NCBI GenBank assembly: GCA_900547945.1
Contig: URIT01000003.1
Coordinates: 1,406 to 65,405, forward strand
Source: an uncultured bacterium
GTDB lineage: Bacteria > Verrucomicrobiota > Kiritimatiellia > RFP12 > UBA1067
Length of the DNA stretch: 64,000 bases
Direction of reading: 5' to 3'
The number at the start of each line of letters is the position of its first letter. The stretch's first letter is position 1. Below the pieces are notes generated by a model. That model was not told the DNA's origin. It saw only the letters and a list, made by a program, of their open reading frames with translations, and made no database searches. Positions 1 to 64,000 of this stretch are shown here, one piece after another. Made by a program: the position numbers and the translations under genes.

Positions 1-2872
1 AGCCCGGCACCGCCGCACGTGCCCGGCGCGCGTCGTCCGCGTCCGAGCGGAAGGTGAAGTCCTTCACCACGTTCTCGGTGTAGTATCCGCCCACGATGCC
101 CCGGAGGCGGACCTGCGCCGTCGCGTTGGTCGCGAGCAGCGCCGCCATGTCGACGTCCGTGAAGACGACGTCCCGCACGTCCGCCCCGTCCCGCTGCGCC
201 ATCGAGACGGCGAGCGTCTTCGCCGTGGCGTCGTAGGCGAGGGAGACCTGCGCCGGGCCGTTCTGCGCGAAGTCGATGGGCGTGCAGTCGGTGACGGACT
301 GCTCCTTGTCGTACACGTTGCGGCGGGTGAGCTTCAGCTGCGTCTTGCGCGTGTTGTACTTGTTCGTCACGCCGCCCTCCACCACCGTGACGTCCTCGTA
401 GTAGCGCCACTGGAGGATGAGCCCGCGGGCGGACGCATCCAGGAACGACAGCTCCACCGCGTCCGCCGGCGCATGGTCGTGCGCGCCGAGGTCGTAGGTG
501 AAGGACGCCTCCCAGTTCCCGCCCACGGGATAGCGGGCGACCGACAGCGCGACACCGCTCATCTTCTTGCCGTCGAGGAGGCGCGAGGTCGCAAGCGAAC
601 CGTCGTCGCGCCAGTACGCGCCGCCCGAAAGCGTCCAGAGCGCCGGATCCGCCGTCGTGAGCGGCGCGGGCACGGCGACGGCCCCGTCGTCCGCCACGTC
701 CACCACCGCGCCGTCCGCGTAGGCGAGGCGGTTCATGAGGAAGCCGGCCAGGTTCGCGTTCGGCCGCAGCCGCGCCGTGAACGTCTCGCCCGCGCCCAGC
801 GTCTTCGTGCCGCCCACGCGCACGAGGTCCACCGCCCCGTCCCGTTCCTCGAAGCGGATGTTGGAGAAGCAGAACGCGGCGTTCGAGCCGCCCGTTCCGC
901 CGCCGAGGGTGAGGTACGCCGCGTCGGCGCCCACGACGGACGCGAGGTCCACCGCGTAGTCCCAGGCGGCCTCCACGCCGTCGGGCGTGCGGATCGAGAA
1001 CGTGACGCGCCCCGCCGCCGCGTCGTAGACGAGACGGCACCGGCGGCGGGCCGCCCACGCGCCGTGTGTCGTCAGGACGCCCCGCGTCGGGAAGGTCTGC
1101 GCGGCAGTGCCGTTCACGCCGAACAGGATCTGCTCGTTGTACACGTCCACAACGACGCCGAACGAATCCGCCACGCCGGAATAGCCCGTGTTGCCGCCGC
1201 CGCAGGCGCCGCTGCCGGCCTTCTGGAAGAAGAGCGACCACCCGTCGGCCGGCCGCCCGCTTGTGAAGTAGAGGAACGTGTCGAACGCGAGCTCGAAGGA
1301 GCGGTCCACGCGCACCGGCGCGTCCAGCACCGCCGTCGAGCCGCTGTCCGCCCGCATGGCCTCGGTCACCGACACGGTGCCGTCGGCGCGCCACCGCGCG
1401 TTGCGGTTGCACACCCAGGAGCGGAGGCGTTCGAGGCCGAACGCCTCGAAGGTCGCCGCGTCCGCCCGCACGTCCATCGCGCCGAGCACGCCGTCGCCGG
1501 ACACCTCCAGCGCCGCTCCGGGCGCGCAGGCGAGCACGCCCGTCAGGCCGCCGGTCCAGCCGCCCGGCGCCACGCTCATGCGCAGGGTCCCCGTCTGCGC
1601 CGTCACGTCCACCGCCGAGGGCGCGAGCGTCAACACGCCCGCGCCCGTCTTCACGATCGACGCGCCGGCGGCAAGATTCGTCGGCGGGATGCCGAGGCAC
1701 GCGTAAAGCGGCGCATCGAGCGTCGCGCCGTCCGCGCCGATGCCGAGCCGCGCCGACGAGAGGCGGAACCAGTCCGTCGGCGCGCGGTTCGCCGTGCAGG
1801 GCGCAAGCGTCGCGCCGTCCAGGACCACGCTGCCGTTGGCGTAGCCGTTCGTCGCCGCGTGCAGCAGCGTGTCGTCCGTCTTCAGCGTGCCGCCGTTCGT
1901 GACGACGAGGCTGTTCCCCGTGCGGACAAAGCCCACCGGGAAGGCGAGCGTGCCGCCGTCCACCACGACCTCGGCCTTCACGGCGCCGCTGCGCCCGATC
2001 TGGAAGCCCTGGGTGTCGGTCGCCGGATTCTGCCGCCCGGCCGTCAGCGTCGCGCCCGGCCCCACGCGGATGCGCGCCTCGCCCACCCCTTCGCCCACGA
2101 ACACATCGTTTTTGACCGTGAGCCGCGCGTTCTCGATGTCGAGGAGGGAACGGCCGTAGTAGCCCGAGACGCCGTTCGCGTTGTTCAGGCAGATCTGCGA
2201 CAGGTTCACGACGGCGCCGCCCGACACGTAGAGGCTCGACGTCACGTCGTTGTCCGTCCGGCCCGCGCCGCGCGAGATGCAGAACCAGTTCCTCTGGTGG
2301 TCGACGGTGCCGCCCACAATGTCGAGCCGCGTCGACTTCTGCGTGCGCGACCCGATCCAGCAGACGCCGTCCAGGGCGTTCGTCTGGCCGGGCGCGCCCA
2401 TCACCACGCGCCCGTCGTTGACCGTGAAGACGGCGTAGCCCTTGTCGCCGACGGTGCCCGTGGCCTCGTCCCACACGAGATCGTAGCTGTCCTGGTCCTC
2501 ATGGGCGCGCGACACGCCGAGGTTGTTGTCGCCCGGCGCGGCCAGGGCGAGCGTGCCCGGACCGTCCTTGATGAAGGCGCCCGCCGTCTGGCGGACCGGC
2601 CCCGCCACCGTGAGCGTCGCCGCCGGATCCTCGATCCGCACGGTCGCCGGCAGGCCGTCCGGCACCGTGAAGGTCAGCCCCTTCTCCAGCGTGGCCGTCG
2701 CCCCCGTGTAGTTCAAGAGCCCGCTCCCCAAGACGAACGGCACCCCGGCCTCCCCGAAGTCCGCCACCGTCGCAGCCGTGAACACGCCGTCGCCCGGCCA
2801 CGCCTCCGTGACCGTCTGCCCCCAGAGGACCGCCGGCACGATGCACCCCACGGCGCACAGGATTCCACCCAT
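1..2872 (-). CDS. Large secreted repeat protein (N-terminal ~957 aa; C-terminus lies beyond the left window edge): PATR-type beta-strand repeats plus lectin/LamG-like modules
   Basis: My own reverse-complement reading gives ATG at 2872 (MGGILCAVGCIVPAVLWGQTVTEAW..., signal/anchor-like) and an open frame to position 2. It is absent from the ORF track because no stop lies in the window. Motifs FIKDGPGTLALAAPG and IVKTGAGVLTLAPS are typical of autotransporter-associated beta-strand repeats. ADGWSLFFQKAGSGACGGGNTGYSG resembles L-type lectin-like domains. The overlapping + strand ORF 473..3001 is R/A/G/P-rich junk. Confidence 0.75.
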   Translation of the reverse strand, partial: MGGILCAVGCIVPAVLWGQTVTEAWPGDGVFTAATVADFGEAGVPFVLGSGLLNYTGATATLEKGLTFTVPDGLPATVRIEDPAATLTVAGPVRQTAGAFIKDGPGTLALAAPGDNNLGVSRAHEDQDSYDLVWDEATGTVGDKGYAVFTVNDGRVVMGAPGQTNALDGVCWIGSRTQKSTRLDIVGGTVDHQRNWFCISRGAGRTDNDVTSSLYVSGGAVVNLSQICLNNANGVSGYYGRSLLDIENARLTVKNDVFVGEGVGEARIRVGPGATLTAGRQNPATDTQGFQIGRSGAVKAEVVVDGGTLAFPVGFVRTGNSLVVTNGGTLKTDDTLLHAATNGYANGSVVLDGATLAPCTANRAPTDWFRLSSARLGIGADGATLDAPLYACLGIPPTNLAAGASIVKTGAGVLTLAPSAVDVTAQTGTLRMSVAPGGWTGGLTGVLACAPGAALEVSGDGVLGAMDVRADAATFEAFGLERLRSWVCNRNARWRADGTVSVTEAMRADSGSTAVLDAPVRVDRSFELAFDTFLYFTSGRPADGWSLFFQKAGSGACGGGNTGYSGVADSFGVVVDVYNEQILFGVNGTAAQTFPTRGVLTTHGAWAARRRCRLVYDAAAGRVTFSIRTPDGVEAAWDYAVDLASVVGADAAYLTLGGGTGGSNAAFCFSNIRFEERDGAVDLVRVGGTKTLGAGETFTARLRPNANLAGFLMNRLAYADGAVVDVADDGAVAVPAPLTTADPALWTLSGGAYWRDDGSLATSRLLDGKKMSGVALSVARYPVGGNWEASFTYDLGAHDHAPADAVELSFLDASARGLILQWRYYEDVTVVEGGVTNKYNTRKTQLKLTRRNVYDKEQSVTDCTPIDFAQNGPAQVSLAYDATAKTLAVSMAQRDGADVRDVVFTDVDMAALLATNATAQVRLRGIVGGYYTENVVKDFTFRSDADDARRARAAVPG

Positions 2873-2958
2873 GCGCGCCCAACCCGCTCCGTCTTGCCGC
2901 TTGTCCATAGACACCTCGTTCTCATGCGTTCACGATACAACCTTCTCCAATGTAAGCA

Positions 2959-2988
2959 AGTATACAATCCGCACCCCCCACCTGTCAA
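2959..2988 (-). promoter_or_regulatory. Sigma70-type promoter TTGACA-N18-TATACT for the large repeat-protein gene
   Basis: The minus strand reads TTGACA (2988..2983), an 18-nt spacer, then TATACT (2964..2959), about 87 nt upstream of the ATG at 2872. Confidence 0.5.
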
Positions 2989-3015
2989 TTGTAAGTTTTA
3001 AGTTTTTTTGGGGAG

Positions 3016-3035
3016 GGTCGCGCTCCTGCGCGACC
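3016..3035 (-). other. GC-rich hairpin GGTCGCGC-TCCT-GCGCGACC downstream of the Nudix gene (possible U-tract-less terminator)
   Basis: Perfect 8-bp stem with a 4-nt loop, 90 nt after the Nudix stop. On the transcribed (minus) strand it is followed by CTCCCCAAAAAAA rather than a T-run, so it is not a canonical intrinsic terminator. Confidence 0.3.
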
Positions 3036-3125
3036 GCCGTCCGCGCCGGGGCGGGGTGGGGTGGTAGGGGCCGACGTCCTCGGCGGCCCGCCCCGTGCGC
3101 GTGGCGTCCCTCCGTTTCCCGTGCG

Positions 3126-3680
3126 TCAGATCTTCGTCCTGGACAGCCTGTAGGCCAGCCAGGCCGACAGGGTCTTCGCGTCGAAGATCGTCCCCGCGCG
3201 GATGCCGTCCTCAACCTCCCCGGCACTCAGCACGACGGGGTACACGTTCTCGTCCGGATCCTGGTCCTGCGCGTGCGGCGCGGCGGCGAGTTCCGCGAAG
3301 TAGAGGTGGATGCGTTCCGCGCAGTAGCCGGGCGTGCAGATGACCGTCGTCAGGAAGGAGATGGACATCACGTCGTAGCCGGTCTCCTCCGCCGTTTCGC
3401 GCGTGGCGGCCACGAGGGGGTCTTCGCCAGGCTCGATCATGCCCGCAATCACCTCGATGAGCGCCTGTTCGGCGGCCTTGCGGTACTGCTTCACGAACAC
3501 GAACTTCCCGTCCGGTCGCCGCGCCAGGATCGCGACGGCGTTCCCGCGCCGCACGATTTCGCGCTTGGCCCTGCGTCCGTCGGGCAGCTCGACGTCGAGC
3601 ACGTCGACGTTGACGATCTTGCCGGTGTACGTGCGCGTCGTCGCAAGCGTCTTCTCGTAGAACTTGTCTTCCGTTTCCAT
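3126..3680 (-). CDS. Nudix hydrolase (ADP-ribose pyrophosphatase-like)
   Basis: 184-aa ORF with the Nudix box GMIEPGEDPLVAATRETAEETGY (GX5EX7REUXEEXGU). Amino-acid composition looks normal. Confidence 0.9.
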   Translation of the reverse strand: METEDKFYEKTLATTRTYTGKIVNVDVLDVELPDGRRAKREIVRRGNAVAILARRPDGKFVFVKQYRKAAEQALIEVIAGMIEPGEDPLVAATRETAEETGYDVMSISFLTTVICTPGYCAERIHLYFAELAAAPHAQDQDPDENVYPVVLSAGEVEDGIRAGTIFDAKTLSAWLAYRLSRTKI

Positions 3681-3717
3681 GTCATCCTCGTGTTTCCGTA
3701 AGATCCGATGTGGGGGG

Positions 3718-5055
3718 CTAGCACCCGAGGCGGTGGGCCAGCGTGTTCAGGTAGTCATCCGTCATGCCCGAGACGAAGTCCAGCACCGCATGCGCCCACC
3801 AGGCGCGGGGGCGGGGGCGGTTGGCCTCGTAGTAGGCGTCGCCCCACGCGAGCTGCACGAGCTGCCGGCCCAGCGTCGGGAGGGACGCGAACGGCGGGGC
3901 GTCCCCCGCCACCGGGACCTGCTCCAGGAAAGCGAGGTAGTGGTCGAGAATGCCGGAGAACTGTCCGTAGGACCCGATCTCGGCAATGACCTTGCGGTGG
4001 TGCGAGAAGAGGACGCCGTAGAGGCGCTTGATCTCGTCGAACGCCTCCCGCTGGCCGCTCTCCAGGTAGTCCTTCAGCTCGCCCTCCAGCGTGCCGGAGA
4101 GGATGGCGTCGTAGTGCCGCTCGAACTGCGCGGTGAACGCCTCCACGAGGTCGCGGATCGCCACGCCGCGAAACCACTGCAGCGGTCTACCCGCGCTCTC
4201 GTCCCGGTGGCGCGGCGTGAGGATTTTCCGGAAGAGCGCCGTGACCTGCTGCTCGGAGAAAATGTCCATCGCCACCGCGTCCTCGAAGTCGAGGATGCGG
4301 TAGCAGATGTCGTCGGCGGCCTCGGTGAGGTACGAAAGCGGGTGGCGCATGAACGTGCCGTCCGCGCGCACGAGGCCGAGGCGGTCCCAGACCTTGCGGA
4401 AGATCGCCTCCTCGGTGGAGAACGCCGCCAGCTTGCGCGCGCCGGGCGCCCCCACCGCGAAGGAGGACGCCAGCCGGGGGTGCTTGACGAGCGCCCCCAG
4501 CGAGGCCAGCGTGAAGCAGTAGTAGACCGAATCCCGCAGGTCGCTCCGGGCCAAGAGGCGGAAGGCCTGCGCGTTGCCGTCGAACACGCGGAAGTCGTTC
4601 CACACGGGGTCATCCCCCAGGCGGGCACCCGTCTTTTCGGCCCAGGACTGGATCGCCTCCTCGCCGGAGTGCCCGTAGGCGGGATTCCCGATGTCGTGCG
4701 CGAGCCCGGCGGCCTGCATGCTCCAGTCGATGGCCTCGATCCGTTCGGGGGCCACGTCGCCCCGCGCCCGCACGATCCGCTGGACCTCCTTGGCGAACGT
4801 GTGGCAGAGGGACGCCACCTCCAGCGAATGCGTCAGGCGGTTGTGGATGTAGTCGACGTCCGCGAACGGATGGACCTGCGTCTTCCGTGCGAGGCGCCGG
4901 AAGGCGGACGAAAATACGACGCGCCCGTAGTCAACCTCGAACGGCGAGCGCGCGTCGCCCCGCGGACGGTAGTCCTCGAACGAGACCGCCTCCCCCTCCA
5001 CCTTGACCCGCAGCGGGGACAGCAGCCGTTCCCATCTCTCCGTCATCTTCTCCAT
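3718..5055 (-). CDS. dgt: dGTPase-like deoxynucleoside triphosphate triphosphohydrolase (HD domain)
   Basis: The real start is MEKMTERW at 5055; the upstream 135 codons of ORF 3718..5460 are R/G-rich. HD-domain motifs HNRLTHSLEV and GLAHDIGNPAYGH are present. Length (445 aa) is typical of the Dgt family. Confidence 0.88.
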   Translation of the reverse strand: MEKMTERWERLLSPLRVKVEGEAVSFEDYRPRGDARSPFEVDYGRVVFSSAFRRLARKTQVHPFADVDYIHNRLTHSLEVASLCHTFAKEVQRIVRARGDVAPERIEAIDWSMQAAGLAHDIGNPAYGHSGEEAIQSWAEKTGARLGDDPVWNDFRVFDGNAQAFRLLARSDLRDSVYYCFTLASLGALVKHPRLASSFAVGAPGARKLAAFSTEEAIFRKVWDRLGLVRADGTFMRHPLSYLTEAADDICYRILDFEDAVAMDIFSEQQVTALFRKILTPRHRDESAGRPLQWFRGVAIRDLVEAFTAQFERHYDAILSGTLEGELKDYLESGQREAFDEIKRLYGVLFSHHRKVIAEIGSYGQFSGILDHYLAFLEQVPVAGDAPPFASLPTLGRQLVQLAWGDAYYEANRPRPRAWWAHAVLDFVSGMTDDYLNTLAHRLGC

Positions 5056-5062
5056 GTGCGGT

Positions 5063-5073
5063 AGTATAGCACA
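5063..5073 (-). promoter_or_regulatory. Extended -10 promoter TGTGCTATACT, 7 nt upstream of the dgt ATG (leaderless candidate)
   Basis: The minus strand reads TGTGCTATACT-ACCGCAC-ATG. No Shine-Dalgarno sequence can fit in 7 nt. Confidence 0.5.
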
Positions 5074-5117
5074 CTTCCGCCCCGGTGCCCTTTGCATTAA
5101 GACAGCCCGCACCCCGC

Positions 5118-6683
5118 TCAGGCGTCCGCCGCGACCTCGACCTGGCGATCGGAGAGGTTGCGCATGTCGGCGTCGAACGCCGCGCCGACGAGCGTGACCT
5201 TCTTCCCGCAGCGCAGCCACTTCTCGGCGTAGCCCCGCGCCTTGATCTGCGCGAGCGCGGCCGCGGCCGTGCCGTCGAGCTTGAACTCGAAGACGTAGAC
5301 GCCGCGCGGCGTCTCCACGACCGCGTCCACGCGCCCCCGGTTCGTCCAGCACTCCGCGTGCGTGCGCGCGCCGATGAGGACGAAGACCGCGTAGAAGAGC
5401 GTCTGGTAGTACTTCTCGCGCTTCACGGTGATGTTCGCCGGGATGTTCGCGAAGAAGCACGAGAGCGCGTCGAGCATGTCGTCCACGTCGTCCGCCCGCA
5501 GGGCCTCCACCATCTGCGTGAGGAGCGAGGCGTGTTCCTCGCCGTCCAGGCGGGAAAAGTCGGCCGAGAGCGACTCGCTGAACGCGGTCGCCACCTCGAA
5601 GTTCGGCGGCACGAGACGGTAGAGCCGGATGCCGCCGTCCTGGCGGGCCGACTTGATCGTGAGGTACCCCGTCTGGTAGAGGAGCGACACGAGGGCCGGC
5701 CTGTCCGGCTCGTAGTTCGAGAACGCCGTCTGCGAAACCTCGATCTCATCCAGCACGACCGGGTTCTTCTCCATGAGCCGCAGGAGGAACGTCGGCGTCC
5801 CCGTCTCGAACCAGTACGGGTCGAACTTCCCCGACGAGAGGCACTTGCCGACCGAGACGGGGTTGAAGACGGGCGCGGCGTTCTCCTCGAAGCGGTAGCC
5901 GTCGTACCACTGGACGAGCCGCGCGAACGTCGCCTCGGCGTCGAGGCCCTGCTTCGCGCCGAGGGCCGCGAGCGAGGCGGGGAAGTTCGCCTTGACCTCC
6001 TCGTGCGTGTAGCCGAAGAGCGTCGCGACGCGCGCGTCCATCGAGAACTCGTTGAGGTTGTTGAGGTCGGAGAAGATCGACACCTTCGAGAACTTGCTGA
6101 CGCCCGTCATGAACGCGAAGCGCTGAAGTCCCTCGCACGTCTTGATGACGGAGTAGAACGCCTTGAGTTCGTCGCGGATGGCCGCGACGCCCGGCTTGCC
6201 GAGATGCCAGAGGAGCGGCTTGTCGTATTCGTCGATGAACACGACGCACTTGCCATCCGGATTCGTCCTGGCCGTCTCCTCGATGAGACAACGGAACGAA
6301 ACGGACGGCAAGGCGCTTTCCGTGAAGACGACGCCCAGGCGTGCGGCCTCAGACTTGAGAATGCTGAAAAGAAACTCGCGGAACTCCGCCACCGTCGCCG
6401 CCTGGCAGCTGCCCATGTCGAGCTTGAGGACGGGCCACGTCTTCGACCAGTCCCAGTCCGGCTCGATGGCGAGGCCCCGGAACAGGTCGCGCCGCCCCTC
6501 GAAGAGGCACTGCAGGGTCGAGACGGCGAGCGACTTCCCGAAGCGGCGCGGGCGCGCGATGAAGAACTGTGTGCCAAGCGACCCGTCGGCGAGCGTCTTC
6601 AGGATCGCCGTCTTGTCCACATAGACGAATCCGCCCTCACGGACGCGCTCGAACGAATAGGTGTCTGTCGCAATCCGCTCCAT
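5118..6683 (-). CDS. AAA-ATPase-like domain protein with C-terminal PD-(D/E)XK nuclease-like domain (PF09820/PF08011-type)
   Basis: 521 aa. The N-terminus MERIATDTYSFERVREGGFVYVDKTAILKTL...FFIARPRRFGKS is the characteristic start of this family. The C-terminus GRVDAVVETPRGVYVFEFKLDG matches the PDDEXK_9 pattern. Confidence 0.8.
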   Translation of the reverse strand: MERIATDTYSFERVREGGFVYVDKTAILKTLADGSLGTQFFIARPRRFGKSLAVSTLQCLFEGRRDLFRGLAIEPDWDWSKTWPVLKLDMGSCQAATVAEFREFLFSILKSEAARLGVVFTESALPSVSFRCLIEETARTNPDGKCVVFIDEYDKPLLWHLGKPGVAAIRDELKAFYSVIKTCEGLQRFAFMTGVSKFSKVSIFSDLNNLNEFSMDARVATLFGYTHEEVKANFPASLAALGAKQGLDAEATFARLVQWYDGYRFEENAAPVFNPVSVGKCLSSGKFDPYWFETGTPTFLLRLMEKNPVVLDEIEVSQTAFSNYEPDRPALVSLLYQTGYLTIKSARQDGGIRLYRLVPPNFEVATAFSESLSADFSRLDGEEHASLLTQMVEALRADDVDDMLDALSCFFANIPANITVKREKYYQTLFYAVFVLIGARTHAECWTNRGRVDAVVETPRGVYVFEFKLDGTAAAALAQIKARGYAEKWLRCGKKVTLVGAAFDADMRNLSDRQVEVAADA

Positions 6684-6695
6684 GGCACGCGCCCC

Positions 6696-9917
<3,222 letters not shown>

Positions 9918-9963
9918 CTGCCGCTTGTCCTCGCTTAATGGGGTGATCAAAAACCGGGTAGAT

Positions 9964-9992
9964 AGTATACCCGATTCGGGGAGGGTAAACAA
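9964..9992 (-). promoter_or_regulatory. Putative carB promoter TTGTTT-N17-TATACT
   Basis: The minus strand reads TTGTTT (9992..9987), a 17-nt spacer, then TATACT (9969..9964), about 46 nt upstream of the carB ATG. Confidence 0.4.
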
Positions 9993-10015
9993 GGGCGCAG
10001 ACAAGAAGACAAGAA

Positions 10016-10049
10016 GAGAATCGGCCGCGCTCCTGCGCGGCCGATTCTC
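10016..10049 (-). terminator. Rho-independent terminator of the ABC-2/DUF4340 operon
   Basis: Perfect 15-bp stem GAGAATCGGCCGCGC / GCGCGGCCGATTCTC with loop TCCT. On the minus strand it is followed by TTCTTGTCTTCTTGTCT. It lies 70 nt after the DUF4340 stop. Confidence 0.75.
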
Positions 10050-10119
10050 TTTCCCGCACATCGGGTGCGGACGCCACGGAGCGCGTCCCTCCCAAGTGGG
10101 AAACCTGTGCGTCTGCCCG

Positions 10120-11250
10120 CTACTTCTTCGCGGGTTCCTTCTTCGGCTCGGCCTTCTTTGGCGCGTCGGCCGTCTTTGGCTCGGCCGTCTTGACGTCGGC
10201 CTTCTTCGCCGCATCGTCCTTCTTCGGCTCCTCCTTGGCCTTCACGAGGTCCTTGCGGGCCTTCGCGAAGTTGTCCGCGCTGTAGGAGCTGACGGAGTAG
10301 GTCCACTTGCCGGCCTTCGCGTTGAAGTCCTTCACGGCCTGTTCGAGCTTCGCGTTCTCCGTGGCGTTCGTGCCGACGGGGGTGAACGCGGCGCTCACCT
10401 TCAGCCAGCGGTCGGAGCCGGTCGCGGTGCCGCCCGTCTTCGCCGTGTAGACCGTGCCGTTCTTGAGCGTGGCCGTGTAGACGGCGCCCGTCGCGAAGCC
10501 GAGTTCGGCCTCGGTGAGCTTGGGGTCGGCGACGCCCGTCAGGTCGAGGTAGCTGAGCGCGGAGTCGAGCGAGTAGGTCTTGGAGGTGTCAAGCTCCTCC
10601 TTCGGCCCGAGGCCCGCGAGGTCCCACTTCCCGTCCTTGCGCGTGAGCTTCACCGTCTCCTTGCCCTTCGCGTAGGTGACGGCGGCGACGTCGGACGCCG
10701 TGACCGCGCAGATGCGCGTGTCGATCCACTTCTTCGGATCGCCGTCGAACGCCTCCAGCGCGTCCTTCACGAGGACGGGCGTCTTGCCGTCGAAGAGGAC
10801 GTAGCGGCCGTCGGGGTAGCCACCGCCGCCGAACTGCGCCATCTGGCCCTTGGGCTTGGCCATGTGCGTGTCGCCGAGCGCGACCGAGGCGAGGGCCGCG
10901 CCCTTCGCGTCCTTGAGCGCGACGACCGTCGGGGACGTGATCGCCTTGCCCGTCGCGAGCTGGCCGACCTTGAGATCCTTCAGCTTGAGCAGGTTCTCGC
11001 GGATCTTCGCCACGTCGGCGGGGTAGCCGTAGAGCGTCTCGACCGTCCAGCCCGCGTCCGTCGCCGCGAGCGCGACCTTCTTCGCGCCGCCGATCTCGAC
11101 GCGCGCGACGTCCGAGACCGCGAACGCGGGGAGGATCTTCTTGCCCACGACGGAGGGCGTCTTCATCTTCTTGCCCGCCGTCGTCCAGTACGCGACGCCG
11201 CCGAGCACGACGGCCACCGCAGAGAGAATTACGAGGTTCTTGCTTGTCAT
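10120..11250 (-). CDS. DUF4340-like membrane-anchored protein with a lysine-rich C-terminal tail
   Basis: 376 aa with the N-terminal anchor MTSKNLVILSAVAVVLGGVAYW. Sitting last after GldG-like, permease and ATPase genes is the usual DUF4340 context. The tail reads KAKEEPKKDDAAKKADVKTAEPKTADAPKKAEPKKEPAKK. Confidence 0.75.
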   Translation of the reverse strand: MTSKNLVILSAVAVVLGGVAYWTTAGKKMKTPSVVGKKILPAFAVSDVARVEIGGAKKVALAATDAGWTVETLYGYPADVAKIRENLLKLKDLKVGQLATGKAITSPTVVALKDAKGAALASVALGDTHMAKPKGQMAQFGGGGYPDGRYVLFDGKTPVLVKDALEAFDGDPKKWIDTRICAVTASDVAAVTYAKGKETVKLTRKDGKWDLAGLGPKEELDTSKTYSLDSALSYLDLTGVADPKLTEAELGFATGAVYTATLKNGTVYTAKTGGTATGSDRWLKVSAAFTPVGTNATENAKLEQAVKDFNAKAGKWTYSVSSYSADNFAKARKDLVKAKEEPKKDDAAKKADVKTAEPKTADAPKKAEPKKEPAKK

Positions 11251-11302
11251 GTGTCTGCCTTCAGGAATGAATTGAACGATGTTGCCCGCTGCCGCGCTTC
11301 AA

Positions 11303-11414
11303 GCACTTAAGCACTTAACCACTTAACTACTTAACTACTTAACTATTTAAGCACTTAACCACTTAACTACTAAAGCACTTAACCACTTAACTACTTAACC
11401 ACTTAACTACTCAA
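11303..11414. repeat. 14 tandem copies of an 8-bp unit (GC/CC/CT)ACTTAA
   Basis: Read directly as gcacttaa gcacttaa ccacttaa ctacttaa ctacttaa ctatttaa gcacttaa ccacttaa ctactaaa gcacttaa ccacttaa ctacttaa ccacttaa ctactcaa. The phase is kept with no indel. It lies in the 184-nt gap between the GldG-like stop and the DUF4340 start. Confidence 0.95.
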
Positions 11415-11434
11415 AACGCGGCGGCTTAATTTCC

Positions 11435-13306
11435 CTAGTGTTTCCGGCGCCGGAGCCCGTGGAGGATGCCGAAGAGGACGACGAGCAGCGGCACGAGGCA
11501 GATGTTGATCACCTTCAGCGTGAGGCCGAGGCGGTCGATGTCGCCCGTCAGCTCCTTGCGCACGTTCTTGAGCTGGCGGCGCGTGTCGGCCTGCGCCTTG
11601 CGCAGCTTGTCGATTTCCTCCTGCTGCTCCTTGGAGAGGATGAGGCGCTCGTTGCCCGTCTTCTGCTTCTGGAGGGCCATGAGGCGCTGCTGGGTCTCCT
11701 GCAGCTCCTGCTCGAACGCCTCCTGCTTCGCCTGCCACTTCGCCATCGCCTTCGCCTCCAGCGCGTCCACCTTCGCGAACGGACGGTTCGACGGACCGCG
11801 CGAGCGCACGCCGATCAGCTCCTCACGTCCGGCGTACTGCTCGATGACGTTCGAGAAGAGAACGAGGTTGTCGTTGACGGGCTGGGCGATCGGCCCGAAG
11901 ATCGTGTTCATCACCTGCACGCAGAAGTCGTCGGCGAGGAAGTCCGAGTCGCCGAAGAGGACGACGCTGCCCTTCCCCTCGGCCGTCACCTTGGGAACGG
12001 CGTTCGTGGAGCCCTCCACGTAGTCGGGGCCCTTCGGGAACGCGGTCTTGAAGGTGCCGGAGAGGCGCGCCGCGAGCGTGTACTGCGCTCCGCTCGGCTT
12101 CAGTTCCTTGCGCATCGCGCCCATGCCGAACTGCGCGCTCTGGCGGTCGACGAGGCAGGCGTCTTCGGCCGAGCTCAGCACGAGCGGCTCGAACGAGAGG
12201 CCGTCCTTCTTCGCGAAGGAGAAGCTGCCCGCGAACGGGAACATCACCTGCGTGAGGCCGGAGACGAGGAGGTCGCCCTTCGCCATGTTCTTCGCGCCGA
12301 GCGAGAGGAACGCCGGGTTCTCCTCGGCGCGGCCGTTGCCCGTGTTGAGCTTCGTGGCGGCGGCGAGGTCGGCGACGATCTTCGAGGTGTCGAAGGTCAC
12401 GCCCCAGGCGTCGAAGAGCTTGCCGAGCGTGGAGGGGCCGTCCTGGCCGCCCATCTGCATCATCATCGGGTTCTGCTGCTGGCGCTGCGCGAGCATGTCC
12501 ATCACGCTGAACGGGTCGACGCACGCGATGAGGCGGCCGCCCCGGATGACGAACTGGTCGATCGCGAAGAGCGTCTTCTCGTTGAGGTCCTTCGCGTGGA
12601 GGAGGACGAGCGCCTTCACGTCGTCGTCGATGGACTCGGCGGTGGGCGGGATCTCGCGCACGTCGTAGTCCTTCTTGAGCTCCGTGAACGCGGCCCAGCC
12701 CTGCGCCTGCTTCCGGCGCTGCATCTGCATCATCGGGTTCGGCGGCTGCCCGAACACGCCCTGGATGGAGGTCATCACGCCGACGACGGGGCGCTCCGGC
12801 CACGCGACGCGCGTGACGAGGCGCGTGATGTCGTATTCGAGCGTCGACTCGGCGCGCGGGCTCAGGCGCGCGAGCGTCTCCTCGCGGTCGCCGCACACGG
12901 CGACGAGGCCGAAGTAGACCGGCTGGCCGAACGGGTTGACGTTCTGCGGCTCCACGCCGTAGCGCTGCGCCCACTCCTCGGCGTCGCTGTCGGGCTTCGG
13001 GTCGTAGGCTTCAAGGGCGAGGTGCCCGTTGCCCGCGCGCTCGTACTCCTTGAGGAGGTTCTGGACCTGCTGCGCGTAGGTCTTGAGCTGCATCGGCATC
13101 TCGGCGGAGGACGCGCTGAAGTAGAACTTCAGCGTGACATCGGCTTCGAGCTTGCCGAGGACGGCCTTCGAGCCCTTCGAGAGCGTGTAGAGCCTTTCGC
13201 CCGTGAGGTCGAGGCGCAGGGGCAGGTTCGAGAGGATCAGGTTCGCGGCGCCGATGATGGCGGCCAGCACGACCAGTCCGATAACACCAGTGAGTTTTTT
13301 GTTCAT
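11435..13306 (-). CDS. GldG-like ABC-type transport system auxiliary protein
   Basis: 623 aa with an N-terminal TM segment and a C-terminal TM segment after a coiled-coil (QQRLMALQKQK...). The start LDLTGERLYTLSKGSKAVL...VTLKFYFS is typical of the GldG/ABC_transp_aux family. Confidence 0.85.
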   Translation of the reverse strand: MNKKLTGVIGLVVLAAIIGAANLILSNLPLRLDLTGERLYTLSKGSKAVLGKLEADVTLKFYFSASSAEMPMQLKTYAQQVQNLLKEYERAGNGHLALEAYDPKPDSDAEEWAQRYGVEPQNVNPFGQPVYFGLVAVCGDREETLARLSPRAESTLEYDITRLVTRVAWPERPVVGVMTSIQGVFGQPPNPMMQMQRRKQAQGWAAFTELKKDYDVREIPPTAESIDDDVKALVLLHAKDLNEKTLFAIDQFVIRGGRLIACVDPFSVMDMLAQRQQQNPMMMQMGGQDGPSTLGKLFDAWGVTFDTSKIVADLAAATKLNTGNGRAEENPAFLSLGAKNMAKGDLLVSGLTQVMFPFAGSFSFAKKDGLSFEPLVLSSAEDACLVDRQSAQFGMGAMRKELKPSGAQYTLAARLSGTFKTAFPKGPDYVEGSTNAVPKVTAEGKGSVVLFGDSDFLADDFCVQVMNTIFGPIAQPVNDNLVLFSNVIEQYAGREELIGVRSRGPSNRPFAKVDALEAKAMAKWQAKQEAFEQELQETQQRLMALQKQKTGNERLILSKEQQEEIDKLRKAQADTRRQLKNVRKELTGDIDRLGLTLKVINICLVPLLVVLFGILHGLRRRKH

Positions 13307-13328
13307 TGAAAATCCCTTCCTAACTGGA

Positions 13329-14102
13329 TCAGCTCGCCTTGCGGCTGTCGGTGACGACCTGGGCGGCCGCGAGCATGAACACCATCACGCCCACGTAGTA
13401 GCCGATGTCGGCGAAGTCGACCATGCCCCGGCGCATCGCGTCGAAGTGGCTCAGGAGCGAGCAGGAGGCGACGGCGTTGACGATGCCGGTCGGCACGCCC
13501 CAGTTCGCGACCGCGTTGACGACGGGGTCGAAGCCGATGATGAGGAGCGTGAACGTGGTCGCGAGCGCGATCACGAAGCTGATCACCTGGCTGCGCGAGA
13601 GAGAACTCGCGAAGACGCCGATCGCCGTCGCGGCGCCGGCGAGCAGGAAGCTGCCGAGGTAGCCGCAGAAGATCGCGCCGAAGTCCGGGCTGCCGAGCCA
13701 CGCGGCCGTGCAGACCACGGGGAACGTGAGCGCGAGGCCGATGCCGATGAAGGCCCAGGCCGCGAGGAACTTGCCCACCAGCGCCTCGCCGAGCGTGATC
13801 GGCAGCGTGAGCAGCAGCTCGATCGTGCCGTTACGGCGCTCTTCCGCCCACGAGCCCATCGTGGCGGCCGGCACGAGGAGGAGGTACATCCACGGGTGCC
13901 AGAAGAAGAACGGCGTGAGGTCGGCCTGGCGGCGCTCGTAGAACATCGCGACGCCGAACGTGAGGAAGCCGGCAAGCACGAGGAACGCGACGAGGAAGAC
14001 GTAGGCGACGGGGGAGTCGAAGTAGGACTTGAACTCGCGCCCGAAGACGGTCCGCACCGAGCGGAGCGGGCAGTGCCCGGACTTGTTGCTGCAGCAGCTC
14101 AT
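13329..14102 (-). CDS. ABC-2 type transporter permease (GldF-like)
   Basis: 257-aa polytopic membrane protein carrying the motif EERRNGTIELLLTLP. Its ATG lies 1 nt after the ATPase stop. Confidence 0.88.
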   Translation of the reverse strand: MSCCSNKSGHCPLRSVRTVFGREFKSYFDSPVAYVFLVAFLVLAGFLTFGVAMFYERRQADLTPFFFWHPWMYLLLVPAATMGSWAEERRNGTIELLLTLPITLGEALVGKFLAAWAFIGIGLALTFPVVCTAAWLGSPDFGAIFCGYLGSFLLAGAATAIGVFASSLSRSQVISFVIALATTFTLLIIGFDPVVNAVANWGVPTGIVNAVASCSLLSHFDAMRRGMVDFADIGYYVGVMVFMLAAAQVVTDSRKAS

Positions 14103-14103
14103 C

Positions 14104-14826
14104 TTACTTCTCCTCCTTCATCGTGAGGTTGCGGAACACGACGTCGAGCTTCCCGCTCGGGTCCAGCGCACGCAGCTTCTCCGGCGTGCCGTCGGCCTTG
14201 ACCTCGCCCCGGGCGATGATGATCGCGCGCGTGCAGACGGCGTCGACCTCTTCGAGGATGTGCGTGGAGATGATGATCGCCTTCTCCTTGGCCATCTCCT
14301 TGATCATTTCGCGCACGACGAACTTCTGGTTCGGGTCGAGGCCGTCCGTCGGCTCGTCCATGATGAGCACCTGCGGATCGTGCAGGATCGCCTGCGCGAA
14401 ACACGTGCGCTGGCGGTAGCCCTTCGAGAGCGTGTCGATCGTCTGCTTCGCGACGTTCGCGAGGCGGGCCTTCTCGATCACCGCCGCCACGCGCTCCTTC
14501 ACGGCCGCGCCGGAGAAGCCGCGCGCCTTCGCGATGAAGGTCAGGAAGTCCTCCACCGTCATCGCCCGGTAGCTCGGCGCCGCCTCGGGCAGGTAGCCGA
14601 GCGCGCTCTTCGCGCCGATCGGGTCCTTGAGGATGTCGTGCCCGCAGATGACTGCGGTTCCGGACGTCGGCGGGATGAATCCCGTGATCATTCGCATCGT
14701 CGTCGACTTGCCTGCGCCGTTCGGCCCCAGGAAGCCCAGCACCTCGCCCTTCGCGACGCTGAAGGAGATTCCCTTCACCGCCTCGAAGGAGCCGAAGCTC
14801 TTCTTCAGGTTCTCGACCTTGAGCAT
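14104..14826 (-). CDS. ABC transporter ATP-binding protein (GldA-like)
   Basis: Walker A GPNGAGKST, signature LSKGYRQR and Walker B LIMDEPTDGLD; 240 aa. Confidence 0.95.
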   Translation of the reverse strand: MLKVENLKKSFGSFEAVKGISFSVAKGEVLGFLGPNGAGKSTTMRMITGFIPPTSGTAVICGHDILKDPIGAKSALGYLPEAAPSYRAMTVEDFLTFIAKARGFSGAAVKERVAAVIEKARLANVAKQTIDTLSKGYRQRTCFAQAILHDPQVLIMDEPTDGLDPNQKFVVREMIKEMAKEKAIIISTHILEEVDAVCTRAIIIARGEVKADGTPEKLRALDPSGKLDVVFRNLTMKEEK

Positions 14827-14871
14827 GTCTTCTTTGCCTCTCTTTGTTTTACAAATCGTGTAATGGCGGGC

Positions 14872-14881
14872 ATTATAGCAC
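14872..14881 (-). promoter_or_regulatory. Extended -10 promoter GTGCTATAAT for the ABC-2 operon
   Basis: The minus strand reads GTGCTATAAT about 45 nt upstream of the ATG at 14826, followed by the SD-like AGAGAGGCAAAGAAGAC. Confidence 0.5.
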
Positions 14882-14908
14882 CCGCCTGTTAGTGGCGTGT
14901 TAGAACGC

Positions 14909-16477
14909 CTACCGCGCCCGCACCTTCACCGTGCCGACGGGGTAGCGGCGCCCGACGCCGCCCGCGAGCGGCAGCGCGAGGCGCGGCGTGCCGTCCCGGT
15001 CGCCGAGCGACACGGCGAGCGTGTAGGCGCCGGGCGTCAGGGTGGGGACGCGCGTGTCGGTCGCGAAGGCGCCGACCTTCTTCGCCTGCGTGTACACCCA
15101 CACGCCGTCGTTCGCCTGCGGGATCTCCCCCGCCCAGCCGAACGTGCAGCGGCTCTTCAGCGCAACGGGCCGTTCGACGCCGTTGAGCGTCGGCTGCGCG
15201 TCCGCGAAGTCGAACCGCTCGTCCGACGAAACCCACGCGACGCGCCCCCTGTCGTCGAGGAGCGTCCAGGCGAGCGTCGCGCCCTTGTAGCGGCGCGCGA
15301 CGCCGACGTTCACCCAGGTGGACGCGATCTCGACCGGCTCGCCGACCGTCACCTCGTCCGGGAACGCCGCCTCGCGCAGCTCGAAGCGGTAGCCGAGGCG
15401 CCGCGCCGCGCGCGCGTAGGCGTCCTTCGAGCCGTCGAAGCAGACCTTCGGCCAGCCGTGGATGGAGAGCCACGAGGCCTGGTACGCCTCCACGCTCTCG
15501 ACGAGCTTCTCGTCGCTCCACGCGCCGCGCTCGTTCGAGAGGTCGTAGTGTTCGTGTTCGACGAAGGTCGGCGCGGCGGGCGCGAAGTACTGCGCCCAGT
15601 CCGCGTGGAACCACCACGGATGCTGCTTCAGGCGCGCGGAGACCATCGACGGCGTGAAGACGAGGATCGAGTCGTCGCGGAAGCCGAAGCCGAGGTCGTG
15701 CGCGTACTTCATGAGCGGCACCTCGGCGGCGGGCTTCGGGTTCGACGAGCCCGCCTGGTCGTCGATGCAGAGGATCGTCGTGTTCGGCAGCAGGCGGCGG
15801 TGCATCTCGTAGTGCTTGAAGAACGCGGCCTCGGGGTCCTTCCCGGCGGCCTTCATCTCCTTCGCGTAGGCGCGCGTGTGCCCCTCGCCCCACATGCCGA
15901 TCGTCCCCACGTCCACGAACGCGACGGACGGCTTGCCGTCGTAGCGCCGCGCGAACGCCTTGAGGAAGTTCTCCAGCTTGGCGAGGAAGACCGGGTCGCC
16001 GTAGTCCGGCTCCCAGATCTCCAGCTCCTCGCCCGGCGGCTCCTTGCCGAAGATCTTGATCATCTTCATCTTGAAGAACCACCCCTTCGCGCCCGCCTTG
16101 CGCACCCACTCCGGCGTCGCGTAGGCCCAGCGCGACTCGCAGCAGGTGAGGCGGAAGCCGATCTGCTTGCCGGCGGCGATCCACGGCGCGGCGTAGCTGT
16201 CGAAGAGGTCCCAGCGGTAGACGCCCTCCTCGGGCTCCAGGAGGCACCACGGGAGGCGGAAGTAGGCGCAGCCCGTACCGGGGAACCAGTCGAGGACGTC
16301 GCCGCGTTCCTGGAGCTGCCCGTACGCCCACTGCCGGTTCGAGTAGTGGTACATGACAAGCCCCATGTCCGGGTTGACCAGGATCTCGTCCGTGTTCGCG
16401 GGGCGGACCGTCGCGGCCTGCGCCCCCGCCAGCGCGCAGAGCGCCAGCGCCAGCATCGTCTCTCTCGTCCTCTTCAT
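14909..16477 (-). CDS. Secreted DUF4832-type glycoside-hydrolase-like protein
   Basis: Real start MKRTRETMLALALCALAGAQA (signal peptide) at 16477, preceded by GGAGAAGG. The upstream 400 codons of ORF 14909..17677 are an out-of-frame read-through of the GH27 gene. Sequence (WDLFDSY..., GMWGEGH) resembles the GH42-like/DUF4832 family. Confidence 0.75.
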   Translation of the reverse strand: MKRTRETMLALALCALAGAQAATVRPANTDEILVNPDMGLVMYHYSNRQWAYGQLQERGDVLDWFPGTGCAYFRLPWCLLEPEEGVYRWDLFDSYAAPWIAAGKQIGFRLTCCESRWAYATPEWVRKAGAKGWFFKMKMIKIFGKEPPGEELEIWEPDYGDPVFLAKLENFLKAFARRYDGKPSVAFVDVGTIGMWGEGHTRAYAKEMKAAGKDPEAAFFKHYEMHRRLLPNTTILCIDDQAGSSNPKPAAEVPLMKYAHDLGFGFRDDSILVFTPSMVSARLKQHPWWFHADWAQYFAPAAPTFVEHEHYDLSNERGAWSDEKLVESVEAYQASWLSIHGWPKVCFDGSKDAYARAARRLGYRFELREAAFPDEVTVGEPVEIASTWVNVGVARRYKGATLAWTLLDDRGRVAWVSSDERFDFADAQPTLNGVERPVALKSRCTFGWAGEIPQANDGVWVYTQAKKVGAFATDTRVPTLTPGAYTLAVSLGDRDGTPRLALPLAGGVGRRYPVGTVKVRAR

Positions 16478-16500
16478 GCCTTCTCCTCGGTTGTTCACGG

Positions 16501-18615
16501 TCAGAATCCCGCCTGCTTCGCCCGGCAGGGCTCGCAGGCCGCCGTTTCGCCGTCCTGCGGCGCAAGCGGCCGCACGGGGCGCGTCGCCTCGATCTGGCGG
16601 CGCCAGGCGTTCTCGCGGATGTCCGTCATGCCCGCGCGGAAGCGTCCGTCGCGCGCGGGCGAGAGGCGCACGAGGTGTGTCGCGTGGCCGGGCACGCGCA
16701 CCGTGTAGACGCCGCGCGCCTCGTCCTCGTCCTTCTGCCGCCAGAGGTCGCGCACGCGCCAGCCGCCCTCCAGCCCGGCGGCGGCGAGGTCGAACGTGAC
16801 GTTCTGCGCGATGAGGTTCGCGTTCAGGAGGCCCACGGCCACCGAGCCGTCCGCGAGCGGGCGCGCCCAGATCTCGCCCATGCCGTCGGCGGCGATCTTC
16901 GCCGCGCCGAGGCCGAGCGCGTCCTGGTCGACGGCGAGCACCTCGTCGTTCGAGAGGAGGTTGAACGTGAAGGCGTCGAGCCGCGTCATGTCGCAGCCGA
17001 TCATGAGCGGCGCGCCCACGAGGCACCAGAGCGAGACGTGCGTGTACTGCTCGTTCGGCGTGAGGCGCGAGCCCTTGAAGCCGTTCCAGTGCATCTTGCC
17101 GACGCAGAGCATGTCGGGGTCGTTCCACGCCCCCGGCTTCGACCACGGCCAGAGCGCGGCCTGCTTCTGGATGCTGCCGTAGACGCTGCCCCAGTTGTCG
17201 AACACGTCGCCCGTCGTGCGCCAGCAGCTGCCCCACACCGTCTCGCCCCAGGCGGAGACGTTGTCCATGCCGTACTGGCAGAGGGAGAAGAGGATGTCGC
17301 GGCCCTGCTCGCGCAGCGCCTTGCCCATCATGAGGTAGGGGAAGCGCGCGCGGTCGAGGCCGCCGCCGAAGGCGACCTTCCCGTAGCTGCACCAGTCGTA
17401 CTTGAGGTAGTCGAAGCCCCAGTCCGCATACGTCTTCGCGTCCTGGAACTCGTGCATCCAGCTGCCCGCGCAGCCGCCGCAGGTCGTCGGGCCCGGGGAG
17501 GAGTAGAGGCCGGCGCGCAGGCCCTTGGCGTGGATGTAGTCGGCAAGGCCCTTCATCGAGGGGAAGCGCGCGTTGGGGTTGATCGTGCCGTCGGCCGCGC
17601 GCGCGGGGCCCATGAGCGTCTTGTCCGCCTGCTCGCCGGGGCGGTTCTGCCAGAAGTCGTCGATGTTCACGTAGCACCAGCCGTGGTCGGCGAGGCCGCT
17701 TGCGACCATCGCGTCCGCCGCCGCCTTCACCTTCTCCTCTGTGACGCCGCCGCCGAAGACGTTCCAGCTGTTCCAGCCCATCGGGGGCGTGAGCGCGAGC
17801 GTGTCGCCCACGACGAGCGTCACCGTGCGCGTCGCGCGCCCGTGCGCGTTCCGGGCCGTGACGACGAGCGGGTATTCGCCGGGCCGCACCACCGCGCCGT
17901 TCACGGAGGCGCGGTCCGCATTGAAGACGGCGCCGGGCGGCAGGCCCGCCACGGCGATCTCCATCGGCCGCTCCCCCGTCACGGGCACGCGGTAGAGAAT
18001 CGGGCTTCCGGGCCGCACGCCCACGCGGCCGGGGCCGTTCACGCGCGGGGCCGCCGGCGTCTTCGGCGTCAGGATCCCCAGCTGCTCCGTGAGCGTGGCC
18101 GGGTCCGGCGGCTTCGTGCCGTCCTTGAAGAGGAAGAAGGCGTCCGCCCAGTCGGCGTGGTCGCTGTCGTTGCCGTCGCCGCCGTCCGTCACCTCAAGGG
18201 CGACGACCTGCACGCCCGCGAGGTCCACCTTCAGCTGCGCGGTGCGCGTCCGGCGCGCGAGGCGTCCCGATGTCGCGGCGAGCCGCCCGTCCGCCCACAC
18301 CTTGAACTCGACGCTCGCCTGGCGGCGGTCCTTCATCTCGTCGTCGAGCCCCACCGTCGCCTCGAAGGCGAGCGCGTTCCCGCCGAGCGGCACGACGAGG
18401 AGGCTCGGCGCATGCGTGCCGAGGCCGTGTTCGTATGTCTTCCCGCCAAGGGAGAGGAGGCCGCCCTCGACGGAGCGCGCGACGAGCGGCGTGCGGTAGC
18501 CGCACGTCATCGCCGAGCGGTCCACGTCCTCCAGCCAGATCTTCTCCGCCGCCAGCGCCGGGACCATCCCGGCCACCAGCATCCACCCCAGAATCATCCG
18601 CTTCTTCATGGTCAT
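16501..18615 (-). CDS. Alpha-galactosidase (GH27) with N-terminal NPCBM-like carbohydrate-binding module
   Basis: The catalytic region reads PPMGWNSWNVFGG...CYVNIDDFWQ...YLKYDWCSY. The N-terminal module reads GLGTHAPS...DGGDGNDSDHADWADA. Signal peptide MKKRMILGWMLVAGMVPALAA. The ATG at 18615 overlaps the rsmI stop as ATGA; an alternative ATG is at 18609. Confidence 0.9.
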   Translation of the reverse strand: MTMKKRMILGWMLVAGMVPALAAEKIWLEDVDRSAMTCGYRTPLVARSVEGGLLSLGGKTYEHGLGTHAPSLLVVPLGGNALAFEATVGLDDEMKDRRQASVEFKVWADGRLAATSGRLARRTRTAQLKVDLAGVQVVALEVTDGGDGNDSDHADWADAFFLFKDGTKPPDPATLTEQLGILTPKTPAAPRVNGPGRVGVRPGSPILYRVPVTGERPMEIAVAGLPPGAVFNADRASVNGAVVRPGEYPLVVTARNAHGRATRTVTLVVGDTLALTPPMGWNSWNVFGGGVTEEKVKAAADAMVASGLADHGWCYVNIDDFWQNRPGEQADKTLMGPARAADGTINPNARFPSMKGLADYIHAKGLRAGLYSSPGPTTCGGCAGSWMHEFQDAKTYADWGFDYLKYDWCSYGKVAFGGGLDRARFPYLMMGKALREQGRDILFSLCQYGMDNVSAWGETVWGSCWRTTGDVFDNWGSVYGSIQKQAALWPWSKPGAWNDPDMLCVGKMHWNGFKGSRLTPNEQYTHVSLWCLVGAPLMIGCDMTRLDAFTFNLLSNDEVLAVDQDALGLGAAKIAADGMGEIWARPLADGSVAVGLLNANLIAQNVTFDLAAAGLEGGWRVRDLWRQKDEDEARGVYTVRVPGHATHLVRLSPARDGRFRAGMTDIRENAWRRQIEATRPVRPLAPQDGETAACEPCRAKQAGF

Positions 18616-19328
18616 TCTCCCCGTGGCTCCTCCGGGTTCGTCCTCGTACGGGCGAACTTCGGGTTGTTTCCGGCAATCACGAGCGCGACCTCGCCCTTCA
18701 CCTTCTTGTCCGCGAATTCCCGCGCCAGATCGGAAAGGTAGCCGCGCGACACGCGCTCGTGCAGTTTCGTCAATTCGATGCACACGGCGGCCTCGCGGTC
18801 GCCCAGCACCTCGTAGGCGGCCGCCAGCGTGGGGCCGATGCGGAACGGGGACTCGTAGCAGACGAGCGTGTGTTCCCTGTCCTTGTCTTCGGCGAACCAG
18901 TTCCGGAGCGCGCCGGGTCCGCGCGGCGGAAAGCCGCGGAACGTGAAGGACGACGTGGAAAGGCCGCTCATCAGGAGCGCCACGTTCACGGCGCTCGCGC
19001 CGGGGATGACGTCGTAGGGGACGCCCTTCCGGGCACAGGTGCGGATCAGGCGGTAGCCCGGGTCGGAGATGCCGGGATAGCCGCCGTCCGAGCAGAGGAC
19101 AACCTCCGCGCCCGCCTCGACGGCCTCGACGATCCGCTCCGTCGTCCGTTCCTCGTTCCCCTGGCGGTAGGAGATCATCTCGGGGCGCGGCACGCCGAAG
19201 TGCGTGAGCAGCTGCCAGGTGCGGCGGGTGTCCTCGCAGGCGATGAGGGTGGCGGACTTGAAGGCCTCCAGCCCGCGCGGGGAAAGGTCGCCGAGGTTTC
19301 CGATCGGCGTCGCGACGACATGCAGCAT
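18612..19328 (-). CDS. rsmI: 16S rRNA (cytidine1402-2'-O)-methyltransferase
   Basis: 238 aa. MLHVVATPIGNLGDLSPRGLEAFKSATLIACEDTR...CSDGGYPGISDPG is the RsmI/tetrapyrrole-methylase signature. Confidence 0.92.
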   Translation of the reverse strand: MLHVVATPIGNLGDLSPRGLEAFKSATLIACEDTRRTWQLLTHFGVPRPEMISYRQGNEERTTERIVEAVEAGAEVVLCSDGGYPGISDPGYRLIRTCARKGVPYDVIPGASAVNVALLMSGLSTSSFTFRGFPPRGPGALRNWFAEDKDREHTLVCYESPFRIGPTLAAAYEVLGDREAAVCIELTKLHERVSRGYLSDLAREFADKKVKGEVALVIAGNNPKFARTRTNPEEPRGE

Positions 19329-19338
19329 CCGGGGCCTC

Positions 19339-19974
19339 CTACCACATCGCCGGCGGGATCTCGTCGTCCTGCCGCCCCTGCGCCTCGGCGTACTGGCGGC
19401 GGGCGAGGTCGATCTCGCGCAGGACGCGGCTCTGCTCGTCGCGCTTCGCCTGCAGTTCCGCCGCGCGCACGCGCCAGGCCGCGTCCGTGAAGGGATCGAC
19501 CTGCACGACGACCTCGTTGAGCTTCACGCCGGCCATGAGGGCGATCCACTGCATCGCGGCGAAGGCCTCCTCAAGCGAATCGAGCTTCAGCGTCACGCTG
19601 CCGGCGGAGAAGGCCGACACGACGTCGTCGGCGGGGTCCGCCTTCGCCATCCAGGGGAGATAGCCGCGCGCGTCCAGTTCGCGGACAAGGTCCGGGCGCG
19701 CCACGACGACCTCGCGCACCACGGCGGCCAGCACCTCCGGCCACGACGAAACCGTCGTCGTGCGGCCGAGCAGGTGGACGCGGAGCGGGCGGCGCGACAG
19801 GAAGTCGGCCGCCGTGCCGACGAGCGTCATCACGCGGTAGCGCGGCGAGGGGTGCATGTGCTGGAACCGGCGCGCCGTGCGGCTGAACGCCTTGAAATAC
19901 CGGTGCGGGTCGGCAAGCCACTCCCGCACGTCGCGGTCACGTGCCGCGAGGTCCGTCCGATCGTCCGTATGCAT
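19339..19974 (-). CDS. Hypothetical protein (211 aa)
   Basis: The start MHTDDRTDL at 19974 overlaps the upstream stop by 1 nt (TGATG). Composition looks normal, whereas the upstream 155 codons of the ORF are R/G-rich. I recognise no family. Confidence 0.6.
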   Translation of the reverse strand: MHTDDRTDLAARDRDVREWLADPHRYFKAFSRTARRFQHMHPSPRYRVMTLVGTAADFLSRRPLRVHLLGRTTTVSSWPEVLAAVVREVVVARPDLVRELDARGYLPWMAKADPADDVVSAFSAGSVTLKLDSLEEAFAAMQWIALMAGVKLNEVVVQVDPFTDAAWRVRAAELQAKRDEQSRVLREIDLARRQYAEAQGRQDDEIPPAMW

Positions 19975-21362
19975 CAGCGGCTCGCCTTCCAGGCCTCGGC
20001 GATCGTGTAGTACTTCACGAGCATGTTGGGCAGGTAGTCGGCGGGCTGCTCGCCCTTCCTCATCCACCCGAGGTACATGTTCATGACCTGGCTGAAGTGG
20101 GCCTCGTGGCCGATCTCGTACTTCTGCGGCACGAGCATCGTCCAGCCCTCGCCCTCGGCCTTGAAGGAGACGCCGGGATAGGACTTGTTGAATTCCGCGA
20201 CGGCGGCGGCGAGCGCCTTTTCGAGCGCGGCCTTGTCCTGCCCAGCGCGCGGCTTCACGTAGACGCGCGGCTTGTAGCCTTCGTCCTTGCCCTGGCGGAT
20301 GACCACCTCCGCCTTCGTGCCGCGCATGAGCGAGTAGTGCGTGTCGCCCGTGCCGGCGGGCGGCATGAAGTGCCATTCCACGGAGACCTTGGCGTGTACG
20401 CCCTTGAGCTGGTAGGTGAACGCGCCGTTCGCCTTGCACTGGAGGACGTTGTCCTTATCCACGGCCTTCTTCAGGAAGTCCGGCCATGCGTCGAGGCCCG
20501 TCGAGGTCTTGTAGTCCTGCGCGGTGATCGGCGTCGGCCACGTGCGCGCCTTGAGCATCTTCACGTCGGAGGTCTTGAGCGTCTGGCCGGGGAAGGCCTC
20601 CCACTGCACGAGGTCGACGAGGTGCGTCGTCACGTCGACGATCGCCTCGCCCTGCTGGTCGGTGTCGTAGTACCAGCCCGGACGCCGGAGCGGCTTGCCG
20701 TTCACGAGCTTGCAGAAGTGGTGGACGGAGATCTTCGTGATCGCGGGGTCGTCCGGCGTCCCCTTCTCCTGCTCGCCGTAGAGATCCTTCGCAGCCACGA
20801 GCGCGCGCTGGAGGATCGTCGTGATCTCGTTGCGCTCGGTCATGATGTCCGCGAAGTAAAGCCCCTTCTCGTCCGCCAGCTTCGCCGCCTCGCAGAGCTT
20901 CGCGTAGGCGTCCGGCGTAATGACCATCGGCTTGTCGGAGAGGACGTTGAACCCGGCGCGGATGGCTTCCAGGTAGTAGTCGCTCTTCTTGTCGTTCTTG
21001 CCCGCGAGGACGACGACGGCCCCCGCCTTGTCCGCCGCAAGCGCCTTCGCGAGGTAGTCGTCGCCCGTGTAGACGATCTCGTTCCAGGCGGTGGGGTCCT
21101 TCGCGCGCGCGTTGAACGCGGCGACGAGCTTCCGGTGCGCCTCGACGTCCGGCCCCTTCGGCGCGAACACGCGCACGTCCTTCGACACGCCCGCGTAGTT
21201 GCGGTTCAGCACGAGCGCGGCGTGGAAGTGGCCGGGGTCGAGCTCGACGAACGAAATGTCCCTCACCGGCTTGCGCGCGGCCGCCTTCGCGCCGCTCTTC
21301 CGGCAATCGCAGCAGCCCGCGACGAGCGCAGCCGCCATGCATCCGATCAAGATCCTCTTCAT
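19974..21362 (-). CDS. Lipoprotein, Gfo/Idh/MocA-like oxidoreductase with a putative oxidoreductase C-terminal domain
   Basis: Start MKRILIGCMAAALVAGC (lipobox) at 21362; 462 aa. Segments FVELDPGHFHAALV and LSDKPM are typical of this lipoprotein oxidoreductase family. Confidence 0.75.
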   Translation of the reverse strand: MKRILIGCMAAALVAGCCDCRKSGAKAAARKPVRDISFVELDPGHFHAALVLNRNYAGVSKDVRVFAPKGPDVEAHRKLVAAFNARAKDPTAWNEIVYTGDDYLAKALAADKAGAVVVLAGKNDKKSDYYLEAIRAGFNVLSDKPMVITPDAYAKLCEAAKLADEKGLYFADIMTERNEITTILQRALVAAKDLYGEQEKGTPDDPAITKISVHHFCKLVNGKPLRRPGWYYDTDQQGEAIVDVTTHLVDLVQWEAFPGQTLKTSDVKMLKARTWPTPITAQDYKTSTGLDAWPDFLKKAVDKDNVLQCKANGAFTYQLKGVHAKVSVEWHFMPPAGTGDTHYSLMRGTKAEVVIRQGKDEGYKPRVYVKPRAGQDKAALEKALAAAVAEFNKSYPGVSFKAEGEGWTMLVPQKYEIGHEAHFSQVMNMYLGWMRKGEQPADYLPNMLVKYYTIAEAWKASR

Positions 21363-21398
21363 GTGTCCCTTTTTGTCCTTTCCCTCTCGTTGGGCGTT

Positions 21399-21409
21399 AG
21401 TATAGCACA
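21399..21409 (-). promoter_or_regulatory. Extended -10 promoter TGTGCTATACT upstream of the oxidoreductase-rsmI-GH27 gene string
   Basis: The minus strand reads TGTGCTATACT 36 nt upstream of the ATG at 21362. The same 11-mer occurs at 5063..5073. Confidence 0.5.
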
Positions 21410-21426
21410 TTTGGTACGGCCCGCCG

Positions 21427-24400
21427 CTACTCCTGGATGAGGACGTTCTCGGCGGCGGAGACGTTGAGCTTGCCGGCGCGGTCGGGGTTGTCCTTCGCGC
21501 GCGGGCCGAGTTCGACCACGTTGTTGCGCCAGACGACGTTGCGGCCGCAGGGGAGGTCCAGCACGTACCCGCCCGGATTCACGAACCGGCACCCTTCGAC
21601 GAGCAGACCGCCGCAGACGAAGCCCTTGTCCACCTCGCCCACGTCCCAGTCCGTCGGCGTCACGCACACGGCCGAGATGCAGGGATCCTTCGGGTTGGAG
21701 ACGCACGTGTCCTCGAAGAGGCAGTTGCGCACGACGAGGTTCGTCGCACCCATGCCCTCGCACCAGAGGTCGCTGCGGTAGTCGGCGATGAAGCGCACGG
21801 GCACGCTGGCGGTCCGGCGGAAGACGCAGCCGTCGAGCGTGAGGTCGGAGGGCGAGAAGATGTTGCGCCAGCCGCCGTCCTCGAACACGCAGTCCTTCAT
21901 CGTCACGCGGTCCGTCCCGTAGGCGCGGTCCCACACGAGGAAGCACGGCCCCTTCTGCGGGGGGATGTCACGGTCGAGGTGGAGGCGGTTCCCGGCGACC
22001 CGGAGGAGCTTCGCGCGGAAGCCCGCCTCGCCGACCGGCGCGAAGTTCGGGAAGCGCAGCTCCAGGGTCGTCCCCGGCGCGGCGCGGAAGTAGTCGGCCC
22101 CGCGCCGGTTCACGATGTCGAGTACGCGGTCCGCCGCCCGCACGGCGATCGTGAAGCGGTCGTGGAAGTTCGACGTGTCGTCGTTGTTGAGCGACCAGCG
22201 GCAGTTGACGTACAGGCAGTCGCCCTTCGAGCGCGCGACGTGGTGGCCGTCCGAGACGGACGAGACGGGACGGCTGAAGAAGCGCGCGCCGGGGTACGCC
22301 GCCCGGAACGCCGCCTCCGTCGGCGGCTCGACGCGGAAGTTCTCCACGCGCCAGTGGTGCTGCGCCCCGTCCACCACCATCCCCATGCCGAAGCAGCTCC
22401 ACACGGCGACGTCCCGTACCGTGAGGTGCGCGTTGGCGTCGAGGTTGAGGCCGTTCTTCCCGTAGTAGCAGTGCTGGAGGCGGTAGAGGCCGTTCGTCTC
22501 GAACTGGCGCACGCGCGCGAGGTTCCCCTTCGCCGAGAAGCGGAAGCCCGTCGCGGGGTTCTGGTTGCGCCCCTCCATCTGGATGCCGGGCCAGAGGCGC
22601 AGGACGTTCGGCTTCACCCATGCGTTCTTCGCGCCGAAGTGCCCCTCGGTCTGGCCGAACGAGAACCCCCTCCCCCTGCGGAAGCGCGTGCGGCTTTCGT
22701 CCATCGCCGTGATCTTCTGGACGGGGACCGGCTCGGGGTACTTGGGGTGGCGTTCGTAGTCCACGAACGCGAGGTCGACGAAGGCGCGTTCGGGCCGCGC
22801 GGCGTCCTCGTGGCGGTCGACGACGCGCACGAAGGCGGCGAGCGGATCCGCCTCCCAGTCCCAGTCCATCGTGAAGTTCCCAACCTCGGTCCTCGTGCAG
22901 CGCTGCACGAGGACGTTCCCCTTGTCGAGGATGAGTTCGCTCTGCGGCTGGCAGCGGTACTCGGCCGGGCGGCGGAAGACGAGCACGGCGCCCTTCCCGT
23001 CGAACGTGAAGTCCGTGAAATCGCGGATCACGATTCCCGGCTCGTCGAAGCAGCGGTAGGTGCCCGGCGCGAGTTCCAGACGGCTCGCCTTCACGCGGCG
23101 GCACGCCGCCAGCGCGCGGGCGATCGCCGCCGCGTTCGTGGTCGAGGCCGTGGACAGGCCGAAGTCCACCGCCTTCAGCGTCCGCCCGCCCGTGGCGCGC
23201 GGCCGCTCCACCACGACCTCCGGGCACCCCGTCGCGACGGGCACGGCGGCGGGGAGGCCGGACGGCAGCAGCGTCTTCCGGTCCGACCGGCCCGGCTCGG
23301 ACACGAGCCGGAACGCCTCGGCCGTCTTCACCCAGCCGAAGTCGACGGGGGCGGACGGCGGGAAGAGCCGTTCCCAGAGGTTCGTGTCGGGGCACGCATA
23401 CGGCGCGTAGGACCCGTCTGCGGCAAAGGTCCCCTGGCGGTAGCGGTTGTAGAACGCCGACGTGCCGAGGAGCCGGAGGCGCGCGTCGGCGTCCGCCGCG
23501 TCCACCCCGGCGGGCGAGACGGCGACGTGCAGGACGCGCGGCCCCTTCACGCCCGGCGGACAGGCGAACGCCGTCTCCAGCGGCGCCGCGAGCGTCGTCT
23601 CGACGCGCTTCACGAGGATGGCCGCCTCCTTCGGACTGTACTCGCGGAAGAGCGGGTCCAGGAGCCAGTAGGTGACCGCGAAGCGGTTCGTCGGCAGCGT
23701 CTGCCCGGCGAGAAGCTTCCACGTCGTCGTCACGCGCCCGTCCCCGTGGTACGCCGTCTCGGGCGCGACGGGCAGGCGGTTGCGGGCCGTGTCGTCGCCG
23801 CGCGGGTTGACGTAGCGCACGACCCTCTTCCCCTCGGGATAGGCAGACTCCTCGACGACGCGCCCGCCCCGGCGGCGGATGGCCGCGTAGCGCCCCGTCC
23901 GCGCGTTGAACGCCACGAAGCCGTACTGCGCGAGCGGCACCGCGCCCAGGGCCGCGTCCCCCGTCTCGCACGCCCAGTCGGCGACGCCCCGGTTCACGAA
24001 GACCTCCATGCCCGTCGACCACGAGACGTGCAGACGGCGCGGATCGCCGCCCGCGAACGAGACGCGCGAGACGGTGGCCGTGCCGAGTTCGCGCGCGATG
24101 TGCTGCGCCAGCCAGTATTTGCGCACGACCTGGCGGAGGCAGCGGTCCACGTCGAGCGGTTCGAGGAGGCCGGCCTCGGCCTTGTAGGCGTCGCGGTTGT
24201 AGCAGTCCGCCATGAGGGCGTGTCCGTTCAGGATCTCGCAGGAGAGGTAGTCGTCCGAATCGATGCCGTGGCAGTCCGCCCCGCGCGCGCCCTCGAAGCG
24301 GGCGCTGTACCCGACGCCGTGGAGGGCCATGCGGTCGTGGTAGACGAGCGGGAACCAGGGCGTCTTCTCCTGGACCGTGCCCGGCACCTTCATCCAGCGG

Positions 24401-25731
24401 TAGGCGCCGGGCTCGTCCGCCAGGCACATCCACTGGCAGTCGCCGCCGTCGAGGTGCCCGAGCATGTAGTCGCAGGGCGCCTCGCTCGAAACGAAGCCGT
24501 CCCGCCCGCAGAGGGCGCGCGCCGCGTCGAACATCCGCGCGTTCGCGCGCATGTTTCCGAGGAGGGAATGGACGCGCCCCGCCCGGTCGCGGCACGTTTC
24601 CGCGAAATTCGCGCCCGAGCCCGTCACGTCGATGAACACCGTTCCGGGACGGAAGCCGTCCGCATGCATCTGCTCCTGCTGGTAGATGATCGACGCCACC
24701 CCCTCCTGCGGCAGCAGCCGGTAGCTCTGCTCCTTGTGGGGCGGGTTGAGCCAGGCCTTGACGGGCTCCAGGGCGCCGGTTCGGGGATTGGGCTGATGGC
24801 AGATCTTGTCCCAGGAGAACCAGGGCGAATCGGGATAGCAGTCGATCACGTTCAGGTGGACGCCGAACGCCCAGCCGCGCGCGCGCGCCACGGCCTCGGC
24901 GGCCTTCAGCTCCGCCGCCGTGCCGAACGTCGGCGCGGGCGGGTAGACCTCGGGCAGATGGCGGTCGAAGCCGTGGCGCTGCCAGCAGTGCGCGTAGAAG
25001 AGGAGATCGTCCTTCAGGCCATAGTCGTCCGCCGCGCGGCGGATCAGCTCGCCGAACTCCCGGAACGTGCCGTTCCAGCTGTCCACGCAGAAGCGCCCCG
25101 CCTTCCGCGCGAAGCCCGCCGGGGCGGGAACCGTGACGTGCCGGCGGTAGCGGAGCGCGCAGTCGAACGCCCCCGCCGTGCCCACGACGAACGTCAGTTT
25201 CGTCGGCTGCGCGACGCGGAAGCCGAAGGCCCCCTTCTCGGGCGCGTGGTAGAGGCTTTCGGGCGGCGCCTCGGTGGCGACGACGAGGGCGAGGCCGTTC
25301 GGGAACTCGAAGCCCGCGAAGCGGCAGGCGTTCTGGTGGCCGTTGAACGGCAGCGCGAACGCGCCGGGATCCTTCACGTAGTAGCCGTAGCCGAAGTAGA
25401 GCGCGGACGGCTTCTCGGAGCAGCGCCCGAACGCGATCCGCCCGAAATCGCGTTCATCCCCGGCGATCTCCGCGACAAACGCATCCCCTTCGGCCCGGAA
25501 CGAGACGGCCGGCACGGCGCCGGACGCGGAAGCCGTCCGCTCGAACGGCGCGAAGGCGAGCGTCTTCCCGCCCGCCGAGAACGCGAAGCCCCCCTTTCCG
25601 TCCAGCGTGACCGTTCCGCCAGTCGCCCCCTCCAGCTGGAAGGACGATGCGGCCCACACGGGCACAACCGCCCACAACGCCGCCGCAACCACGCCAATAA
25701 ACAGACGGACACCTTTCACGTTCATGCGCAT
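21427..25731 (-). CDS. Large secreted multidomain protein (1434 aa), putative glycoside hydrolase region plus right-handed beta-helix region
   Basis: Start MRMNVKGVRLFIGVVAAALWAVVPVWA (signal peptide) at 25731, preceded by GGAGGG. Composition is normal throughout. The C-terminal half has beta-helix-like repeats. The exact family is not recognised. Confidence 0.7.
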   Translation of the reverse strand: MRMNVKGVRLFIGVVAAALWAVVPVWAASSFQLEGATGGTVTLDGKGGFAFSAGGKTLAFAPFERTASASGAVPAVSFRAEGDAFVAEIAGDERDFGRIAFGRCSEKPSALYFGYGYYVKDPGAFALPFNGHQNACRFAGFEFPNGLALVVATEAPPESLYHAPEKGAFGFRVAQPTKLTFVVGTAGAFDCALRYRRHVTVPAPAGFARKAGRFCVDSWNGTFREFGELIRRAADDYGLKDDLLFYAHCWQRHGFDRHLPEVYPPAPTFGTAAELKAAEAVARARGWAFGVHLNVIDCYPDSPWFSWDKICHQPNPRTGALEPVKAWLNPPHKEQSYRLLPQEGVASIIYQQEQMHADGFRPGTVFIDVTGSGANFAETCRDRAGRVHSLLGNMRANARMFDAARALCGRDGFVSSEAPCDYMLGHLDGGDCQWMCLADEPGAYRWMKVPGTVQEKTPWFPLVYHDRMALHGVGYSARFEGARGADCHGIDSDDYLSCEILNGHALMADCYNRDAYKAEAGLLEPLDVDRCLRQVVRKYWLAQHIARELGTATVSRVSFAGGDPRRLHVSWSTGMEVFVNRGVADWACETGDAALGAVPLAQYGFVAFNARTGRYAAIRRRGGRVVEESAYPEGKRVVRYVNPRGDDTARNRLPVAPETAYHGDGRVTTTWKLLAGQTLPTNRFAVTYWLLDPLFREYSPKEAAILVKRVETTLAAPLETAFACPPGVKGPRVLHVAVSPAGVDAADADARLRLLGTSAFYNRYRQGTFAADGSYAPYACPDTNLWERLFPPSAPVDFGWVKTAEAFRLVSEPGRSDRKTLLPSGLPAAVPVATGCPEVVVERPRATGGRTLKAVDFGLSTASTTNAAAIARALAACRRVKASRLELAPGTYRCFDEPGIVIRDFTDFTFDGKGAVLVFRRPAEYRCQPQSELILDKGNVLVQRCTRTEVGNFTMDWDWEADPLAAFVRVVDRHEDAARPERAFVDLAFVDYERHPKYPEPVPVQKITAMDESRTRFRRGRGFSFGQTEGHFGAKNAWVKPNVLRLWPGIQMEGRNQNPATGFRFSAKGNLARVRQFETNGLYRLQHCYYGKNGLNLDANAHLTVRDVAVWSCFGMGMVVDGAQHHWRVENFRVEPPTEAAFRAAYPGARFFSRPVSSVSDGHHVARSKGDCLYVNCRWSLNNDDTSNFHDRFTIAVRAADRVLDIVNRRGADYFRAAPGTTLELRFPNFAPVGEAGFRAKLLRVAGNRLHLDRDIPPQKGPCFLVWDRAYGTDRVTMKDCVFEDGGWRNIFSPSDLTLDGCVFRRTASVPVRFIADYRSDLWCEGMGATNLVVRNCLFEDTCVSNPKDPCISAVCVTPTDWDVGEVDKGFVCGGLLVEGCRFVNPGGYVLDLPCGRNVVWRNNVVELGPRAKDNPDRAGKLNVSAAENVLIQE

Positions 25732-25842
25732 GTTCCCTCCGTTCACCTTCAGCGGCCACAGCTGGTCCGTCTTGTCGATGTACATACACCCGAACTTGAC
25801 GAGTTCGGAGAACGTGTAGATGTCGGTTGCGGGCTTTCCCAT
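25732..25842 (-). pseudogene. 37-codon N-terminal stub of an AAA-ATPase-like (PF09820-type) gene, in frame with the downstream large protein
   Basis: MGKPATDIYTFSELVKFGCMYIDKTDQLWPL aligns with MERIATDTYSFERVREGGFVYVDKTAILKTL of the intact gene at 5118..6683. There is no stop before the MRMNVKG start of the next gene. Confidence 0.6.
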
Positions 25843-25849
25843 GCCGGAA

Positions 25850-25860
25850 ATTATAGCACA
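25850..25860 (-). promoter_or_regulatory. Extended -10 promoter TGTGCTATAAT, 7 nt upstream of the ATG at 25842 (leaderless candidate)
   Basis: The minus strand reads TGTGCTATAAT-TTCCGGC-ATG. Confidence 0.5.
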
Positions 25861-25968
25861 GTCGCCCCGTGCGCGGCAGGAAACGGCCACACGTGAAAAC
25901 GTGTCCCGCCCTCCCGGTCGCGCAGGAGCGGTGTCCCCTCCATCCGAACGTTTACGCACGGACATCCA

Positions 25969-28800
25969 TCATCTGATCGTGGGCTGGCAACCTTCACAGT
26001 CAGACGCATAGGATCCACCGGCGACAACGCTATCGCGCGTGTCGTATCCTGCGCGAATCCATTCCGCCGAAAACTTCACGCGGTAGGCGAGCTTCCCTTT
26101 GCCTTTCCTGTAGTCGTAGAAGTCGGCGAACAGCACGGCATCGTCCCCCGTTCCGCTCACCTGAAGGACGGACGAACCCGTGACCGAACGCCCCTCGATC
26201 TTTCCACTCGACCGAATCGTCCCGTTCCTGTTCACCGTGAACATGAGCGACGGCTTGGAGGGCGGCGGTTTACATCCAGGGCACACAAGGAATCCAGATC
26301 CAGCGTGTACAGACTCCGTGAGCGCACCGAACGTGCCGATCCTCGCCAGCTTCTCCACGACATCCGTCACGCCCGCACGTGCCAATGCCTGTGCCGTCCC
26401 GCCAGAAACGTTCCACTCGGCATCTTTCGTCCCGACCTTGCCCGACAACCGCGCCCTCCCGTCATTTCCAGGAGACATGTCCAATACCAGCTCACACCAA
26501 TTGCCGCGTTGGTCGCGCAGGTCGATCTGGACAAAATCGTCCGTACAGGCACACGAATAGCCCGAGAGCGAAGAGGTCTTCCCCGCCGACACGACCTTGA
26601 CGCCGATCTTGCCGTTCGACGCAATCGACACGGATACCGTGCCACTCACGTCGCCGAGATCATCCGCATCATCCGCGATCAGGTCTTCGCAGGGCGGCAG
26701 GTCTCCGCCGATGAAACCACGATACGTTCCGACGCATGCGGACGGGAAAGGCGCCACCGCAACCGTGAACGTGGCCTTCTCGATCCTGCGTCCGTTCCTG
26801 GCCGTCAGCACCACCGTATAGACGCCCGCCTTCGTCGGCGTCCCCCACAATGCGGCAGAAGAAGATTCCCGGTCCAGGACCAACCTCAAGCCCGCCGGTA
26901 ACCCGCTTGCCGACACCGTCCAGCCTTCTGCGAAGGAGAACTCGAATGGCGGCCGGCAGCAATTTGAATAATCGCCGACAGTAAAGGGATAGGCCCCTTC
27001 ATATTCAAGGCCGTCGAACACCCAGCTCCGCAGATTCGGCACGACAACGCGCATGCTCTTCGTTGCCGTCGCACCGGAAAGGTTCTTCGCCGTCAGCGTG
27101 ACAACACTCGTGCCGGGTTTCAGCTTCGCCATGTCAGGAACGACAAGCGACAACCCCTGCAATTTCACGCCGGGCGGCAATCCCCTTGCCGTCACCTTCG
27201 GCTGGGTCATGCTTTCGACCTCCACCGTCCGTTCGTCATATCGGGCATCCGTGTCAATGCGCCATTCATCGTCCACGCGGATGCCGATCGCCGCATCCTC
27301 GTCCTTCGTAACGAATTTCGCATAGACCGGCTTCGAGGCCGCTGCCGAGAAAACAAAGGACGCATTTGCCGCACGATAGTCGCGGCCCCCCTGGAATGGT
27401 TCCGTGCAGGCCGCGTCCGCATACCACCCGGCAAAATAGCAGCCGCGCGCAGGCCTGGCCGAAAGCCTGACCGCCGTACCCGACTTCTTCACGCCGCCAC
27501 CCAATACCGTACCGCGTCCGAGAGACGCCCCACCGACGGCAACCACCTGATACCGGCTGTCGGCATCACGGACAATCACCGTCTTGACCGTCTTGCGGCG
27601 CGCCGCATCCGTAAAGGTGATCCTGTACTTCCCCGGCTTTGTGGGCGTCCCCGCAAACACCTCGCAGATCCCTTCGGGACAGGGCACCTTCGCCTTCCAC
27701 TTCAATCCCGGAGGAAGCCCGGAAACCGACCTAGCAAGCGAATGCCAATCCTCAACGGCCTCAAACGGCTCGCCGACCCGCAGCGCATCGAGCGCATCCA
27801 GATCAACATGCCGGGAAAGCCCGATGTCGTCATAGTCCCCTTCCGAAGCGTCGCCGACGATCCAGCGCACCGTCGCCGACTGCTGATAGCCGTTCGCGTT
27901 CTTCGCCGAGCACGTCGCATAATAGACGCCCCTCCGCGTCGGGCGCCCCGAGAACTCCCGCGTCTGGGCATTGTACTTGATTCCCGCCGGAAGCCCCGAA
28001 ACGGAAACCGTCACGGGCGATCCCGACGACACGATAAAGCAATCCTCAAGATCGCGTTCGACCTCGACGCCGACATCCGCCGTCAACTTCCCACCCTCGG
28101 AAATGAGAAGCCAGTCGTCCCCGGGCCCCATGCTTTCACGCCAGATGGCACGCATCACAACCGTTCTGTCAATTTCCGTCCCGTCAGGTGAAATCATCAG
28201 CCACTTCGGCACATACCGGCTCAGATCGATCCGGGTTCCAGTTGGGTAGACGTGTTGGCCATCCTCCTCGACGATCCCGCTGCTCACCGACCAGCCTCCG
28301 AACAGGTTCCCTGGCTTCCTGAAGGCGCACAGCGGCAACGTATAATACAGAGAGGTCCCTTCCTTGACCGAAAAAGACTTGCCCGGCATCGTCCCCATAC
28401 CGCCGCCGGCATCAAAGACGATTTTCACCGGGAGTTCAACGGAGATTCCGTACATGGGTTTTAAAGGCTCCCCAATACCAGGTACATCACCAAGGTCCAC
28501 CCCTTCCAACGGATTGTCCGAAGCGGCGCCGGCCGTCGCCGCCAACACCATCATCGCACAGCTCGCGGCAACCTTCAGCGCATGGAATTTCCCGACCGCC
28601 GCACACGTTTCGCCCCCATCGGCGAGTTGCCGGTCAATCCTAGAGGCCCCCTCTTCATCCCCCTGCAGATGGAGGCAGACCCCCAGCAGGACCTTCGCGC
28701 GCGTGCTTCCCGCGTCGGCCTTAAGGTACTCCCGCAGGGCGGCCTCCGCTTCACGCAGATCCCCTGCGCGCATCATTTCCTTAATCGTGTTCAGCTTCAT
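25969..28800 (-). CDS. Membrane-anchored surface protein: N-terminal TPR-like helix pair, TM segment, Listeria-Bacteroides-type repeats and He_PIG/Ig-like repeats
   Basis: 943 aa. The N-terminus MKLNTIKEMMRAGDLREAEAALREYLKADAGSTRAKVLLGVCL is TPR-like; the TM segment is LKVAASCAMMVLAATAGAA. SGLPAGIKY, SGLPPGLKW, RGLPPGVKL and SGLPAGLRL recur, together with GTPTKPGKY and GTPTKAGVY. FGGWSV and YFAGWY motifs are present. Confidence 0.75.
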   Translation of the reverse strand: MKLNTIKEMMRAGDLREAEAALREYLKADAGSTRAKVLLGVCLHLQGDEEGASRIDRQLADGGETCAAVGKFHALKVAASCAMMVLAATAGAASDNPLEGVDLGDVPGIGEPLKPMYGISVELPVKIVFDAGGGMGTMPGKSFSVKEGTSLYYTLPLCAFRKPGNLFGGWSVSSGIVEEDGQHVYPTGTRIDLSRYVPKWLMISPDGTEIDRTVVMRAIWRESMGPGDDWLLISEGGKLTADVGVEVERDLEDCFIVSSGSPVTVSVSGLPAGIKYNAQTREFSGRPTRRGVYYATCSAKNANGYQQSATVRWIVGDASEGDYDDIGLSRHVDLDALDALRVGEPFEAVEDWHSLARSVSGLPPGLKWKAKVPCPEGICEVFAGTPTKPGKYRITFTDAARRKTVKTVIVRDADSRYQVVAVGGASLGRGTVLGGGVKKSGTAVRLSARPARGCYFAGWYADAACTEPFQGGRDYRAANASFVFSAAASKPVYAKFVTKDEDAAIGIRVDDEWRIDTDARYDERTVEVESMTQPKVTARGLPPGVKLQGLSLVVPDMAKLKPGTSVVTLTAKNLSGATATKSMRVVVPNLRSWVFDGLEYEGAYPFTVGDYSNCCRPPFEFSFAEGWTVSASGLPAGLRLVLDRESSSAALWGTPTKAGVYTVVLTARNGRRIEKATFTVAVAPFPSACVGTYRGFIGGDLPPCEDLIADDADDLGDVSGTVSVSIASNGKIGVKVVSAGKTSSLSGYSCACTDDFVQIDLRDQRGNWCELVLDMSPGNDGRARLSGKVGTKDAEWNVSGGTAQALARAGVTDVVEKLARIGTFGALTESVHAGSGFLVCPGCKPPPSKPSLMFTVNRNGTIRSSGKIEGRSVTGSSVLQVSGTGDDAVLFADFYDYRKGKGKLAYRVKFSAEWIRAGYDTRDSVVAGGSYASDCEGCQPTIR

Positions 28801-29881
28801 TTTCCGTTTCCTCCGTACTGGTTGACAACATGTCGTTTAAAATCTTCTCGGTCTCCACACGCCGCACGCAGAACAAGTTCTCGCCCAGCGTTCCCGTCGT
28901 ACTCAGCGCCGCCGCGCTGCACCCCGCCTTGCATTGCCGTCCGAACGGGCATTTCGCACACATGCCGGACAGCGCATGTTCCTTTTGCCGGAACGCATGG
29001 AACGACTCCGGATCTCGCCAAATCGCCTTGAGCGGACGCACGCGAAGATTCGCCTCGATGAAGTCGCTCCCGAGCGAAAGACAGGGCAGGACGTCGCCGT
29101 TCGCCCGTATGCCGATGACGTGCCGACCGGCCGGACATCCCGTCCAGACCTGATGCAGGAAACGGAGTTTCGGCGTCAGGGGGAAATAGCCGAAATCGTC
29201 CATCGTCCCGATCTTCAGCCGCCCGTTCAGGTCGTAAAGGCAATGCGTCACGCGCTCGGCGTACCAGGCGAACTGATCGGGTGACAAGAGAAGCGAGTCG
29301 TCAAACCGTTCGCCTGCGCGATGCGCGACCTGGATCTGCCAGAGGATGGGCGTATCCTTGAAGGTCTCGGCAAAAAGATCGAAGTCACCGAGGTTCCGGG
29401 ACGTGAACGTCGTGATCGCCGTCACCTGTCGGTGTCCGTCCGCCACAAGATCGTCCAACAGCCTGCGGCACGTCGCATAGCCGTCCACGCCGCGCGTACG
29501 GCGATAGCTCTCCGGCGTCGCGCCGTCCAGGCTCACGCCGACGGCACGGGGGGCAAGCGCCTTGAACTGCGCGCGAACCGCCTCCGTCACCAGAAGGCCG
29601 TTCGTGATCAGCTGGAGCTCCATGTCGACCGCCTTGACGGAGGCGGCGACTTCGTACCAGTCGGGACGCAACAGGAATTCACCGCCCAGAAGCGTAACCG
29701 TCCGGCAGCCGAGCGCCGCGAGATCCCGAATCACCTGTCGGAGTTCGCCTAGGGACATTTCATCCGCACGGGCACGGCCCGACGCCGAGGCACAGTGCGG
29801 GCAACGCAGATTACAGCGGTTCGTCACTTCAACGACCGCCTGCCGCAGAGAATGCGCCATTTGTCTTCCATTTTTCTCCAT
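28781..29881 (-). CDS. Radical SAM / SPASM-domain maturase-like enzyme
   Basis: CNLRCPHC (CxxxCxxC) sits near the N-terminus, followed by LLGGEFLLRPD. The C-terminal SPASM-like cysteines read CPAGRH...NGDVLPC...CAKCPFGRQCKAGCSAA. ATG at 29881 (the track start at 29887 is GTG). The 3' end overlaps the next gene by 20 nt. Confidence 0.88.
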   Translation of the reverse strand: MEKNGRQMAHSLRQAVVEVTNRCNLRCPHCASASGRARADEMSLGELRQVIRDLAALGCRTVTLLGGEFLLRPDWYEVAASVKAVDMELQLITNGLLVTEAVRAQFKALAPRAVGVSLDGATPESYRRTRGVDGYATCRRLLDDLVADGHRQVTAITTFTSRNLGDFDLFAETFKDTPILWQIQVAHRAGERFDDSLLLSPDQFAWYAERVTHCLYDLNGRLKIGTMDDFGYFPLTPKLRFLHQVWTGCPAGRHVIGIRANGDVLPCLSLGSDFIEANLRVRPLKAIWRDPESFHAFRQKEHALSGMCAKCPFGRQCKAGCSAAALSTTGTLGENLFCVRRVETEKILNDMLSTSTEETENEAEHD

Positions 29882-29923
29882 GGTCACCTACCGTCACTCC
29901 GTTTGCACGCCAAGAAAGATCCG

Positions 29924-31714
29924 TCAATTCAGGTCGCAGCCAAAACGCTTTGCTACGTCCAGCACAACCGCCCCATACTTCCCCGAACCCGGAACGAGGG
30001 AGAAGCCCACGCCCGCGCCACGCAGACGCTCGACGACCGGCACCAGGACCTGGTGTTCGTACCGCTCGATCGACCAGTCGTTCCGTTTCGCACACGCTGA
30101 AAGCGAGATCTTGAGATACTTCGGCCGCTCGCCGAGGACACGGTCCAATCGGGACAAGATCTGTTCGGGCGATCCCTTCTGCGGCTGGAAGAGGGAAACG
30201 TTCTGCACGAGGGGCTGCGCCAAATGCGGTTTCGGCAAAGACGGCGTCGGGACGCTCTCCACCTTAGTGCCAGTGGTCTCCGTAGGCGCCGTGCCGCGCG
30301 AAACGGCCACGACATGGCGTGGGGCAGGCGCCGTATTGCTCGACGCGGGCGCCACATGAGTCGAATGCGCCACGTTACTTGAACAGGATACAACACTACT
30401 CGGACTGGACCCCACATTTCCCGAAGCGGGAACAGGGCTCGTGGACAGAAGTGTTTCCACCGGGACCTTGCCCTCGGCAGGCCCTACGGCGGCAACCGTT
30501 TTCCACACAACCGGCAGACGAAGGTACGGTTTCAGGAGGATGACCGCCCCCGTTGCCACGATGAGCAGCAACAACCCCGCGCAAGCCACGCGCAACGTGT
30601 GGCGTCGACGTGGATCATCCGGGCATCCAGAGCCGCGTGCCGTTTTGCCCTTGTCCCCCTCAACCGGTGGCACGGCCTTCTCCACAGTCCGCGTCGCCGT
30701 TTCGGGCTGGGAGGACGCAAGGATTTCGTCAATCGCGGCAACGATTTTATCGCCGGAGGACACTCTTTTCTCAAGGCTCTTCTCGCACATCCTCGCCAAC
30801 AGCGAAACGACGCCATCCGGAACGTCCAGCTCTTGTTCCCGTTGTGCCGGGGGAGAACCGCCGCCGACTTCCCCTGGGACGTCCCGTTTCCCCTCGGCGC
30901 AGAACGTCCGGGTCTCCATTGTCGGCAGCGTGACCGCCGTCCGCCCCTCCTCCGCACATGCGCAGACTGGCTTGAACGTGCGGATGTCGGGAAGCGGACG
31001 GGGCGAAAGAAGGAAGGACGTCACTTCGACGATGTTCGTGGCGGGATAGGGGCGGCTGCCGGCCAGCATCTCGAAGAAGACGATGCCGAGGCTCCAGATG
31101 TCGGCCCGGGCATCGACCGACGATGCGTCCCGCACCTGTTCGGGGGACATGTAGGCGGGCGTGCCGAAGACCTGCGCGGGGAGGGTCTTGAGCATGTTTT
31201 CGGCATCGTCCTGGACGGCCTTGGCGATGCCGAAATCCACCAACTTGGCAACGCCATCCGAAGTGAACAGGATGTTCTCCGGCTTGATGTCGCGATGGAC
31301 CGAATGGCGCTTCTCGACCGCCGCCAGCGCCAGGGCGACCTGGCGTACGATTCCCAACGCCTCGCGCCAGGGGATCCGCCCCCGGCACCGCATGCGGTCC
31401 CGCAGCGTCCCGCCGCCAAGATACTCCATGACGATGTAGTAAAACCCCGACGTCCCTTCGCATCCCGCGTCGTAGACCTCGACGAGATGCGGGCTGTGCA
31501 GCCCGCAGACGAGCGCGGCCTCCTGGTTGAAACGGTCGACGAACTCGCGGTTTCGCTCGGCGATCGCCGGATCGAGGACCTTCAACGCGCGTTCGACGCG
31601 CAGCGTGGGATTCCGCACGAGGTAGACCACCCCCATCCCACCCTTGCTGAGGATGCGCGTGATGGTCCAGTTCCCGAACCGGTCCCCTTCCTTCGGCATG
31701 CGTGAAACGTCCAT
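29924..31714 (-). CDS. Membrane Ser/Thr protein kinase (Hanks type) with an extracytoplasmic C-terminal domain of unknown family
   Basis: GGMGVVYLV (P-loop), ALK, HRDIKPENILF, VDFGIA and GTPAYMSPEQ. The TM segment is LRVACAGLLLLIVATGAVILL, followed by about 240 aa with an S/P/T-rich linker. Confidence 0.93.
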   Translation of the reverse strand: MDVSRMPKEGDRFGNWTITRILSKGGMGVVYLVRNPTLRVERALKVLDPAIAERNREFVDRFNQEAALVCGLHSPHLVEVYDAGCEGTSGFYYIVMEYLGGGTLRDRMRCRGRIPWREALGIVRQVALALAAVEKRHSVHRDIKPENILFTSDGVAKLVDFGIAKAVQDDAENMLKTLPAQVFGTPAYMSPEQVRDASSVDARADIWSLGIVFFEMLAGSRPYPATNIVEVTSFLLSPRPLPDIRTFKPVCACAEEGRTAVTLPTMETRTFCAEGKRDVPGEVGGGSPPAQREQELDVPDGVVSLLARMCEKSLEKRVSSGDKIVAAIDEILASSQPETATRTVEKAVPPVEGDKGKTARGSGCPDDPRRRHTLRVACAGLLLLIVATGAVILLKPYLRLPVVWKTVAAVGPAEGKVPVETLLSTSPVPASGNVGSSPSSVVSCSSNVAHSTHVAPASSNTAPAPRHVVAVSRGTAPTETTGTKVESVPTPSLPKPHLAQPLVQNVSLFQPQKGSPEQILSRLDRVLGERPKYLKISLSACAKRNDWSIERYEHQVLVPVVERLRGAGVGFSLVPGSGKYGAVVLDVAKRFGCDLN

Positions 31715-31773
31715 GTGCCCCTTCCCCCCTTCACCACCCGAAAACGCCCTTGACGCGCGCCTTCAGAAGCTCC

Positions 31774-32835
31774 TTACAGTTCAATGCCCGCAATCCGGGC
31801 CTCCTCGACAAAAGACGGCGCCTCGCCCGCCTCAAACCCTCCGCAGACGGTTCCGTCGGGCGCGATGGACGCCGTCTTCCAGCGATGCAGCTCGCGCACG
31901 CGGTATTCCCCCCGTTCCAGGGGAAGGACCTCGGCGATGGACACGACCTTGCGCGAACCGTCCGAGAGACGCGCCGTGTGGACGACCGCGCCGATGGCAC
32001 TCGCCACCTGCGCGCGCAGGGCCGAGAGCGGGATGTCGATGCCGCTCAGCAGGGCGCACGTCTCGATGCGGCTCAGGGCGTCAAGGGGCGAATTCGCGTG
32101 GATCGTGCTCATTGAGCCCGCATGGCCGGTGTTGAGCGCCTGCAGCAGGTCGAGCGCTTCGCCGCCCCGGATTTCGCCGATCACGATGCGATCGGGGCGC
32201 AGGCGCAGGGCCGAGTGGATCAGGTCGCGGATCGTCACCTCGCCCTGCCCGTTCTTGTCCGCCTTGCGCGTCTCGAACGGCACGATGTGCCGCTGCTGGA
32301 GCTGGAGCTCGCTCGCGTCCTCGATCACGAGCACGCGCTCGTTGTCCGGGATGAAGGAGCTGAGCGCGTTCAGGACGGACGTCTTGCCCGAGCTCGTCGC
32401 GCCCGAGACGATCACATTCTTGTGCAGGAGGACGAGCGCGCGGATGAGCCTCCGCGCCCGTTCGTCCACGCTGCCGAACGCCTGCATCCTCTCGATGGTC
32501 AGCGTGTCCTTCTTGAACTTGCGGATGGCGATGACCGTGCCGAGGCGCGACAGGGGCGGAATGACGGCGTGGACGCGGCTGCCGTCCGGGAGGCGCGCGT
32601 CCAGGCGCGGGTGCATCTCGTCCAGGATGCGCCCGACGGACTTCGCGATGTTCGCCGCCGCCGCCTTGAGCGCGGGCTCGCTCACGAACCGCGCCGGCAC
32701 CTCCTCCAGTCGGCCCTTCCGCTCGACATAGACCCGTTCGGGCCCGTTGATCAGGATCTCGCTGACGTCGTCGTCCGCCAGATGCTCCGCCACCGGCTGC
32801 AGGAACAGCGTCAGGAATGAATTGTTGTCTTGCAT
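31774..32835 (-). CDS. CpaF/TadA/VirB11-family secretion ATPase, short form without an FHA domain
   Basis: 353 aa. VSEILINGPERVYVE, Walker A GATSSGKTS, Walker B LVIEDASEL, RLRPDRIVIGEIRGGEA and GHAGSMSTIHANS. Confidence 0.9.
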   Translation of the reverse strand: MQDNNSFLTLFLQPVAEHLADDDVSEILINGPERVYVERKGRLEEVPARFVSEPALKAAAANIAKSVGRILDEMHPRLDARLPDGSRVHAVIPPLSRLGTVIAIRKFKKDTLTIERMQAFGSVDERARRLIRALVLLHKNVIVSGATSSGKTSVLNALSSFIPDNERVLVIEDASELQLQQRHIVPFETRKADKNGQGEVTIRDLIHSALRLRPDRIVIGEIRGGEALDLLQALNTGHAGSMSTIHANSPLDALSRIETCALLSGIDIPLSALRAQVASAIGAVVHTARLSDGSRKVVSIAEVLPLERGEYRVRELHRWKTASIAPDGTVCGGFEAGEAPSFVEEARIAGIEL

Positions 32836-33599
32836 GTTCTATTTCCTCTGTCTTGAATGCGACGTCCAATCATCATCATGCCCCCCACCAGGACAAACAC
32901 CCCGCCGAGGAACTGCCCGGGCGAGACGGGAACCCCCTCCAGAATCGTCCCCCGGCTGTCGCCGCGCAGCAGCTCAAGCGCGATGCGCCCCGCCCCGCAT
33001 GCGACAAGCGAGAAGCCCGCGCGGTAGCCCGCCTTGACTGCGGTCATGGCGAGCGTAAACGCGACGAGCAGCCACCCGGCTTCATAGAGCTGGACCGGGC
33101 AGAGCGGAACGGATCCGTACGCCGCGCAGGGTGGGGAGCCCGCCGGATAGACGACACCCCAGGGCGCCCGGACGGGGATGCCGTAGCAGCATCCCCCCAG
33201 GAAGCAGCCCAAGCGGCCGACGGCCTGAGCGGGCAGGCAGCCTGGCACGAAGAGTTCAAGGAGAAGCAGGACGGGAATGCCCGCCATCCTCCCGAAGGCG
33301 ATCCAGAACAGCATGCATCCCAACAGCCATCCGAAGTAGTTCAGACCCCGGCCAAAGGGATGGGCGAAGACCTGACGGACGCCGTCATGGAACAGCACGT
33401 CCGTCACCGCCCCGGACACGACACCGAAGAGCAGGCAGAGCGGCAGGGCCGGGAGGAGGCGGTCGTTCACGGTGGCGACGGGCAATCCCATGCGCCGCGC
33501 ACGGTAAAGGAACAAGAGCACCAGAATCATCAGCCCGGCGCCGATGCAAAGCGGGAACGAGCCGATTTTTCCAAAGGGCAGGCTGATGAAAGGATGCAT
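32811..33599 (-). CDS. Prolipoprotein diacylglyceryl transferase (Lgt) family membrane protein
   Basis: Start MHPFISLPFGKIGSFP at 33599; a 262-aa polytopic protein with the Lgt-type motif GRLGCFLGGCCYG. Its 3' end overlaps the ATPase start by 25 nt. Confidence 0.7.
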   Translation of the reverse strand: MHPFISLPFGKIGSFPLCIGAGLMILVLLFLYRARRMGLPVATVNDRLLPALPLCLLFGVVSGAVTDVLFHDGVRQVFAHPFGRGLNYFGWLLGCMLFWIAFGRMAGIPVLLLLELFVPGCLPAQAVGRLGCFLGGCCYGIPVRAPWGVVYPAGSPPCAAYGSVPLCPVQLYEAGWLLVAFTLAMTAVKAGYRAGFSLVACGAGRIALELLRGDSRGTILEGVPVSPGQFLGGVFVLVGGMMMIGRRIQDRGNRTCKTTIHS

Positions 33600-33627
33600 G
33601 TTGCCGCATTCCCCGCGATGCCGTGCC

Positions 33628-34011
33628 TTACGCCACGCGCTTCGTGTTGGCAATCGAAAGCGCCCCCGCGATGATGTACAGGATCGCGCTGATCAACGCC
33701 AGCGGGTTGAGGATGATCACGTTGACAATCCCCATGAGAAGCGCGAGCAGAATCACGAGCACACCCGTCAGCGTCGACCACTTCGACTTGCAGAAGAAGC
33801 AGAGCGCAAAGACGACAAGGCCGAGAATGCTCGGCAGGAAGAGCGAAGAGCCGCCCCTCCCATTCGTCATCTCCTGCATGGCGGACGCGCAGATCACATT
33901 GCACAGCAGGCTTGGAATCCACAGCACGAAGGCGATGATGGCCAATATGACCGGCGCGAAGGTCTTGCGGTGCTCGATGATGACAACCTTGTTGTCGTTG
34001 TCGGTATTCAT
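33628..34011 (-). CDS. Small integral membrane protein (127 aa, about 4 TM segments), unknown family
   Basis: Strong SD AAAGGAGAA before the ATG at 34011. Hydrophobic segments include FAPVILAIIAFVLWIPSLLC, LPSILGLVVFALCFFC, LTGVLVILLALLMGIVNVII and ALISAILYIIAGAL. Confidence 0.7.
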   Translation of the reverse strand: MNTDNDNKVVIIEHRKTFAPVILAIIAFVLWIPSLLCNVICASAMQEMTNGRGGSSLFLPSILGLVVFALCFFCKSKWSTLTGVLVILLALLMGIVNVIILNPLALISAILYIIAGALSIANTKRVA

Positions 34012-34104
34012 GTTCTGTTCTCCTTTGGAACCTTGTTTACGACAGGCCCGCTATCGGTTCCGCACTAGCATGCCCGGCTGTAGCGACGCGCTACAAAGCA
34101 AACC

Positions 34105-34560
34105 CTATTTCGATATGCCCCAGGAAAATCCCGTTCTGTTCCGTCCCTGTGCCCAAAGCGACCAAAGGACCTTTTGCCCGTTCCCCTCGTACTGCAGCAG
34201 GACCCGGCCGTTGTCGTCTTCCACGCCCACAACATGCCGACAGCGGAAGCCCCGTCCCGACATGAGCGCAGAAACCTCATCCCGTGCCTCACGGATGTCG
34301 GCAGGGATCATTCCGATTTGAAGCCATCCCCTGTTCCGGGGATCCGACAACACCACCTTCCAGGAGGATGGAAAATCCTCCGCAAGCGCGCGGACGTCGC
34401 CCCCGCCCCGTGTACCGCACCCGTCGGTTCCGGAATCCAGGCAGTCCACCGGGCAGGAGGAGACCGCTGGCAGCAGTGTGACCCCGCCAATCACGATCAG
34501 TGAAAAGGCGATGACCGGTACCAGCAGCGTGTGCTGGACATTCTGCAGGGGGGCGTTCAT
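34105..34560 (-). CDS. Membrane-anchored hypothetical protein (151 aa)
   Basis: The ATG at 34560 overlaps the upstream stop as ATGA. The N-terminal anchor is LLVPVIAFSLIVIGGVTLL, followed by a Cys-containing segment CPVDCLDSGTDGC. Confidence 0.65.
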   Translation of the reverse strand: MNAPLQNVQHTLLVPVIAFSLIVIGGVTLLPAVSSCPVDCLDSGTDGCGTRGGGDVRALAEDFPSSWKVVLSDPRNRGWLQIGMIPADIREARDEVSALMSGRGFRCRHVVGVEDDNGRVLLQYEGNGQKVLWSLWAQGRNRTGFSWGISK

Positions 34561-35294
34561 TCTCCAAAGGCTCCCAGATACCTTCTTTGGGGGATGGGGA
34601 ATGGCTGAATCAAGAACAGCCCCTCCTCGTCGTTCCCCTCGTCAAGGTGGATCCAGTCGTCGTCGAGAACTCTTCCAAGGTATCCGCCCGAAACGACCTC
34701 ACGCTCCGGAATCGCCCGGTCTCGCGAACGGGGATCGCTGGGATCGCTGTCACGATCCAGGCCCGACAGGGCATGCCGGTGAAACACGAAGACGCGCGGG
34801 AAATCGCAGTTCATTTCAATCTCGGACCGATTGAACCAGCCAGAATCAGGGTCGGACGTTCCCGACATCAGTCCACACAACAACATCATACCCCGGACCC
34901 ATCCAGGGACCTGAACGGGCAGCTTGACGATTCCCCCGGAATAGCAGGACATGAAGTCATTCAAATGAAGCGCCTCGTCCGTCGCCGCATTCACCTTGAA
35001 CCCGGCATCGGTCCCACCGATGGATCGCTCAAAAAGCGCAACAAGCAATTCGGCGACCTTGCCCGCATCGCGCCCCCCGTCCTCGCCATGCGGGCAGAAC
35101 CGGCTGGCCCCCACCCATGTCACCAATTCGTCGCCAATCTGCATGCGCATCTTGTTGACCGACAGATCGGCGACGAGAAAGAGCCCCCCCAGCAAGAGGA
35201 AGTACAGGGGCGCGACAAGGACAAATTCCATCAAGACCGAACCGGAACGGGACGATCCAACCGTCCGCCGCATGGTATGCCGTCCCATCTTCAT
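34557..35294 (-). CDS. TadE-like pseudopilin (second copy)
   Basis: The N-terminus SRSGSVLMEFVLVAPLYFLLLGGLFLV matches the TadE-like prepilin motif (G / S-V-L-M-E-F); 245 aa. Confidence 0.75.
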   Translation of the reverse strand: MKMGRHTMRRTVGSSRSGSVLMEFVLVAPLYFLLLGGLFLVADLSVNKMRMQIGDELVTWVGASRFCPHGEDGGRDAGKVAELLVALFERSIGGTDAGFKVNAATDEALHLNDFMSCYSGGIVKLPVQVPGWVRGMMLLCGLMSGTSDPDSGWFNRSEIEMNCDFPRVFVFHRHALSGLDRDSDPSDPRSRDRAIPEREVVSGGYLGRVLDDDWIHLDEGNDEEGLFLIQPFPIPQRRYLGAFGE

Positions 35295-35301
35295 CGCGCG
35301 T

Positions 35302-37092
35302 TCACCGTGTCGAACCCTCTAGAATGAGCCGTTCCTGTGCCGGCTTATTCGGCGTTTTCCGCAACCAGTTGTCGAACTTGTCAATGACCTTCGTGCCGAT
35401 GCCGTCGGCATTCACCTTGATGACGGCCCCCTTCCTCAACTCCTGGATTTTTTGCCGAAGGCAAAGGAGGCATTTCTTGGCGAGGGCGTTGTGCGTGCCG
35501 TCCGCCCATTTCCCCAACGTCTCGCTTGCCCAGTCGATGGCCTTTGGAATGAGCTTGTTGTTGATCCACGACAACGCCCATTCAAATGCCCAGTCGATCA
35601 GCTTCGCCGCAATGTCCTTCAGGAACGTAATCGCCATTTTCCCGAGCTGTGTAAACGCCTTGCCAAGATCGGGGGCATTGAACAGAACCCCCAACACGTT
35701 CTTGACACCGGCGACAATCCCCTTGCCGTCGATTCCAAGACGGTCCAGGACGCTCTTCAACCCGGGATACTTCGCGATCAGCTTGTCGATCTGTCCGCTG
35801 ACGATCTTTTCTACTTTGGCCGACACCTTCTCGATAATGGCCCCCCCGATGACCGGAGCCTGTTCGACGATGGCGTTCCACGGGTCGCCGCCGGGCGTCA
35901 CGATCTCGTTCCAGATATTCCGGAACGCATCGCCTGTCCCCGGTCCAAGGGTCTCGTCAACGACGTCCGCCACATAGTCTCCGACCGTGGCCCCAAGGCC
36001 CGCCCAATTGCCTTCCCCCGCCTGGTCAATGGCCTTCTTGGCCACCTCCTTGACGTCGGGGGGCAGATCGCTCTTGTCGATCAGCGCCTTCGCCCCGTCG
36101 CTCGCCACCGCCGTGACCGTCTTTTTCAGGTCTGCAACCGTGACCGTCCCCGTCGCAACGCCCTTGACGAACCCCTTGAGCTGGTTCGCCGACGTCGCAC
36201 CCGGCGCATATTTGTCGATCAGGGCATTGATCTCGGCCAAGGCCGCCTCCGACAGCCCCTGCGTGCCGTTTTGGGTGTACGCATCGATCAAGGCGTTGAG
36301 CCGGGCTGCCGCCTCGGGATCGAGGTTCTTGGCAATCACGTCGCGGAGCGCGTCCAATCCTACCGCTTGGCCCAGATTCTTGAGCGTGTCGAGCGTATCC
36401 AGGGCCTTGCCGTCCACGATGTCCTGGAGGAGGCCGTTGACGGTCTTGGCCGCGTTCCCGTAGGGGATCTTCTCGCCGATCACCTTCTGCATCTCGGTGA
36501 GCAGCTGCCGCTTGACGTCCTCCGACGTTCCCTCGTTGGCAATCGTGTCCAGCATGGCGTTGACCGAATCCGCCACATCGGCCGGCAATGCGTCCGCCAG
36601 TTGCTTCTTCATTTCGTTGACGGCAAGCGAAACGGCAAGATCCTTGCCATCCGTACCCAACGCGGCAACAAAGCCCTTGCCCCCGTCGGCGTTGACCGTG
36701 CAGAGCTTGTCGGCGAGGTTCAGGATGCGCTGCCGGTCGGTTTCTGCCACCTTGCCGTCCAGCGCCTTGGCCAGTTCCTTCTGAACGACCTCGCGTACGC
36801 CGCCGTTCTGAACCCATGCCTCGCCTTTCTTCACCGCCTCGTCGATCTTCCCCTTGACAAGGCCGTAGACGGATTCGGAGAGGCCCTTGTCGGCAAGCAG
36901 GGACGCCACCTGCTTCTGGAAGGCCGCGTTTGCGAGATCCTGTCCGGATTGGACCTCGGCGGGCAAGGGGGCGAATGCGTCGTTGAGCAGATTTCCCGCC
37001 CGTGCCGTCGAGGTGATGAAACACGAGATCCCAATGGACAGCACCAGGGCGAACAGACGCCGCAGAGGCGTTCTAGAAAGCGCGCGCTTCAT
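35302..37092 (-). CDS. Secreted alpha-helical protein of unknown function (596 aa)
   Basis: The start MKRALSRTPLRRLFALVLSIGISCFITSTARA (signal peptide) at 37092 overlaps the upstream stop by 1 nt. The body is A/K/D/L/V-rich and helical. The C-terminus is amphipathic and Trp-rich: LIDWAFEWALSWINNKLIPKAIDWASETLGKW. Confidence 0.75.
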   Translation of the reverse strand: MKRALSRTPLRRLFALVLSIGISCFITSTARAGNLLNDAFAPLPAEVQSGQDLANAAFQKQVASLLADKGLSESVYGLVKGKIDEAVKKGEAWVQNGGVREVVQKELAKALDGKVAETDRQRILNLADKLCTVNADGGKGFVAALGTDGKDLAVSLAVNEMKKQLADALPADVADSVNAMLDTIANEGTSEDVKRQLLTEMQKVIGEKIPYGNAAKTVNGLLQDIVDGKALDTLDTLKNLGQAVGLDALRDVIAKNLDPEAAARLNALIDAYTQNGTQGLSEAALAEINALIDKYAPGATSANQLKGFVKGVATGTVTVADLKKTVTAVASDGAKALIDKSDLPPDVKEVAKKAIDQAGEGNWAGLGATVGDYVADVVDETLGPGTGDAFRNIWNEIVTPGGDPWNAIVEQAPVIGGAIIEKVSAKVEKIVSGQIDKLIAKYPGLKSVLDRLGIDGKGIVAGVKNVLGVLFNAPDLGKAFTQLGKMAITFLKDIAAKLIDWAFEWALSWINNKLIPKAIDWASETLGKWADGTHNALAKKCLLCLRQKIQELRKGAVIKVNADGIGTKVIDKFDNWLRKTPNKPAQERLILEGSTR

Positions 37093-38159
37093 CACTTCAC
37101 CTCCTTCCGCCCATTCCACGCCGACAACAGGTCATCGGCCTGCAGAAGGTCATACCATTCCATGCTGGACGTCTTCGCCGTGACCTCCTTCATCAGCGAA
37201 ACCGTCACGTACAGGCGCGGGACTTTCGTGTTCACGAGCACGTAGAGCGTGGCGGTCTCCGTCGGGACGTATCCATACGGCGTGAAATCCCTGCGGAACA
37301 TCTCAGGCATCTGCGCAAAGAGCCGCGTGAGGGGACGCGCGTTCGGTTCGCGGAAGTAGGTCATCAACTGGAATTCGCTCCCAGTCCGGGCCAGTCGGGT
37401 GAGATGCGCGGCGATGCCGACATCGCGGGCGTTCTTCAGAAACGCCAACGTCAGTTTCATCCTGACGGCGGATCGCGTCTGGATGCGGTTCAATTCGCCT
37501 TTCATGTCGAGGTTCATGAGCGTCATCGTCATCTTGCCCCACGACTCTTTTCCCTCCAACGGGAAAACTTCGATGAACCTCTTCCGGGTACCCGAGACGA
37601 CCCGCCAGATCTCGACGGAGAGGGGATCTTTCTCCGGCACGACCGTCAGGATACGCGCCTCGGCCGTCGGTGCCGTTTCGTCCTCTCCCCGAAACGTCTC
37701 GCCGCTCAGGAGATAGAAGTCCGATATGCGTACGGCGGGGAGCGTGTTCCCCCTCTGGGCCCTCAGGCGAAGCAGCATGAGCGTGTCCCACCACGGATTG
37801 TAGAGCGCCATCAGCGCGCCCTGGGCGTCCTGCGGGCCGGACAGGACCATCGCCGCCGTGAAGAAGTCCGTCAACTGCTGTTCGATCATGTCCGGGGCGA
37901 TCTGGCTGTTCCATTTGCCCTTTGCCTTCTCTTCAAACGAGGCGGCCACGGCATCGTGGGGCTTTGACAGGGCCACCTCGCGGAAGTCCGCCAGATGTGC
38001 AGAAAAGACTGATTCCTGTCCCTTCTCATCCTTCATCAGTTCTTCAATCATCTTGATCCCCTCCGCAGGGTCATCGGCTTGTGGAACGGCACAGGTGGCC
38101 ATCGCCACCATCGCCACTAGGGGCAGCGCGAGCTGCCTGATCAGGTTTCGTGTCTTCAT
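37092..38159 (-). CDS. Secreted hypothetical protein (355 aa)
   Basis: Signal peptide MKTRNLIRQLALPLVAMVAMATCAVPQA. Composition is normal and I recognise no family. Confidence 0.75.
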   Translation of the reverse strand: MKTRNLIRQLALPLVAMVAMATCAVPQADDPAEGIKMIEELMKDEKGQESVFSAHLADFREVALSKPHDAVAASFEEKAKGKWNSQIAPDMIEQQLTDFFTAAMVLSGPQDAQGALMALYNPWWDTLMLLRLRAQRGNTLPAVRISDFYLLSGETFRGEDETAPTAEARILTVVPEKDPLSVEIWRVVSGTRKRFIEVFPLEGKESWGKMTMTLMNLDMKGELNRIQTRSAVRMKLTLAFLKNARDVGIAAHLTRLARTGSEFQLMTYFREPNARPLTRLFAQMPEMFRRDFTPYGYVPTETATLYVLVNTKVPRLYVTVSLMKEVTAKTSSMEWYDLLQADDLLSAWNGRKEVK

Positions 38160-38170
38160 GTTTTCATCTC

Positions 38171-40693
38171 CTAGAGGATGCGGGTTCGAATAAGCGTCTT
38201 CACGTCAAGGTGCCCGTCGTCGGGCGTGTCATTCGGTGACGAATCGTCCACAGGGGATTCAGCCGACGTTGCGTCCGGAAGAATGTCCTGCATCGACGGC
38301 GATGGAACCACGTCCGTACCGGGACGCGGAGGCGCCGCCAGTGACAGGAACCGCCCGGAAAGGCGATCGCCATCCTCCGTAAAGGGAATCCATTTGGGAT
38401 GCCCCTCGCCATCGTCCAACGCCGCCAGGGCAAATGCATTCCGACCGGTGTCCCCCAGGGCGGCCTCCGTCGCCCACCACACCTCGGACGGGCCGCTCAG
38501 GCTGTCATGCCATTCCGTTGAAAGCCCAAAACCGGAATACTTCAGCGGCAGCAGCGTCGCATCCCAATCCGTCTCGCAGAGATTCCAGCATCGGGCAAAC
38601 CGCCGCTCGTTGTCCACATCCTTGCAGACGCATCCGACGCGGCTTTTCAGAAGGTCCCCATCGTCCTGCCGGATGTTGAAGCGCCCCAACGCGCCCGACG
38701 CATCCAGCGCGTCGTCGCACACGGCATCATACCGTGTTTCGTACTCGCCCGCCGGAGCCTTGGCGACACCGTATTTCTCCCTTTGCTGAAGCGACGGATT
38801 GAAGCGGTGCGCCGCGCGGGCGGCCGAAAACGCGACAAGGTAGCCGTCCGCAACGGGATCGAACGCGGAATAGATCCCCTCCGCCGTTGCCGAAGGCGAT
38901 GCGGCCTCCGGCGAGAATCCATTGAGCAGAACCGACCAGGGGTTGCGCTGCCGACGCGCGAGCCCGACGACGATCGAACCGCCACCCGAATAGTACTTGT
39001 CGTTGAGGATCCACGGCATTGCGACCTCGCCCGTATAATACTCGAACGTGTTCGTATTGCAGATCTCCCAGTCGTCGCCATAGATGCGGGCAAACCCGTT
39101 CGGCTTGGTCGTAACGGAAAGTTGAACCGTTGCACGGGATGTCCACCATTGCGAATCAATTTGGCCCAGATAAATTTTGAGATCGTCAGGGATATCGTCA
39201 GAGATACATGGTGGCCAAAGAAACTGTTCCCTTCCGGAGAAGGGTTCAATCACATACAACTTCTTTTCCTTCGAGCAACAGCTTTTGTACGCCGACCGCG
39301 TGTGTGACTCATATACTGATGGCCCCGAACACCCCTGACAGCCATGTCGGTCACATGTGTGCAGAAACTTGCTGTTAAACCAGTGAAAATGATAATCTTC
39401 ATTTACTGGCCATGGCGAGTAAATACGCACGCAGCGATACGCATACTGTCCCGCACACCATTCATACTCCGCATACGGCGCGACCGTATCGGGGGCCTCC
39501 CGACACTGATCCGGGCAATACGAGCGCGTATTGACGCATGAAGGTCTTGAATCCTCCCTCCCCAACCGCCCGTGGTGTGCGCGATAGGCCGACAGCGGTT
39601 CATCCCCTATACGATTCGCGTTCTTGTAGACCCTGCAGATGCCCAGTGCCCTGTATGACTCCGCCGTGCGTTCGACAAACGCCGCATCGGTTTTTGTTTC
39701 ATCCGCATGGCTGCGGACAAACCACTGGTCCAGCCCCCCGAAGCGCTTGTTCTCGTCACCCGACGGTCCAAAGTAGTCGGCCAGGTTGTCATGGACCTCT
39801 CCATCCGCCATGCTCAGGAAAAGGCGTTCGTCGAGTTCCGTATTGTAGAGGGGCGACATCACATTGCCCGCCACGGCATCCCCCCCCTCCACCTCCACCT
39901 CAATCTCCTCATAGGGGGTAAAGAACGTCGGGCAATGGCAGTAGCCGAAGAAATCATCACGGGCTCGTTCATCCAAATCGCCAGGCGACAGACGCGGAAG
40001 ATTCTGCCGCAACACCGCCATGGCCGTTTGCGGAATCGCCTTGTTCATCTTGCGGGCAACGTCCAGGAGACACCCGTTGTACAGCCTGATGCTTTCCTTG
40101 AACTGGAGGATGAATTGGGGATAGGTCGCCTCGATGTGTTGCATATTCTGGAGCGTCTCCTGAATGACCGAAATCGGAACCGGGGTCTGTGATCCGTTCA
40201 AGCGGACATAATCCGTTCCCGCCCCAGCTACTCCGCAAAACCACCCAATATCCTGAGTTCTCAACGCATCATCGCATTTTCTACAGGCAGGTTTTCCAAA
40301 TCCCCAACTTCCTTTGTCCGTACTCTTAACCCAGTTCTCGCACATGGTCTTATCCTCTGAGAACCGTCCCTCGACGAGCTGAAGCCATTTGTAGGTGAGA
40401 TAGTCGATCTGCATGTTCGTGAGCGTGATATATGTCCACGCCAGCGCGCGGTTGACCATGGCCATCCGGCTCAGGCCGTCGGCCTCCACCAGCGCGGCGG
40501 AATAGGCGGCCGCATCGCATGCGTTCTGGATCTCGATCTTCTGCCGCGCAGTCTCCCCCACCGCGTAGACGCCCGCGCAGAGCACATAGAGAAGCAGCAC
40601 AACCGAGAGCGTGAGCATAAGCGCAACCCCGCTTTCCTCCCGCCGCAGACGGTTCATCTCCGCCTTGAAGATCCTCGCCATTGCGTACATCAT
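38171..40693 (-). CDS. Giant TadG-like pseudopilin (Tad/Flp pilus-assembly TadE/G-like N-terminus), cysteine-rich
   Basis: The N-terminus RREESGVALMLTLSVVLLLYVLCAGVYAVGETARQKIEIQNACDAAAYSAA matches the TadG (PF13400-type) pattern. 840 aa with 27 Cys by my count. The ATG at 40693 (or 40690) overlaps the upstream stop. Confidence 0.8.
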   Translation of the reverse strand: MMYAMARIFKAEMNRLRREESGVALMLTLSVVLLLYVLCAGVYAVGETARQKIEIQNACDAAAYSAALVEADGLSRMAMVNRALAWTYITLTNMQIDYLTYKWLQLVEGRFSEDKTMCENWVKSTDKGSWGFGKPACRKCDDALRTQDIGWFCGVAGAGTDYVRLNGSQTPVPISVIQETLQNMQHIEATYPQFILQFKESIRLYNGCLLDVARKMNKAIPQTAMAVLRQNLPRLSPGDLDERARDDFFGYCHCPTFFTPYEEIEVEVEGGDAVAGNVMSPLYNTELDERLFLSMADGEVHDNLADYFGPSGDENKRFGGLDQWFVRSHADETKTDAAFVERTAESYRALGICRVYKNANRIGDEPLSAYRAHHGRLGREDSRPSCVNTRSYCPDQCREAPDTVAPYAEYEWCAGQYAYRCVRIYSPWPVNEDYHFHWFNSKFLHTCDRHGCQGCSGPSVYESHTRSAYKSCCSKEKKLYVIEPFSGREQFLWPPCISDDIPDDLKIYLGQIDSQWWTSRATVQLSVTTKPNGFARIYGDDWEICNTNTFEYYTGEVAMPWILNDKYYSGGGSIVVGLARRQRNPWSVLLNGFSPEAASPSATAEGIYSAFDPVADGYLVAFSAARAAHRFNPSLQQREKYGVAKAPAGEYETRYDAVCDDALDASGALGRFNIRQDDGDLLKSRVGCVCKDVDNERRFARCWNLCETDWDATLLPLKYSGFGLSTEWHDSLSGPSEVWWATEAALGDTGRNAFALAALDDGEGHPKWIPFTEDGDRLSGRFLSLAAPPRPGTDVVPSPSMQDILPDATSAESPVDDSSPNDTPDDGHLDVKTLIRTRIL

Positions 40694-41439
40694 TGCCCCG
40701 GTCTCCGTGCGTAGCGAACGGTCTTCCACGGCTTGGGCAGCAGGACGACCGACCGCAGGGGAAGGTAGTCAAGCCCCATCGTCCGATGCCGCGCGGCATC
40801 GGCCGCCGCGATCTGGTCCCCATCCGGTTGCCAGCCCGTCGGCTCCCATGTGAAGGTGGTGGACGATGCCGCGCGTGCAACGGCAAGCAACCGCCCGATG
40901 ACGGGGACATGCAGGGGAAAATCAAACTCAACACAGACTTTCACCGCCGGGGCGTCCCATGTTTCCTCGCTCCAGACCTTCTCCCCTTCACGCCCAATGA
41001 TGCGTACCTGGTTCTCGATATGCGAAGAATTCGGGATGGGGGCCATTCCCCCTTCGCCCTTCGGCCACCATCCGGGAACCCCCAAAACCGATCCAGGTGA
41101 ACCGAACGTCCCCTCGTCCCAATCCGGACTTGAACTCACCCAGGCCAATGTGCGGCACGCCGCCTCCCAGCAGGGTCCCTTGGTACGGAAGAAATCGCCC
41201 TCGCCCCGTTCATTCATCTCGCGATACTCGCCCGGATGGTAGACAAGCGCGGCACGTGCGGCGTTGAAGGCCGCATAATGGGTCATGATCTGCGCATACC
41301 AGATCAACGCGAACTGAACGACCGCGAAAATCAACAAGGTCAGAAGCGGAAGGACGAGGACGCACTCCGTCAGAACCGTACCACGACGGGAGATCCGGGC
41401 CAAGCAGGCAACGGCAAGTCTGGGCAACGGTGTTCTCAT
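40690..41439 (-). CDS. TadE-like pseudopilin
   Basis: SRRGTVLTECVLVLPLLTLLIFAVVQFALIW is the TadE-like motif. The ATG at 41439 overlaps the peptidase stop as ATGA. Confidence 0.8.
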   Translation of the reverse strand: MRTPLPRLAVACLARISRRGTVLTECVLVLPLLTLLIFAVVQFALIWYAQIMTHYAAFNAARAALVYHPGEYREMNERGEGDFFRTKGPCWEAACRTLAWVSSSPDWDEGTFGSPGSVLGVPGWWPKGEGGMAPIPNSSHIENQVRIIGREGEKVWSEETWDAPAVKVCVEFDFPLHVPVIGRLLAVARAASSTTFTWEPTGWQPDGDQIAAADAARHRTMGLDYLPLRSVVLLPKPWKTVRYARRPGQ

Positions 41440-41978
41440 GCACGTGTGGCAAAGACTTCAAAGGCCAAAGTGATCCACGTCCCGGCGGCGATGGCGACGC
41501 CGAAGGGGACGCGGCACCGCTCGCTCGACTTCGGCGGCAGGGCAGCCCTCCCCGCCGCGCGGTCGTACCGCCAGTCGAAGACCGAACGCAGGACATGCTT
41601 CAGCCGCCGCGCATCGGCAAGGCCCACGAGAAGCAGGACGAGCATCAGCGCCAGCCCCGCAAGGGAGGTGAAGAGGATCACCTGGGCGGAACGCCCGAGC
41701 CCGACCGCGCAGCCGACCGCAAAGAGCATCTTGACGTCGCCGCCTCCCGCCGCGCGCAGGATGAACGGCAACAGGAGGAAGAGCCCGCAGACGATCCCGC
41801 CCAGCGCCCCGGCGTTGCCGAGAGCCCATCCTCCCGCCCCGTAGCGTGCCGCAAGCGCGACGACCGCCGCGCCGAGGGTCAGCACGTTGGGCAGACGCCG
41901 CCAGCGGCAATCCTGGTAGCAGAGGATTGCCAGCCACGGCGTCAACGCGACGAAGAGGATGAGGGCGGGAGACATCAT
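41436..41978 (-). CDS. cpaA: A24-family prepilin peptidase (CpaA/TadV type)
   Basis: 180-aa polytopic protein. The two catalytic Asp contexts are YQDCRWRRLPN and GGGDVKML. Confidence 0.88.
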   Translation of the reverse strand: MMSPALILFVALTPWLAILCYQDCRWRRLPNVLTLGAAVVALAARYGAGGWALGNAGALGGIVCGLFLLLPFILRAAGGGDVKMLFAVGCAVGLGRSAQVILFTSLAGLALMLVLLLVGLADARRLKHVLRSVFDWRYDRAAGRAALPPKSSERCRVPFGVAIAAGTWITLAFEVFATRA

Positions 41979-41997
41979 GCGTGGACGCTCGGTACGA

Positions 41998-42315
41998 TCA
42001 TTGGCCCATGCCCGTCACGGTTCCTTGGTTGGCCTCTCCTGTACTTACGGCAGCATCACGATTTCCACGCCCCTCCTCGACCGAAGAAGGCGCCTCTCCG
42101 GGATTGAAGATCGCCGTCGACATCGTCTTGAAGGCCGAACCGATCGTGCCGCCGAACGCGACGACGAGGCCGACGACGGCCGCGACGATCAGAACGCCGA
42201 GGACGACATACTCCATCATCACGGCGCCGGCCGTGTCTCCGGCGAGGCGGCAGAGAAAGCGGCCGAACGCCGTCCGCTTCGCGCGCGCAAGGCGCATCTT
42301 CATTTTCGTATCCAT
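41998..42315 (-). CDS. flp: Flp-family type IVb pilin with an unusually long hydrophilic C-terminal tail
   Basis: The ATG at 42315 follows a strong SD AAGGAGAA. The sequence is MDTKMKMRLARAKRTAFGRFLCRLAGDTAG/AVMMEYVVLGVLIVAAVVGLVVAF (G / xxxxEY processing motif), then a polar tail of about 45 aa. Confidence 0.8.
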   Translation of the reverse strand: MDTKMKMRLARAKRTAFGRFLCRLAGDTAGAVMMEYVVLGVLIVAAVVGLVVAFGGTIGSAFKTMSTAIFNPGEAPSSVEEGRGNRDAAVSTGEANQGTVTGMGQ

Positions 42316-42338
42316 GTGTTGTTCTCCTTTTCGTATGA

Positions 42339-42354
42339 TGCGGAACGTTCCGCA
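42339..42354 (-). promoter_or_regulatory. Perfect 16-bp palindrome TGCGGAACGTTCCGCA between the two Flp genes
   Basis: Read directly. It lies 14 nt after the flp-2 stop and 24 nt before the flp-1 ATG, immediately upstream of its SD. Confidence 0.6.
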
Positions 42355-42367
42355 GGTGTGAAATGCG

Positions 42368-42580
42368 TCAGGGGATTGGCAGGGCGATGCCGGACTGCAC
42401 CCGCTGGAACATCGCCTGGATCCCCTTCCCGACCGTCCCGGTCCATTCGTTCTTCGACGGGTCGAAGATCTCCTGCTGCCAGAACAGGACGAGCGGCACG
42501 GCGATGGCCAGGTTGACGACGACATACTCCATCAGCACGGAGCCGCGCGTTCCGCAGAGGCGCCTGATTCCGTCTTTCAT
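42368..42580 (-). CDS. Flp-like minor pilin (70 aa)
   Basis: MKDGIRRLCGTRG/SVLMEYVVVNLAIAVPLVLFW. The ATG at 42580 overlaps the upstream stop as ATGA. Confidence 0.7.
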   Translation of the reverse strand: MKDGIRRLCGTRGSVLMEYVVVNLAIAVPLVLFWQQEIFDPSKNEWTGTVGKGIQAMFQRVQSGIALPIP

Positions 42581-45015
42581 CTGGCACGTTCCTTCCGCTT
42601 CGCTTCCTGGTCCCACCAGGCGTTGACGTTGTACAGTCCCGGGATGCCGATCTTCAGGATCTGGGGGCGTACCTCGGTCACGCAGTCGGGGTTGGCGTCG
42701 ATCTTCGCCTTGAGCGCCGCGAGGACGGCCTTGAGGCCCGCCAGGTCCCGTCTCAGTTCCGCGCCGGCCTCGGCGCCGAGCCGGCCGTTCGTGTCCAAGG
42801 CCCATGCCAGCCCCCGCGCGATGATGCACGAACGCCGGTCGTCCGATTCGCGGTTCCACCAGGCGTCGATCAGAAGCTCGCGCTTCTCCTGCAGGGAGAT
42901 TACCATGTCCGCAACCGCGCGCAGGCGGTTCCCGTCCGGCGCATCGACGGTGAGGAGGTAGGCGATGTCCGCGTTGTCCAGGAAGCGCAGGAACTGGTCC
43001 GCCTGGCGGTAGAACCTCAACGCCTCGACCAGAACGGGTTCCCCCCGCACCTCCCCGTACGCGGCATGGTAGTCCCGGTCGACGTCAAATGACTTGAGGT
43101 AGTCCGCAAACGCCTCGATCCCCAGCACCTCGTCGTATTTCCCCACGCATTCCGTGCGCGACGACTTGGGGCGGCGCCCGCGGAGCGAATCGCAGGCGAA
43201 GACCTTCTCGCATGTCCCGGCATCGAGCAGGGGCGCGACGGCGGCGGGGGTCTTCCCCGATTCCAGGTTCCACTTCCCGAGGCGCGCGAGCTGATCGCGC
43301 ATCGCCTCGCGCACGTCATCGTTGAGCCGGCGGTTCGCGGCCGCCATCAGACGCCGGAGTTCGCCCAGCTGCGGCATGAGCGAACACTGCTGGTCGGAGG
43401 GGAACGGCAGGTCCTCCCGCATCGCGTCGTAGCGGCAGGAGACGAGATACACGAGATTGCTGTTCAGGACGGCCTGCGCCTCGCCGAACCGCGCCAGGAC
43501 GGGGATAAACTCGTCGCACGCCTCCGAGACGATCCGGGGGGCGGCGAAATTGCGTCCCTCCTTCTTTGCGGCCTGCGCGCGCCGGACCTCGCGTTCCTGT
43601 GCCCGTCTGCCGATGTCCTCCAGTTTCCGCACGGTCTGCGGAAACGTTCCGGCTAGTTGGACGGCCGTCTTCAGGTCCGCCTCCTCGGGAACCCTGATCG
43701 CCGCGAGAAGCGCCGCGACTTCCCCCAGGTCGGCGATGAGCGCCTTCAGCTCGGTGCGCTGCTCCTCCATGTCCGCACGGAGCTTCCCGGTCGGCAGGCT
43801 TGCCGTCCACTGGGGATCCGCCAGCGTCCTCTCGACCGCCGCGAGGCGCGCGACCAGCGCCTCCCGTTCGTGGCCGCGTTCGCTTTCGCGGAAGTCGCCG
43901 CGAATCGCGCTTCGAGCCGTCAGGAACACGTCGACGAGGTCCTTCATCAGGCGGGCCTCCCGCTTCATGGTCTGCGCCGTCGTCGTGTTCCAGCCCCACT
44001 TCTCGACGTTGGCGTTCAGGAGCGAACCGAGCTTCGTGCTCGCGTCGATCCAGAAACGGCGGACGAAGTCCTCCTTTGCGGACCGCCAGACCTCCAGGGT
44101 GTTCCGCCAGATCAGCAGTTCGCCGCGCTTCCGCTCGATCTCGTCGCGGTAGTAGTCCGCGCCGCGCGCCGAAAGCGCCTGGTCCAGGGCCGCCGTGGCA
44201 CGCGCGAAGTTCTCGCGGGATTCCCATTCACACGCTTCGGCGAGCTTCGCCTTGGCGGACGGGAAGATCGTCTGCACGGCAAAATAGCCCGTTCCCACAA
44301 CGGCCGCCGTGATGAGCGCCACGCAGAGCTTCAGCAGCAGACGGCTGCGGGTGGGGTCGACGGTCCGGTCCCAGAACCGGAACTGGACATCCGCGACCGA
44401 GATAACGTCCCGATGTCGCAGCATCCGCTTCGCCTTCTTCAGCGGCACGCCGTTGACCGTCGTGCCGTTGCGGCTCCCCAGGTCCTGAATCCAGCACGAG
44501 TCGTCCTGTTCGTGCTGGATTTCGGCATGACGCTTCGAGACAAGGACACTCGAACAGAGAATCCCGTCCGCAACGGCCGAGCCGATGGGCAGGACGGCCG
44601 ATGTGATGTCGCAGAACGTCCCCGCCTTCTCGCCGTTCAACCATTCAAGCCGGTGGTACGGGAGGATCCGCGCCGCATTCCGCTCGTCGATCCGCTCGAC
44701 GGTCAGGCGGCATTGCCCGAGGCTGACGGACATCCCCGCCTCCAGCCGCCGTTCGGACACCTTCCGCCCCAGCACGAACAGGCCGTTGCGGCTGCCCAGG
44801 TCGCGGATCCACGCATGCCCGTGCCGTACCGTGATTTCCGCATGCGTCTTGCTCACCGACGTTTCCTCGGCGGGTACCTGCCAGGCGCACCCCGGCTGGC
44901 GACCGATCACAAGCGGAAGCTGGAGGTCTTCAAGGCGTCCCTCATGCACGACCTGGTCGTTGCGCTCAAGGCGGATCATCAGGGAATGGTCCTTCAGGCG
45001 TGTCGAACGGGTCAT
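42577..45015 (-). CDS. Membrane protein with two N-terminal FHA domains and a large C-terminal region of unknown family (812 aa)
   Basis: FHA1: VIGRQPGCAWQV...SVSKTHAEI...DLGSRNGLFV. FHA2: ...SKRHAEI...DLGSRNGTTVNG. TM segment: LLLKLCVALITAAVVGTGYFAV. Confidence 0.85.
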   Translation of the reverse strand: MTRSTRLKDHSLMIRLERNDQVVHEGRLEDLQLPLVIGRQPGCAWQVPAEETSVSKTHAEITVRHGHAWIRDLGSRNGLFVLGRKVSERRLEAGMSVSLGQCRLTVERIDERNAARILPYHRLEWLNGEKAGTFCDITSAVLPIGSAVADGILCSSVLVSKRHAEIQHEQDDSCWIQDLGSRNGTTVNGVPLKKAKRMLRHRDVISVADVQFRFWDRTVDPTRSRLLLKLCVALITAAVVGTGYFAVQTIFPSAKAKLAEACEWESRENFARATAALDQALSARGADYYRDEIERKRGELLIWRNTLEVWRSAKEDFVRRFWIDASTKLGSLLNANVEKWGWNTTTAQTMKREARLMKDLVDVFLTARSAIRGDFRESERGHEREALVARLAAVERTLADPQWTASLPTGKLRADMEEQRTELKALIADLGEVAALLAAIRVPEEADLKTAVQLAGTFPQTVRKLEDIGRRAQEREVRRAQAAKKEGRNFAAPRIVSEACDEFIPVLARFGEAQAVLNSNLVYLVSCRYDAMREDLPFPSDQQCSLMPQLGELRRLMAAANRRLNDDVREAMRDQLARLGKWNLESGKTPAAVAPLLDAGTCEKVFACDSLRGRRPKSSRTECVGKYDEVLGIEAFADYLKSFDVDRDYHAAYGEVRGEPVLVEALRFYRQADQFLRFLDNADIAYLLTVDAPDGNRLRAVADMVISLQEKRELLIDAWWNRESDDRRSCIIARGLAWALDTNGRLGAEAGAELRRDLAGLKAVLAALKAKIDANPDCVTEVRPQILKIGIPGLYNVNAWWDQEAKRKERAR

Positions 45016-45016
45016 A

Positions 45017-46501
45017 TCACCACGCCCCCTTCTTCAGCAGTCCGTTACGCCGGTCGTCGGGCGACGAGAAGACCTTCAGCGCGCTTTCAAGCACGCGCCG
45101 GCACCCGGCCTTGTCCCGGACGCGGTTCGCCTGGTACCAGGCGACCTTGAACTGGCGGTATTCGTGCTTCTGGTTCGCACGCAGTTCGCGGAGCATGGCC
45201 AACAGGCGTTCCGCCTCCTCGCCGTGTCCGCCGCAGGCAATGAGCGCGCTCTGCAAGAGGAATTCGGTTTCCTGCCAGAGAATCGGCGATTTGCGCGCCA
45301 AAAGGCCGGCCGCCTCGTCCTTCAGGACCTTCACGGATGCGGCACGCGCGTCCGGGCGCCCCTCCCAGTGTCCGTCAATCTCCTTGGCGTTGACGCGCAG
45401 AAGCTTCTCAAGCGCGACAAGGGTGGCGCCCCGCCACTGCTCGACCGCCGGAATCTCGCGCGTGAGCGTCAGCACGCAGTCCCCATGCACGGCAAACAGG
45501 GCATGCCCGAACCACTGCATGGATTCCGCGCCGCGCTTTTCCGTACGGAGGAACTGGACGTCGAAATACGGCAGGCCGCTGTTCCCCCCCAGAAACGCGG
45601 GGGGCGAGACGGACTGGAAATTCCAGCCGTCGCGTTCCTCGCGCGCGCGCCGCCACGCATCGAAAAGCTGATGCCGGTTGCGATGCAGGTTGCCGGCGCT
45701 CTGCATACAGCGGAAGACGATGCGGAAATCGACATCGCGCCTGCGCCCGATCCGCGTCTGGATCTCCGTCGTGCCGTCTTCGCCCGTCCGCACCCTGAAC
45801 TGGGGGCTGCCCGGACAATCCGCCCAGAAGGCATCCGTCCCAAACGGCGTCGGCAAATCGACGGACCGGATGTCGTACTTCCCGGACGCCGTAAGCGGCC
45901 ACGTGAGGGTCTTTTCCGGGCGCTGCCGCACCTGGACCGTGTAGTAGGCCGCCGCCACGCCCAGGAAGAGTCCCACGAACAGCATCACCTTCACAAGGAG
46001 GCGCCGTCCGCGCTTCCGCGCGCCGCCGGCAATCAGCTTGGCTATCTCCTCCGGGCTCACGAGCTGGGTCTGCAGGAACTGCGTCTCGTTCAAGTCGGGG
46101 GCCGGAGAGGGTTCGGTCGTTCCCTCCTCCGGGGCACCGGGGGCGGGGATGCTCGTCTCGCCCGCCGCATCGGGCAGAACGGTCTCGGACGAGGCGGCGG
46201 GGGCATCGACGAGAAGCTGGAACGCCGTCGTGCCGCCGATCTTCACCGGGACGCCGGGAGGAAGCGAGACGCGGTTGTTTTCAGGGATCTCCGTCAACCC
46301 GACGGCGGTGCGGTGCCGGCTCAGGTTCACGAGCGACACGCCCCCGTCGGCGACCTCGAGCGCGACATGCCGCCCCGAGACGTCGGGCGCCGGCACCACG
46401 ATGCCGCACTGGCGCGAACGGCCGACAACCGTCGTCCCGGACGGAAGCGGGAACGCCCGCCCAACCAATGCCCCTTCCGTGAACTGGATCCGCACGGCCA
46501 T
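45017..46501 (-). CDS. Membrane protein with an N-terminal (degenerate) FHA domain (494 aa)
   Basis: The ATG at 46501 overlaps the TadC stop by 1 nt. FHA-like segment: TTVVGRSRQCGIVVPAPDVSGRHVAL. TM segment: LLVKVMLFVGLFLGVAAAYY. Confidence 0.8.
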   Translation of the reverse strand: MAVRIQFTEGALVGRAFPLPSGTTVVGRSRQCGIVVPAPDVSGRHVALEVADGGVSLVNLSRHRTAVGLTEIPENNRVSLPPGVPVKIGGTTAFQLLVDAPAASSETVLPDAAGETSIPAPGAPEEGTTEPSPAPDLNETQFLQTQLVSPEEIAKLIAGGARKRGRRLLVKVMLFVGLFLGVAAAYYTVQVRQRPEKTLTWPLTASGKYDIRSVDLPTPFGTDAFWADCPGSPQFRVRTGEDGTTEIQTRIGRRRDVDFRIVFRCMQSAGNLHRNRHQLFDAWRRAREERDGWNFQSVSPPAFLGGNSGLPYFDVQFLRTEKRGAESMQWFGHALFAVHGDCVLTLTREIPAVEQWRGATLVALEKLLRVNAKEIDGHWEGRPDARAASVKVLKDEAAGLLARKSPILWQETEFLLQSALIACGGHGEEAERLLAMLRELRANQKHEYRQFKVAWYQANRVRDKAGCRRVLESALKVFSSPDDRRNGLLKKGAW

Positions 46502-47397
46502 CAAAGTCCCCCCCTCGACGCCTTGAACTTGAGCCAGACCGGCACGCCGATGATGGTAAACACCGCCGGTAGGATGAAGACCGCGATCGGGAAGATCATG
46601 ATCGACGGCGCGCGCGCCGCCTTGCGCTCGGCAATGTTGAAACGGGCCCGGCGCATGTCCTCGCCCTGGATGCGCAGCGTCTCGACGATGGACGCGCCGA
46701 TCTCCGTGCCGTGCGCAACCGCCCCGACGAACGCCGAGAACTCCTGCGTCTGCACATGCGTCGCCATCTCTCCCAGCGCCTCCATGCGACTCTTGCCGAA
46801 TTCCATCTGCCTGAGCAGCAGGCCGAATTCAACCGCCAGCGCCCCCTTGCCGCCGGCGCCGACATAGTAGCGGACCGCCGCCGAGAAATCGAGCCCCGCC
46901 CGCATGGCCGAGGCGATGAGGTCGATCGCGAACGGCAGCGCGCGGATGATCTCAGTCTGCCGTTCATCCGCCCGCTTTTGCACCAGCATCAGCGGATAGA
47001 CCCATCCGAGGAACGCGCCCACACAGCCAAGGCCGACCGCGAGCGGTGCCTGTGCGCTCGGCAGGAAGAAGCCAAAACAGAAGCACACCGCCCCGGCACA
47101 GGCGCCGAAGACCTGCCCGGCCAGCACGTCCGTCTCCGTGAGGTTCCAGCCCGATTTGAGGACCGTGTTCCGGTAGGACTTCGCCAGCGCGGGGAAATCC
47201 TCCGTAAACGCATCGCCGAGCGCCAACGAGATGGCCTCGATGAAGCGTGCGGAGACACGGTAGAAGAGGGGGAGGGACGACGCGCCCCCGCGTGTGGCCG
47301 CCTTTCGGGGCGTGCCCAGCCAAAGGGAGGCGGCAAGATACGGAATCAGGACCGAGAGAAAGACGAGCGGATAGGTCCAGAAGGAGATTTCGTCCAT
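46501..47397 (-). CDS. tadC: Type II secretion system F-family platform protein (TadC-like)
   Basis: T2SSF-type segment LPFAIDLIASAMRAGLDFSAAV...; 298 aa from the ATG at 47397, which lies 1 nt after the TadB stop (the track start at 47418 is TTG). Confidence 0.85.
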   Translation of the reverse strand: MDEISFWTYPLVFLSVLIPYLAASLWLGTPRKAATRGGASSLPLFYRVSARFIEAISLALGDAFTEDFPALAKSYRNTVLKSGWNLTETDVLAGQVFGACAGAVCFCFGFFLPSAQAPLAVGLGCVGAFLGWVYPLMLVQKRADERQTEIIRALPFAIDLIASAMRAGLDFSAAVRYYVGAGGKGALAVEFGLLLRQMEFGKSRMEALGEMATHVQTQEFSAFVGAVAHGTEIGASIVETLRIQGEDMRRARFNIAERKAARAPSIMIFPIAVFILPAVFTIIGVPVWLKFKASRGGL

Positions 47398-47398
47398 A

Positions 47399-48271
47399 TT
47401 AGACCTCGATCGTGACAATCTTGTTGATGACGAAGAAACCGATCAGAACCCACGCCGTGACGATTCCGATCGTACACCAGCCGACAAGCGTACTCGTGAG
47501 CGGAATCATGAGGTCCGGATCGATCAACCGCAGCAGGACATAGACGAGAACCGGGGCGAGCGACATCGCAATGGCCTCGAACCGCCCCTGTGCCGTCATG
47601 TTCTTCAGGCGTTCCTGGAATTCCACGCGGGCGCGGATCGTCTCCACCATGCGTTCCAGCACTTCCGCAAGGCTGCCGCCGGTCTGCAGGGTCAGCTTGA
47701 TCGACGTCACGAGAAGCCGAAGGTCCTCGCCGGGCATACGGCTGTAGAACCGCTCAAGCGCATCCGTCAGGTCAAACCCCAGCCGCGTTTCGCCCAGCAC
47801 CACCGCCAGTTCCTCCCGCATGGGCGCGTCCAGCCGCTGCGACGCCGCATCCAGCGCCTGGGGCAGGGCCTGACCGGAACGCAGTCCGTTTGACAGGCTC
47901 ATGGTCAACTGCAGAATCTGACCGTTGAACCGTTCCCGGCGCTTCTGGATCTTCATCCTGAAGCACAGCATGGGCAGATTCCAGCCGACGCCTCCAAGCA
48001 GGCATCCGGCCAACAGCAGCGGGACGGGCGAAACGTATCCCGCGCCAACCAGGACTACGACCGCCGCGAGCGCGGGAACTAGGCAGAACGTCAACTTCAA
48101 GGCGGCAAGGCGGACGGGCGTGACAAAGCGGCGCAGCGGCGAGACGGCCTCCGTCTCGCCTTCGGCGGATTCCGCCGCGCGCTCGCGCAGCGTGCGCCAC
48201 ACCGTCGACAGGGCGAGCGCGGTGGCGACCGCGACGCCGAAGAAGACCAGAAGTGCGAGCTGGAGTGTCAT
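47399..48271 (-). CDS. tadB: Type II secretion system F-family platform protein (TadB-like)
   Basis: 290 aa. ILQLTMSLSNGLRSGQALPQAL... is a T2SSF domain, and there are TM segments at both ends. Confidence 0.85.
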   Translation of the reverse strand: MTLQLALLVFFGVAVATALALSTVWRTLRERAAESAEGETEAVSPLRRFVTPVRLAALKLTFCLVPALAAVVVLVGAGYVSPVPLLLAGCLLGGVGWNLPMLCFRMKIQKRRERFNGQILQLTMSLSNGLRSGQALPQALDAASQRLDAPMREELAVVLGETRLGFDLTDALERFYSRMPGEDLRLLVTSIKLTLQTGGSLAEVLERMVETIRARVEFQERLKNMTAQGRFEAIAMSLAPVLVYVLLRLIDPDLMIPLTSTLVGWCTIGIVTAWVLIGFFVINKIVTIEV

Positions 48272-48284
48272 GCGGGCTTTCCTT

Positions 48285-49982
48285 TCATGTCTTCGGCACG
48301 AAGACCGACATGTCGATCTTCAGGTTTCCGCTCTTGCGCAGCTCGTCGACGAAATAGGGGATGTTGCCGGTTGCCGTGTGGTGGCCCACCACCCGGCCCC
48401 GTTCGTCGAACCCCTCCTGCTCGAAGGTGAAGATGTCCTGAAGCAGGATGACGTCCGCCTCACGTCCCGTCACTTCCGAAATCGCCACGATCTTGCGCGA
48501 ACCGTCGGGAAGGCGCGTCTGCTGGACGATGAGGTCGATGGCGGCGGCGATCTGTTCGCGGATGGCCGACGACGGCAGCTCGAATCCCGCCATCATCACC
48601 ATGTTCTCCAGGCGCGCGAGCGCATCGCGCGGATTGTTCGCGTGCGCCGTCGTCAGCGAGCCGTCGTGCCCCGTGTTCATGGCCTGGAGCATGTCGAGCG
48701 CCTCGGCGCCGCGGCATTCGCCCACGATGATGCGGTCGGGGCGCATGCGCAGGCAGTTGATGACGAGGTCGCGGATGGCGACACGCCCCTTCCCCTCGGT
48801 GTTCGACGGGCGCGCCTCCAGGCGCACGATGTTGCGGTGCGAAAGCTTCAGTTCGGCGGAATCCTCCACCGTCACGACCCGTTCCCTCGGCGGGATGAAC
48901 TGCGACAGCACGTTCAGGAGCGTCGTCTTGCCGGACCCCGTGCCGCCCGAGACAAGGATGTTCTTGCGCACGCGCACGGCCTCCTCCAGGAAAAGCGCCA
49001 TCTCCCGGGTCATGGAGCCAAAGCCGATCAGGTCGTCCGTCGTCAATTTCTTGTCGGCGAACTTGCGGATCGTCAGGGACGCCCCGTCAAGGGCCAGCGG
49101 CGGGATGACCGCGTTCACGCGGCTTCCGTCCGGCAGGCGGGCGTCGACCATCGGGCTCGCGTCGTCGACGTGGCGCCCCAGCGGCTCGACGATGCGCTGG
49201 ATGATCTGGATGAGATGCCGTTCGTTGAAGAAGCGGACGCCCGTCTCGCTCATCTTGCCGCCGCATTCGACGAAGATGCGGTCCGGCCCGTTCACCATGA
49301 TTTCCGACACCTGGGGCATGCGCAGAATCGGCGAGAGGGGGCCGTAGCCGACCAGCTCGTCCAGCAGGGCCTGGCGGAAGACCGGAACCGTCACCGAGCT
49401 TGGCAGTTCATGCCGGAACTGGCGCAGGGTCGCATCGAGACAGGTTTCGAGCTTGTCCTTCATCGTCTCGTCCGCAAACTCCTTCAGCGCGTCTTCCGAC
49501 AGGTTCATCTCGGCGAGGATGTGCTCGTGGAGCCTGCGCTTGATCTTCATGCACTCGTCCGTGTAGAGGACGACGGCGTTCTTGAACGCCTCGCCGATGT
49601 CGGGCTGCGGCTGGGGCTGGGGATCCGGGCCGGGCGACGACGGGGGCGGAACGCGGGATGGAGGCGCGGCGCGTTGGGCGACGGGGGTGGGAGCCGCCAC
49701 GAGGCCGATCTGGTAGGGGCCGATCTTCACCCGGTCCCCTTCGGCAAGGCACAGCGCGGATTCGAGACGCTGCCCGTTCGACCAGGTGCCGCCCCGGCTC
49801 CCCGCGTCGGACAGGACGAAGACGCCGCTGCGGCCCGTCAACCGCGCATGGACGCGCGAGACCTCGTTGGCCGGCAGCCGCACGTCGCAGCCCTCCTGCC
49901 GTCCAAGCGTCCACGCGAAGTCCGACGCCGGCAGTTCAACCCGCGCGAACGGCGTTCCGTTCTGTGTCACCTCCAGGACCAT
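48285..49982 (-). CDS. cpaF: CpaF/TadA secretion ATPase with a fused N-terminal FHA domain
   Basis: Start MVLEVTQNG at 49982 with GAGG upstream. FHA: WTLGRQEGCDVRLPANEVSRVHARL...SRGGTWSNG. ATPase: VSEIMVNGPDRIFVE, Walker A GGTGSGKTT, VVTVEDSAEL and GHDGSLTTAHANN. Confidence 0.92.
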   Translation of the reverse strand: MVLEVTQNGTPFARVELPASDFAWTLGRQEGCDVRLPANEVSRVHARLTGRSGVFVLSDAGSRGGTWSNGQRLESALCLAEGDRVKIGPYQIGLVAAPTPVAQRAAPPSRVPPPSSPGPDPQPQPQPDIGEAFKNAVVLYTDECMKIKRRLHEHILAEMNLSEDALKEFADETMKDKLETCLDATLRQFRHELPSSVTVPVFRQALLDELVGYGPLSPILRMPQVSEIMVNGPDRIFVECGGKMSETGVRFFNERHLIQIIQRIVEPLGRHVDDASPMVDARLPDGSRVNAVIPPLALDGASLTIRKFADKKLTTDDLIGFGSMTREMALFLEEAVRVRKNILVSGGTGSGKTTLLNVLSQFIPPRERVVTVEDSAELKLSHRNIVRLEARPSNTEGKGRVAIRDLVINCLRMRPDRIIVGECRGAEALDMLQAMNTGHDGSLTTAHANNPRDALARLENMVMMAGFELPSSAIREQIAAAIDLIVQQTRLPDGSRKIVAISEVTGREADVILLQDIFTFEQEGFDERGRVVGHHTATGNIPYFVDELRKSGNLKIDMSVFVPKT

Positions 49983-49992
49983 GCCAGATGCC

Positions 49993-51588
49993 TCACGGCG
50001 TGAACCAGTTGAGCCAGTACAGCGCGCCGCTCCATTTTTTGCGGGATTCAAGGCGGTCGCGGTTGGGAATCTCGACCTCGGTCGGGAGATCCTTCGTGTC
50101 CTCGTAGGGGAGGCGCGCATTCTGCGCCTCCGGCTCGTCGCCGCGCACGATTTTCACGCTCACGAGCATCATGAGCTTGACGTTCTCAAGGGAATCGCTT
50201 TCCTGGGAGACGAACCAGTTCATGATCGGGATGTGGCGCAGGACGGGGAACCCGGCCGGCGGCATCGTCGACTCGACCATGTTCTTGTAGCCGGCCAGGA
50301 CGACGGTCTTCCCGATCGGGCAGACGACGGAGGGGTTGTACTCGTTCTCCTCGATGTTGTACCCCTCTTCGTACCCGCCCTCCATCGGAATCGGCTTCTT
50401 CTGCATAATCTGAAGATCCACATCGACATGTTCCGCATCCAGGAGGACGGCACGTTTTTTCTCGATGAAGAAGCCGTACTCAATGGGCTCGAAATTCTGA
50501 GTCGGCGTACCCTCTGCCGTCGCACTCTGCATCTTCACCTTCATCGTGCCCCCGATCTTGAGTTTCCGGGTTTCCGGGTCGTTGTTCTTGAAATAGACGT
50601 GCCCGCCCACCGTATGGCGGACCAGTTCATTCTTCTTGAGAAACCCCAGCGTGCTGTTCAGGTCGGCGCCAACCGAAAAGGCGTCACGATGGGTCTTCCC
50701 CTTGTACAGGTCGATGACCCCCTGGAAAATGCCGTTGAACTTCAGGGCGTCGTCGGACGAACCGTACTTGGAGATATCCGTCTCCTTGTAGCCCACGAGC
50801 ACGACGTCCATGCGCATCTGGGCGGAATCGACCGACACGTTCATGCGGCACGTCGTCTTCCAGGATTCGTCGGACGGAACGTTCTTCCCGTCCTCCACGC
50901 GCAGCCAGGCGGCCTGGGCCCCGACGATGCGCTCAAGCTTCTCCTTTTCCTCCGGCGAGTAGACGACGCCGTTGATGAGCAGCATGTTCCCTATGTTCCC
51001 TTCGTACTTGACGTACAGCTTGCCGGCCTTGGCCTCCTCCAGTTTGTCCGTGATCTGGAACTGCGCCTCCTTCAGCTGGGTACGGAAATCCTTCAGGGTG
51101 TCCGCCTGGACGCGGAAGTGCGTCTGGTCCTTGACGAGGCTGCGAAAGTCAGGGTGCGCAAGCGTCTTCTTCAGGAGCCGCCATCCCTCAGGGTCGTTGA
51201 TCTCGCCCTTGACGATCAGCGATTCACCGACCTTCGTGACGTCCACGCCCCCCACGTCCTCCAGTTCCGTCTGGAGGTTCCGCATGGTCTCCAGAAGGTT
51301 CCCGCCGACCGTCACCTCGTATGCCTCCCTAAGCTCCCCCGGGCCAAAAAGCTCCAGGGCCGCCGTCCCTTCTGCGAGCCCCGTCACGCGCGCAGGGCCT
51401 CCCCCCGGCGGAATACTCACTTCAAGGATGCCCTTCTGCGGCTCGACGAGGAACTTCGTCGCCTTGAACCCCGGATCGACGGGCAATGACTTTCCCTTGC
51501 CGACCGTGAGACGCTGCCCGGCCGCCTCCACGTCGGCAACTACGCAGAAACCAAGGCAGAACGCCAACGCCAACTTGAAGATCTTCAT
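49993..51588 (-). CDS. cpaC: Secretin (CpaC/RcpA-like outer-membrane channel)
   Basis: Signal peptide MKIFKLALAFCLGFCVVADVEA. The N-terminal pilus-formation region reads LTVGKGKSLPVDP. The C-terminal secretin-like motif reads GFPVLRHIPIMNWFV. 531 aa. Confidence 0.8.
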   Translation of the reverse strand: MKIFKLALAFCLGFCVVADVEAAGQRLTVGKGKSLPVDPGFKATKFLVEPQKGILEVSIPPGGGPARVTGLAEGTAALELFGPGELREAYEVTVGGNLLETMRNLQTELEDVGGVDVTKVGESLIVKGEINDPEGWRLLKKTLAHPDFRSLVKDQTHFRVQADTLKDFRTQLKEAQFQITDKLEEAKAGKLYVKYEGNIGNMLLINGVVYSPEEKEKLERIVGAQAAWLRVEDGKNVPSDESWKTTCRMNVSVDSAQMRMDVVLVGYKETDISKYGSSDDALKFNGIFQGVIDLYKGKTHRDAFSVGADLNSTLGFLKKNELVRHTVGGHVYFKNNDPETRKLKIGGTMKVKMQSATAEGTPTQNFEPIEYGFFIEKKRAVLLDAEHVDVDLQIMQKKPIPMEGGYEEGYNIEENEYNPSVVCPIGKTVVLAGYKNMVESTMPPAGFPVLRHIPIMNWFVSQESDSLENVKLMMLVSVKIVRGDEPEAQNARLPYEDTKDLPTEVEIPNRDRLESRKKWSGALYWLNWFTP

Positions 51589-51601
51589 GATTTATGTCTC
51601 C

Positions 51602-52366
51602 TTATTTCGCCTTGTTGGAGGGTTGATCGGGAACCTGGACCTTTGGGCATCCCTGAAGCATGTCCACGAACGCCTGGTTGTCGAACTGGCCGTTGTCCCT
51701 GCGGCTGGTCGCCTTGCCGTCGTGCGGACGGCGCAGCACGACAAACAGACGGGCCTGCTTCTGCGCGGCGATCGCGACAAGCGCCTGCTGCGGCGGCAGC
51801 GACAGAAGAACCGATCCGTCCGACGACATGCTCATGATCCGCACCTGCGGAAAGAGGACCGTCGTCACCGTCCGCTTGACCGTTTCAGGCTTCGCGCGGG
51901 CATCGGCGGAGGTCGATTTCACCTCTTCCTGGATCTCAAACATGCCGACAACCGCGATTTCGTCGCCCGGCTTGAGCTGCTTGGCGAACTGCCGCGCATT
52001 CTCGAAGGAAACCGGAACCGCCCACTCGCCCTCGCCGACGGATTCCCCGACGCTGCTCTGGCGGCCGAAATCGTTCCAGAGGATGTAGTCCCCTGCGGCG
52101 ATGTCCCGGACAAGCGTCTGCCCCAGGATGGAGGCGTCCTGATCGCCCAGGATATGCTGCTTGGGAACATAGGCGGACGGGACAACGGCCCTTCGGAAAT
52201 TCTCGGACGACATCACGCTTCCGCGTTTGAGGTTGCCGTTTGCAACCAGCACGGAAACCTCCTTGCCGTATTGCCGTGTGCCGTTCTTCGAAAGCGCCCG
52301 GCTGACGGCGAAGACGGCCGCCAAACCAAGAACGACCGCGACAATCAAGGGTATCATGTTTTTCAT
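51602..52366 (-). CDS. cpaB: CpaB/RcpC-like Flp pilus assembly protein (SAF domain)
   Basis: 254 aa. The N-terminal anchor is MKNMIPLIVAVVLGLAAVFAV, followed by the SAF-like segment VLVANGNLKRGSVMSSENF. It sits immediately upstream of the secretin gene. Confidence 0.8.
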   Translation of the reverse strand: MKNMIPLIVAVVLGLAAVFAVSRALSKNGTRQYGKEVSVLVANGNLKRGSVMSSENFRRAVVPSAYVPKQHILGDQDASILGQTLVRDIAAGDYILWNDFGRQSSVGESVGEGEWAVPVSFENARQFAKQLKPGDEIAVVGMFEIQEEVKSTSADARAKPETVKRTVTTVLFPQVRIMSMSSDGSVLLSLPPQQALVAIAAQKQARLFVVLRRPHDGKATSRRDNGQFDNQAFVDMLQGCPKVQVPDQPSNKAK

Positions 52367-52397
52367 CTTTTCGTTTCCTTCTTCTCAAAAAAGCGAA

Positions 52398-53735
52398 TCA
52401 GTCCCATCCCGCGACTTCCCGGATCAGGGCCGCACAGCGCCGCTGCGTCGCCGCATCGCCCGGGTTGCCGTCCAGTTCCGGCGCCAAAGCGGCAAACAGG
52501 CGGCGGAGCCGTTTCGTGTTGGGGTCGTGCAGGGATTCCTTCGACTCGGAACAGTCCCGCGCATAGTCGACGCCGGACTTGACCGCGAGAAGGACCTCCC
52601 GCGCCAGCGTTTCCGCAGTCCCCGAGGATACGGAGGTCGCCAATCCCCGCGCCGTCGCCTCTAAGCCGTCCGGGACGCCATGCCGGTCCAACCGACGGAC
52701 AACGCGCATGAACCGCCGGACCGTCTCGCCGTCGCACGACGCGGCGAGCTCCCCCGCCGCCGAGAGCACCGCCTTCTTCTCCACCCGTGCCGTGGAATGG
52801 ACAAACCAGGACGCCGTAGCCAGAAGCAGAACCGTCATCCCCGACAGCAGAACAACCGCCCCGGATCGCCGACGCGGGGATCGGACTTCCATACGGCGCG
52901 TCCGGTCTCCATGTTCTTCCCCCGTCTCACACACCTCCAGCGACGTCGGCAACGGATCGTCCTGAAGGGCCCGAAGTGGGGGCGGCAGGTCTCCGACGTC
53001 GATCAGCACGACCGTGATGTTGTCAAGGCCCCCGCCACGCTTCGCCGCCTCGACCATCTCATCGACGGCGTTCTCGGTCGAGTGGACTGACGACAGGATG
53101 TCGGTCAGGGCGGTATCCGGAACCATGCGGGAGAGGCCGTCGCTGCACAGGAAAATGCGATCCCCCGTCTGTACGTCGAACGCATTCCGCTCAAGGTCCA
53201 CGGTCTCCTGCGCGCCAACCGCCCTGACGATGACACCCCGCAGCTTCTTGTCGACTTCGCGTTCGTCCGCAACCCCCATCAACTCCGCAACCGAGTGGTC
53301 GCGCGTCACACGCAGGAGCGTGCCGTTCCGATAACGGTACAGACGGCTGTCTCCGGCATGAAGGGCGATGGCCGTATCGGGGGCCGTCGCGTCGAAGACA
53401 ACCCCGACAAACGTCGACCCGCACGCCTTGAGCCCATGTTCCGCAGTATGGCGGACGATGGATGCCGAAGCGCGGTTGAGCGCGGCGGAGATTCCCATCG
53501 ACAGGACGGCTGCGGAATGCCCGCAACCTGGAGCGGCGTGCAGTTGTCCGCAGAATTCCGACAGGGCGGCAACCGTCTCGGCGGAGGCAAACTCGCCGTC
53601 ATCGCCTCCGCCCATGCCATCGGCCACACAAAACACCCCCGCTTCGGGGAAGCCCCCGAAGGCATCCTCGTTGTTTCCCCTCACAAGGCCAAGATCGCTC
53701 CGGGCCGCATGATGGAGATGTTCAAAGGGATGCAT
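52398..53735 (-). CDS. Membrane-anchored PP2C-family Ser/Thr phosphatase
   Basis: RGNNEDAF, VADGMGGG, LCSDGL and GGLDNITVVLIDV. The TM segment is GAVVLLSGMTVLLLATASWFV, followed by a helical C-terminal domain of about 130 aa. Confidence 0.9.
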   Translation of the reverse strand: MHPFEHLHHAARSDLGLVRGNNEDAFGGFPEAGVFCVADGMGGGDDGEFASAETVAALSEFCGQLHAAPGCGHSAAVLSMGISAALNRASASIVRHTAEHGLKACGSTFVGVVFDATAPDTAIALHAGDSRLYRYRNGTLLRVTRDHSVAELMGVADEREVDKKLRGVIVRAVGAQETVDLERNAFDVQTGDRIFLCSDGLSRMVPDTALTDILSSVHSTENAVDEMVEAAKRGGGLDNITVVLIDVGDLPPPLRALQDDPLPTSLEVCETGEEHGDRTRRMEVRSPRRRSGAVVLLSGMTVLLLATASWFVHSTARVEKKAVLSAAGELAASCDGETVRRFMRVVRRLDRHGVPDGLEATARGLATSVSSGTAETLAREVLLAVKSGVDYARDCSESKESLHDPNTKRLRRLFAALAPELDGNPGDAATQRRCAALIREVAGWD

Positions 53736-53760
53736 GGCGAGACGTCCTCAATCAAATGCG

Positions 53761-55230
53761 TTATTTTTCCAAGACGGCACCGAGCCGACGCGGCAGATCG
53801 GCAAACGCCCGGGCAAGAAGCCGACGCCCGTACTGCGCCGTCAACCAGGACGGCGCGGCGCCCGTTTCGCGACCGAGCTCGATGTCCGAAAGCGCAACCG
53901 CCACGGGTGCGGCCAGAGCCCTCCCCTCCGCATCCGTGACGGCGAGCGCAAATGAAACGGTTCCACGATACACAAAGCCCCCATCGTCGGCAACGGCGCG
54001 CACGGAGAACGATGTGACGGTCGGCACAAGGCGACGTGTGCCTTCCCGTCCCGGCACGCAGGAGATCCCCGCCTCGGGAAGCACCGTTTCAAGACAGGCG
54101 TTGAAATCGTCCGCCAACCCCTTCGGCGGATTGGACAGGCGCAGTTCGACCGGCAGGAGAACGGTCCCCGCCGGCGCGGGCCTCAGAACCTTCGCCATCT
54201 CACCCCGGATGAGCGGCAGGAGCGTCCCCAGGCTCTCCGCCGTCACGCTCCCCGTGCGCGACGCCTCGATCTCCGCCGTCGAAGCGTCAAAGACCTTGAA
54301 CGTCATCACATACGTCCCGCCGATGCGGCCGACGGAGGCGGCAAGCAGCTTCGAGACCGTCGCGAGCTTGCCGACGCGCGCCTTTTCGCGGCAGGTCGGG
54401 TCGGTCAGGTAGGAAGACGTCGTGACGGCGACCTCCTCCATCTGACGCGCCACGTCCGCCCGGGAAATCACCCTGTACGCGCCGCCTTCCACCGCGCTCT
54501 CCAGATACCCCCACAGCATGACGGCCTCGTTCTCGGTCACGCCATCCCGGAAATCCGGGCGGAGAATGGCCAGCGCGGGACGCCCCACACCCACATCGGC
54601 GGAACGGACGGGCCGAATGCTGCCGCCAGTTGAATCGGATGTGGAAACCGAGGCCGTCGCAACCGTCTCCTCATCCCGTGGCTCGAAGGAGTCAACCAAC
54701 GCCTCTGCGGCTTCCTCAACCTCCGAAATCATGAGCGAATGGAAGATGTTGTTGTCGAACTGCGACGCGCTGATCGGACGCTGCTCGTCGCATGAGCCCG
54801 ATACGGACTTCGCCCACGCGATATCGCCCGTTACCCGGTTCCGAAGGGTTAGGATGACATCGAGCGTCCATTTCGTCGTCTTTGTCTCAACACCGTAGGT
54901 CGTGCCCTTGAACGTGTTTTCACGCGACCGCAGAAAGGAGATCACCGGTTCAAGCACATGCGTTGCCGATTTCTCGTCCTCGGTCACCACAAAGGGGTGT
55001 CCGGGCCGGGCAAGCCGGGCAACCAAATAGGACTTGCCCAACGCCACGGAACGGGCATCCGCGTCCTGCTGGCGCTTTTCCGGCAGGACGAAGGAATCGG
55101 CCGTCTTGAAGGCATGAACAGAGATCCGGGGACGGGATTTTCCCCCGTCTTTCGGTTGCGTGTCGCGTGCGCCCGCCACGCCCGCAACAACCAATACGAC
55201 CAAAAGCAATCCGTTGCGTATCCTGTTCAT
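53761..55230 (-). CDS. Secreted protein of unknown function (489 aa); central part resembles LpoB/CsgG/FlgO-type periplasmic modules
   Basis: Signal peptide MNRIRNGLLLVVLVVAGVAGA. The segment PALAILRPDFRDGVTENEAVMLWGYLESAV...KLLAASVGRIGGTYVMTFKVFDASTAEI has the pattern of that fold; the family call is weak. Confidence 0.7.
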   Translation of the reverse strand: MNRIRNGLLLVVLVVAGVAGARDTQPKDGGKSRPRISVHAFKTADSFVLPEKRQQDADARSVALGKSYLVARLARPGHPFVVTEDEKSATHVLEPVISFLRSRENTFKGTTYGVETKTTKWTLDVILTLRNRVTGDIAWAKSVSGSCDEQRPISASQFDNNIFHSLMISEVEEAAEALVDSFEPRDEETVATASVSTSDSTGGSIRPVRSADVGVGRPALAILRPDFRDGVTENEAVMLWGYLESAVEGGAYRVISRADVARQMEEVAVTTSSYLTDPTCREKARVGKLATVSKLLAASVGRIGGTYVMTFKVFDASTAEIEASRTGSVTAESLGTLLPLIRGEMAKVLRPAPAGTVLLPVELRLSNPPKGLADDFNACLETVLPEAGISCVPGREGTRRLVPTVTSFSVRAVADDGGFVYRGTVSFALAVTDAEGRALAAPVAVALSDIELGRETGAAPSWLTAQYGRRLLARAFADLPRRLGAVLEK

Positions 55231-55245
55231 GCCCTCTGCTCCGTC

Positions 55246-55596
55246 CTACCGGTTGTTCGTCTTGATAGGCGTTCCCGTCACGCGCGTCGTCATGATCTGG
55301 ACCCAGAAGAGGTTGAGCATCTGGTAGTCGACGGCCATGCTGATCAGCCCGTCGGCACCCGCCGCCTTGTCAAGCGCGCTCCGAAGGGCACGACGCTGCG
55401 GAGATCCCGGCAATCCGACGCTGTAGCCGAGAACGAACAGCTGCGAGTCGGAACCCTCGACCTCGTCGCCGACAACGGTGTACTTGCCCTGTTCAACGGG
55501 AAGCGACGCATCCGAGAAGTTCTGCGGCACCGTCGAGCATCCGGTCACGACCGCCGCGACGACGGCCAGGGCGGCAAAGCCCATGAGTTTCTTCAT
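55246..55596 (-). CDS. Small lipoprotein (116 aa)
   Basis: Lipobox AVVTGC within MKKLMGFAALAVVAAVVTGCS. Confidence 0.75.
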   Translation of the reverse strand: MKKLMGFAALAVVAAVVTGCSTVPQNFSDASLPVEQGKYTVVGDEVEGSDSQLFVLGYSVGLPGSPQRRALRSALDKAAGADGLISMAVDYQMLNLFWVQIMTTRVTGTPIKTNNR

Positions 55597-55640
55597 TTCA
55601 GTTTCTCCTTAGTTTTTGTTTCGTGTTCGTCAGAGTCAAA

Positions 55641-56798
55641 TCAATACACCACGCGGAACGTGCAGTAGGCCAACGAGTCGCGCTGGTCGGTCTTGAAATC
55701 GTCAAAGCGGACATTGGCCTTCACGGCCTCGCCGCCGCTCTGCTGCACGCCGGCGCGCTTGTCCATTTCCTGCATCACGTATTCCTTGAGCGCGTCGGCG
55801 GCCTTCTCGGCGGGCTTCCCCATCAGACCGAAGTCCACGGCGCACGTCCCCGACTTGGTTGCGGCATCGTAGTTCAGCACCATCTCGGAGCGCGCAAACG
55901 CCGAGAACGACACATGCCACTCTCGTGTCTTCCCATTGTAGGAACTGGAGTCGTAGATGACGCGTACGCGCGTCGCCTCGACGCCCAGCTGGTTTTCCGC
56001 CCTCCGTTCAAGCTGCGCCCGCAGCCAATTCGCGGCCCGTCCTTCGTCCCAGTCGTTGCAGGACAGGACGCAGGTACCCTGGATCACGCCCGCCGCGTTC
56101 TTGGGACGACTGTCAAACTGGCGGAACGCCGGTTTCTTGATGGTTGCCGCATCCGGCGAGATGCCTTCCAGGCGCGCAATCAGCGTGCCGTCCTTCGACA
56201 GGTCCTTAAGAAACGCCGCCGCGACCTCCTGGATGCACGTGTACACGGAATCGGGAATCAGCTCGCCGCCGTCCCACGGCATCTCCGACTTGCCACGATA
56301 GACCTTCTCATGGCAGACCACGTCCTTGGCGACGTCCTTGATCGTGATGCGCATCGTCGCCTCGCTCTTGACCCGTCCGTCCTGCCGCGTCAGGATGATG
56401 CCGAGGATGTCGACGGAAACACGAATGGCCGGTTGTTGGTCGCCGACCAGAGGGTGGAAGTGTTCCGACACGGCCCGCGTGAACTGCCGGCGCACGAGCG
56501 CGGACACGGGAACGGATGCCACCAGTTCCGACGTTCCCCACAGCATGCGCTTGGTGATGAACACGTTCTCGACGTGATCCGAGATCACGAACTGCGCGGG
56601 GACCTCCTCGATGCGGCGCAATTCCGGGAACACGAAGGAGGAAAACTCGCCGGCGCGTTCCGGCTCCTTCAACTGGCGCCTGTTGTCGAACGAAAAGCTC
56701 GTCCCTTCCCAGGTAAAGCCCTCCGGCTTCACGCTTTCACAACCGCAGAACAGCGCCACCACGGACAGGCCCGCGAGGATCGGTGCGTTCATCTTCAT
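55641..56798 (-). CDS. Lipoprotein of unknown function (385 aa)
   Basis: Start MKMNAPILAGLSVVALFCGC (lipobox) at 56798. The 28 upstream codons of the ORF are not needed. Confidence 0.72.
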   Translation of the reverse strand: MKMNAPILAGLSVVALFCGCESVKPEGFTWEGTSFSFDNRRQLKEPERAGEFSSFVFPELRRIEEVPAQFVISDHVENVFITKRMLWGTSELVASVPVSALVRRQFTRAVSEHFHPLVGDQQPAIRVSVDILGIILTRQDGRVKSEATMRITIKDVAKDVVCHEKVYRGKSEMPWDGGELIPDSVYTCIQEVAAAFLKDLSKDGTLIARLEGISPDAATIKKPAFRQFDSRPKNAAGVIQGTCVLSCNDWDEGRAANWLRAQLERRAENQLGVEATRVRVIYDSSSYNGKTREWHVSFSAFARSEMVLNYDAATKSGTCAVDFGLMGKPAEKAADALKEYVMQEMDKRAGVQQSGGEAVKANVRFDDFKTDQRDSLAYCTFRVVY

Positions 56799-56817
56799 TT
56801 TTGGACACTCCTTTTCT

Positions 56818-57435
56818 TCACCGTGCGTCATACTTGGGAACGACAACCGAATCGCTCCAGAAGACTGTTCCCGAGGCGGCATCGAGCATCTCCAGGTTCA
56901 GGAAATGGTGGTAGACCCTGCGGCGCCCATCATCGGTCCGCTCGCGCCGCAGTTCGCCGGTCAGGACAAAATCGGCCGAAGTGTACAATCCGATGCCCTG
57001 AAGGGCCGCAGCGTCCTCTCCGGCATTGGTTCCGGCGATCAGGGCGTCCGTCATCTGCCTGCGACGCATCGGATCGATCATCAGGAATTTCCCGGTCTTG
57101 CGGATGGCTGTGAGGAGGTCGCGGTACAGTTGGCCCGTCGCGGAGGAATCGGACCGTCCGTCCCCCGTATTGTTTTCAATCGGGCTGATTGAAATCGTCG
57201 GCAGCGAACGCCCCGCGTCGAGCGCGCGTTTCCGCGCCCTGTCGTAGTTCTGCGTGAACAGCGGGTCAGTCAGAAGCCGTTCGACGGATGCGACCACCGT
57301 TCGCCGCTTCTGTGCGTACTCCATCCGCGACGCCCTGCCGTAGACATCCTCCTCCGGGTCGAGATATCCTAACCTAGGACCGGTTGCGCATCCAGACAGG
57401 GCGGCAAGTACCGTGGCAAGCAAGACCTTCTTCAT
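56818..57435 (-). CDS. LpoB-like (COG3417-type) lipoprotein
   Basis: Lipobox MKKVLLATVLAALSGC. PTISISPIENNTGD followed by LTAIRKTGKFLMID is the LpoB-type pattern. The ATG overlaps the upstream stop as ATGA. Confidence 0.65.
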   Translation of the reverse strand: MKKVLLATVLAALSGCATGPRLGYLDPEEDVYGRASRMEYAQKRRTVVASVERLLTDPLFTQNYDRARKRALDAGRSLPTISISPIENNTGDGRSDSSATGQLYRDLLTAIRKTGKFLMIDPMRRRQMTDALIAGTNAGEDAAALQGIGLYTSADFVLTGELRRERTDDGRRRVYHHFLNLEMLDAASGTVFWSDSVVVPKYDAR

Positions 57436-58529
57436 TTGGAAACCTCCCTCCAGCTTCCATCAACCCGCTCAGCGGCCTTCCGAAGAATCTTCTCGGTCGA
57501 CACCACCCGTTCGTCACCCTGTTCCGGCCTCAGCCCCAGTTCAGGTGCCTGGCTGCCAGTTCCCCAATTCGATTTCGTGAGGACCTGGGGCATGCCCGCG
57601 ATGCGCGTGTGTGAACTCGCAAGGTACTTGGCATACCCCTTGGCGCGTTCGGTCCGGCAGAAGTCATCCGTCGCCCCGCTCTTCGCCGCACGGTCGAGAA
57701 GTTCGGCGAAATAGGCATCGTCCTTACGGCGGCGACGCCCTTCCTCGGTTGGCTGCAGGGAAATCATATAGGTCGAGTTCGCCATGAAGTTCGCCTGGAC
57801 CTTGTAAGGCAAGGCAAAGGGATAGGAAACGGTCAGATTGTGGATGCCCGGCGAAACAGGAACCTGAAGCGGCGCCTCGCCCACGGTTCCCGCCGTGCCG
57901 TAGGACACGCCGTCGATCGCGACATCGGCGCCGGCATAGTTGCAACCAAACGCCACCATGACCTTTTGCGCAGACGTCTTCCACTCGACCTTTGCGACCT
58001 GCGGCAGGAACTGCTGCGCCGCGCTCCTGCAGATCTGCGACATCAGCTGGGCATAGACGGCCCCTGCGTTCTGCGCGAATTCCGCCGTTGTGTACTTGCG
58101 CGACAACGCCGTCACCTCGATCCCCCCCGTTCCACCACCCGAGGGGACGCGCTTGGCCTGCAGGGTCATGGTGACGCTGAGCTGTTTCACCAGTGCGGGA
58201 GAGCCGATCGTGATTTCCGAAATGTCATCGATGGACGCCGTAATCAAGGCCCCCGCGCCCAGATGTTCGGCCAGGCGCGTGGCGGACGAAAGCGGCATCG
58301 TCTCGCCCTTCACGCCGCGATTGAGGTTTTCCCCCACCACGTCGTTTGGGTCGATGACCTCGAAGGTTTCACCGCTCAACGCGACGGAAAGGCGCGTCGC
58401 AAGGTTCGGCAGTTTGATGAGGCATTCCGCCCCCGTGTGGTTCTGCACGACAAGGAGGGCCTTCACCGGTTCGGCGCCGCCAGTCAGCATCGTAAGGACC
58501 GTCCCCAAGAGAATGAGTCGCTTCTTCAT
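57432..58529 (-). CDS. Secreted protein with an LpoB-like N-terminal module and a PEGA-like domain
   Basis: Signal peptide MKKRLILLGTVLTMLTGGA. KALLVVQNHTG...FEVID is followed by ADVAIDGVSYGTAG...VSPGIHNLTVSY (PEGA-like). Confidence 0.7.
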   Translation of the reverse strand: MKKRLILLGTVLTMLTGGAEPVKALLVVQNHTGAECLIKLPNLATRLSVALSGETFEVIDPNDVVGENLNRGVKGETMPLSSATRLAEHLGAGALITASIDDISEITIGSPALVKQLSVTMTLQAKRVPSGGGTGGIEVTALSRKYTTAEFAQNAGAVYAQLMSQICRSAAQQFLPQVAKVEWKTSAQKVMVAFGCNYAGADVAIDGVSYGTAGTVGEAPLQVPVSPGIHNLTVSYPFALPYKVQANFMANSTYMISLQPTEEGRRRRKDDAYFAELLDRAAKSGATDDFCRTERAKGYAKYLASSHTRIAGMPQVLTKSNWGTGSQAPELGLRPEQGDERVVSTEKILRKAAERVDGSWREVSK

Positions 58530-58544
58530 GTTATGACCTCGTTT

Positions 58545-58937
58545 TTACGGATTCGACCGACGAACGGACAAACGGAAATCCTCAGTATCCTTCAGGGGCG
58601 AAACGGCCTCGAATACCGTTTCATCACGTCCGTGGATGACGACGGGACGCCACGGCATCATCGCATGGGTCTGCACAAGTCCCTGGGCGTTCTTCCATTC
58701 GAATCGGTACTGACAGCGGAAATCAGAGTTGTTCAGATTCCTGATCGTCGCCTGGACATGCAGAAACCCCTCCGGCGTCCTTTCACATGCGTCCCGTACG
58801 ATTTCAAGATTCAGGGCAAAGGAGGGATCATGGATCTCGACCCGGCCCTTTTCCACGGCGACGCCGCTGGTTCGGGACGAAAGACAGCCCCCCAGTAGGC
58901 AACATCCAAAAACACAGGCAAACGGCAGGACTTTCAT
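58545..58937 (-). CDS. YcfL-like (DUF1425) lipoprotein
   Basis: Lipobox CLLGGC. LHVQATIRNLNNSDFRCQYRFEWKNAQG matches the DUF1425 pattern; 130 aa. Confidence 0.65.
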   Translation of the reverse strand: MKVLPFACVFGCCLLGGCLSSRTSGVAVEKGRVEIHDPSFALNLEIVRDACERTPEGFLHVQATIRNLNNSDFRCQYRFEWKNAQGLVQTHAMMPWRPVVIHGRDETVFEAVSPLKDTEDFRLSVRRSNP

Positions 58938-58949
58938 GCGCGGCTTTCC

Positions 58950-59624
58950 TTAGAATGCAAAGTTGAACACAGGTAGGACGGGAACCGCCGAATCGCGGTT
59001 GATGTTGAATGCGCCAATCTGAAGCCCCTCAAGCCGGGTGGACATGTTGACGATCCCCACCTGTACGCCCGTCCCCCGCTCCGCCATGTTGAAACCGCCG
59101 ACCTGTAGGCCGTCAAGGCGGCCAGATCTGTTGACAAGCCCCGTCTGCAGACCGTTGAACAGTCCCTCCGTCCAGTTCCAGACAAACGAAATCTGGCAAC
59201 CGTTCATGTCCCGTCCGGAATGATTGCAGACACCTGCAAGATGGAAAGCCCCCGGCGAGGATCCCGTTCGATTGAAAATTCCGGAAATGCCAAGCCCCGT
59301 CATTTCATCATCCGAAATGCCGCCAATCACGCCCAAGTCAAAAATGGATACACGGCGATGGGCCCCGACAAGGAGATTCAACTGGAACAAGGCGACATCA
59401 AGGGTTCTGTCGGGGGTCTCAGCCGAAGGTATGAGCGAAAGGGCAAGCGGCTGCGCGCCGACAAAGGCAGACGACTCAAGTGGCTGTATTGGACGTACGA
59501 CAACGGGATTCTCCGCCGTCTTGTTCGCCCCCTCCGCAGCATATGTCCTGACCTGGACATTCTGCGCCTGAAGGCGAACGAGCGAAACCGCCACAATCGC
59601 CGCAACAAGTACATTCATTCGCAT
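58950..59624 (-). CDS. Secreted surface/outer-membrane repeat protein (G-x-Q-x-G-x-x-N repeats, C-terminal Phe)
   Basis: Start MRMNVLVAAIVAVSLVRLQA at 59624 after GGAAGGAGAAGG. Repeats: GLQTGLVNRSGRLDGLQVGGFNMAERGTGVQVGIVNMSTRLEGLQIGAFNI. The protein ends ...VFNFAF. Confidence 0.75.
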   Translation of the reverse strand: MRMNVLVAAIVAVSLVRLQAQNVQVRTYAAEGANKTAENPVVVRPIQPLESSAFVGAQPLALSLIPSAETPDRTLDVALFQLNLLVGAHRRVSIFDLGVIGGISDDEMTGLGISGIFNRTGSSPGAFHLAGVCNHSGRDMNGCQISFVWNWTEGLFNGLQTGLVNRSGRLDGLQVGGFNMAERGTGVQVGIVNMSTRLEGLQIGAFNINRDSAVPVLPVFNFAF

Positions 59625-59755
59625 ATCCGTGACCTTCTCCTTCCAATTACCCCTGTACCCAAATCCATGTACCGGCATTCGTGCCCCTCGCACACATGCC
59701 AGTCACATGTTTCCTCGCCCCTCCCGCCCAGGAGTGCCTACACGCGGGGCGAACG

Positions 59756-59778
59756 TTGTTATTGTATCACATTGTTAT
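59756..59778. promoter_or_regulatory. Direct-repeat operator candidate (TTGTTAT ... ATTGTAT ... TTGTTAT) overlapping a minus-strand extended -10 TGATACAAT (59769..59761)
   Basis: Read directly: gTTGTTATTGTATcacaTTGTTATacg. It lies in the divergent 203-nt region between the surface-repeat gene and the RHH gene. Confidence 0.45.
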
Positions 59779-59827
59779 ACGCGATTGCAAGGACGAGTCT
59801 TCAATTCTTGGTGTAAAATCCAAGACC

Positions 59828-60079
59828 ATGTTCGAAAAGAAAGGTTCAGCCACGCCGGTTCGGCTCACCGAGGACGAAAAGAACCAACTGGCCCGCATCG
59901 CAAGCGATACGGGCCTCACGTCGTCTACCCTGATCCGGCTCCTGATCAGCTCTCTTGTGGCGCACTACCGGGAAAATGGAAACACGATCACCCTCCCCCT
60001 CCAGTGGACGCGCCTCATCGCCGAGCAGAAGGTGCCCGCGCCCAAGGCCAAACGCAGTTCCGCCCCGGGACCGCGCTGA
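59828..60079 (+). CDS. Ribbon-helix-helix DNA-binding protein (MobC/CopG-like), the only plus-strand gene
   Basis: MFEKKGSATPVRLTEDEKNQLARIASDTGLTSSTLIRLLISSLV has the beta-strand, helix, helix layout. A -10-like TAAAAT lies 8 nt upstream of the ATG; 83 aa. Confidence 0.7.
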   Translation: MFEKKGSATPVRLTEDEKNQLARIASDTGLTSSTLIRLLISSLVAHYRENGNTITLPLQWTRLIAEQKVPAPKAKRSSAPGPR

Positions 60080-60157
60080 ACGTCTCAGCGTTGTCCCGGA
60101 GCGGAACAATCCGTCCGGCGTTTCGGCGCGCACGCGGCACGCGAAACCCTGATGCGC

Positions 60158-61684
60158 CTACCTGCGCGGCGTCACGACGACCGTCTCGATGCCGAGCGCG
60201 CGGCCGAGCTTCTCGATCTCGGCGGCGTGGTGGCCGATGCCGAGCGCGAAGTGGTGGGTCGGGCCTTCCATCGTCCAGTTGCGCAGGAACGTCCGCACGT
60301 CCGGCAGGAACTTCCCATGCGTGTTCGTGTTCCCCGTCGGCGGAATCGGCCCGGCGAGGGACTCGCCCTCGGCGACGATGAACTTGAACGAGCCGTCGGC
60401 CTTGAGGCCGAGGGACATCATCGTGATCGGCCCCTCCTTGATGTTGAACTCCACGCCCGCGCCCTTCCCGGGCTTGCCGTGGTACTTCTTGAGGGAGCGC
60501 AGGACCGGCTTCTTCGCGGCGATGTTCAGGTGGTGCGGCCCGTCGTGGCCGACAAGCACCGTGTCGCGCTCGAAGTCGATCGGGTGGAACTCGGCGAAGC
60601 TGCCGCCGATGTCGAGGCGGTCGAAGATCATCATCGCCACGCAGTTCTTGAGGTCGAACTCCCCGCACATCGGAAAGCCGGCGGCGGTGAGGAGGGAGTT
60701 GCCGACGATGAAGTTCGTCACGAGTTCGCGCGTCAAGGAGCCTTCCTCGCCCTCGTAGTAGTAGGCGAAGCCGTCGAGCGCGCGCTTGTCGATGAACGCC
60801 TCCAGCGCCACGGCGGCCTTCGCGGCGACGTCGAGGTCGTGGGCGGTCAGCTTCTCCGTCCACGGGTCGGAGACGGGGTCGGGCGTGTCGAAGAAGCCGA
60901 GGATGCGCGCCTTCATCGCCTCGACCGCCGCCGCGTCGGGGTTCCGGTAGAACGGCAGGATCTCGTCCGGCTCGCAGAGCGCAACGTGGCAGCCGAACGT
61001 GCGCGAGACGGCCGTGGGGTCGACCTGCATGTCGTACATCGCCTCCAGCACGTGGCCCATGAGGCCGATGCGCGCGCGGCGGAGGTCGTGGAGGACGTGC
61101 GCGACGGCGCACCACTGGCGGATCTCCTCGTCCGCCTTCGCGTCGCCCGTGCGCAGACCGATCACGACGTCCGCGACCGGGCGCCCGTAGCGGATCGCGA
61201 CGCCCGTGAACTCGGGCACGCTGCAGAGGTCGTCGTTGTAGAGCTGCTTGTAGATCGTCGCGCGTTCGTAGTCGAGGCGCGCGTCGGGCTGGAGGGCTAC
61301 GAGGACGATCGGCACGTTCAGCTCGCGCACGAACGGCGCGAAGGTGGAACTTGTCGCGTAGGTCACCATGTCCACGAAGAGGAGGTCGAGGTCGGCCGCC
61401 TTCATCGCCGGGATGAGCGCGTGCGCCTTCTGCGGGTTGTCGCTCATGCCGAAGCGCGTCACCTTCACCTGGTGGGCCGCGAGCTTCTCCGCGAAGACGC
61501 CCTCCTTCTTCACCATGTCCTCCAGCAGGCCGGGGCACTGCTTCCAGTACGTGTCGAGCCCCACGCTCACCACGCCCACGTTCGCCGTGAGCGGCTTGCG
61601 CCGCGCCACGCGCGGTCCCTCGGCGAACGCCGCAAACGCCACGGCGCACAGCGCCGCCCACACCACCATCCGTCTTGTCATCAT
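60158..61684 (-). CDS. L-arabinose isomerase family protein with an N-terminal signal-like extension
   Basis: 508 aa. The architecture parallels AraA: an N-terminal Rossmann-like part VGVVSVGLDTYW, then GFPMCGEFDLKNCVAMMIF, SFAEFHPIDF...VLVGHDGPH and GPTHHFALGIGHH. Confidence 0.8.
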   Translation of the reverse strand: MMTRRMVVWAALCAVAFAAFAEGPRVARRKPLTANVGVVSVGLDTYWKQCPGLLEDMVKKEGVFAEKLAAHQVKVTRFGMSDNPQKAHALIPAMKAADLDLLFVDMVTYATSSTFAPFVRELNVPIVLVALQPDARLDYERATIYKQLYNDDLCSVPEFTGVAIRYGRPVADVVIGLRTGDAKADEEIRQWCAVAHVLHDLRRARIGLMGHVLEAMYDMQVDPTAVSRTFGCHVALCEPDEILPFYRNPDAAAVEAMKARILGFFDTPDPVSDPWTEKLTAHDLDVAAKAAVALEAFIDKRALDGFAYYYEGEEGSLTRELVTNFIVGNSLLTAAGFPMCGEFDLKNCVAMMIFDRLDIGGSFAEFHPIDFERDTVLVGHDGPHHLNIAAKKPVLRSLKKYHGKPGKGAGVEFNIKEGPITMMSLGLKADGSFKFIVAEGESLAGPIPPTGNTNTHGKFLPDVRTFLRNWTMEGPTHHFALGIGHHAAEIEKLGRALGIETVVVTPRR

Positions 61685-61729
61685 CGTGTTTCCTCTTTTC
61701 CGGATTGAACTTGAAATGCGCGTTTTCGC

Positions 61730-64000
61730 CTACCGCAGCACGCGGACGGGGCCGAGGAGGCCGGACGGCTGGAGCGGGTCGTTCGGGCAATACCCCGAGT
61801 AGGGCGTCGGGTCGAGCTTCCAGGGGTTCTTCGGATCCCCCTGGCGCGGACGCGCCCAGCAGCGCACGTTGCTCCGCGTCAGGCGCGCCGCCTCGGGGCG
61901 GCCGCACTCGCCGATCAGGAGGTTGTGCCAGTTGTTCACGTAGCGGACCGCGATCTCGTTCTTCCCCGCACGGAACGCCTCCCGCACGGCGACCGTCCAG
62001 GGCGCGCACCACACGACGCCGCAGTCCACGCCGTTCACCGTGACGGCGGCCAGGCCGCTCGGCAGGGCGCCCAGGTCGAGCGCGGTGGCCTGTTCGGCCT
62101 CCTCCGCCGTCAGCTCCACCTGCGTGCGGTAGGTGGCGGACCCGGCGAAATGGCGCAGATCGGCGCGCGTCGTCCAGTCGGCCAGCGTCTCGAACGTCGC
62201 CGGGGCGGGCGGCGGCGCGGCGAGCCGGTGGTAGGCGAAGGAGACGTGCCAGGGCGCCGTGAGCGTCCTGAGCGGCACGGCGGGCGCCGCCTCGGGGCGC
62301 GTACCGGCGGAGGAGACGGGACGGAAGAGGACGAAGCGGGAGCCGCCCTTCGGAAGATCGAGCGCCACGTCCGTGCGGCCGTCGGCGCGCACCGTCGCCC
62401 GCGCCGCCGTGCGCGTGCCGTCCACGGCGTTCCACTCCTCCACCACGCGCCCGGCGACCGGCGCACGGAACGTCATCGTCCCCGCGCCCTCGCCGGTGAC
62501 GAAGTAGATGTCCGTCGCGCCCGCGCGGCGGTGGACCGTCTCGAACGGACCCGCGTAGTCCGGCGGCACGCGCGCCGCGACCTGCGCGGCCTCGGCGGCC
62601 GAATAGACGGGGAGGCCCGCCTTCCGCCAGCCCTCCACCTTCTTCACCACGGCGGGGTTCAGCGGCTCGTCCGGGAACTCGGGATCCCACACGAGCGCGC
62701 CGTAGGAGATGCCGGAGGGCAGCACGAGCTTCCCGTCCCGCAGGGCAAGGCGCTCCAGCACCGCCGCGTCGTTCACGAGGTCGTAGGTGTAGCCGGCGGG
62801 CAGCTTCGCCTTCGAGGCGTCATAGGGCTTCTCGCGGTAGAGGCCCCAGTGCTGGTAGGGGCGGTCGCCCGCGTAGACGGCGAAGTCCTCCACGGGCTGC
62901 CCCTGCTGGAGCAGCCACTGGCAGCGGCCGAGGTAGCCGACGAACGCCTCGGCCTCGCGGTGCCACGTCACGTTGCGGTTGATGTGCGAGCCGGCGAAGT
63001 ATTCCGCGCCGGGCACGCCGAAGGCGTCGGGCGAGCAGGTGAACGTGTGCCAGACGAGGTGGTTGACGCCCGCCGCGAAGGCGCGGTCGCCCGCGTACTT
63101 GAGGTGGGCGGGATCGACGGACCAGTGGCGGATCATGTGGGTGAACGCCTCGGCGGACGCGCGTGGGCGGCCGTAGAGGTGGGCGGCGGCGACGGCGGCG
63201 CGCACGTGGTAGCGCGCACGGTAGCCCTCGCCCTTCCCGTCGGGCCAGAACTCGCCCTGGGGGATGTCGTTCACGCCGAGGAAGGCGAGCTGGTCGGCCT
63301 CGCGGAAGACGGCGGGCGTGCGCTGCCAGGGTCCGCCCGACTCGGAGACGAGGCCCATGCCGTGGGCGTGGGCGAGGCGCGCGAGCGTGCCGTAGAAGTT
63401 CTCGCGGAACATGTCGTTGCGCGCGCGGCGGTAGGCGCGCAGGAAGGTCTCGTGCGCGGCGGCGTCCGCCTTGCGGAACCCGGCGAGGAGGGGCAGCTCG
63501 GGGCGCACGTCGAAGCCGGTGAAGCGGCGGAACTGGTTTTCGAAGTCGCCCGTCCAGGTGGGCATCGTGCCCTCCCAGCTGACGGAGTAGAGGTGCGTGA
63601 GCGTGCGGTCGGCACCCACGAGCCCGGGCAGCTGCGCGATGAGCGTGCCGTGGAAGCGGCCGAAGTGGCCCTCGATCGCGCGCGCGTCGAGAACGTCCAC
63701 GTCGTATTCGTGGTCCGGCAGCACGGCCCAGCCGAAGCGCACGAGGAGGCGCTTCGCGCCCGGCGTACCCGGCGCGGCAAGCGTGCGGGGCTCTGCCGCC
63801 GCCGCGCCGTCGAGGCGCTTGCCGCTCGTCGCCTCCATCGTGTAGACGCCGTCGCCGCCGTTGCGCCACACGCCGTCCGCGGGCAGGTCGTCGCCCGTGT
63901 AGAAGACCTCCTGCGCGTCGATGTCGTGGTAGAAGGCGAGGTCGGGCTTCTCGAACGCCGTCTGCGGCGTCCCGGCGGGATAGTAGCGGTAGACGAGGCG
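61730..64000 (-). CDS. Glycoside hydrolase (GH106-like / alpha-L-rhamnosidase-like), C-terminal ~756 aa; N-terminus lies beyond the right window edge
   Basis: The frame is open from the window edge (the codon at 64000 is in frame with the track start at 63871, which is GTG). Sequence FAGSHINRNVTWH...AVTVNGVDCGVVWCAPW...GLLGPVRVL is typical of this hydrolase family. Confidence 0.8.
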   Translation of the reverse strand, partial: RLVYRYYPAGTPQTAFEKPDLAFYHDIDAQEVFYTGDDLPADGVWRNGGDGVYTMEATSGKRLDGAAAAEPRTLAAPGTPGAKRLLVRFGWAVLPDHEYDVDVLDARAIEGHFGRFHGTLIAQLPGLVGADRTLTHLYSVSWEGTMPTWTGDFENQFRRFTGFDVRPELPLLAGFRKADAAAHETFLRAYRRARNDMFRENFYGTLARLAHAHGMGLVSESGGPWQRTPAVFREADQLAFLGVNDIPQGEFWPDGKGEGYRARYHVRAAVAAAHLYGRPRASAEAFTHMIRHWSVDPAHLKYAGDRAFAAGVNHLVWHTFTCSPDAFGVPGAEYFAGSHINRNVTWHREAEAFVGYLGRCQWLLQQGQPVEDFAVYAGDRPYQHWGLYREKPYDASKAKLPAGYTYDLVNDAAVLERLALRDGKLVLPSGISYGALVWDPEFPDEPLNPAVVKKVEGWRKAGLPVYSAAEAAQVAARVPPDYAGPFETVHRRAGATDIYFVTGEGAGTMTFRAPVAGRVVEEWNAVDGTRTAARATVRADGRTDVALDLPKGGSRFVLFRPVSSAGTRPEAAPAVPLRTLTAPWHVSFAYHRLAAPPPAPATFETLADWTTRADLRHFAGSATYRTQVELTAEEAEQATALDLGALPSGLAAVTVNGVDCGVVWCAPWTVAVREAFRAGKNEIAVRYVNNWHNLLIGECGRPEAARLTRSNVRCWARPRQGDPKNPWKLDPTPYSGYCPNDPLQPSGLLGPVRVLR

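Follow-up and report, generated by a model that had tools for sequence, protein, structure and literature searches.

In canonical Tad systems the motor is positioned by TadZ/CpaE, and the literature lists natural transformation among the roles in which Tad systems are implicated. CpaF fused to an FHA domain has been described as a "class III" architecture (PMC12019362), and the contact-killing Kil system, whose toxin is still unknown, has the FHA-ATPase KilF and the FHA proteins MXAN_4648/4649 adjoining its platform genes. The original prediction for the locus analyzed here was thus correct in associating Kil with FHA proteins, and too strong in setting such modules apart from canonical Tad loci, as applied to described Tad-type systems.

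Here we analyze a 34-kb block in the DNA of an uncultured human-gut Kiritimatiellia bacterium; "the window" denotes the whole 64-kb stretch. Judged from domain content and conserved gene order, the block encodes a genuine type IVc (Tad-type) pilus machine, whose lineage is conserved in both Kiritimatiellia and Lentisphaeria and for which we found no description in the literature. It has in common with Kil an FHA-ATPase and FHA proteins beside the platform genes.

Results

Layout and composition of the array

ORF tiling together with Pfam and NCBIfam searches confirmed a tightly packed Tad-type array between positions 25969 and 59624, with 30 genes on the minus strand (Table 1). The coordinates and strand are those first proposed, while the gene count is 30 rather than 31. 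Tight packing also holds, with 9 start/stop overlaps (not eleven) and, in 14 cases, a gap of at most 25 nt at the 29 internal junctions, counts that vary with the choice of start codon. The co-directionality is not peculiar to the block, because the minus strand also holds all other credible genes of the window except an 83-aa ORF, and the gene after g01 (1512 aa) begins 3 nt beyond it. It is composition that delimits the block at these coordinates as a sharp codon-composition island, GC3 being 0.63-0.91 in all 30 array genes versus 0.93-0.98 in every flanking gene.

The 83-aa ORF is also called as a gene in L004-L006, and its Pfam scores (NikA-like 5.5e-4, RelB 3.2e-3, RHH_1 8.6e-3) all lie below the cutoffs. 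The gap upstream of g30 contains a terminator-like hairpin (59915-59890) and a promoter-like site that was found by consensus scan only, such sites being overall no more numerous than in shuffled sequence. A further promoter-like site (42362-42335) lies just upstream of g14.

Table 1 Coordinates of genes and other features in and beside the Tad-type array.
Feature	Position	Strand	Description	Evidence
83-aa ORF	59828..60079	+	Divergent; weak ribbon-helix-helix similarity; candidate regulator	Pfam
Promoter-like site	59761..59790	-	TTGCAA-18-TACAAT with TG, in 530-bp gap upstream of g30	Consensus scan
g30	58950..59624	-	Secreted protein, LA_2272-type repeats (VC2662-family-like); first array gene; strain-variable	NCBIfam
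g29	58545..58937	-	DUF1425 (YcfL-like) lipoprotein	Pfam DUF1425 2.1e-14; lipobox LGGC
g28	57432..58529	-	Secreted PEGA-domain protein	Pfam PEGA 1.6e-4
g27	56818..57435	-	LpoB-like lipoprotein	Pfam LpoB 8.9e-15; lipobox LSGC
g26	55641..56798	-	Probable lipoprotein, 385 aa	No Pfam or NCBIfam match
g25	55246..55596	-	Lipoprotein, 116 aa	Lipobox VTGC
g24	53761..55230	-	Secreted protein, 489 aa	No Pfam or NCBIfam match
g23	52398..53735	-	Membrane-anchored PP2C Ser/Thr phosphatase	Pfam PP2C_2 7.3e-11
g22	51602..52366	-	CpaB/RcpC	Pfam SAF+RcpC; NCBIfam pilus_cpaB 72.1 bits (cutoff 71)
g21	49993..51588	-	Secretin	Pfam Secretin 2.8e-9, residues 339-482 only
g20	48285..49982	-	FHA-CpaF motor ATPase, class III architecture	Pfam FHA 4.3e-15, T2SSE 1.3e-65
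g19	47399..48271	-	TadB-type platform protein	Pfam T2SSF 4.8e-15
g18	46501..47397	-	TadC-type platform protein	Pfam T2SSF 1.7e-15
g17	45017..46501	-	FHA - TM - periplasmic domain; candidate scaffold	Pfam FHA 2.3e-9, Yop-YscD_cpl
g16	42577..45015	-	2xFHA - TM - helical periplasmic region (~550 aa); candidate scaffold	Pfam FHA x2 1.6e-28
g15	42368..42580	-	Flp-type prepilin, 70 aa	Motif G/SVLMEY
g14	41998..42315	-	Flp-type prepilin, 105 aa; candidate major pilin	Motif G/AVMMEY
g13	41436..41978	-	TadV/CpaA-type prepilin peptidase	Pfam Peptidase_A24 1e-14
g12	40690..41439	-	TadE-like minor pilin	Pfam TadE 5.5e-9; motif G/TVLTE
g11	38171..40693	-	TadG-like large minor pilin; candidate tip protein	Pfam Tad PF13400 2.9e-5
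g10	37092..38159	-	Secreted protein, 355 aa; unannotated family	73 homologues; no Pfam domain
g09	35302..37092	-	Secreted all-helical protein, 596 aa; short form of family	35 homologues
g08	34557..35294	-	Second TadE-like minor pilin (TadE')	Pfam TadE 3.5e-4, below cutoff; motif G/SVLMEF
g07	34105..34560	-	N-terminally anchored protein, 151 aa; end of minor-pilin cassette	TM at 12-30
g06 (TM127)	33628..34011	-	Three-TM protein, 127 aa; strain-level accessory	Indel together with g05
g05	32811..33599	-	Divergent Lgt paralogue; strain-level accessory	Pfam LGT 3.8e-31
g04 (ATPase2)	31774..32835	-	CpaF paralogue, 353 aa; NTD and ATPase domain only	PDB CpaF match 1.3e-85
Deletion scar	31715..31775	-	Scar of 2,924-bp deletion beside ATPase2	blastn vs L167-L173; junction sequences
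g03	29924..31714	-	Hanks-type transmembrane Ser/Thr kinase; periplasmic C-terminal domain ~200 aa	Pfam Pkinase 1.5e-42
g02	28781..29881	-	Radical SAM/SPASM enzyme	Pfam Radical_SAM 1.9e-21, SPASM 2.9e-10
g01	25969..28800	-	Surface-type protein, 943 aa; He_PIG and Flg_new Ig-like repeats	He_PIG 1.9e-20; Flg_new_2 8.6e-6

The Tad core

A complete Tad core, as originally described, was recovered: Pfam and NCBIfam models identify CpaB, secretin, CpaF, TadB, TadC, the A24 peptidase and TadE/TadG-like proteins, and the Flp pilins are recognized by motif. The profile searches likewise found the four FHA domains, the Pkinase and PP2C domains, the second CpaF-like ATPase, LGT, Radical_SAM plus SPASM and the lipoprotein genes that had been read from the sequence, and left several array proteins without a family match. 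None of the secretin N-domain, pil_N and BON models matched the N-terminal ~320 residues of g21; PF13629 does show in the secretins of L203 and L179. In contrast to canonical Tad systems, and as first noted, no ParA/CpaE-like (TadZ) match was found among the 30 proteins in a Pfam scan.

The motor ATPase g20 is 59-77% identical across 80 species representatives and belongs to a PVC clade with 100% bootstrap. Its grouping with a Myxococcaceae KilF-like protein was recovered in 0/100 bootstraps and, because of this, the system is judged to resemble Kil in architecture and is not a demonstrated Kil member.

FHA proteins, kinase and phosphatase

Besides g20, two membrane proteins carry FHA domains, g17 with its TM segment at 168-186 and a weak SctD/YscD/PrgH-like match (NCBIfam type_III_yscD 9.2e-7, below cutoff), and g16 with its TM segment at ~214-232. 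They were found in 76 (six of them same-species contigs) and 66 of the 86 CpaF-anchored loci, respectively. Of the four FHA domains, three have intact phospho-threonine-binding motifs; the second FHA of g16 lacks the conserved Arg, and that of g20 has SRGG in place of the usual SRNG. The CpaF FHA fusion and the two FHA-TM proteins track the core in nearly all of ~80 related loci, which supports the original description of a phospho-signalling Tad derivative.

The catalytic motifs are intact in both the kinase (HRDIKPEN, DFG, SPE; TM at 376-394) and the phosphatase (RGNNED, DGMGG, CSDG, DNIT; TM at 294-312), the latter matching NCBIfam Stp1_PP2C at 1.8e-47, below cutoff. In relatives the usual position of PP2C is directly upstream of ATPase2, and 20 of 55 loci have a kinase downstream of ATPase2 at a distance of at most 2.5 kb. 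Up to 10 kb from ATPase2, a kinase was found in 31/65 loci and a PP2C in 31/65; since roughly half of the related loci lack each of them at this distance, phospho-gating by a dedicated kinase/phosphatase pair may not extend to all systems of this type.

A second motor-like ATPase

ATPase2 has no FHA, IDR or three-helix bundle, its alignment starting at CpaF residue 149, after the bundle, and its Walker A, Asp/Glu and His boxes are intact. It shares 44% core identity with g20, forms a clade separate from CpaF (100% bootstrap) and is 68-90% identical across PVC loci. At least 30 assemblies carry it along with the Tad core, and in 12 cases it shares a contig with CpaF, 14-25 kb apart in the five pairs measured. 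Its score falls short of membership in the PilT family (56 bits against an NCBIfam cutoff of 319). Some members of the ATPase2 clade look like orphans, and in a delta-proteobacterial MAG an ATPase2-like gene lies 7 kb from the Tad genes, with TPR and response-regulator genes as its neighbours.

Pilins and the minor-pilin cassette

Prepilin motifs occur in five array proteins. The two Flp-type pilins of the original prediction are recognized by their G/xxxxEY prepilin motif (GSVLMEY in g15, GAVMMEY in g14) and not by a family model, Pfam Flp_Fap giving only E=0.56. Among strains g15 is invariant (99-100% identity), g14 has two alleles (79-82% vs 98-100%), and the Cys-rich g11 (27 Cys) is hypervariable (739-852 aa, 87-98% identity) and swapped entirely in L167; the parts of the machine that vary among strains are the pilin and tip genes. 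At the end of the cassette, g07 has tblastn matches at the same position in five relatives.

The genes between TadG and TadE' bear on the possible function as a Kil-like contact-dependent attack machine, in which g09-family proteins would be membrane- or wall-degrading effectors passing via the tip or the secretin to a competitor, prey or host. We regard this as unlikely, if worth serious consideration. N-terminal heads are found on 23 of the 35 g09-family members, are in some cases lipase-like, with matches to Lipase_3, Mbeg1-like and DUF6792 (precomputed label PF26363 'Phospholipase-like'), and are interchangeable in the fashion of polymorphic toxins; 11-12 of them show the nucleophile elbow of lipases (GHSLG or GHSYG), and the headed members occupy this same slot. 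The secreted g10 always lies directly upstream of g09-family genes (in the same slot in two further loci), its stop overlaps the g09 start, and it resembles an immunity or chaperone partner. The FHA proteins of Kil fit as well, as does an Acidithiobacillus FHA-CpaF locus in which a Pesticin-like lysozyme adjoins TadE. However, the g09 of the window is headless, and g10 is retained even where the lipase head is missing, so that it is hard to see as a mere immunity protein. The structure prediction proposed for the unplaced proteins was run for g09 and g10 and yielded AF2 models (g09 all-alpha, pLDDT 60; g10 pLDDT 89), but no PDB match (for g10, at E<=0.001), and neither protein matched a known toxin or immunity protein in structure. 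Furthermore, the tree does not join CpaF to the KilF-like protein, a lipase might just as well be used for adhesion or nutrition, and a literature search found no predatory or antagonistic behaviour recorded for these anaerobes.

The Sec-type signal peptides of g09 and g10, both encoded inside the minor-pilin cassette, the pair of pilin-like Flp genes and several genes of pseudopilin type would also suit a secretion system, where a short Tad pseudopilus acts as a type II-like piston exporting g09, g10 and other periplasmic proteins through the secretin, with the two ATPases for extension and reset. For Kil itself, such a mode of action has been considered by its authors. Here it seems improbable, as no feature sets a pseudopilus apart from a true pilus, the diversification of the 105-aa Flp and TadG into alleles is more in keeping with filaments exposed at the surface than with a periplasmic pseudopilus, and the characterized Tad systems in the literature consulted are described as pili.

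Conservation of the core and local additions

The gene-neighbourhood comparison suggested with the original prediction covered ~160 related loci, with 241 relatives found, and the core order from g22 to g11 is kept in ~80 species-level representatives, a recurrence that we judge far beyond chance. The conserved set spans Kiritimatiellia and Lentisphaeria/Victivallales and comprises CpaB, secretin, FHA-CpaF, TadB, TadC, FHA-TM, 2xFHA-TM, two Flp and TadV, the minor-pilin cassette (TadE, TadG, g10, g09, TadE', g07) and ATPase2. Eight loci have the extended order g11-g10-g09-g08-g07-(PP2C)-ATPase2-STPK, and the linkage survives inverted or permuted modules (L079-L086, L051-L082). Compared with the relative L007, pN/pS is below 1 in 17/17 comparable genes and at most 0.33 in 16/17, indicating purifying selection on all compared genes.

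The notion that the whole array is one system is not supported for the remaining genes: no related locus compared has a counterpart of He_PIG, rSAM, LGT or TM127 next to its Tad genes, and most lipoprotein genes are not conserved beside the core. We take the rSAM and He_PIG genes, the LGT and TM127 genes and most of the lipoprotein module (g24-g30) to be species- or strain-level additions outside the machine. The first pair is probably a separate module. Gene g01 overlaps g02 by 20 nt and has one weak match in 65 related loci; the 452 rSAM homologues (50-83% identity) lie in non-Tad contexts at all three places checked, one of which has a Flg_new-repeat protein and a giant protein alongside, matching the arrangement here. 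For g02 and g05 all NCBIfam equivalog scores (lgt for g05) are below cutoff. Strains of the same species are polymorphic for the insertion or deletion of the LGT and TM127 pair, g06 being missing in L171 and L172 and present in six other strains.

The lipoprotein module is common only to the two closest genomes. Matches to g24 lie upstream of CpaB in ~13 loci, including several Victivallales, g25-like genes follow ATPase2 in five other Kiritimatiellia loci (tblastn, 30-33%), and g26 is called at 385 aa in metagenome contigs. The first gene, g30 (NCBIfam LA_2272_repeat 6.6e-19; VC2662_fam 1.6e-11, below cutoff), is 76% identical to its L007 counterpart with no nucleotide match. At the scar beside ATPase2, where the junction has AAGGAG microhomology, three lipoprotein genes are present in other strains (298 aa; 479 aa with TPR; 205 aa, LpoB-like; Pfam) and have been lost from this one.

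The original prediction had named accidental juxtaposition as the alternative should the non-Tad genes prove unlinked in relatives, and such they are for rSAM, He_PIG, LGT, TM127 and the lipoprotein module, but not for FHA-TM and ATPase2. A chance mosaic of unrelated modules around a minimal functional Tad core, with the FHA proteins, kinase, PP2C and ATPase2 acting elsewhere, agrees with these additions, with the compositional island and with a mosaic synonymous divergence along the array that points to recombination. We nevertheless give it hardly any weight, as the FHA-TM pair, the CpaF FHA fusion, ATPase2 and g10/g09/g07 stay core-linked across class-level divergence and rearrangements, selection is purifying, and for the core 19-20 genes conserved synteny refutes it. 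A Tad-type DNA-uptake (competence) pilus would accord with the listing of natural transformation among Tad roles and is just as hard to credit, since ComEA, ComEC and DprA-type domains are absent from the 30 proteins and the scanned flanks (Pfam).

Discussion

On balance we favor, as a probable though by no means secure explanation, a Tad pilus that has two motors and a variable tip and is gated by phospho-threonine. The kinase would detect a periplasmic or envelope cue via its C-terminal domain and phosphorylate its own threonines or those of machine components. These marks would be read by the FHA domains of g16, g17 and CpaF, so that the CpaF hexamer is recruited to and held on the TadB/C platform, a reading step that would replace the positioning role of TadZ/CpaE in canonical Tad systems, and PP2C would reset the switch. 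CpaF would then polymerize Flp, the major subunit being probably g14, below a TadE/TadG tip complex, and the filament would exit via the secretin. ATPase2, lacking the platform-gating three-helix bundle, would work on this platform as a second motor, its most plausible task, by analogy to PilT, being retraction or disassembly.

The tip cassette of many relatives includes a g09-family protein with a lipase-like head, the form here being headless, and the output of the machine would be a contact or adhesion pilus with a tip diversified between strains.

Gene content and boundaries of the array

Genes in the window, which has a high GC content (0.58-0.73), were called by using the frame-specific GC content to discard spurious ORFs, followed by translation of the tiling path. 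ORF tiling together with Pfam and NCBIfam searches gave an array of 30 genes, numbered g30 to g01 in the order of transcription and listed in the table. Nine of the 29 internal junctions are overlaps and 14 are gaps of 25 nt or less. Motifs are intact in the Hanks kinase (HRD, DFG, and SPE), in the PP2C phosphatase (all four metal-binding motifs), and in the second CpaF-like ATPase, here called ATPase2 (Walker A, acidic boxes, and His box); GR and SxxH are intact in three of the four FHA domains, and a G/xxxxE prepilin site is present in five array proteins. Since gene tiling, domain matches, motifs, and short junctions agree, the tightly packed array of the original prediction is confirmed with minor count differences.

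Features of the array, its flanks, and the related loci
Feature	Coordinates	Strand	Description	Basis
Array, g30 to g01	25969-59624	minus	30 genes	ORF tiling, Pfam, NCBIfam
g30-g24 (5' part)		minus	seven secreted/lipoprotein genes: LA_2272-repeat/VC2662-like, DUF1425, PEGA, LpoB-like, three without family	Pfam/NCBIfam
g23		minus	membrane-anchored PP2C	Pfam/NCBIfam
Core genes, including g20, g19, g18		minus	CpaB, secretin, FHA-CpaF (g20), TadB (g19), TadC (g18)	Pfam/NCBIfam
g17, g16		minus	FHA-TM with weak SctD/YscD similarity, then 2xFHA-TM	Pfam/NCBIfam
g15, g14		minus	two small Flp-like prepilins (Flp70, Flp105)	prepilin motif
g14 alone	41998-42315	minus	Flp105
Next genes, including g12, g11		minus	A24 peptidase, TadE (g12), Cys-rich TadG-like (g11)	Pfam/NCBIfam
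g10, g09		minus	secreted, no family	Pfam/NCBIfam
g08, g07		minus	second TadE-like (TadE'), then small anchored protein	Pfam/NCBIfam
g06, g05	32811-34011	minus	three-TM protein, predicted divergent LGT paralogue	Pfam/NCBIfam
g04		minus	ATPase2, 353-aa CpaF-like ATPase	Pfam/NCBIfam
g03		minus	transmembrane Hanks kinase	Pfam/NCBIfam
g02, g01 (3' end)		minus	rSAM/SPASM enzyme, then 943-aa He_PIG/Flg_new repeat protein	Pfam/NCBIfam
g21-g28	49993-58529	minus	segment of higher synonymous divergence
TadE-to-g07 cassette	34105-41439	minus	minor-pilin cassette
Replaced cassette	L167:2494-8730		TadE 185 aa, TadG 739 aa, then 342, 443, 212, 144 aa
Deletion site	31715-31775		2,924 bp missing between ATPase2 and kinase
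Undeleted counterpart	L168:11067-13990		three lipoprotein genes
1512-aa protein	21427-25965	minus	flanking gene, no family match
83-aa ORF	59828-60079	plus	divergent from array
Peptidase_C92 gene	L175:13928-14872		directly upstream of ATPase2
Peptidase_C92 gene	L176:14234-15214		directly upstream of ATPase2
Pesticin-like domain protein	L179:12566-13846		426 aa, directly after TadE-like gene

All 30 genes lie on the minus strand as first described, but the strand bias sets no boundary, as credible flanking genes are on the minus strand too and the gene of the 1512-aa protein begins only 3 nt past g01. It is codon composition, not strand, that delimits the block: GC3 is 0.63-0.91 in all array genes versus 0.93-0.98 in all flanking genes, with a sharp step at both array ends. 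The lowest values belong to the most variable genes (g30, g29, g11, g12, g08, and g01), and the low GC3 of the array may stem either from horizontal transfer or from codon adaptation being weak. The flanks consist of carbohydrate and housekeeping genes (GH106, an arabinose-isomerase-like protein, alpha-galactosidase, CarB, and an ABC transporter). The 1512-aa protein has 42 cysteines, a host-like GC3 of 0.94, and a length of 1434-1471 aa among strains, and a 31%-identical relative sits downstream of ATPase2 and the kinase in one related locus (L102).

Within the 530-bp gap 5' of g30 are a promoter-like site, the divergent 83-aa ORF, and, behind the preceding gene, a hairpin resembling a terminator; promoter and terminator scans gave counts no higher than the shuffled expectation. 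This ORF, which alone among the genes seen in the window lies on the plus strand, shows weak ribbon-helix-helix similarity (NikA-like, RelB, and CopG, all under thresholds) and may be a local regulator. Searches of the window with Rfam at gathering thresholds and a tRNA scan gave zero matches, with no tRNA or riboswitch at the island borders.

The Tad core

We are very confident that the array encodes a conserved Tad machine. The motor g20 is a CpaF/TadA-type ATPase (T2SSE, 1.3e-65), the platform consists of two adjacent T2SSF proteins (TadB and TadC), the prepilin peptidase is short (180 aa) and of the TadV/CpaA type (Peptidase_A24, 1e-14), the secretin model is matched at 2.8e-9, and pilus_cpaB at 72.1 bits against a cutoff of 71. 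The minor pilins comprise TadE (5.5e-9), the second TadE-like protein (3.5e-4), and a match to Tad PF13400 (2.9e-5), with prepilin motifs present, and both small Flp-like proteins bear the G/xxxxEY motif, with Pfam Flp_Fap and Flp1_like far under threshold. The true start of g20 lies 46 codons inside a 611-aa ORF, and the protein has a class III layout with FHA at residues 1-100, a Pro-rich linker, and approximately 70 residues before the start of its alignment with ATPase2, which presumably form a three-helix bundle.

The lack of a ParA-like TadZ/CpaE (the protein by which Tad pili are described as being positioned), as noted in the original prediction, was borne out, as none of the 30 array proteins matched ParA, CbiA, or AAA_31-type (TadZ/CpaE) models, and the precomputed annotations of related contigs contained no TadZ/CpaE. 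Nor was a recognisable TadD or RcpB found in the window; a 479-aa TPR lipoprotein is present in other strains, within a segment deleted here (see below).

Genes that recur together in related loci

A CpaF scan of species-representative genomes gave 241 relatives, and the 80 best (59-77% identity) come from Kiritimatiellia, Lentisphaeria/Victivallales, and MAGs labelled Verrucomicrobia. In these 80, wherever the contig allows, the order CpaB, secretin, FHA-CpaF, TadB, TadC, FHA-TM, 2xFHA-TM, Flp, Flp, A24, TadE, TadG is kept. Among genomes, a Hadza stool MAG named "uncultured Kiritimatiellaeota" matches best, with 99% identity in CpaF, exact-protein matches of the locus are human-gut metagenome contigs, and an orthologous locus (L030, L112) is present in a MAG assigned to Victivallis vadensis, of which cultured strains exist.

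When ATPase2 served as query in a further scan, at least 498 relatives were obtained. CpaF and ATPase2 are both present in at least 30 assemblies, and ATPase2 shares a contig with the CpaF locus in 12 cases, the two genes being 14-25 kb apart in the five pairs measured. The order TadG, g10, g09, TadE', g07, (PP2C), ATPase2, kinase recurs in L087, L093, L096, L098, L114, L124, L135, and L138, and in other genomes the second module is inverted or shifted upstream of the first. Since it stays adjacent despite such rearrangement, this is the pattern expected of functional linkage. In 20 of 55 loci a kinase follows ATPase2 at a distance of no more than 2.5 kb, and in 13 of 53 a PP2C directly precedes it; within 10 kb of ATPase2 each of them is found in 31 of 65 loci. 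Two loci (L175 and L176) have a gene for a Peptidase_C92 (permuted papain-like amidase) in the slot that holds PP2C in other genomes and the LGT-like gene in the window; downstream of ATPase2, L175 has genes for a ShlB-type transporter and a 985-aa protein. Some Victivallales genomes carry two paralogous copies of the whole system (L016 and L083, assembly URKJ01), and in L115 two copies lie in tandem on a single contig.

Zero counterparts of the rSAM, LGT, and three-TM genes were found in related loci, the He_PIG protein had one weak match only, and the lipoprotein module (g24-g30) is common only to the two closest genomes (L007 and L010). The view of the array as one system thus stands for the Tad core, the FHA proteins, g10/g09/TadE'/g07, and ATPase2, which recur together, but not for rSAM, He_PIG, LGT, three-TM, and much of the lipoprotein module, which do not.

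A peptide-pattern scan gave no match for the rSAM gene, a result due to the method; its status as an orphan was ruled out by a homology search that yielded 452 relatives (50-83% identity) in Kiritimatiellia, Phycisphaerae, and Polyangiaceae. Three homologue contexts were checked, with polysaccharide genes, a Flg_new protein and a 1749-aa protein (the latter near the homologue in L258), and another rSAM gene, respectively, and none was beside Tad genes. Because the homologues sit in such non-Tad contexts, rSAM and the He_PIG protein look like a separate surface-protein module abutting the array. Among the named rSAM/SPASM maturases, the best match of g02 was rad_SAM_trio at 137 bits versus a cutoff of 592, and all 25 NCBIfam equivalogs listed were sub-cutoff. 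The g05 protein reached the Pfam LGT model (108.7 bits) and fell under the cutoff of all four NCBIfam lgt equivalogs (e.g. 50.4 versus 118.9), and is by these scores a predicted divergent Lgt paralogue.

ATPase2, a putative second motor

The best PDB match of ATPase2 is C. crescentus CpaF (about 1e-85), and the match runs only from residue 13 of ATPase2, which aligns to residue 149 of the 501 in CpaF. In the latter the IDR ends at residue 79 and is followed by a three-helix bundle (3HB) with D116, and a 2025 study defined 3HB+NTD+CAD as the minimum CpaF architecture, with the 3HB predicted to contact the platform proteins (PMC12019362). As the alignment starts past the 3HB, ATPase2 lacks this element. 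Its identity to the g20 core is 44%. In an NJ tree of ATPase cores (a distance method; 353 core columns, 65 sequences, 100 bootstraps) the ATPase2 clade was split from all CpaFs with 100% bootstrap and contained PVC sequences, Omnitrophota, and short ATPases of Bdellovibrionales, Myxococcales, and Planctomycetia MAGs, while the PVC FHA-CpaFs formed their own clade, also with 100% bootstrap. Two MAGs from outside PVC, L194 (Myxococcota) and L203 (delta-proteobacterial), have an ATPase2-clade gene 7-8 kb from an FHA-CpaF-TadB-TadC set, and L203 additionally encodes kinases and one FHA-TM protein.

Short ATPases of this clade were also seen in Bdellovibrionales, Myxococcales, Planctomycetia, and Bacteriovoracaceae MAGs (L151, L152, L153, L154, L155, and L162), where tblastn detected no Tad-gene homologues within 10 kb; the L155 copy is a longer fusion with a C-terminal extension of approximately 270 aa. 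An apparently stronger conservation of ATPase2 than of CpaF (68-90% versus 59-77%) was rejected as an artefact of the variable FHA and linker of CpaF, the identities over the shared core being 78-90% for CpaF and 68-90% for ATPase2.

ATPase2 resembles PilT in its size (353 aa), in that the extra N-terminal regions seen in the assembly motor are missing from it, and in that it is paralogous to the assembly ATPase encoded with its system, but differs in that its sequence is of the CpaF/TadA type. Compared with PilT/PilU it scored 56 bits with TIGR01420 (pilT_fam; cutoff 319.1), and the best models were TadA/VirB11-type. By this analogy ATPase2 would be a second motor, possibly for retraction, our confidence in the retraction role being low.

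The putative tip slot and variation among strains

The g10 and g09 genes, with the stop codon of the former overlapping the start of the latter, lie in the minor-pilin cassette. Twelve of 35 g09 homologues are short like the copy in the window, and 23 have an N-terminal extension of 190-460 residues before the conserved helical region. Six or seven extensions contain a GHSLG class-3-lipase-like domain (Pfam Lipase_3, Mbeg1-like, DUF6792; precomputed label "Phospholipase-like"), five contain a different GHSYG lipase-like domain, and 11 are without GxSxG; nine of the ten read among these are helical heads of another kind, and one homologue (P0028) has a low-complexity N/T/G-rich head. The long forms lie between g10-like and TadE'-like genes, the same slot as g09 (L175, L176). 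AF2 models g09 as all-alpha (pLDDT 60, with residues 45-340 reasonable), and a fold search found nothing similar in the PDB at E<=0.001. For g10, which has 73 homologues and no Pfam family, the model is confident (pLDDT 89) with two alpha+beta halves, and the PDB search gave weak cystatin/NTF2-like resemblances and no match at E<=0.001. That g10 could be the split-off N-terminal extension of the long g09 homologues was ruled out, as they share no similarity.

A protein with a Pesticin-like lysozyme-toxin domain was seen directly after a TadE-like gene in Acidithiobacillus ferrianus, in an FHA-CpaF Tad locus unrelated to the array (L179). This single anecdote points the same way, namely that the minor-pilin region of FHA-CpaF loci can accommodate enzymes that degrade the envelope.

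Eight contigs with identical ATPase2 were used for comparison of strains. The window has a clean deletion between ATPase2 and the kinase that took out three lipoprotein genes, of 298 aa, 479 aa (with TPR), and 205 aa (LpoB-like), kept in all eight other same-species contigs; the junction shows AAGGAG microhomology, and the 3' end of the LpoB-like gene is left as a remnant. The LGT-like and three-TM genes are missing in two of the eight contigs (L171 and L172), where ATPase2 directly follows g07, and this pair is a presence/absence polymorphism. In L167 the TadE-to-g07 cassette is wholly replaced, the two versions being 33-45% identical, and since the flanking DNA is near-identical we regard this as a swap. 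TadG varies among strains in length (739-852 aa) and identity (87-98%), and Flp105 occurs as two alleles (79-82% versus 98-100% identity) among otherwise 98-100% identical strains; Flp70, the motors, the platform, and the FHA proteins are 98-100% identical.

In comparison with the more distant L007, pN/pS was below 1 in all 17 comparable genes and no higher than 0.33 in 16 of them. Synonymous divergence was mosaic, 0.005-0.04 in g12-g20 and 0.08-0.31 in g21-g28, with no nucleotide match of g29 and g30 to L007, and this mosaic points to recombination within the array. From the pN/pS values, the mosaic divergence, and the strain-level identities, we conclude that the genes are maintained by selection, that recombination shuffles the outer parts, and that the predicted extracellular parts diversify.

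Comparison with known systems

Tad pili in Kiritimatiellia are not mentioned in the literature searched, and among the papers listed none was relevant to Victivallales with Flp and FHA. The Tad model systems of Aggregatibacter and Caulobacter have CpaF of class I/II, are described as single-motor, and are distinct from class III CpaF (FHA-IDR-3HB-NTD-CAD), reported from "mostly betaproteobacteria" (PMC12019362). The array shares with the canonical tad and cpa loci candidate Flp prepilins with G/xxxxEY, TadV/CpaA, TadB/C (CpaG/H), TadA/CpaF, the RcpA/CpaC secretin, RcpC/CpaB, and TadE/F/G-type minor pilins, but differs in the absence of TadZ/CpaE and of a recognisable TadD or RcpB in the window, in its class III CpaF with FHA, and in the extra FHA-TM proteins, the second 3HB-less ATPase, the kinase, and PP2C. 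FHA-CpaF loci were also found in Burkholderiales, Acidithiobacillus, Chromatiales, Spirochaetaceae, Myxococcota, and Planctomycetota. Such class III loci of other phyla have the motor architecture of g20, but tblastn gave no match there to the g16/g17-type FHA-TM pair, g10, or g09, and ATPase2 is usually absent, L194 and L203 being the exceptions with an ATPase2-clade gene.

To our knowledge, Kil of Myxococcus xanthus is the only well-studied FHA-rich Tad relative. Its association with FHA proteins, as given in the original prediction, is confirmed: KilF is an FHA-ATPase, and the FHA proteins MXAN_4648 and MXAN_4649 (PrgH-like) precede KilH and KilG (PMC8460266, PMC12075869). Both systems combine a motor ATPase bearing an N-terminal FHA domain with FHA proteins encoded beside the platform genes (MXAN_4648/4649-KilH-KilG versus g16/g17-g18-g19, a likeness of architecture and position only), one FHA protein being PrgH/SctD-like. 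Both also have CpaB and a prepilin peptidase, a secretin with an atypical N-terminus, associated lipoprotein genes, many genes without assigned function, and a variable "tip" set of TadE-like genes with a large Cys-rich TadG/KilN-like protein, while TadZ/CpaE is absent from this locus and from the Kil table. The Kil genes are, however, in two clusters rather than one contiguous array, with a single ATPase described and no kinase or PP2C, whereas two CpaF-type ATPases, a kinase, and PP2C are found here.

Myxococcaceae KilF-like loci were reached by a scan seeded with one representative sequence, and the locus of Citreicoccus inhibens has the layout of Kil cluster 1 (FHA protein, A24 peptidase, secretin region, and KilF-like gene). 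In the NJ tree, which covers the ATPase cores only, PVC CpaF and the KilF-like sequences (Citreicoccus, Archangium) formed an exclusive group in 0 of 100 bootstraps, and the KilF-like cores are 58% identical to g20, no more than other CpaFs (55-63%). As the FHA layout matches while CpaF does not group with KilF-like sequences, the system shares the Kil architecture, with membership of the Kil clade unsupported by the ATPase cores.

A regulatory parallel is the PpkA/PppA/Fha1 set of H1-T6SS, in which a transmembrane Hanks kinase, PP2C, and an FHA reader are encoded with an envelope nanomachine whose assembly is triggered by contact or envelope cues. The array likewise encodes all three functions with an envelope machine, but the machine is another one, with no T6SS genes, and the FHA domains are part of the motor and of putative TM scaffold proteins, in place of a soluble Fha1. 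The threonine-phosphorylation pathway of the Pseudomonas aeruginosa H1-T6SS was cited as a regulatory analogue by the Kil authors (PMC8460266, PMC12075869).

Possible functions and their meaning

The best supported reading, which we regard as fairly probable, is a Tad pilus that is gated by phospho-threonine, diversifies at its tip, and has a second motor; in the phospho-gating as such we are moderately confident. A Kil-like contact weapon or enzyme-presenting pilus is unlikely, though with a real chance of being right. Kil killing is contact-dependent, with assembly at contact sites and dependence on T3SS*, and its tip proteins KilL/M/N are TadE/F/G-like and contain many disulfides; reports place Kil in predatory delta-proteobacteria only (motor and platform clade in Myxococcales, Bdellovibrionales, and Bradymonadales) (PMC8460266, PMC12075869). 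The hosts here differ in being strictly anaerobic gut, rumen, and sediment PVC bacteria without known predation, and g09 and g10 had no tblastn matches in one Kil cluster-1-like locus (L196), the search covering cluster 1; in Kil the minor-pilin genes lie in cluster 2. A secretion piston we consider quite improbable. The gene-neighbourhood search, set beforehand as the test of accidental juxtaposition, showed non-conservation for rSAM/He_PIG, LGT/three-TM, and much of the lipoprotein module, and a mere mosaic is the true reading for these modules, but hardly credible for the core. A competence pilus is very improbable.

Going beyond the gated two-motor pilus and its diversifying tip, we put forward a speculative proposal with a small chance of being right. 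Kiritimatiellia, Lentisphaeria, and a few Myxococcota/delta-proteobacterial MAGs would share a two-motor Tad machine in which an ancient 3HB-less CpaF paralogue serves as dedicated retraction or reset motor, switched by the Hanks kinase and PP2C via the FHA readers, and whose pilus would display interchangeable lipase-type g09-family heads to other cells or deliver them there. Such a reading, if correct, would mean that gut anaerobes which are abundant and non-predatory possess a Kil-style contact weapon or contact enzyme, that the single bifunctional motor described for C. crescentus CpaF, the one Tad motor studied so far, has a counter-example, and that Kil-like systems have a candidate effector class. 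The locus appears as a conserved sister design to Kil from another superphylum, is common in metagenomes of the human gut and the rumen, and makes explicit the likely trigger hardware (kinase, PP2C, and FHA readers), a second, minimal motor, and a tip-cassette slot with swappable lipase-like heads in relatives. It thereby bears on the possibility of a dedicated second Tad motor, on phospho-threonine gating of pilus assembly, and on the cargo of such systems.

Follow-up and report, generated by a model that had tools for sequence, protein, structure and literature searches.

The radical SAM/SPASM enzyme (rSAM) encoded in the window (the whole stretch of 64,000 nt that was analysed) is not an orphan. 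It forms one half of a well-supported, conserved two-gene module, the other half being the N-terminal ~120 residues of the protein encoded directly downstream, hereafter called the partner. As to function, we see about an even chance that the enzyme matures an exported protein by splicease-like action, a TPR-like domain of the substrate serving as its built-in leader. The substrate would be the partner, the site Tyr117 and the chemistry splicing, and we infer all three from the gene pairing, domain architecture and motif conservation described below. The features concerned are listed in Table 1.

Table 1. Features of the rSAM/partner module and the adjoining kinase gene, in window coordinates.
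Feature	Position	Strand	Basis
Radical SAM/SPASM enzyme gene ('rSAM-B' family)	28781..29881	(-)	366 aa from ATG
CX3CX2C motif CNLRCPHC, residues 23-30, for the SAM-binding [4Fe-4S] cluster	29792..29815	(-)	Translation
SPASM domain with 7 conserved Cys, for auxiliary clusters	28868..29137	(-)	Pfam and alignments
rSAM/partner gene overlap, 20 nt	28781..28800	(-)	Sequence
Partner, candidate substrate: 943-aa exported Flg_new/He_PIG surface protein	25969..28800	(-)	Pfam
TPR-like four-helix N-domain, residues 3-61, proposed docking/leader	28618..28794	(-)	AF2
Hydrophobic helix, residues 66-92, predicted signal-anchor or cleavable export signal (…ATAGA/AS)	28525..28605	(-)	AF2
Met116-Tyr117-Gly118, proposed modification (splice) site in the disordered juxtamembrane linker	28447..28455	(-)	Sequence
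Membrane Ser/Thr kinase, upstream of rSAM	29924..31714	(-)	Pfam Pkinase; TM ~375-395

An ORF with the partner N-domain adjoined the rSAM gene in 42 of the 44 loci that had at least 700 nt on either side of the rSAM unit (a set that includes some duplicates); in most cases it shared the strand of rSAM and lay no more than 100 nt away. In L096 and L146 the partners were broken off at contig ends. When the look-up was reversed, covering P0128, P0129, P0133 (P0134 is on the same contig) and P0142, these partners were all found directly upstream of rSAM genes. Only residues 1 to ~220 of the partner recurred together with the enzyme in other loci and the C-terminal region did not, and the genes beyond the rSAM/partner cassette varied from locus to locus. 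The initial annotation had suggested that a full-length protein of the locus may be the substrate, and the downstream TPR/Ig protein, as the conserved gene partner, is the likely one. The Cys-containing C-terminus of this protein, one of its candidate targets, was not borne out, since the conserved element is the N-terminus, comprising the TPR-like domain, the helix and the Met-Tyr-Gly linker.

At its full extent the rSAM ORF spans 28781..29887(-), with a GTG at 29887 and an ATG at 29881, and 42 nt separate this ATG from the end of the kinase ORF at 29924. The stop codon of rSAM (28781-28783) lies within the partner gene, which has its ATG at 28800 and a Shine-Dalgarno sequence, GGAGGA, at 28809-28814, and the overlap of the two genes suggests translational coupling. 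Both the gap and the overlap agree with the initial annotation, as does the lack of a stand-alone precursor peptide: a relaxed scan for small ORFs on both strands, which covered the gaps from 25.9 to 32.9 kb with a minimum of 10 codons, detected only a 12-codon ORF on the + strand (31715-31753) and no stand-alone precursor-peptide ORF. That the rSAM gene is real and conserved is shown by its 452 homologues (E ≤ 1e-10) and by the presence, on independent metagenome contigs, of copies with 98-100% identity. In the window it is situated within a Tad-type pilus locus. Kinase genes also adjoin rSAM in L011, L012, L131, L124, L095 and L147, and kinase, FHA and PP2C genes recur near rSAM/partner pairs. 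The kinase is a recurrent, non-universal neighbour of the pair, and any role of it is putative.

The enzyme carries both hallmarks of the radical SAM/SPASM superfamily, and the CNLRCPHC cluster and C-terminal Cys set recognised in the initial annotation agree with the Pfam domains and conserved Cys. The CX3CX2C motif lies in a Radical_SAM domain (PF04055, 1.9e-21), and its C23, C27 and C30 were invariant among 14 aligned sequences and at least nearly so among 53. The SPASM domain (PF13186, 2.9e-10) has seven Cys, spaced C249-x12-G-x4-C267 ... C308-x2-C311-x5-C317-x3-C321 ... C338, that match the motif CX9-15GX4C ... CX2CX5CX3C ... C and are invariant or nearly so over 53 homologues. In the AF2 model (pLDDT 91.8) the rSAM core starts from residue ~14, and there is neither an N-terminal extension nor an N-terminal RRE domain. 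The rSAM-B family is unnamed and was found only in MAGs of Kiritimatiellae, Victivallales, Phycisphaerae, Myxococcota and Desulfuromonadaceae. Some of its cassettes contain two rSAM enzymes.

The top two NCBIfam matches of the enzyme were TIGR03913 and TIGR04103. TIGR04103, which we take to be identical with IPR026482 and hence to be the PlpX class, ranked second-best of 18,950 NCBIfam families. PlpX has been placed in IPR026482 (PMC11002830). The TIGR04103 score was 134.5 bits against a curated cutoff of 725 for this narrow equivalog of cyanobacterial type; MftC (TIGR03962) gave 131 bits against a cutoff of 265 and PqqE (TIGR02109) 78.9 bits against 381. Because the TIGR04103 score is far below its cutoff and barely above that of MftC, sequence alone does not put the enzyme among the spliceases. 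In all the nearest outgroup rSAMs tested, TIGR03913 and TIGR04103 were the clear top matches, with 184-237 bits. These outgroup enzymes adjoin YG proteins containing 'KYGVVFPDD' or 'KYGVYFPDD' (compare 'MYGVVFPWD' of the spliceotide precursor PlpA3), 'MRYGISIP', which resembles 'PMYGISVELP' of the window, and 'YGTISI'. The YG motif persists beside more distantly related rSAMs, where the N-domain is quite different or absent, which implies that the motif tracks the enzyme clade and not the N-domain.

The N-terminus of the partner matched the partner-domain profile at 3.6e-25, and this N-domain occurs only once in the window. The module is ordered as a ~60-aa TPR-like helical domain, a hydrophobic helix and a disordered linker with [K/R/L/M]-Tyr-[Gly/Ala/Ser]. 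AF2 gave four confident helices (residues 3-11, 15-28, 33-45 and 49-61, all with pLDDT>90), followed by a long helix and then disorder, and the helix of residues 66-92 is the sole hydrophobic segment of the 943-aa protein. The N-domain is homologous in all partner proteins and could be aligned over 16 divergent ones, with Gly40 and Cys42 nearly invariant, above any linker motif. It precedes lipobox signals in partners from Myxococcota and Phycisphaerae, AxA-type signals in those from Kiritimatiellae and, in L102, the Flp prepilin site G|AVLMEY, so that here the module is fused to a Flp-type pilin. Besides this Flp pilin, the partners elsewhere in the family include lipoproteins and a 2114-aa Flg_new protein. 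In L095 a partner-like domain is fused to FHA, suggesting that the N-domain, instead of being discarded as a leader, may persist in the cytoplasm with a signalling function.

Met116-Tyr117-Gly118 is the only Tyr-Gly in the 943-aa partner (1 observed vs 3.3 expected), and [L/M/V]YG is aligned at this position in the Kiritimatiellae orthologues. Across the family, the pattern [KRLM]-Y-[GAS]-[GAIVP] occurred 82 times, in 44 of the 53 non-redundant tails, compared with 4.4 expected, and none of 2000 shuffles equalled this count, statistics that are inflated by the relatedness of the tails. In some partners the motif is repeated in 2-5 copies within low-complexity tails. Many partners have Tyr-Ala or Tyr-Ser (YAGP, YAAP, H[KR]YSGGV) instead of Tyr-Gly, and those of L095, L097 and L124 have no clear Tyr motif; at least in these partners the chemistry may therefore differ. 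Judged by the linker motif, the chemistry would take place at tyrosine, most likely in a splicease-like way, rather than yield a thioether.

The mark of a splicease is the loss of C8H9NO at Tyr (about -135.06 Da), giving an alpha-keto-beta-amide. The tyramine spliceases, comprising PlpX/PcpX of type I, the binary RhaX/RcsX/RasX of type II and the types of Scott et al. 2022, are, like the window enzyme, rSAM proteins with a SPASM domain. They cut out tyramine at XYG, where the native X is Met or Leu, and both MYG and LYG were spliced in experiments (PMC11414181, PMC9811515, PMC11626197). The partner presents such an X-Tyr-Gly followed by a hydrophobic residue (PMYGISV in the window, AMYGVVF in PlpA3, GYGLPI in the splice tag), and protein-sized substrates are known to be tolerated by spliceases. 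At the window locus a Y (PqqD-like) gene and an RRE on the enzyme are both absent, and the partner has a confidently modelled helical N-domain. The absent RRE counts for the splicease reading, because in binary spliceases a leader helix of the precursor binds the enzyme in place of a Y protein (PMC11414181). We propose that the nascent 943-aa protein binds the RRE-less enzyme in the cytoplasm through its ~60-aa TPR-like domain, much as a RiPP leader would, after which the enzyme modifies the disordered linker past the export helix, at Met116-Tyr117-Gly118. A point against this scheme is that the site lies beyond the export helix, so that the modification would have to come before export. Since X-Tyr-Gly is the tyramine splicease site, the most likely reaction would be excision of a tyramine equivalent, leaving an electrophilic alpha-keto-beta-amino acid in the backbone. 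The modified protein would next be exported via Sec, with the hydrophobic helix as an anchor or a cleaved signal.

The proposed system differs from known spliceases in that the leader is a TPR-like domain with an export/anchor helix and not a Nif11/NHLP leader, and in that the candidate substrates are a 943-aa surface protein and, elsewhere, a lipoprotein, a 2114-aa Flg_new protein and a Flp pilin. Moreover, many family members have Tyr-Ala or Tyr-Ser, some cassettes have two rSAMs, and the TIGR04103 cutoff is far from reached. Nif11/nitrile-hydratase-like (N11P/NHLP) leaders are domain-sized (~60-90 aa) and precede short, sometimes repeated cores; the partner likewise has a domain-sized leader-like region before its motif linker, but the TPR-like fold is unrelated and is followed by a hydrophobic export helix instead of a Gly-Gly cleavage site. 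anSME and QhpD are RRE-less rSAM/SPASM enzymes that act on full-length proteins destined for export, as would the RRE-less enzyme of the window. However, their targets differ (Cys/Ser-x-Pro-x-Arg and Cys-Asp/Glu thioethers, respectively), the sequence similarity is weak, and there are no sulfatase or QHNDH genes at the window locus. The cytoplasmic modification of a precursor with an export signal proposed here also resembles that of bufferins and other MNIO-modified precursors, which have Sec signal peptides and include some lipoproteins and long proteins, and which share the need to avoid export before modification; bufferins differ in the enzyme superfamily (MNIO, with a DUF2063 partner), in their Cys targets and in having no extra N-domain before the signal peptide (PMC12452194).

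The same partner and Tyr site could instead undergo other radical chemistry, such as a C-C or C-O crosslink from Tyr117 to a residue nearby (as in PqqE or RrrB), an MftC-like reaction, epimerisation or hydroxylation, which we regard as unlikely. Known rSAM/SPASM enzymes join the gamma-carbons of Glu or Arg to Tyr (PMC9389541), and in this family Tyr is usually preceded by K, R, L or M, with a second aromatic 3-5 residues on in many motifs (YSGGVY, YAGPEY, YGGPDY, YAPPEYF). The Tyr-Ala and Tyr-Ser variants fall outside the canonical XYG, the MftC score is close to that of TIGR04103, and PqqE and SuiB are the best structural neighbours of the enzyme. However, these neighbours share just 15-20% identity with it and do not tell the chemistries apart. 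The window site and its orthologues, like PlpA3 and the splice tag, show a canonical [M/L]-Y-G with a hydrophobic residue after it, and there is no second aromatic close to Met116-Tyr117-Gly118. Mycofactocin systems are marked by MftA with a C-terminal GVY and by MftB neighbours. No MftA- or MftB-like genes were found beside the window rSAM, the AB-type repeats have their GVY in the interior and not at the C-terminus, and no pqq genes were present among the neighbours scanned.

It is quite improbable that the partner is a membrane tether or regulator and not a substrate, with the enzyme acting on Cys42 of the N-domain, another protein, a small molecule or a lipid. The conservation of Gly40 and Cys42 beyond any linker motif and the absence of a clear Tyr motif in a few partners would fit such a role, the FHA fusion and the recurrent kinase, FHA and PP2C neighbours suggest signalling, and the count of just seven SPASM Cys may indicate an open cluster coordination site. 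On the other hand, multi-core substrates typically show such repetition of a motif, here 2-5 times, in tails of low complexity, and the YG motif stays with the enzyme clade while the N-domains change or vanish in distant relatives.

We consider crosslinking of the Cys-containing C-terminus of the downstream protein, the Cys-rich TadG-like protein or a Tad pilin tail highly improbable. The gene lies in a Tad-type locus, the L102 module is fused to a Flp-type pilin, and a TadA/VirB11-like ATPase 83% identical to that of the window is found near rSAM in L095 and L105. However, the window TadB, TadC, TadG, both TadE-like proteins and the prepilin peptidase had tblastn matches only in same-organism contigs (L090, L092), and the C-terminal region of the partner is not conserved with the enzyme. 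TadG, advanced as a target in the initial annotation, and the Tad genes thus do not accompany the enzyme family in other genomes. The idea of an rSAM-modified pilus component finds no support in the window, where the Flp pilin has neither the N-domain nor YG, yet the L102 fusion makes it 'not absurd'. Known sactisynthases have an N-terminal RRE and a small Cys-rich precursor, and neither an N-terminal RRE nor a small Cys-rich gap ORF is present here. A sactipeptide or ranthipeptide synthase was rejected on the missing RRE (AF2), the lack of a small gap ORF and scores far under the cutoffs. An anSME with a sulfatase substrate (C/S-x-P/A-x-R) elsewhere, despite the shared fold class (TM ~0.7) and lack of an RRE, can practically be dismissed, as the HMM subfamily comparison did not place TIGR03942 among the best 25 NCBIfam matches, the PDB profile match was only 3e-9 (SkfB 1e-20, PqqE 1e-17), no sulfatase was found among the neighbours scanned, and the conserved neighbour is the TPR-like/YG protein.

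More tentatively, the splicease-like reading may extend to an undescribed export-coupled protein maturation in PVC bacteria and Myxococcota that combines a TPR-like leader, three export or cleavage signals (Sec signal-anchor, lipoprotein and Flp prepilin) and a splicease-like rSAM, which we put forward as possible and not as probable. Surface adhesin-like proteins, lipoproteins and even pilins would be exported bearing, near the membrane, an electrophilic alpha-ketoamide or some other modification derived from tyrosine, and the neighbouring Ser/Thr kinase, FHA and PP2C proteins may control the system. If true, the TPR-like domain before the export signal would be a new leader type, and spliceases, studied so far mainly in heterologous work, would gain natural protein substrates in their native hosts. 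Even with another chemistry, an apparent orphan rSAM gains a partner with which it can be tested directly as enzyme and substrate, at a defined target of 9 nt. If Tyr117 is spliced, a backbone beta-amino acid (ketoamide) would be installed naturally in a large surface protein that a Kiritimatiellae bacterium of the gut or rumen exports, with related cases in lipoproteins and a Flp pilin, and its roles could include resistance to proteases, the trapping of proteases or covalent reactions at the cell surface.

The radical SAM/SPASM (rSAM) gene was confirmed at the coordinates of the initial annotation, which had placed it 42 nt after the kinase ORF (end at 29924) and with its stop 20 nt inside the next gene: the stop codon occupies 28781-28783, the ATG of the downstream gene lies at 28800, and GGAGGA stands 5' of this ATG at 28809-28814. 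In translation, residues 23-30 read CNLRCPHC and the seven-Cys SPASM motif is complete, so that the CxxxCxxC cluster and C-terminal Cys set described earlier are both present. The gene is real, since 452 homologues were found at E ≤ 1e-10 and near-identical copies occur on independent metagenome contigs. A relaxed ORF scan of the flanking gaps agreed with the earlier inspection in yielding no usable small precursor.

Features of the window and of rSAM-bearing loci on other contigs (L numbers)
Feature	Position or loci	Strand	Remark
rSAM/SPASM ORF	window 28781-29881	-	366 aa; in-frame GTG at 29887
Partner gene	window 25969-28800	-	943 aa, Flg_new/He_PIG
Kinase C-terminal tail	window 29963-29980	-	GSGKYGAVVLD
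1512-aa protein gene	window 21427-25965	-	42 Cys; signal-peptide-like segment after ~80 residues
Two Arg/Gly-rich low-complexity ORFs	window 19339-21342	-	366 and 295 aa
Other frame or strand, same region	window 19941-21440	+	
Other frame or strand, same region	window 19974-21410	-	
TP_methylase gene	window 18612-19328		RsmI
Second TadA/VirB11-like ATPase	window 31774-32835	-	
ATPase copies	L095 11239-12297; L105 4116-4340		~83% identical
Lgt paralogue	window 32811-33653	-	within Tad locus
Flp-type pilin ORF	window 41998-42318	-	prepilin site DTAG/AVMMEYVVLGVLIVAAVV
FHA-rich part of Tad locus	window 42577-50120	-	
FHA-fused TadA ATPase	window 48285-50120	-	
FHA proteins	window 45017-46504 and 42577-45015	-	
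FHA fusion to partner-like domain	L095 6996-8405		
L102 partner genes	L102 5453-5980 and 7086-7604		flank rSAM 66% identical to window's
CPBP/Rce1-like protease genes	L106 1801-2511; L087 5137-5901		adjoin rSAM
AB-cassette loci, first set	L001, L003, L015-L017, L087, L088, L117		
AB-cassette loci, second set	L120, L121, L128, L133, L135, L136, L171, L172		
Melainabacteria-type small secreted peptides	L039 9278-9968; L040 95-385; L043 6098-6493; L044 9603-9968		[VI]TKYGV[YV]FPDD ends
Outgroup loci with methyltransferase-like gene	L022, L024, L026-L028, L031, L042, L151, L152, L155		

No NCBIfam model reached its cutoff with the window enzyme. The best scores were those of TIGR03913 (137 bits), TIGR04103 (134.5), MftC (131) and AhbD (120), the match to TIGR04103, which we take to be equal to IPR026482, being far under its cutoff and no better than that to MftC. 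An anaerobic sulfatase maturase (anSME), which the initial annotation had set against its own reading, was rejected on this ranking, where the anSME model stood outside the top 25 matches, and on a search of the family profile against PDB sequences, where SkfB, PqqE, CteB and SuiB came ahead of anSME. A tetrapyrrole link (an AhbD/NirJ-like pair with the TP_methylase gene) was rejected, the latter gene being RsmI. In the AF2 model of the enzyme (pLDDT 91.8) the barrel of the rSAM domain begins at residue ~14, which leaves no RRE domain ahead of it. In Foldseek, PqqE, SuiB, SkfB, CteB, anSME and ChlB scored similarly at 15-20% identity, so structure comparison does not discriminate among them; the modelled fold is the generic one of SPASM enzymes that modify peptides or proteins. 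At ≥42% identity the family was found only in MAGs of Kiritimatiellae, Victivallales, Phycisphaerae, Polyangiaceae and other Myxococcota, and Desulfuromonadaceae, and outside it the identity steps down to ≤41%.

Comparison of loci revealed a single constant companion of the enzyme, a gene product (hereafter the partner) with a homologous N-terminal region of ~90 aa; the genes around the pair are unrelated from locus to locus. When a profile of this region was searched against 90 loci of the rSAM family, an ORF with the partner domain adjoined the rSAM unit in 42 of the 44 loci where each flank of that unit spans at least 700 nt (a count that includes some duplicate loci), usually less than 100 nt away and on the same strand. 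Two further loci carried partial copies at contig ends. The reverse look-up placed the partner proteins P0128, P0129, P0133 and P0134 (one contig) and P0142 directly upstream of rSAM genes. The partner family comprises 63 representatives at E ≤ 1e-30, its size being only roughly known as the profile from the partner alignment drifts into generic multi-TPR proteins below about 1e-30. A CPBP/Rce1-like intramembrane protease gene adjoins the rSAM at L106, one of the two loci without a detectable partner domain, and at L087.

The only partner domain in the 64-kb window, where a second rSAM was likewise absent, is the N-terminus of the overlapping Flg_new/He_PIG protein. This N-terminal module of the downstream protein is the partner, and it answers the question of the missing precursor. 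The proposal that a full-length protein of the locus may be the substrate stood as far as this protein is concerned, whereas Tad components, TadG and the pilin were rejected as conserved partners, their matches being limited to contigs of the same organism.

In the AF2 model, the N-terminus of the window partner consists of four confident TPR-like helices (3-61) and a long hydrophobic helix (66-92), followed by disorder. Pfam and NCBIfam gave the N-domain only weak TPR matches (TPR_16/TPR_19 in Pfam) and no curated name; its Gly40 and Cys42 are nearly invariant. Partners range from 158 aa to 2114 aa (L007). As judged from sequence, the N-domain behaves like a leader, because it is found ahead of three kinds of export signal: a lipoprotein signal, an AxA-type signal-anchor (Kiritimatiellae) and a Flp prepilin site (L102). 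Both L102 partners join the TPR-like domain to the Flp-pilin signal RKSG/AVLMEYVVLGVLVVAAVV, which shares 68% identity across 34 residues with the Flp pilin of the window, and continue with LYGP and LYAGP motifs; they look like pilins with a long TPR-like leader. The window's Flp-type pilin was not recognised by Pfam and has neither Tyr-Gly nor a TPR-like N-domain.

At L095, directly downstream of the rSAM, an FHA domain is fused ahead of a partner-like TPR domain, which implies that the latter is cytoplasmic. Kinase, FHA and PP2C genes are recurrent neighbours of the pair, in the window as well as in Victivallales, and together with this fusion they hint at a signalling role. At L011 and L012, both from Victivallales, the pair directly follows genes for FHA-FHA, PP2C, pseudokinase and FHA-kinase proteins. 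The Tad locus of the window is unusually FHA-rich, and its FHA domains and the Ser/Thr kinase suggest phospho-regulation.

Several other genes of the window were recorded. The second TadA/VirB11-like ATPase has copies a few kb from the pair on two Kiritimatiellae-type contigs, and the divergent paralogue of Lgt (prolipoprotein diacylglyceryl transferase) scored 50 bits against an NCBIfam cutoff of 119. The 1512-aa protein has no Pfam or NCBIfam match; its gene is probably co-transcribed with the partner gene, since its start codon lies 3 nt past the partner's stop codon. The two low-complexity ORFs had no family matches, and the real gene there is probably one of the two in another frame or strand.

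Short Tyr motifs follow the hydrophobic helix of the partners. The pattern [KRLM]-Y-[GAS]-[GAIVP] had 82 occurrences, spread over 44 of the 53 non-redundant tails of 100 aa (4.4 expected; 0 of 2000 shuffles reached this count), and although the tails are related, so that these statistics overstate independence, the motif still recurs across very divergent subfamilies. Many partners carry Tyr-Ala or Tyr-Ser. Loci with this single enzyme (B-only; PVC bacteria, including the window) show LYGGP, LYAGP, KYGAP, KYAAP or [L/M/V]YG[I/V/A/G], and in Kiritimatiellae orthologues an aligned [L/M/V]YG lies just past the hydrophobic helix, ahead of the first Flg_new domain. Across its 943 residues the window partner contains a single Tyr-Gly, that of Met116-Tyr117-Gly118, where 3.3 would be expected. 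The only Tyr-Gly of the kinase, in its extracytoplasmic tail, is probably there by chance.

In Myxococcota, Phycisphaerae and Desulfuromonadaceae, amid unrelated flanking genes, compact three-gene AB cassettes encode a small lipoprotein-like partner, a second rSAM/SPASM (rSAM-A, ~390 aa) and rSAM-B, in this order. Their partners (160-320 aa; two in tandem at L087) mostly have a lipobox Cys closing the hydrophobic helix and contain 1-4 copies of H[K/R]YS[G/A]GV[Y]. A search of the literature for YSGGVY and the other repeat strings found no paper. Matching of the second rSAM to the second Tyr of YSGGVY was rejected, as HRYSGGV occurs at L123, a B-only locus, and the AB locus L133 lacks the second Tyr.

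The X-Tyr-Gly sites at which spliceases excise tyramine have Met or Leu as their native X (PMC9811515). Splicing of MYG and LYG sites has been shown experimentally and alters the mass by -135.06 Da (PMC11626197). PlpX has been assigned to IPR026482 (PMC11002830). Non-cyanobacterial splicease types lack a Y/RRE protein, and in a modelled type II Rha system the precursor-leader helix replaces it on the enzyme (PMC11414181). The window site PMYGISVELP can be set against the core of the spliceotide precursor PlpA3, AVAAMYGVVFPWD, and the engineered splice tag PIRPGYGLPI (both from PMC10533398, supplement Table S3).

For rSAM relatives at 31-41% identity to the window enzyme, TIGR04103 and TIGR03913 were clear top matches (184-237 bits). 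Melainabacteria secreted peptides with VTKYGVYFPDD and ITKYGVVFPDD lie beside an rSAM matching TIGR04103 at ~237 bits; this core is almost identical to the cyanobacterial PlpA3 MYGVVFPWD, whereas the leader is Sec-signal-like. With the Melainabacteria enzyme as query, the relatives found were all without names. Other relatives lie beside an Acidobacteria protein (LRYGVILP, PMYGVALPP, MRYGISIP), Clostridia proteins (VYAPPEYF twice), archaeal peptides that contain HYGTISI, and a protein in which a helix and a TM segment occur together with TLYGALGP. A class-I-methyltransferase-like gene, whose product begins MKLN-x-GCG or a close variant (MRLN/MRLH), forms a pair with the nearest outgroup rSAMs (36-41% identity), which come from Chloroflexota, Thorarchaeota and others. 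Among these loci, L031 also carries two rSAMs, and peptides that contain HYGTISI are encoded upstream. Because the 31-41% relatives adjoin Tyr-Gly proteins with other leaders or none, the Tyr-Gly motif tracks the enzyme clade and not the N-domain, which favours the linker tyrosine as the putative target.

As rough estimates that are not independent of one another, the TPR-like module is likely to be the cognate partner of the enzyme, the linker tyrosine is somewhat favoured as the modification site on sequence grounds, and tyramine excision has an even chance of being the reaction. In the preferred mechanism, the rSAM would act like a splicease and modify Met116-Tyr117-Gly118 while the protein is still unexported, and the TPR-like domain would serve as its built-in leader; we hold this mechanism as a whole to be evenly balanced between right and wrong. 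The window system falls within the rSAM/SPASM maturases and probably within the spliceases, where an undescribed leader type and exported proteins as putative substrates would be new.

Follow-up and report, generated by a model that had tools for sequence, protein, structure and literature searches.

The overlapping ATPase and Lgt-type genes in the 64,000-nucleotide stretch of DNA analysed here (the window) are real genes of different histories, and we consider it fairly likely that they represent two unrelated modules joined in the window's species, namely a conserved second Tad ATPase (ATPase2) and an independent cassette composed of an Lgt-like protein (LgtL) and its partner. The features concerned are listed below, with the basis of each assignment in brackets.

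29924..31714, minus strand: Hanks-type Ser/Thr kinase, downstream of ATPase2 (Pfam Pkinase)
31734..31775, minus strand: remnant of an LpoB-like lipoprotein gene, its last 14 codons and stop (blastn breakpoints, 100% identical 14-aa match)
31774..32835, minus strand: ATPase2, short CpaF-family ATPase of 353 aa, ATG start, NTD2 and CTD only (Pfam T2SSE, motifs, tree)
32811..32835, minus strand: 25 nt shared by the 3' end of LgtL and the start of ATPase2 (ORF coordinates; repeated in strain L083)
32811..33599, minus strand: LgtL, divergent Lgt-family membrane protein of 262 aa, member of the partner-associated 'CFLGGCCY' clade (Pfam LGT, fold, tree)
33628..34011, minus strand: LgtL partner, 127 aa, 4-TM, with CNVIC (CxxxC) ending TM1, distantly DUF4064-like (HMM from PVC copies)
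34105..34560, minus strand: 151-aa membrane protein, marking the insertion site of the partner and LgtL pair (synteny)
46501..48271, minus strand: TadB and TadC, the window's only platform pair (Pfam T2SSF)
48285..50120, minus strand: FHA-CpaF, primary motor, ORF as listed, the true start being probably internal (Pfam T2SSE and FHA)
52398..53735, minus strand: PP2C phosphatase, which in the window has moved to the beginning of the Tad core (synteny)

The initial annotation had reported a 353-aa CpaF-like ATPase with the full set of catalytic boxes, lacking both an FHA domain and adjoining platform genes, and starting 25 nt inside a gene with the Lgt-type motif GRLGCFLGGCCYG. Pfam searches and the motif map confirmed the description of the ATPase, the ORF coordinates place the overlap exactly as claimed, and the motif was recovered at aa 128-140 of LgtL, which matches Pfam LGT (PF01790) with 108.7 bits, above the gathering score of 24.9. 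The LgtL ORF as listed spans 32811..33653 (minus strand) from a TTG start, the ATG at 33599 being the likely true start. A Shine-Dalgarno-like sequence, AGAGGAAAT, lies 5 nt upstream of the ATPase2 ATG, within the 3' end of LgtL, and the identical 25-nt overlap is present in strain L083, which comes from another sample and is 98-99% identical. ATPase2 is flanked by LgtL and the Hanks kinase; TadB/TadC belong to the same operon-like array but lie about 14 kb away.

ATPase2 matches Pfam T2SSE with 182 bits and carries a Walker A box (GATSSGKTS, aa 145-153), an Asp box (aa 167-176), a Walker B box (aa 214-224) and a His box (aa 236-248). Its best solved relative is Caulobacter CpaF (290 bits, aa 13-352 aligned on residues 149-490 of 501), against 96-118 bits each for VirB11, FlaI and GspE, and the top-ranked model in an NCBIfam search was TadA-type, while the score against the PilT model TIGR01420 (56 bits) is below its cut-off of 319.1. 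No FHA domain was found in ATPase2 by Pfam, and the NTD0/NTD1 region is also absent, as CpaF is matched only from residue 149 onward, which leaves just 12 residues of ATPase2 ahead of the aligned part. The window's FHA-CpaF, by comparison, aligns with Caulobacter CpaF from residue 28 (424 bits). A phylogeny of the two ATPases, proposed as a check in the initial annotation, placed them in separate sister clades: the short ATPases, ATPase2 included, form one clade (monophyletic, support 0.84), and their sister, the CpaF clade (monophyletic, 0.93), takes in Caulobacter CpaF and the window's FHA-CpaF and leaves ATPase2 outside. Core identity of ATPase2 to either of these two CpaFs is 42-45%, the two being 57% identical to one another; a separate comparison of FHA-CpaF with ATPase2 gave 46% identity. 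Among the motifs that are invariant and clade-specific in ATPase2 orthologues are GATSSGKTS, TGHAGSMSTIHAN and RVHA. A conserved N-terminal Thr of ATPase2 was also considered as an FHA docking site and rejected, position 9 being variable. Judging from its domain content and phylogeny, ATPase2 is an old CpaF paralogue cut down to the hexamer-forming NTD2 and CTD core with its catalytic boxes intact.

Orthologues of ATPase2 (58-90% identity) were found in 65 PVC loci; the copy in MAG locus L109 of the culturable Victivallis vadensis is 77% identical. Tad genes lie within 10 kb of the gene in 35 of the 65, contrary to the absence of linkage that was to speak against a pilus role in the initial annotation, and its reading of a second or alternative motor holds in part, the linkage of the homologues to Tad genes being what speaks for it. 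When PP2C and kinase genes are counted together with Tad genes the number rises to 49 of 65, leaving 16 loci with none of the three linked; the PP2C gene stands directly upstream of ATPase2 in 15 loci and the kinase gene no more than 1.2 kb downstream in 16. In one locus (L085) the orthologue directly follows a flp pilin gene. The ATPase2 and CpaF trees are, as judged by eye, broadly congruent, with L126/L137, L144/L146/L147 and L143 grouped in both. Because orthologues extend across 65 PVC loci, 49 of them with Tad, PP2C or kinase linkage, ATPase2 is best regarded, on comparative grounds, as a conserved, previously undescribed extra motor-type protein of kinase-controlled Kil-like Tad machines in Kiritimatiellia and Lentisphaeria. 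Some of the orthologues, and likewise the short ATPases about 50% identical to ATPase2 in Bdellovibrionales, Bacteriovoracaceae and Myxococcales, have housekeeping surroundings in which Tad genes are absent for 10 kb. Short ATPases of the clade adjoin rpsB-tsf-pyrH-frr, enolase, aconitase/IDH or leuS. From these contexts a role of ATPase2 outside pili is possible.

LgtL is an intact but divergent member of its family. It falls below every NCBIfam Lgt cut-off (50.8 bits against 118.9 for TIGR00544 and 94.9 against 334 for NF000778); with TIGR00544, four other cassette-type proteins score 50-77 bits and three PVC 'CFLNGCCY' Lgts 135-144. A PDB search with the single LgtL sequence gave no match and a family profile was required, which detected the E. 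coli Lgt structure 5azb with an E value of 2e-38; the AF2 model of LgtL (pLDDT 93.5) also has 5azb as its sole significant PDB fold match (TM-score 0.66, E 7e-9). In E. coli numbering, LgtL keeps G99, G104, G142, R143, G145, G154, F211, R239, E243 and R246 and carries the changes Y26F, H103F, N146C, E151C and Y235C, besides a short head domain. Six residues are essential for Lgt in E. coli, Y26, H103, R143, N146, G154 and R239 (PMC13251419), of which R143, G154 and R239 are kept in LgtL and Y26, H103 and N146 are changed. However, H103 and N146 vary among distant Lgts, and working Lgts of distant phyla naturally carry Cys at 146 and 151 (PMC13251419), so that no special function can be diagnosed from GRLGCFLGGCCYG; the motif had been considered as a sign of new function, a view rejected since it is common to at least 600 genes, including conserved PVC Lgts that pass the NCBI model. 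As LgtL retains the fold of Lgt together with the pair of arginines that bind phosphate, it probably still acts as a transferase that takes a lipid group from phospholipid. In the tree it nests with partner-associated copies of Lentisphaerae/Victivallis (support 0.96), within a larger clade that excludes nearly all 'CFLNGCCY' sequences.

The partner ORF ends 28 nt ahead of LgtL on the same strand, and the window copy is matched by the partner HMM, which identified an ORF directly upstream in 37 of 79 'CFLGGCCY' loci from several phyla, in contrast to none of 80 'CFLNGCCY' loci. Relatives of the partner score 23-26 bits against DUF4064, below the gathering score of 32.1. Orthologues of LgtL at 57-64% identity retain the partner upstream but have other neighbouring genes, and Lentisphaerae, Bacteroidota, Myxococcota and Clostridia have the cassette at sites that are not Tad loci. 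Conversely, LgtL is absent from all 65 related ATPase2 loci. Three relatives (L084, L087 and L093) show the order TadE-like gene, 151-aa gene, ATPase2, the last two being separated by a gap of 78 nt in L093 and by larger gaps in the others. This comparison of loci shows the partner and LgtL pair to be an insertion specific to the window's species, with the junction to ATPase2 occurring only there. A recent foreign origin of the cassette was considered and rejected, given that its GC and GC3 match those of the neighbouring genes; because GC3 is normal for the locus, the insertion would not be a recent foreign acquisition. The proposal of the initial annotation that a locus-specific lipid-modification step operates here was not borne out, as no ATPase2 locus among the 65 carries LgtL, which travels elsewhere with its partner in unrelated contexts. 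Co-expression of the cassette with the Tad operon could nevertheless be functionally exploited.

The other side of ATPase2 has also been rearranged. In strain L083 a 2.9-kb block of three lipoprotein genes lies between ATPase2 and the kinase, and blastn showed that this block is missing from the window, with AAGGAG microhomology at both junctions. Lipobox-type N-termini were recognized by eye in several proteins of the array, including a DUF1425-like protein (LLGGC), an LpoB-like protein (LSGC) and others. The lipoprotein encoded behind LgtL in another locus (L082) has no homology to the three L083 lipoproteins behind ATPase2.

The initial annotation had also stated that Lgt is normally stand-alone, which is too strong, since some 1,300 genomes among about 13,000 possess two lgt copies (PMC13251419). 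At least four ATPase2-bearing MAGs possess a 'CFLNGCCY' Lgt at a second locus (L135/L192, L140/L194, L139/L252 and L120/L256). Among the matches listed in two 'CFLNGCCY' scans there was none of the closest relatives, those with an ATPase2 at least 80% identical; absence from these listings carries no information. No 'CFLNGCCY' candidate in the protein clusters was attributable to the window's species. A tblastn search of the window and the collected loci with E. coli Lgt returned only Cys-type genes and no canonical Asn-type Lgt, and missed the window's own LgtL at E 1e-3. Because related PVC bacteria hold a different, better-conserved Lgt elsewhere, LgtL is probably an accessory paralogue, not the general Lgt of the cell, and we infer that another lgt is present in the window's genome.

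The alternatives to two joined modules concern each of the genes in turn. It could be argued that LgtL is the organism's only, housekeeping Lgt, lying in the Tad operon by chance: it belongs to PF01790, is intact, adopts the Lgt fold and conserves R143, R239, E243 and R246, it is maintained across many metagenome contigs of the species (a cluster of 70 members, with one exact variant on 106 contigs), and Cys at 146/151 occurs in functioning Lgts, that of Leptospira partly complementing E. coli (PMC13251419). We regard this as improbable, given that LgtL falls far short of the TIGR00544 cut-off while Kiritimatiellia/Victivallis 'CFLNGCCY' Lgts exceed it, that half of the six E. coli-essential residues and also Y235 are lost, that its clade is patchy and partner-associated and separate from the widely conserved PVC Lgt clade, and that the other Lgt type is present in ATPase2-bearing relatives. 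That LgtL serves specifically to lipidate the Tad array's lipoproteins or pilin-like proteins seems very unlikely to us, even though it is co-oriented with the operon and overlaps ATPase2 with no terminator between them. Several lipobox proteins do belong to the array, three more lipoprotein genes follow ATPase2 directly in L083, a lipoprotein gene stands behind LgtL in two of the 57-64% orthologue loci, and lgt copies carried by plasmids go together with T4SS lipoproteins (PMC13251419); yet LgtL is missing from every one of the 65 loci encoding the same machine, the cassette resides outside Tad loci in four bacterial groups, the window strain lost three adjacent lipoprotein genes and retained LgtL, and the conserved companion of LgtL is the upstream 4-TM protein and no Tad protein.

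Regarding ATPase2, a third alternative is that it represents a short CpaF-like ATPase unconnected with pili, acting as a regulator or in another membrane engine, and that it was placed in Tad loci through shared kinase/phosphatase regulation. Its tightest neighbours are indeed PP2C and kinase genes rather than TadB/C, 16 of the 65 PVC loci lack linkage to any of the Tad, PP2C and kinase genes, and same-clade ATPases sit in housekeeping surroundings away from Tad genes. This is nonetheless an unlikely explanation, because most PVC orthologues are in Tad loci (35 of 65), the L085 copy directly follows the flp pilin gene, ATPase2 has kept the full set of catalytic motifs that pilus motors share, and the ATPase2 and CpaF trees agree broadly by eye where both genes are present.

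In type IVa pili, retraction has an ATPase of its own, PilT. ATPase2 is analogous to it in being a paralogue of the assembly motor of about 350 aa without the N-terminal domains of that motor, but it fails TIGR01420 and so is not a member of the PilT family, and its origin lies on the CpaF branch. With CpaF/TadA, exemplified by Caulobacter CpaF (PDB 8rkd and 9e24; PMC11300603, PMC12019362), it shares the NTD2 and CTD core, the Walker A/B, Asp and His boxes and a Tad-type locus, and it differs in lacking NTD0/NTD1, in belonging to the sister clade and in its distance from TadB/TadC. Tad pili are driven by one bifunctional motor, CpaF/TadA (PMC11300603, PMC12019362), and described Tad systems have one ATPase, whereas the operon here encodes both ATPase2 and a true CpaF orthologue. 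The N-terminus of Caulobacter CpaF promotes retraction, the mechanism of Tad retraction being still an open question (PMC11300603); a protein without this N-terminus, such as ATPase2, is not obviously a retraction specialist. The window further resembles the Kil system of Myxococcus xanthus, whose FHA-CpaF is KilF (PMC8460266, PMC12075869), in its richness in FHA domains, its fusion of FHA to CpaF, its short secretin, its pseudopilins and its lack of TadZ, and it contains the Kil-type gene set of FHA-fused CpaF, extra FHA proteins, secretin, CpaB, TadB/C and pseudopilins. Kil involves one ATPase (PMC8460266, PMC12075869), in contrast to the two CpaF-family ATPases of the window array, and beyond the Kil components the PVC loci encode ATPase2, a Hanks kinase and a PP2C.

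As for LgtL, it shares the seven-helix fold and the Pfam LGT domain with E. coli Lgt (PDB 5azb/5azc), from which it differs by its five substitutions, its short head domain and its failure at the NCBIfam cut-offs, and in that its clade is usually accompanied by a 4-TM partner gene. Second lgt copies have been described in M. smegmatis (MSMEG_5408, Y26H/N146C) and on a plasmid of the B. cereus group, beside T4SS lipoproteins (PMC13251419). LgtL is likewise divergent, substituted at Y26 and N146 and located in a secretion/pilus-type cluster; however, it belongs to a different clade, a DUF4064-like partner was not reported for those copies, and its link to a pilus locus is species-specific.

Returning to the reading of two joined modules, we regard ATPase2 as the conserved second, PilT-class ATPase of Tad (Kil-like) pilus machines under FHA, kinase and phosphatase control. 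It would form its own hexamer and act on the TadB/TadC platform shared with FHA-CpaF, as an FHA-independent alternative motor for which retraction or disassembly would be the most likely job, and the Hanks kinase and PP2C would control the FHA-bearing competitor and hence set the access of ATPase2. The cassette, composed of the DUF4064-like CxxxC 4-TM protein and the Cys-type Lgt paralogue, was inserted between the 151-aa gene and ATPase2, abutting the ATPase2 ribosome-binding site and thereby producing the 25-nt overlap and, presumably, co-transcription, and LgtL is in this reading no component of the Tad machine. A bolder version, which we advance tentatively and regard as unlikely, sees ATPase2 as a functional PilT analogue, evolved independently on the CpaF branch, that takes TadB/TadC once the kinase/PP2C switch frees the FHA-tethered assembly motor, so that phosphorylation, and not a single bifunctional ATPase, would set the direction of pilus movement.

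Tad pili are taught as one-motor machines, and motor exchange is known from PilB/PilT. PVC bacteria of gut, rumen and sediment keep a strongly conserved, N-terminally minimal CpaF paralogue in Tad loci, often beside a phosphatase or kinase, and these loci would offer a natural system for asking whether motor exchange like that of PilB/PilT arose in the Tad branch. For annotation, the cassette proteins should not bear the name Lgt, and their placement in a pilus locus here is an insertion accident. The pairing of a divergent Lgt-family enzyme with a tetraspanin-like 4-TM CxxxC protein is widespread and unstudied, and the pair may perform a lipid transfer apart from general lipoprotein maturation.

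The minus-strand array between about 59.7 and 26 kb of the window (G+C about 65%) is a Tad/Flp-type pilus locus, similar in layout to the Myxococcus Kil system (PMC8460266), and its proteins have their nearest relatives in MAGs labelled Kiritimatiellia, Lentisphaeria or Victivallales. The features concerned are:

Minus strand: lipoprotein genes, a PP2C phosphatase, CpaB and a secretin
Minus strand: FHA-fused CpaF (48285..50120), TadB, TadC and two FHA proteins
Inside ORF 41998..42525, minus strand: Flp pilin (…GAVMMEYVVLG…)
Minus strand: A24 prepilin peptidase, TadE/TadG-like pseudopilins and several unknown proteins
Minus strand, array end, in this order: Lgt-like gene with ATPase2, Hanks kinase, radical-SAM/SPASM enzyme, large surface proteins
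33628..34011, minus strand: partner of the Lgt-like gene, 127 aa, member of a four-transmembrane (4-TM) family
32811..33599, minus strand: Lgt-like gene, 262 aa from the likely start ATG 33599 (ORF from TTG 33653)
31774..32835, minus strand: ATPase2, a short CpaF-family ATPase, 353 aa
31775..31734, minus strand: remnant of an LpoB-like lipoprotein gene, last 14 codons

The ORF listed at 41998..42525 (175 aa) is over-extended, its real product being a Flp-type pilin (…AGDTAGAVMMEYVVLGVLIVAAVV…) that is called as a 104-aa gene in L083, a strain of 98-99% identity whose assembly comes from a different sample. Across the whole Tad array (26000..59700) no TadZ/CpaE (ParA/MinD-type) gene was detected; the array has FHA proteins together with a kinase and a phosphatase instead.

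The description of the two ORFs in the initial annotation was confirmed. ATPase2 keeps Walker A, Asp box, Walker B and His box and has no FHA domain, and the motif GRLGCFLGGCCYG occupies residues 128-140 of the Lgt-like protein, whose ATG lies 28 nt past the stop of the preceding gene. The two genes overlap by 25 nt (32811..32835), identically in L083, with a AGAGGAAAT stretch 5 nt ahead of the ATPase2 ATG and no terminator-like site between them.

By a wide margin, the best solved relative of ATPase2 is Caulobacter CpaF (290 bits, vs 96-118 bits for VirB11, FlaI and archaeal GspE). Because the alignment begins only at residue 149 of the 501-aa CpaF (residue 13 of ATPase2), ATPase2 lacks both the disordered NTD0 (residues 1-78) and NTD1, which extends up to residue 146 (PMC11300603); the FHA-CpaF of the window aligns from residue 28, with 424 bits. 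The two ATPases of the window are 46% identical. In a FastTree phylogeny of 93 ATPase cores (the two from the window, those of 80 related loci, and Caulobacter CpaF as given in the alignment output, with archaeal GspE and FlaI as outgroups), a CpaF clade (support 0.93), including Caulobacter CpaF, the window FHA-CpaF and FHA-CpaFs of PVC, Acidobacteria and Planctomycetes, splits from a short-ATPase clade (support 0.84), although the sampling is biased because the sequences were recovered with ATPase2 as bait. The short clade holds every PVC ATPase2 orthologue together with approximately 50%-identical short ATPases of Bdellovibrionales, Bacteriovoracaceae, Myxococcales and Planctomycetia. Over the core, the window FHA-CpaF shares 57% identity with Caulobacter CpaF, vs 42-45% between ATPase2 and either of them. 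Clades and identities thus indicate that ATPase2 is an old paralogue that did not arise by recent duplication of the motor next to it. No description of such a paralogue was found in the literature searched.

Orthologues of ATPase2 (58-90% identity) occur in 65 PVC loci, with invariant clade-specific motifs (Walker A GATSSGKTS, His box TGHAGSMSTIHAN, and RVHA in place of RVNA). When all proteins of the window array were searched against these loci by tblastn, Tad genes were recognisable within 10 kb in 35 of them, and Tad, PP2C or kinase genes in 49; PP2C lies directly upstream of ATPase2 in 15/65 and a kinase directly downstream in 16/65. In one locus without any other match (L085), a flp pilin gene is immediately upstream. 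Where a locus has both ATPases, their subtrees look broadly congruent, as judged by eye. ATPase2 is an intact, strongly conserved, minimal CpaF-branch ATPase linked to Tad, PP2C and kinase genes.

This conservation and linkage partly support the earlier proposal of a retraction or alternative motor, whereas a strict pilus role is opposed by the short-clade members that sit amid housekeeping genes, both in a PVC subclade (L120, L128) and among non-PVC short ATPases. Such stand-alone copies (L148:9959-11056, L150:9941-11068, L159:6431-7549, L120 and L128; hosts Bdellovibrionales, Bacteriovoracaceae and the PVC subclade) neighbour rpsB-tsf-pyrH-frr, enolase, aconitase/IDH or leuS, and have no Tad genes within 10 kb. 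As an alternative motor, an ATPase2 hexamer would act on the only TadB/TadC platform of the locus in place of FHA-CpaF and, since it lacks the FHA and N-terminal domains, would evade any phospho-dependent tethering of the primary motor by the kinase and phosphatase. By analogy with PilT, another assembly-motor core minus its N-terminal domains, retraction would be the most attractive function; however, since the N-terminus of Caulobacter CpaF promotes retraction (PMC11300603), this role is put forward only as a possibility.

The Lgt-like protein is a true member of the Lgt family. It passes Pfam LGT, a profile built on 36 relatives aligns with the entire length of E. coli Lgt (5azb; E 2e-38), and E. 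coli Lgt is the sole significant structural match (TM-score 0.66) of its AlphaFold model (pLDDT 93.5). In E. coli numbering, G99, G104, G142, R143, G145, G154, F211, R239, E243 and R246 are kept, and Y26F, H103F, N146C, E151C and Y235C are changed. The Cys motif alone says little, since Cys at 146 and 151 is reported as a natural variant of distant Lgts, in which H103 also varies (PMC13251419). More telling is the failure of the protein against every NCBIfam Lgt model (TIGR00544, 50.8 vs a cut-off of 118.9). Because both arginines that hold the phosphatidylglycerol phosphate are retained, the enzyme would probably still transfer a glyceryl-lipid group; its substrate may, speculatively, be the conserved cysteines of the partner or a narrow set of proteins.

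Relatives gathered with the window protein and the Victivallis protein P0060 as queries fall into two sets, with the motifs CFLGGCCY and CFLNGCCY. The first comprises the window protein, its 57-64% identical metagenome orthologues, and proteins of Lentisphaerae, Victivallis vadensis, some Kiritimatiellae, Myxococcota, Bacteroidota and Clostridia; in 37 of 79 loci the same-strand ORF directly upstream belongs to one small 4-TM family with a conserved CxxxC closing the first helix. Members of this partner family have an N-terminal KSNAPWILG…IPNxLCxxxCAxA and a C-terminal …GKSKxS…NxKR motif, and the two-gene cassette of partner and Lgt paralogue is conserved across phyla (L001-L007, L009, L010, L014-L020, L022, L024, L030, L036, L038 and others). 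Proteins of the second set occur widely in Victivallaceae, Lentisphaeria, Kiritimatiellia, Verrucomicrobiota, Omnitrophota and Planctomycetota, show 60-90% conservation across many Kiritimatiellia and are named Lgt by NCBI; the partner is found at none of 80 such loci, and in Victivallis the gene has an envelope/housekeeping setting beside an RluD-type pseudouridine synthase and BacA. All three scored proteins of the second set pass TIGR00544 (135-144 bits); all five of the first, that of the window included, fail (50-77 bits). A tree of both sets together places the window protein among partner-associated Lentisphaerae/Victivallis copies (support 0.96), within a larger clade that excludes nearly all sequences of the second set. 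The window gene encodes an intact Lgt-fold protein of the partner-associated clade.

In Lentisphaerae/Victivallis, the cassette Lgt is followed by a gene for a zinc-ribbon/TM2 membrane protein that overlaps its 3' end by about 20-25 nt, the same type of junction as that of ATPase2:

L002:10750-11154, zinc-ribbon + TM2 gene
L003:10750-11196, zinc-ribbon + TM2 gene
L004:10722-11183, zinc-ribbon + TM2 gene
L006:6461-6907, zinc-ribbon + TM2 gene
L168:6750-7154, zinc-ribbon + TM2 gene

ECF-sigma-like and kinase-like genes lie divergently upstream of the cassette in L006 and L007, and a kinase-like gene also in L001 and L005 (in all four about 1.5-4 kb away, on the opposite strand). In S. aureus, the DUF4064 protein AuxB reportedly binds the kinase PknB (PMC12505970). 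This parallel serves only as a lead, given that the DUF4064 match of the partner, scored on relatives of the window partner, is sub-threshold.

A lipid-modification step dedicated to the Tad array, as formerly suggested, is not supported. Neither the Lgt-like gene nor its partner was found at any of the 65 ATPase2 loci; the order in L084, L087 and L093 is TadE-like gene, 151-aa gene, ATPase2, PP2C occupies that upstream position in many others, and in the window the pair falls precisely into the space that separates the 151-aa gene from ATPase2. The 57-64% identical orthologues keep the partner amid different neighbours (an LRR protein or M48 peptidase upstream, a coiled-coil lipoprotein downstream). 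The Lgt-like gene was thus inserted here, and the 25-nt overlap is best explained by the position of the pair, right up against the ribosome-binding site of ATPase2. Past its final helix, the Lgt-like protein ends in a tail of approximately 16 residues that the orthologues lack. Recent foreign acquisition of the pair is ruled out, because its GC3 is that of the locus. The lipoproteins downstream of the orthologues (L080:4572-4646, first 25 aa only on the contig; L082:2402-3781, 459 aa, coiled-coil-rich; LAGC/LTGC lipobox) are unrelated to those of L083 or the window.

Between its ATPase2 and kinase genes, L083 carries an extra 2.9 kb (L083:11831-14754), encoding three lipoproteins (298 aa, 479 aa and an LpoB-like protein of 205 aa). 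Since the remnant at 31775..31734 preserves the end of the third gene and AAGGAG is common to both junctions, the window strain lost these genes by microhomology deletion, and the surroundings of ATPase2 are a hot spot where accessory envelope genes are gained and lost.

A second Lgt, of the CFLNGCCY type, probably lies elsewhere in this genome. It is favoured indirectly by the clade in which the window protein falls and by the failure of that protein against the curated model, by the patchy occurrence of the cassette beside the broad, conserved distribution of the other type, and by relatives, since at least four ATPase2-bearing MAGs among the matches listed (RUG11196, AS06rmzACSIP_375, ELA529 and ELA450) carry a CFLNGCCY Lgt at a separate locus. 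The Lgt cassette is a separate, unstudied lead. In the literature searched, Tad and Kil systems are described as single-ATPase machines, whereas the window array has two CpaF-family ATPases; the second is a novel variation within a known kind of machine.
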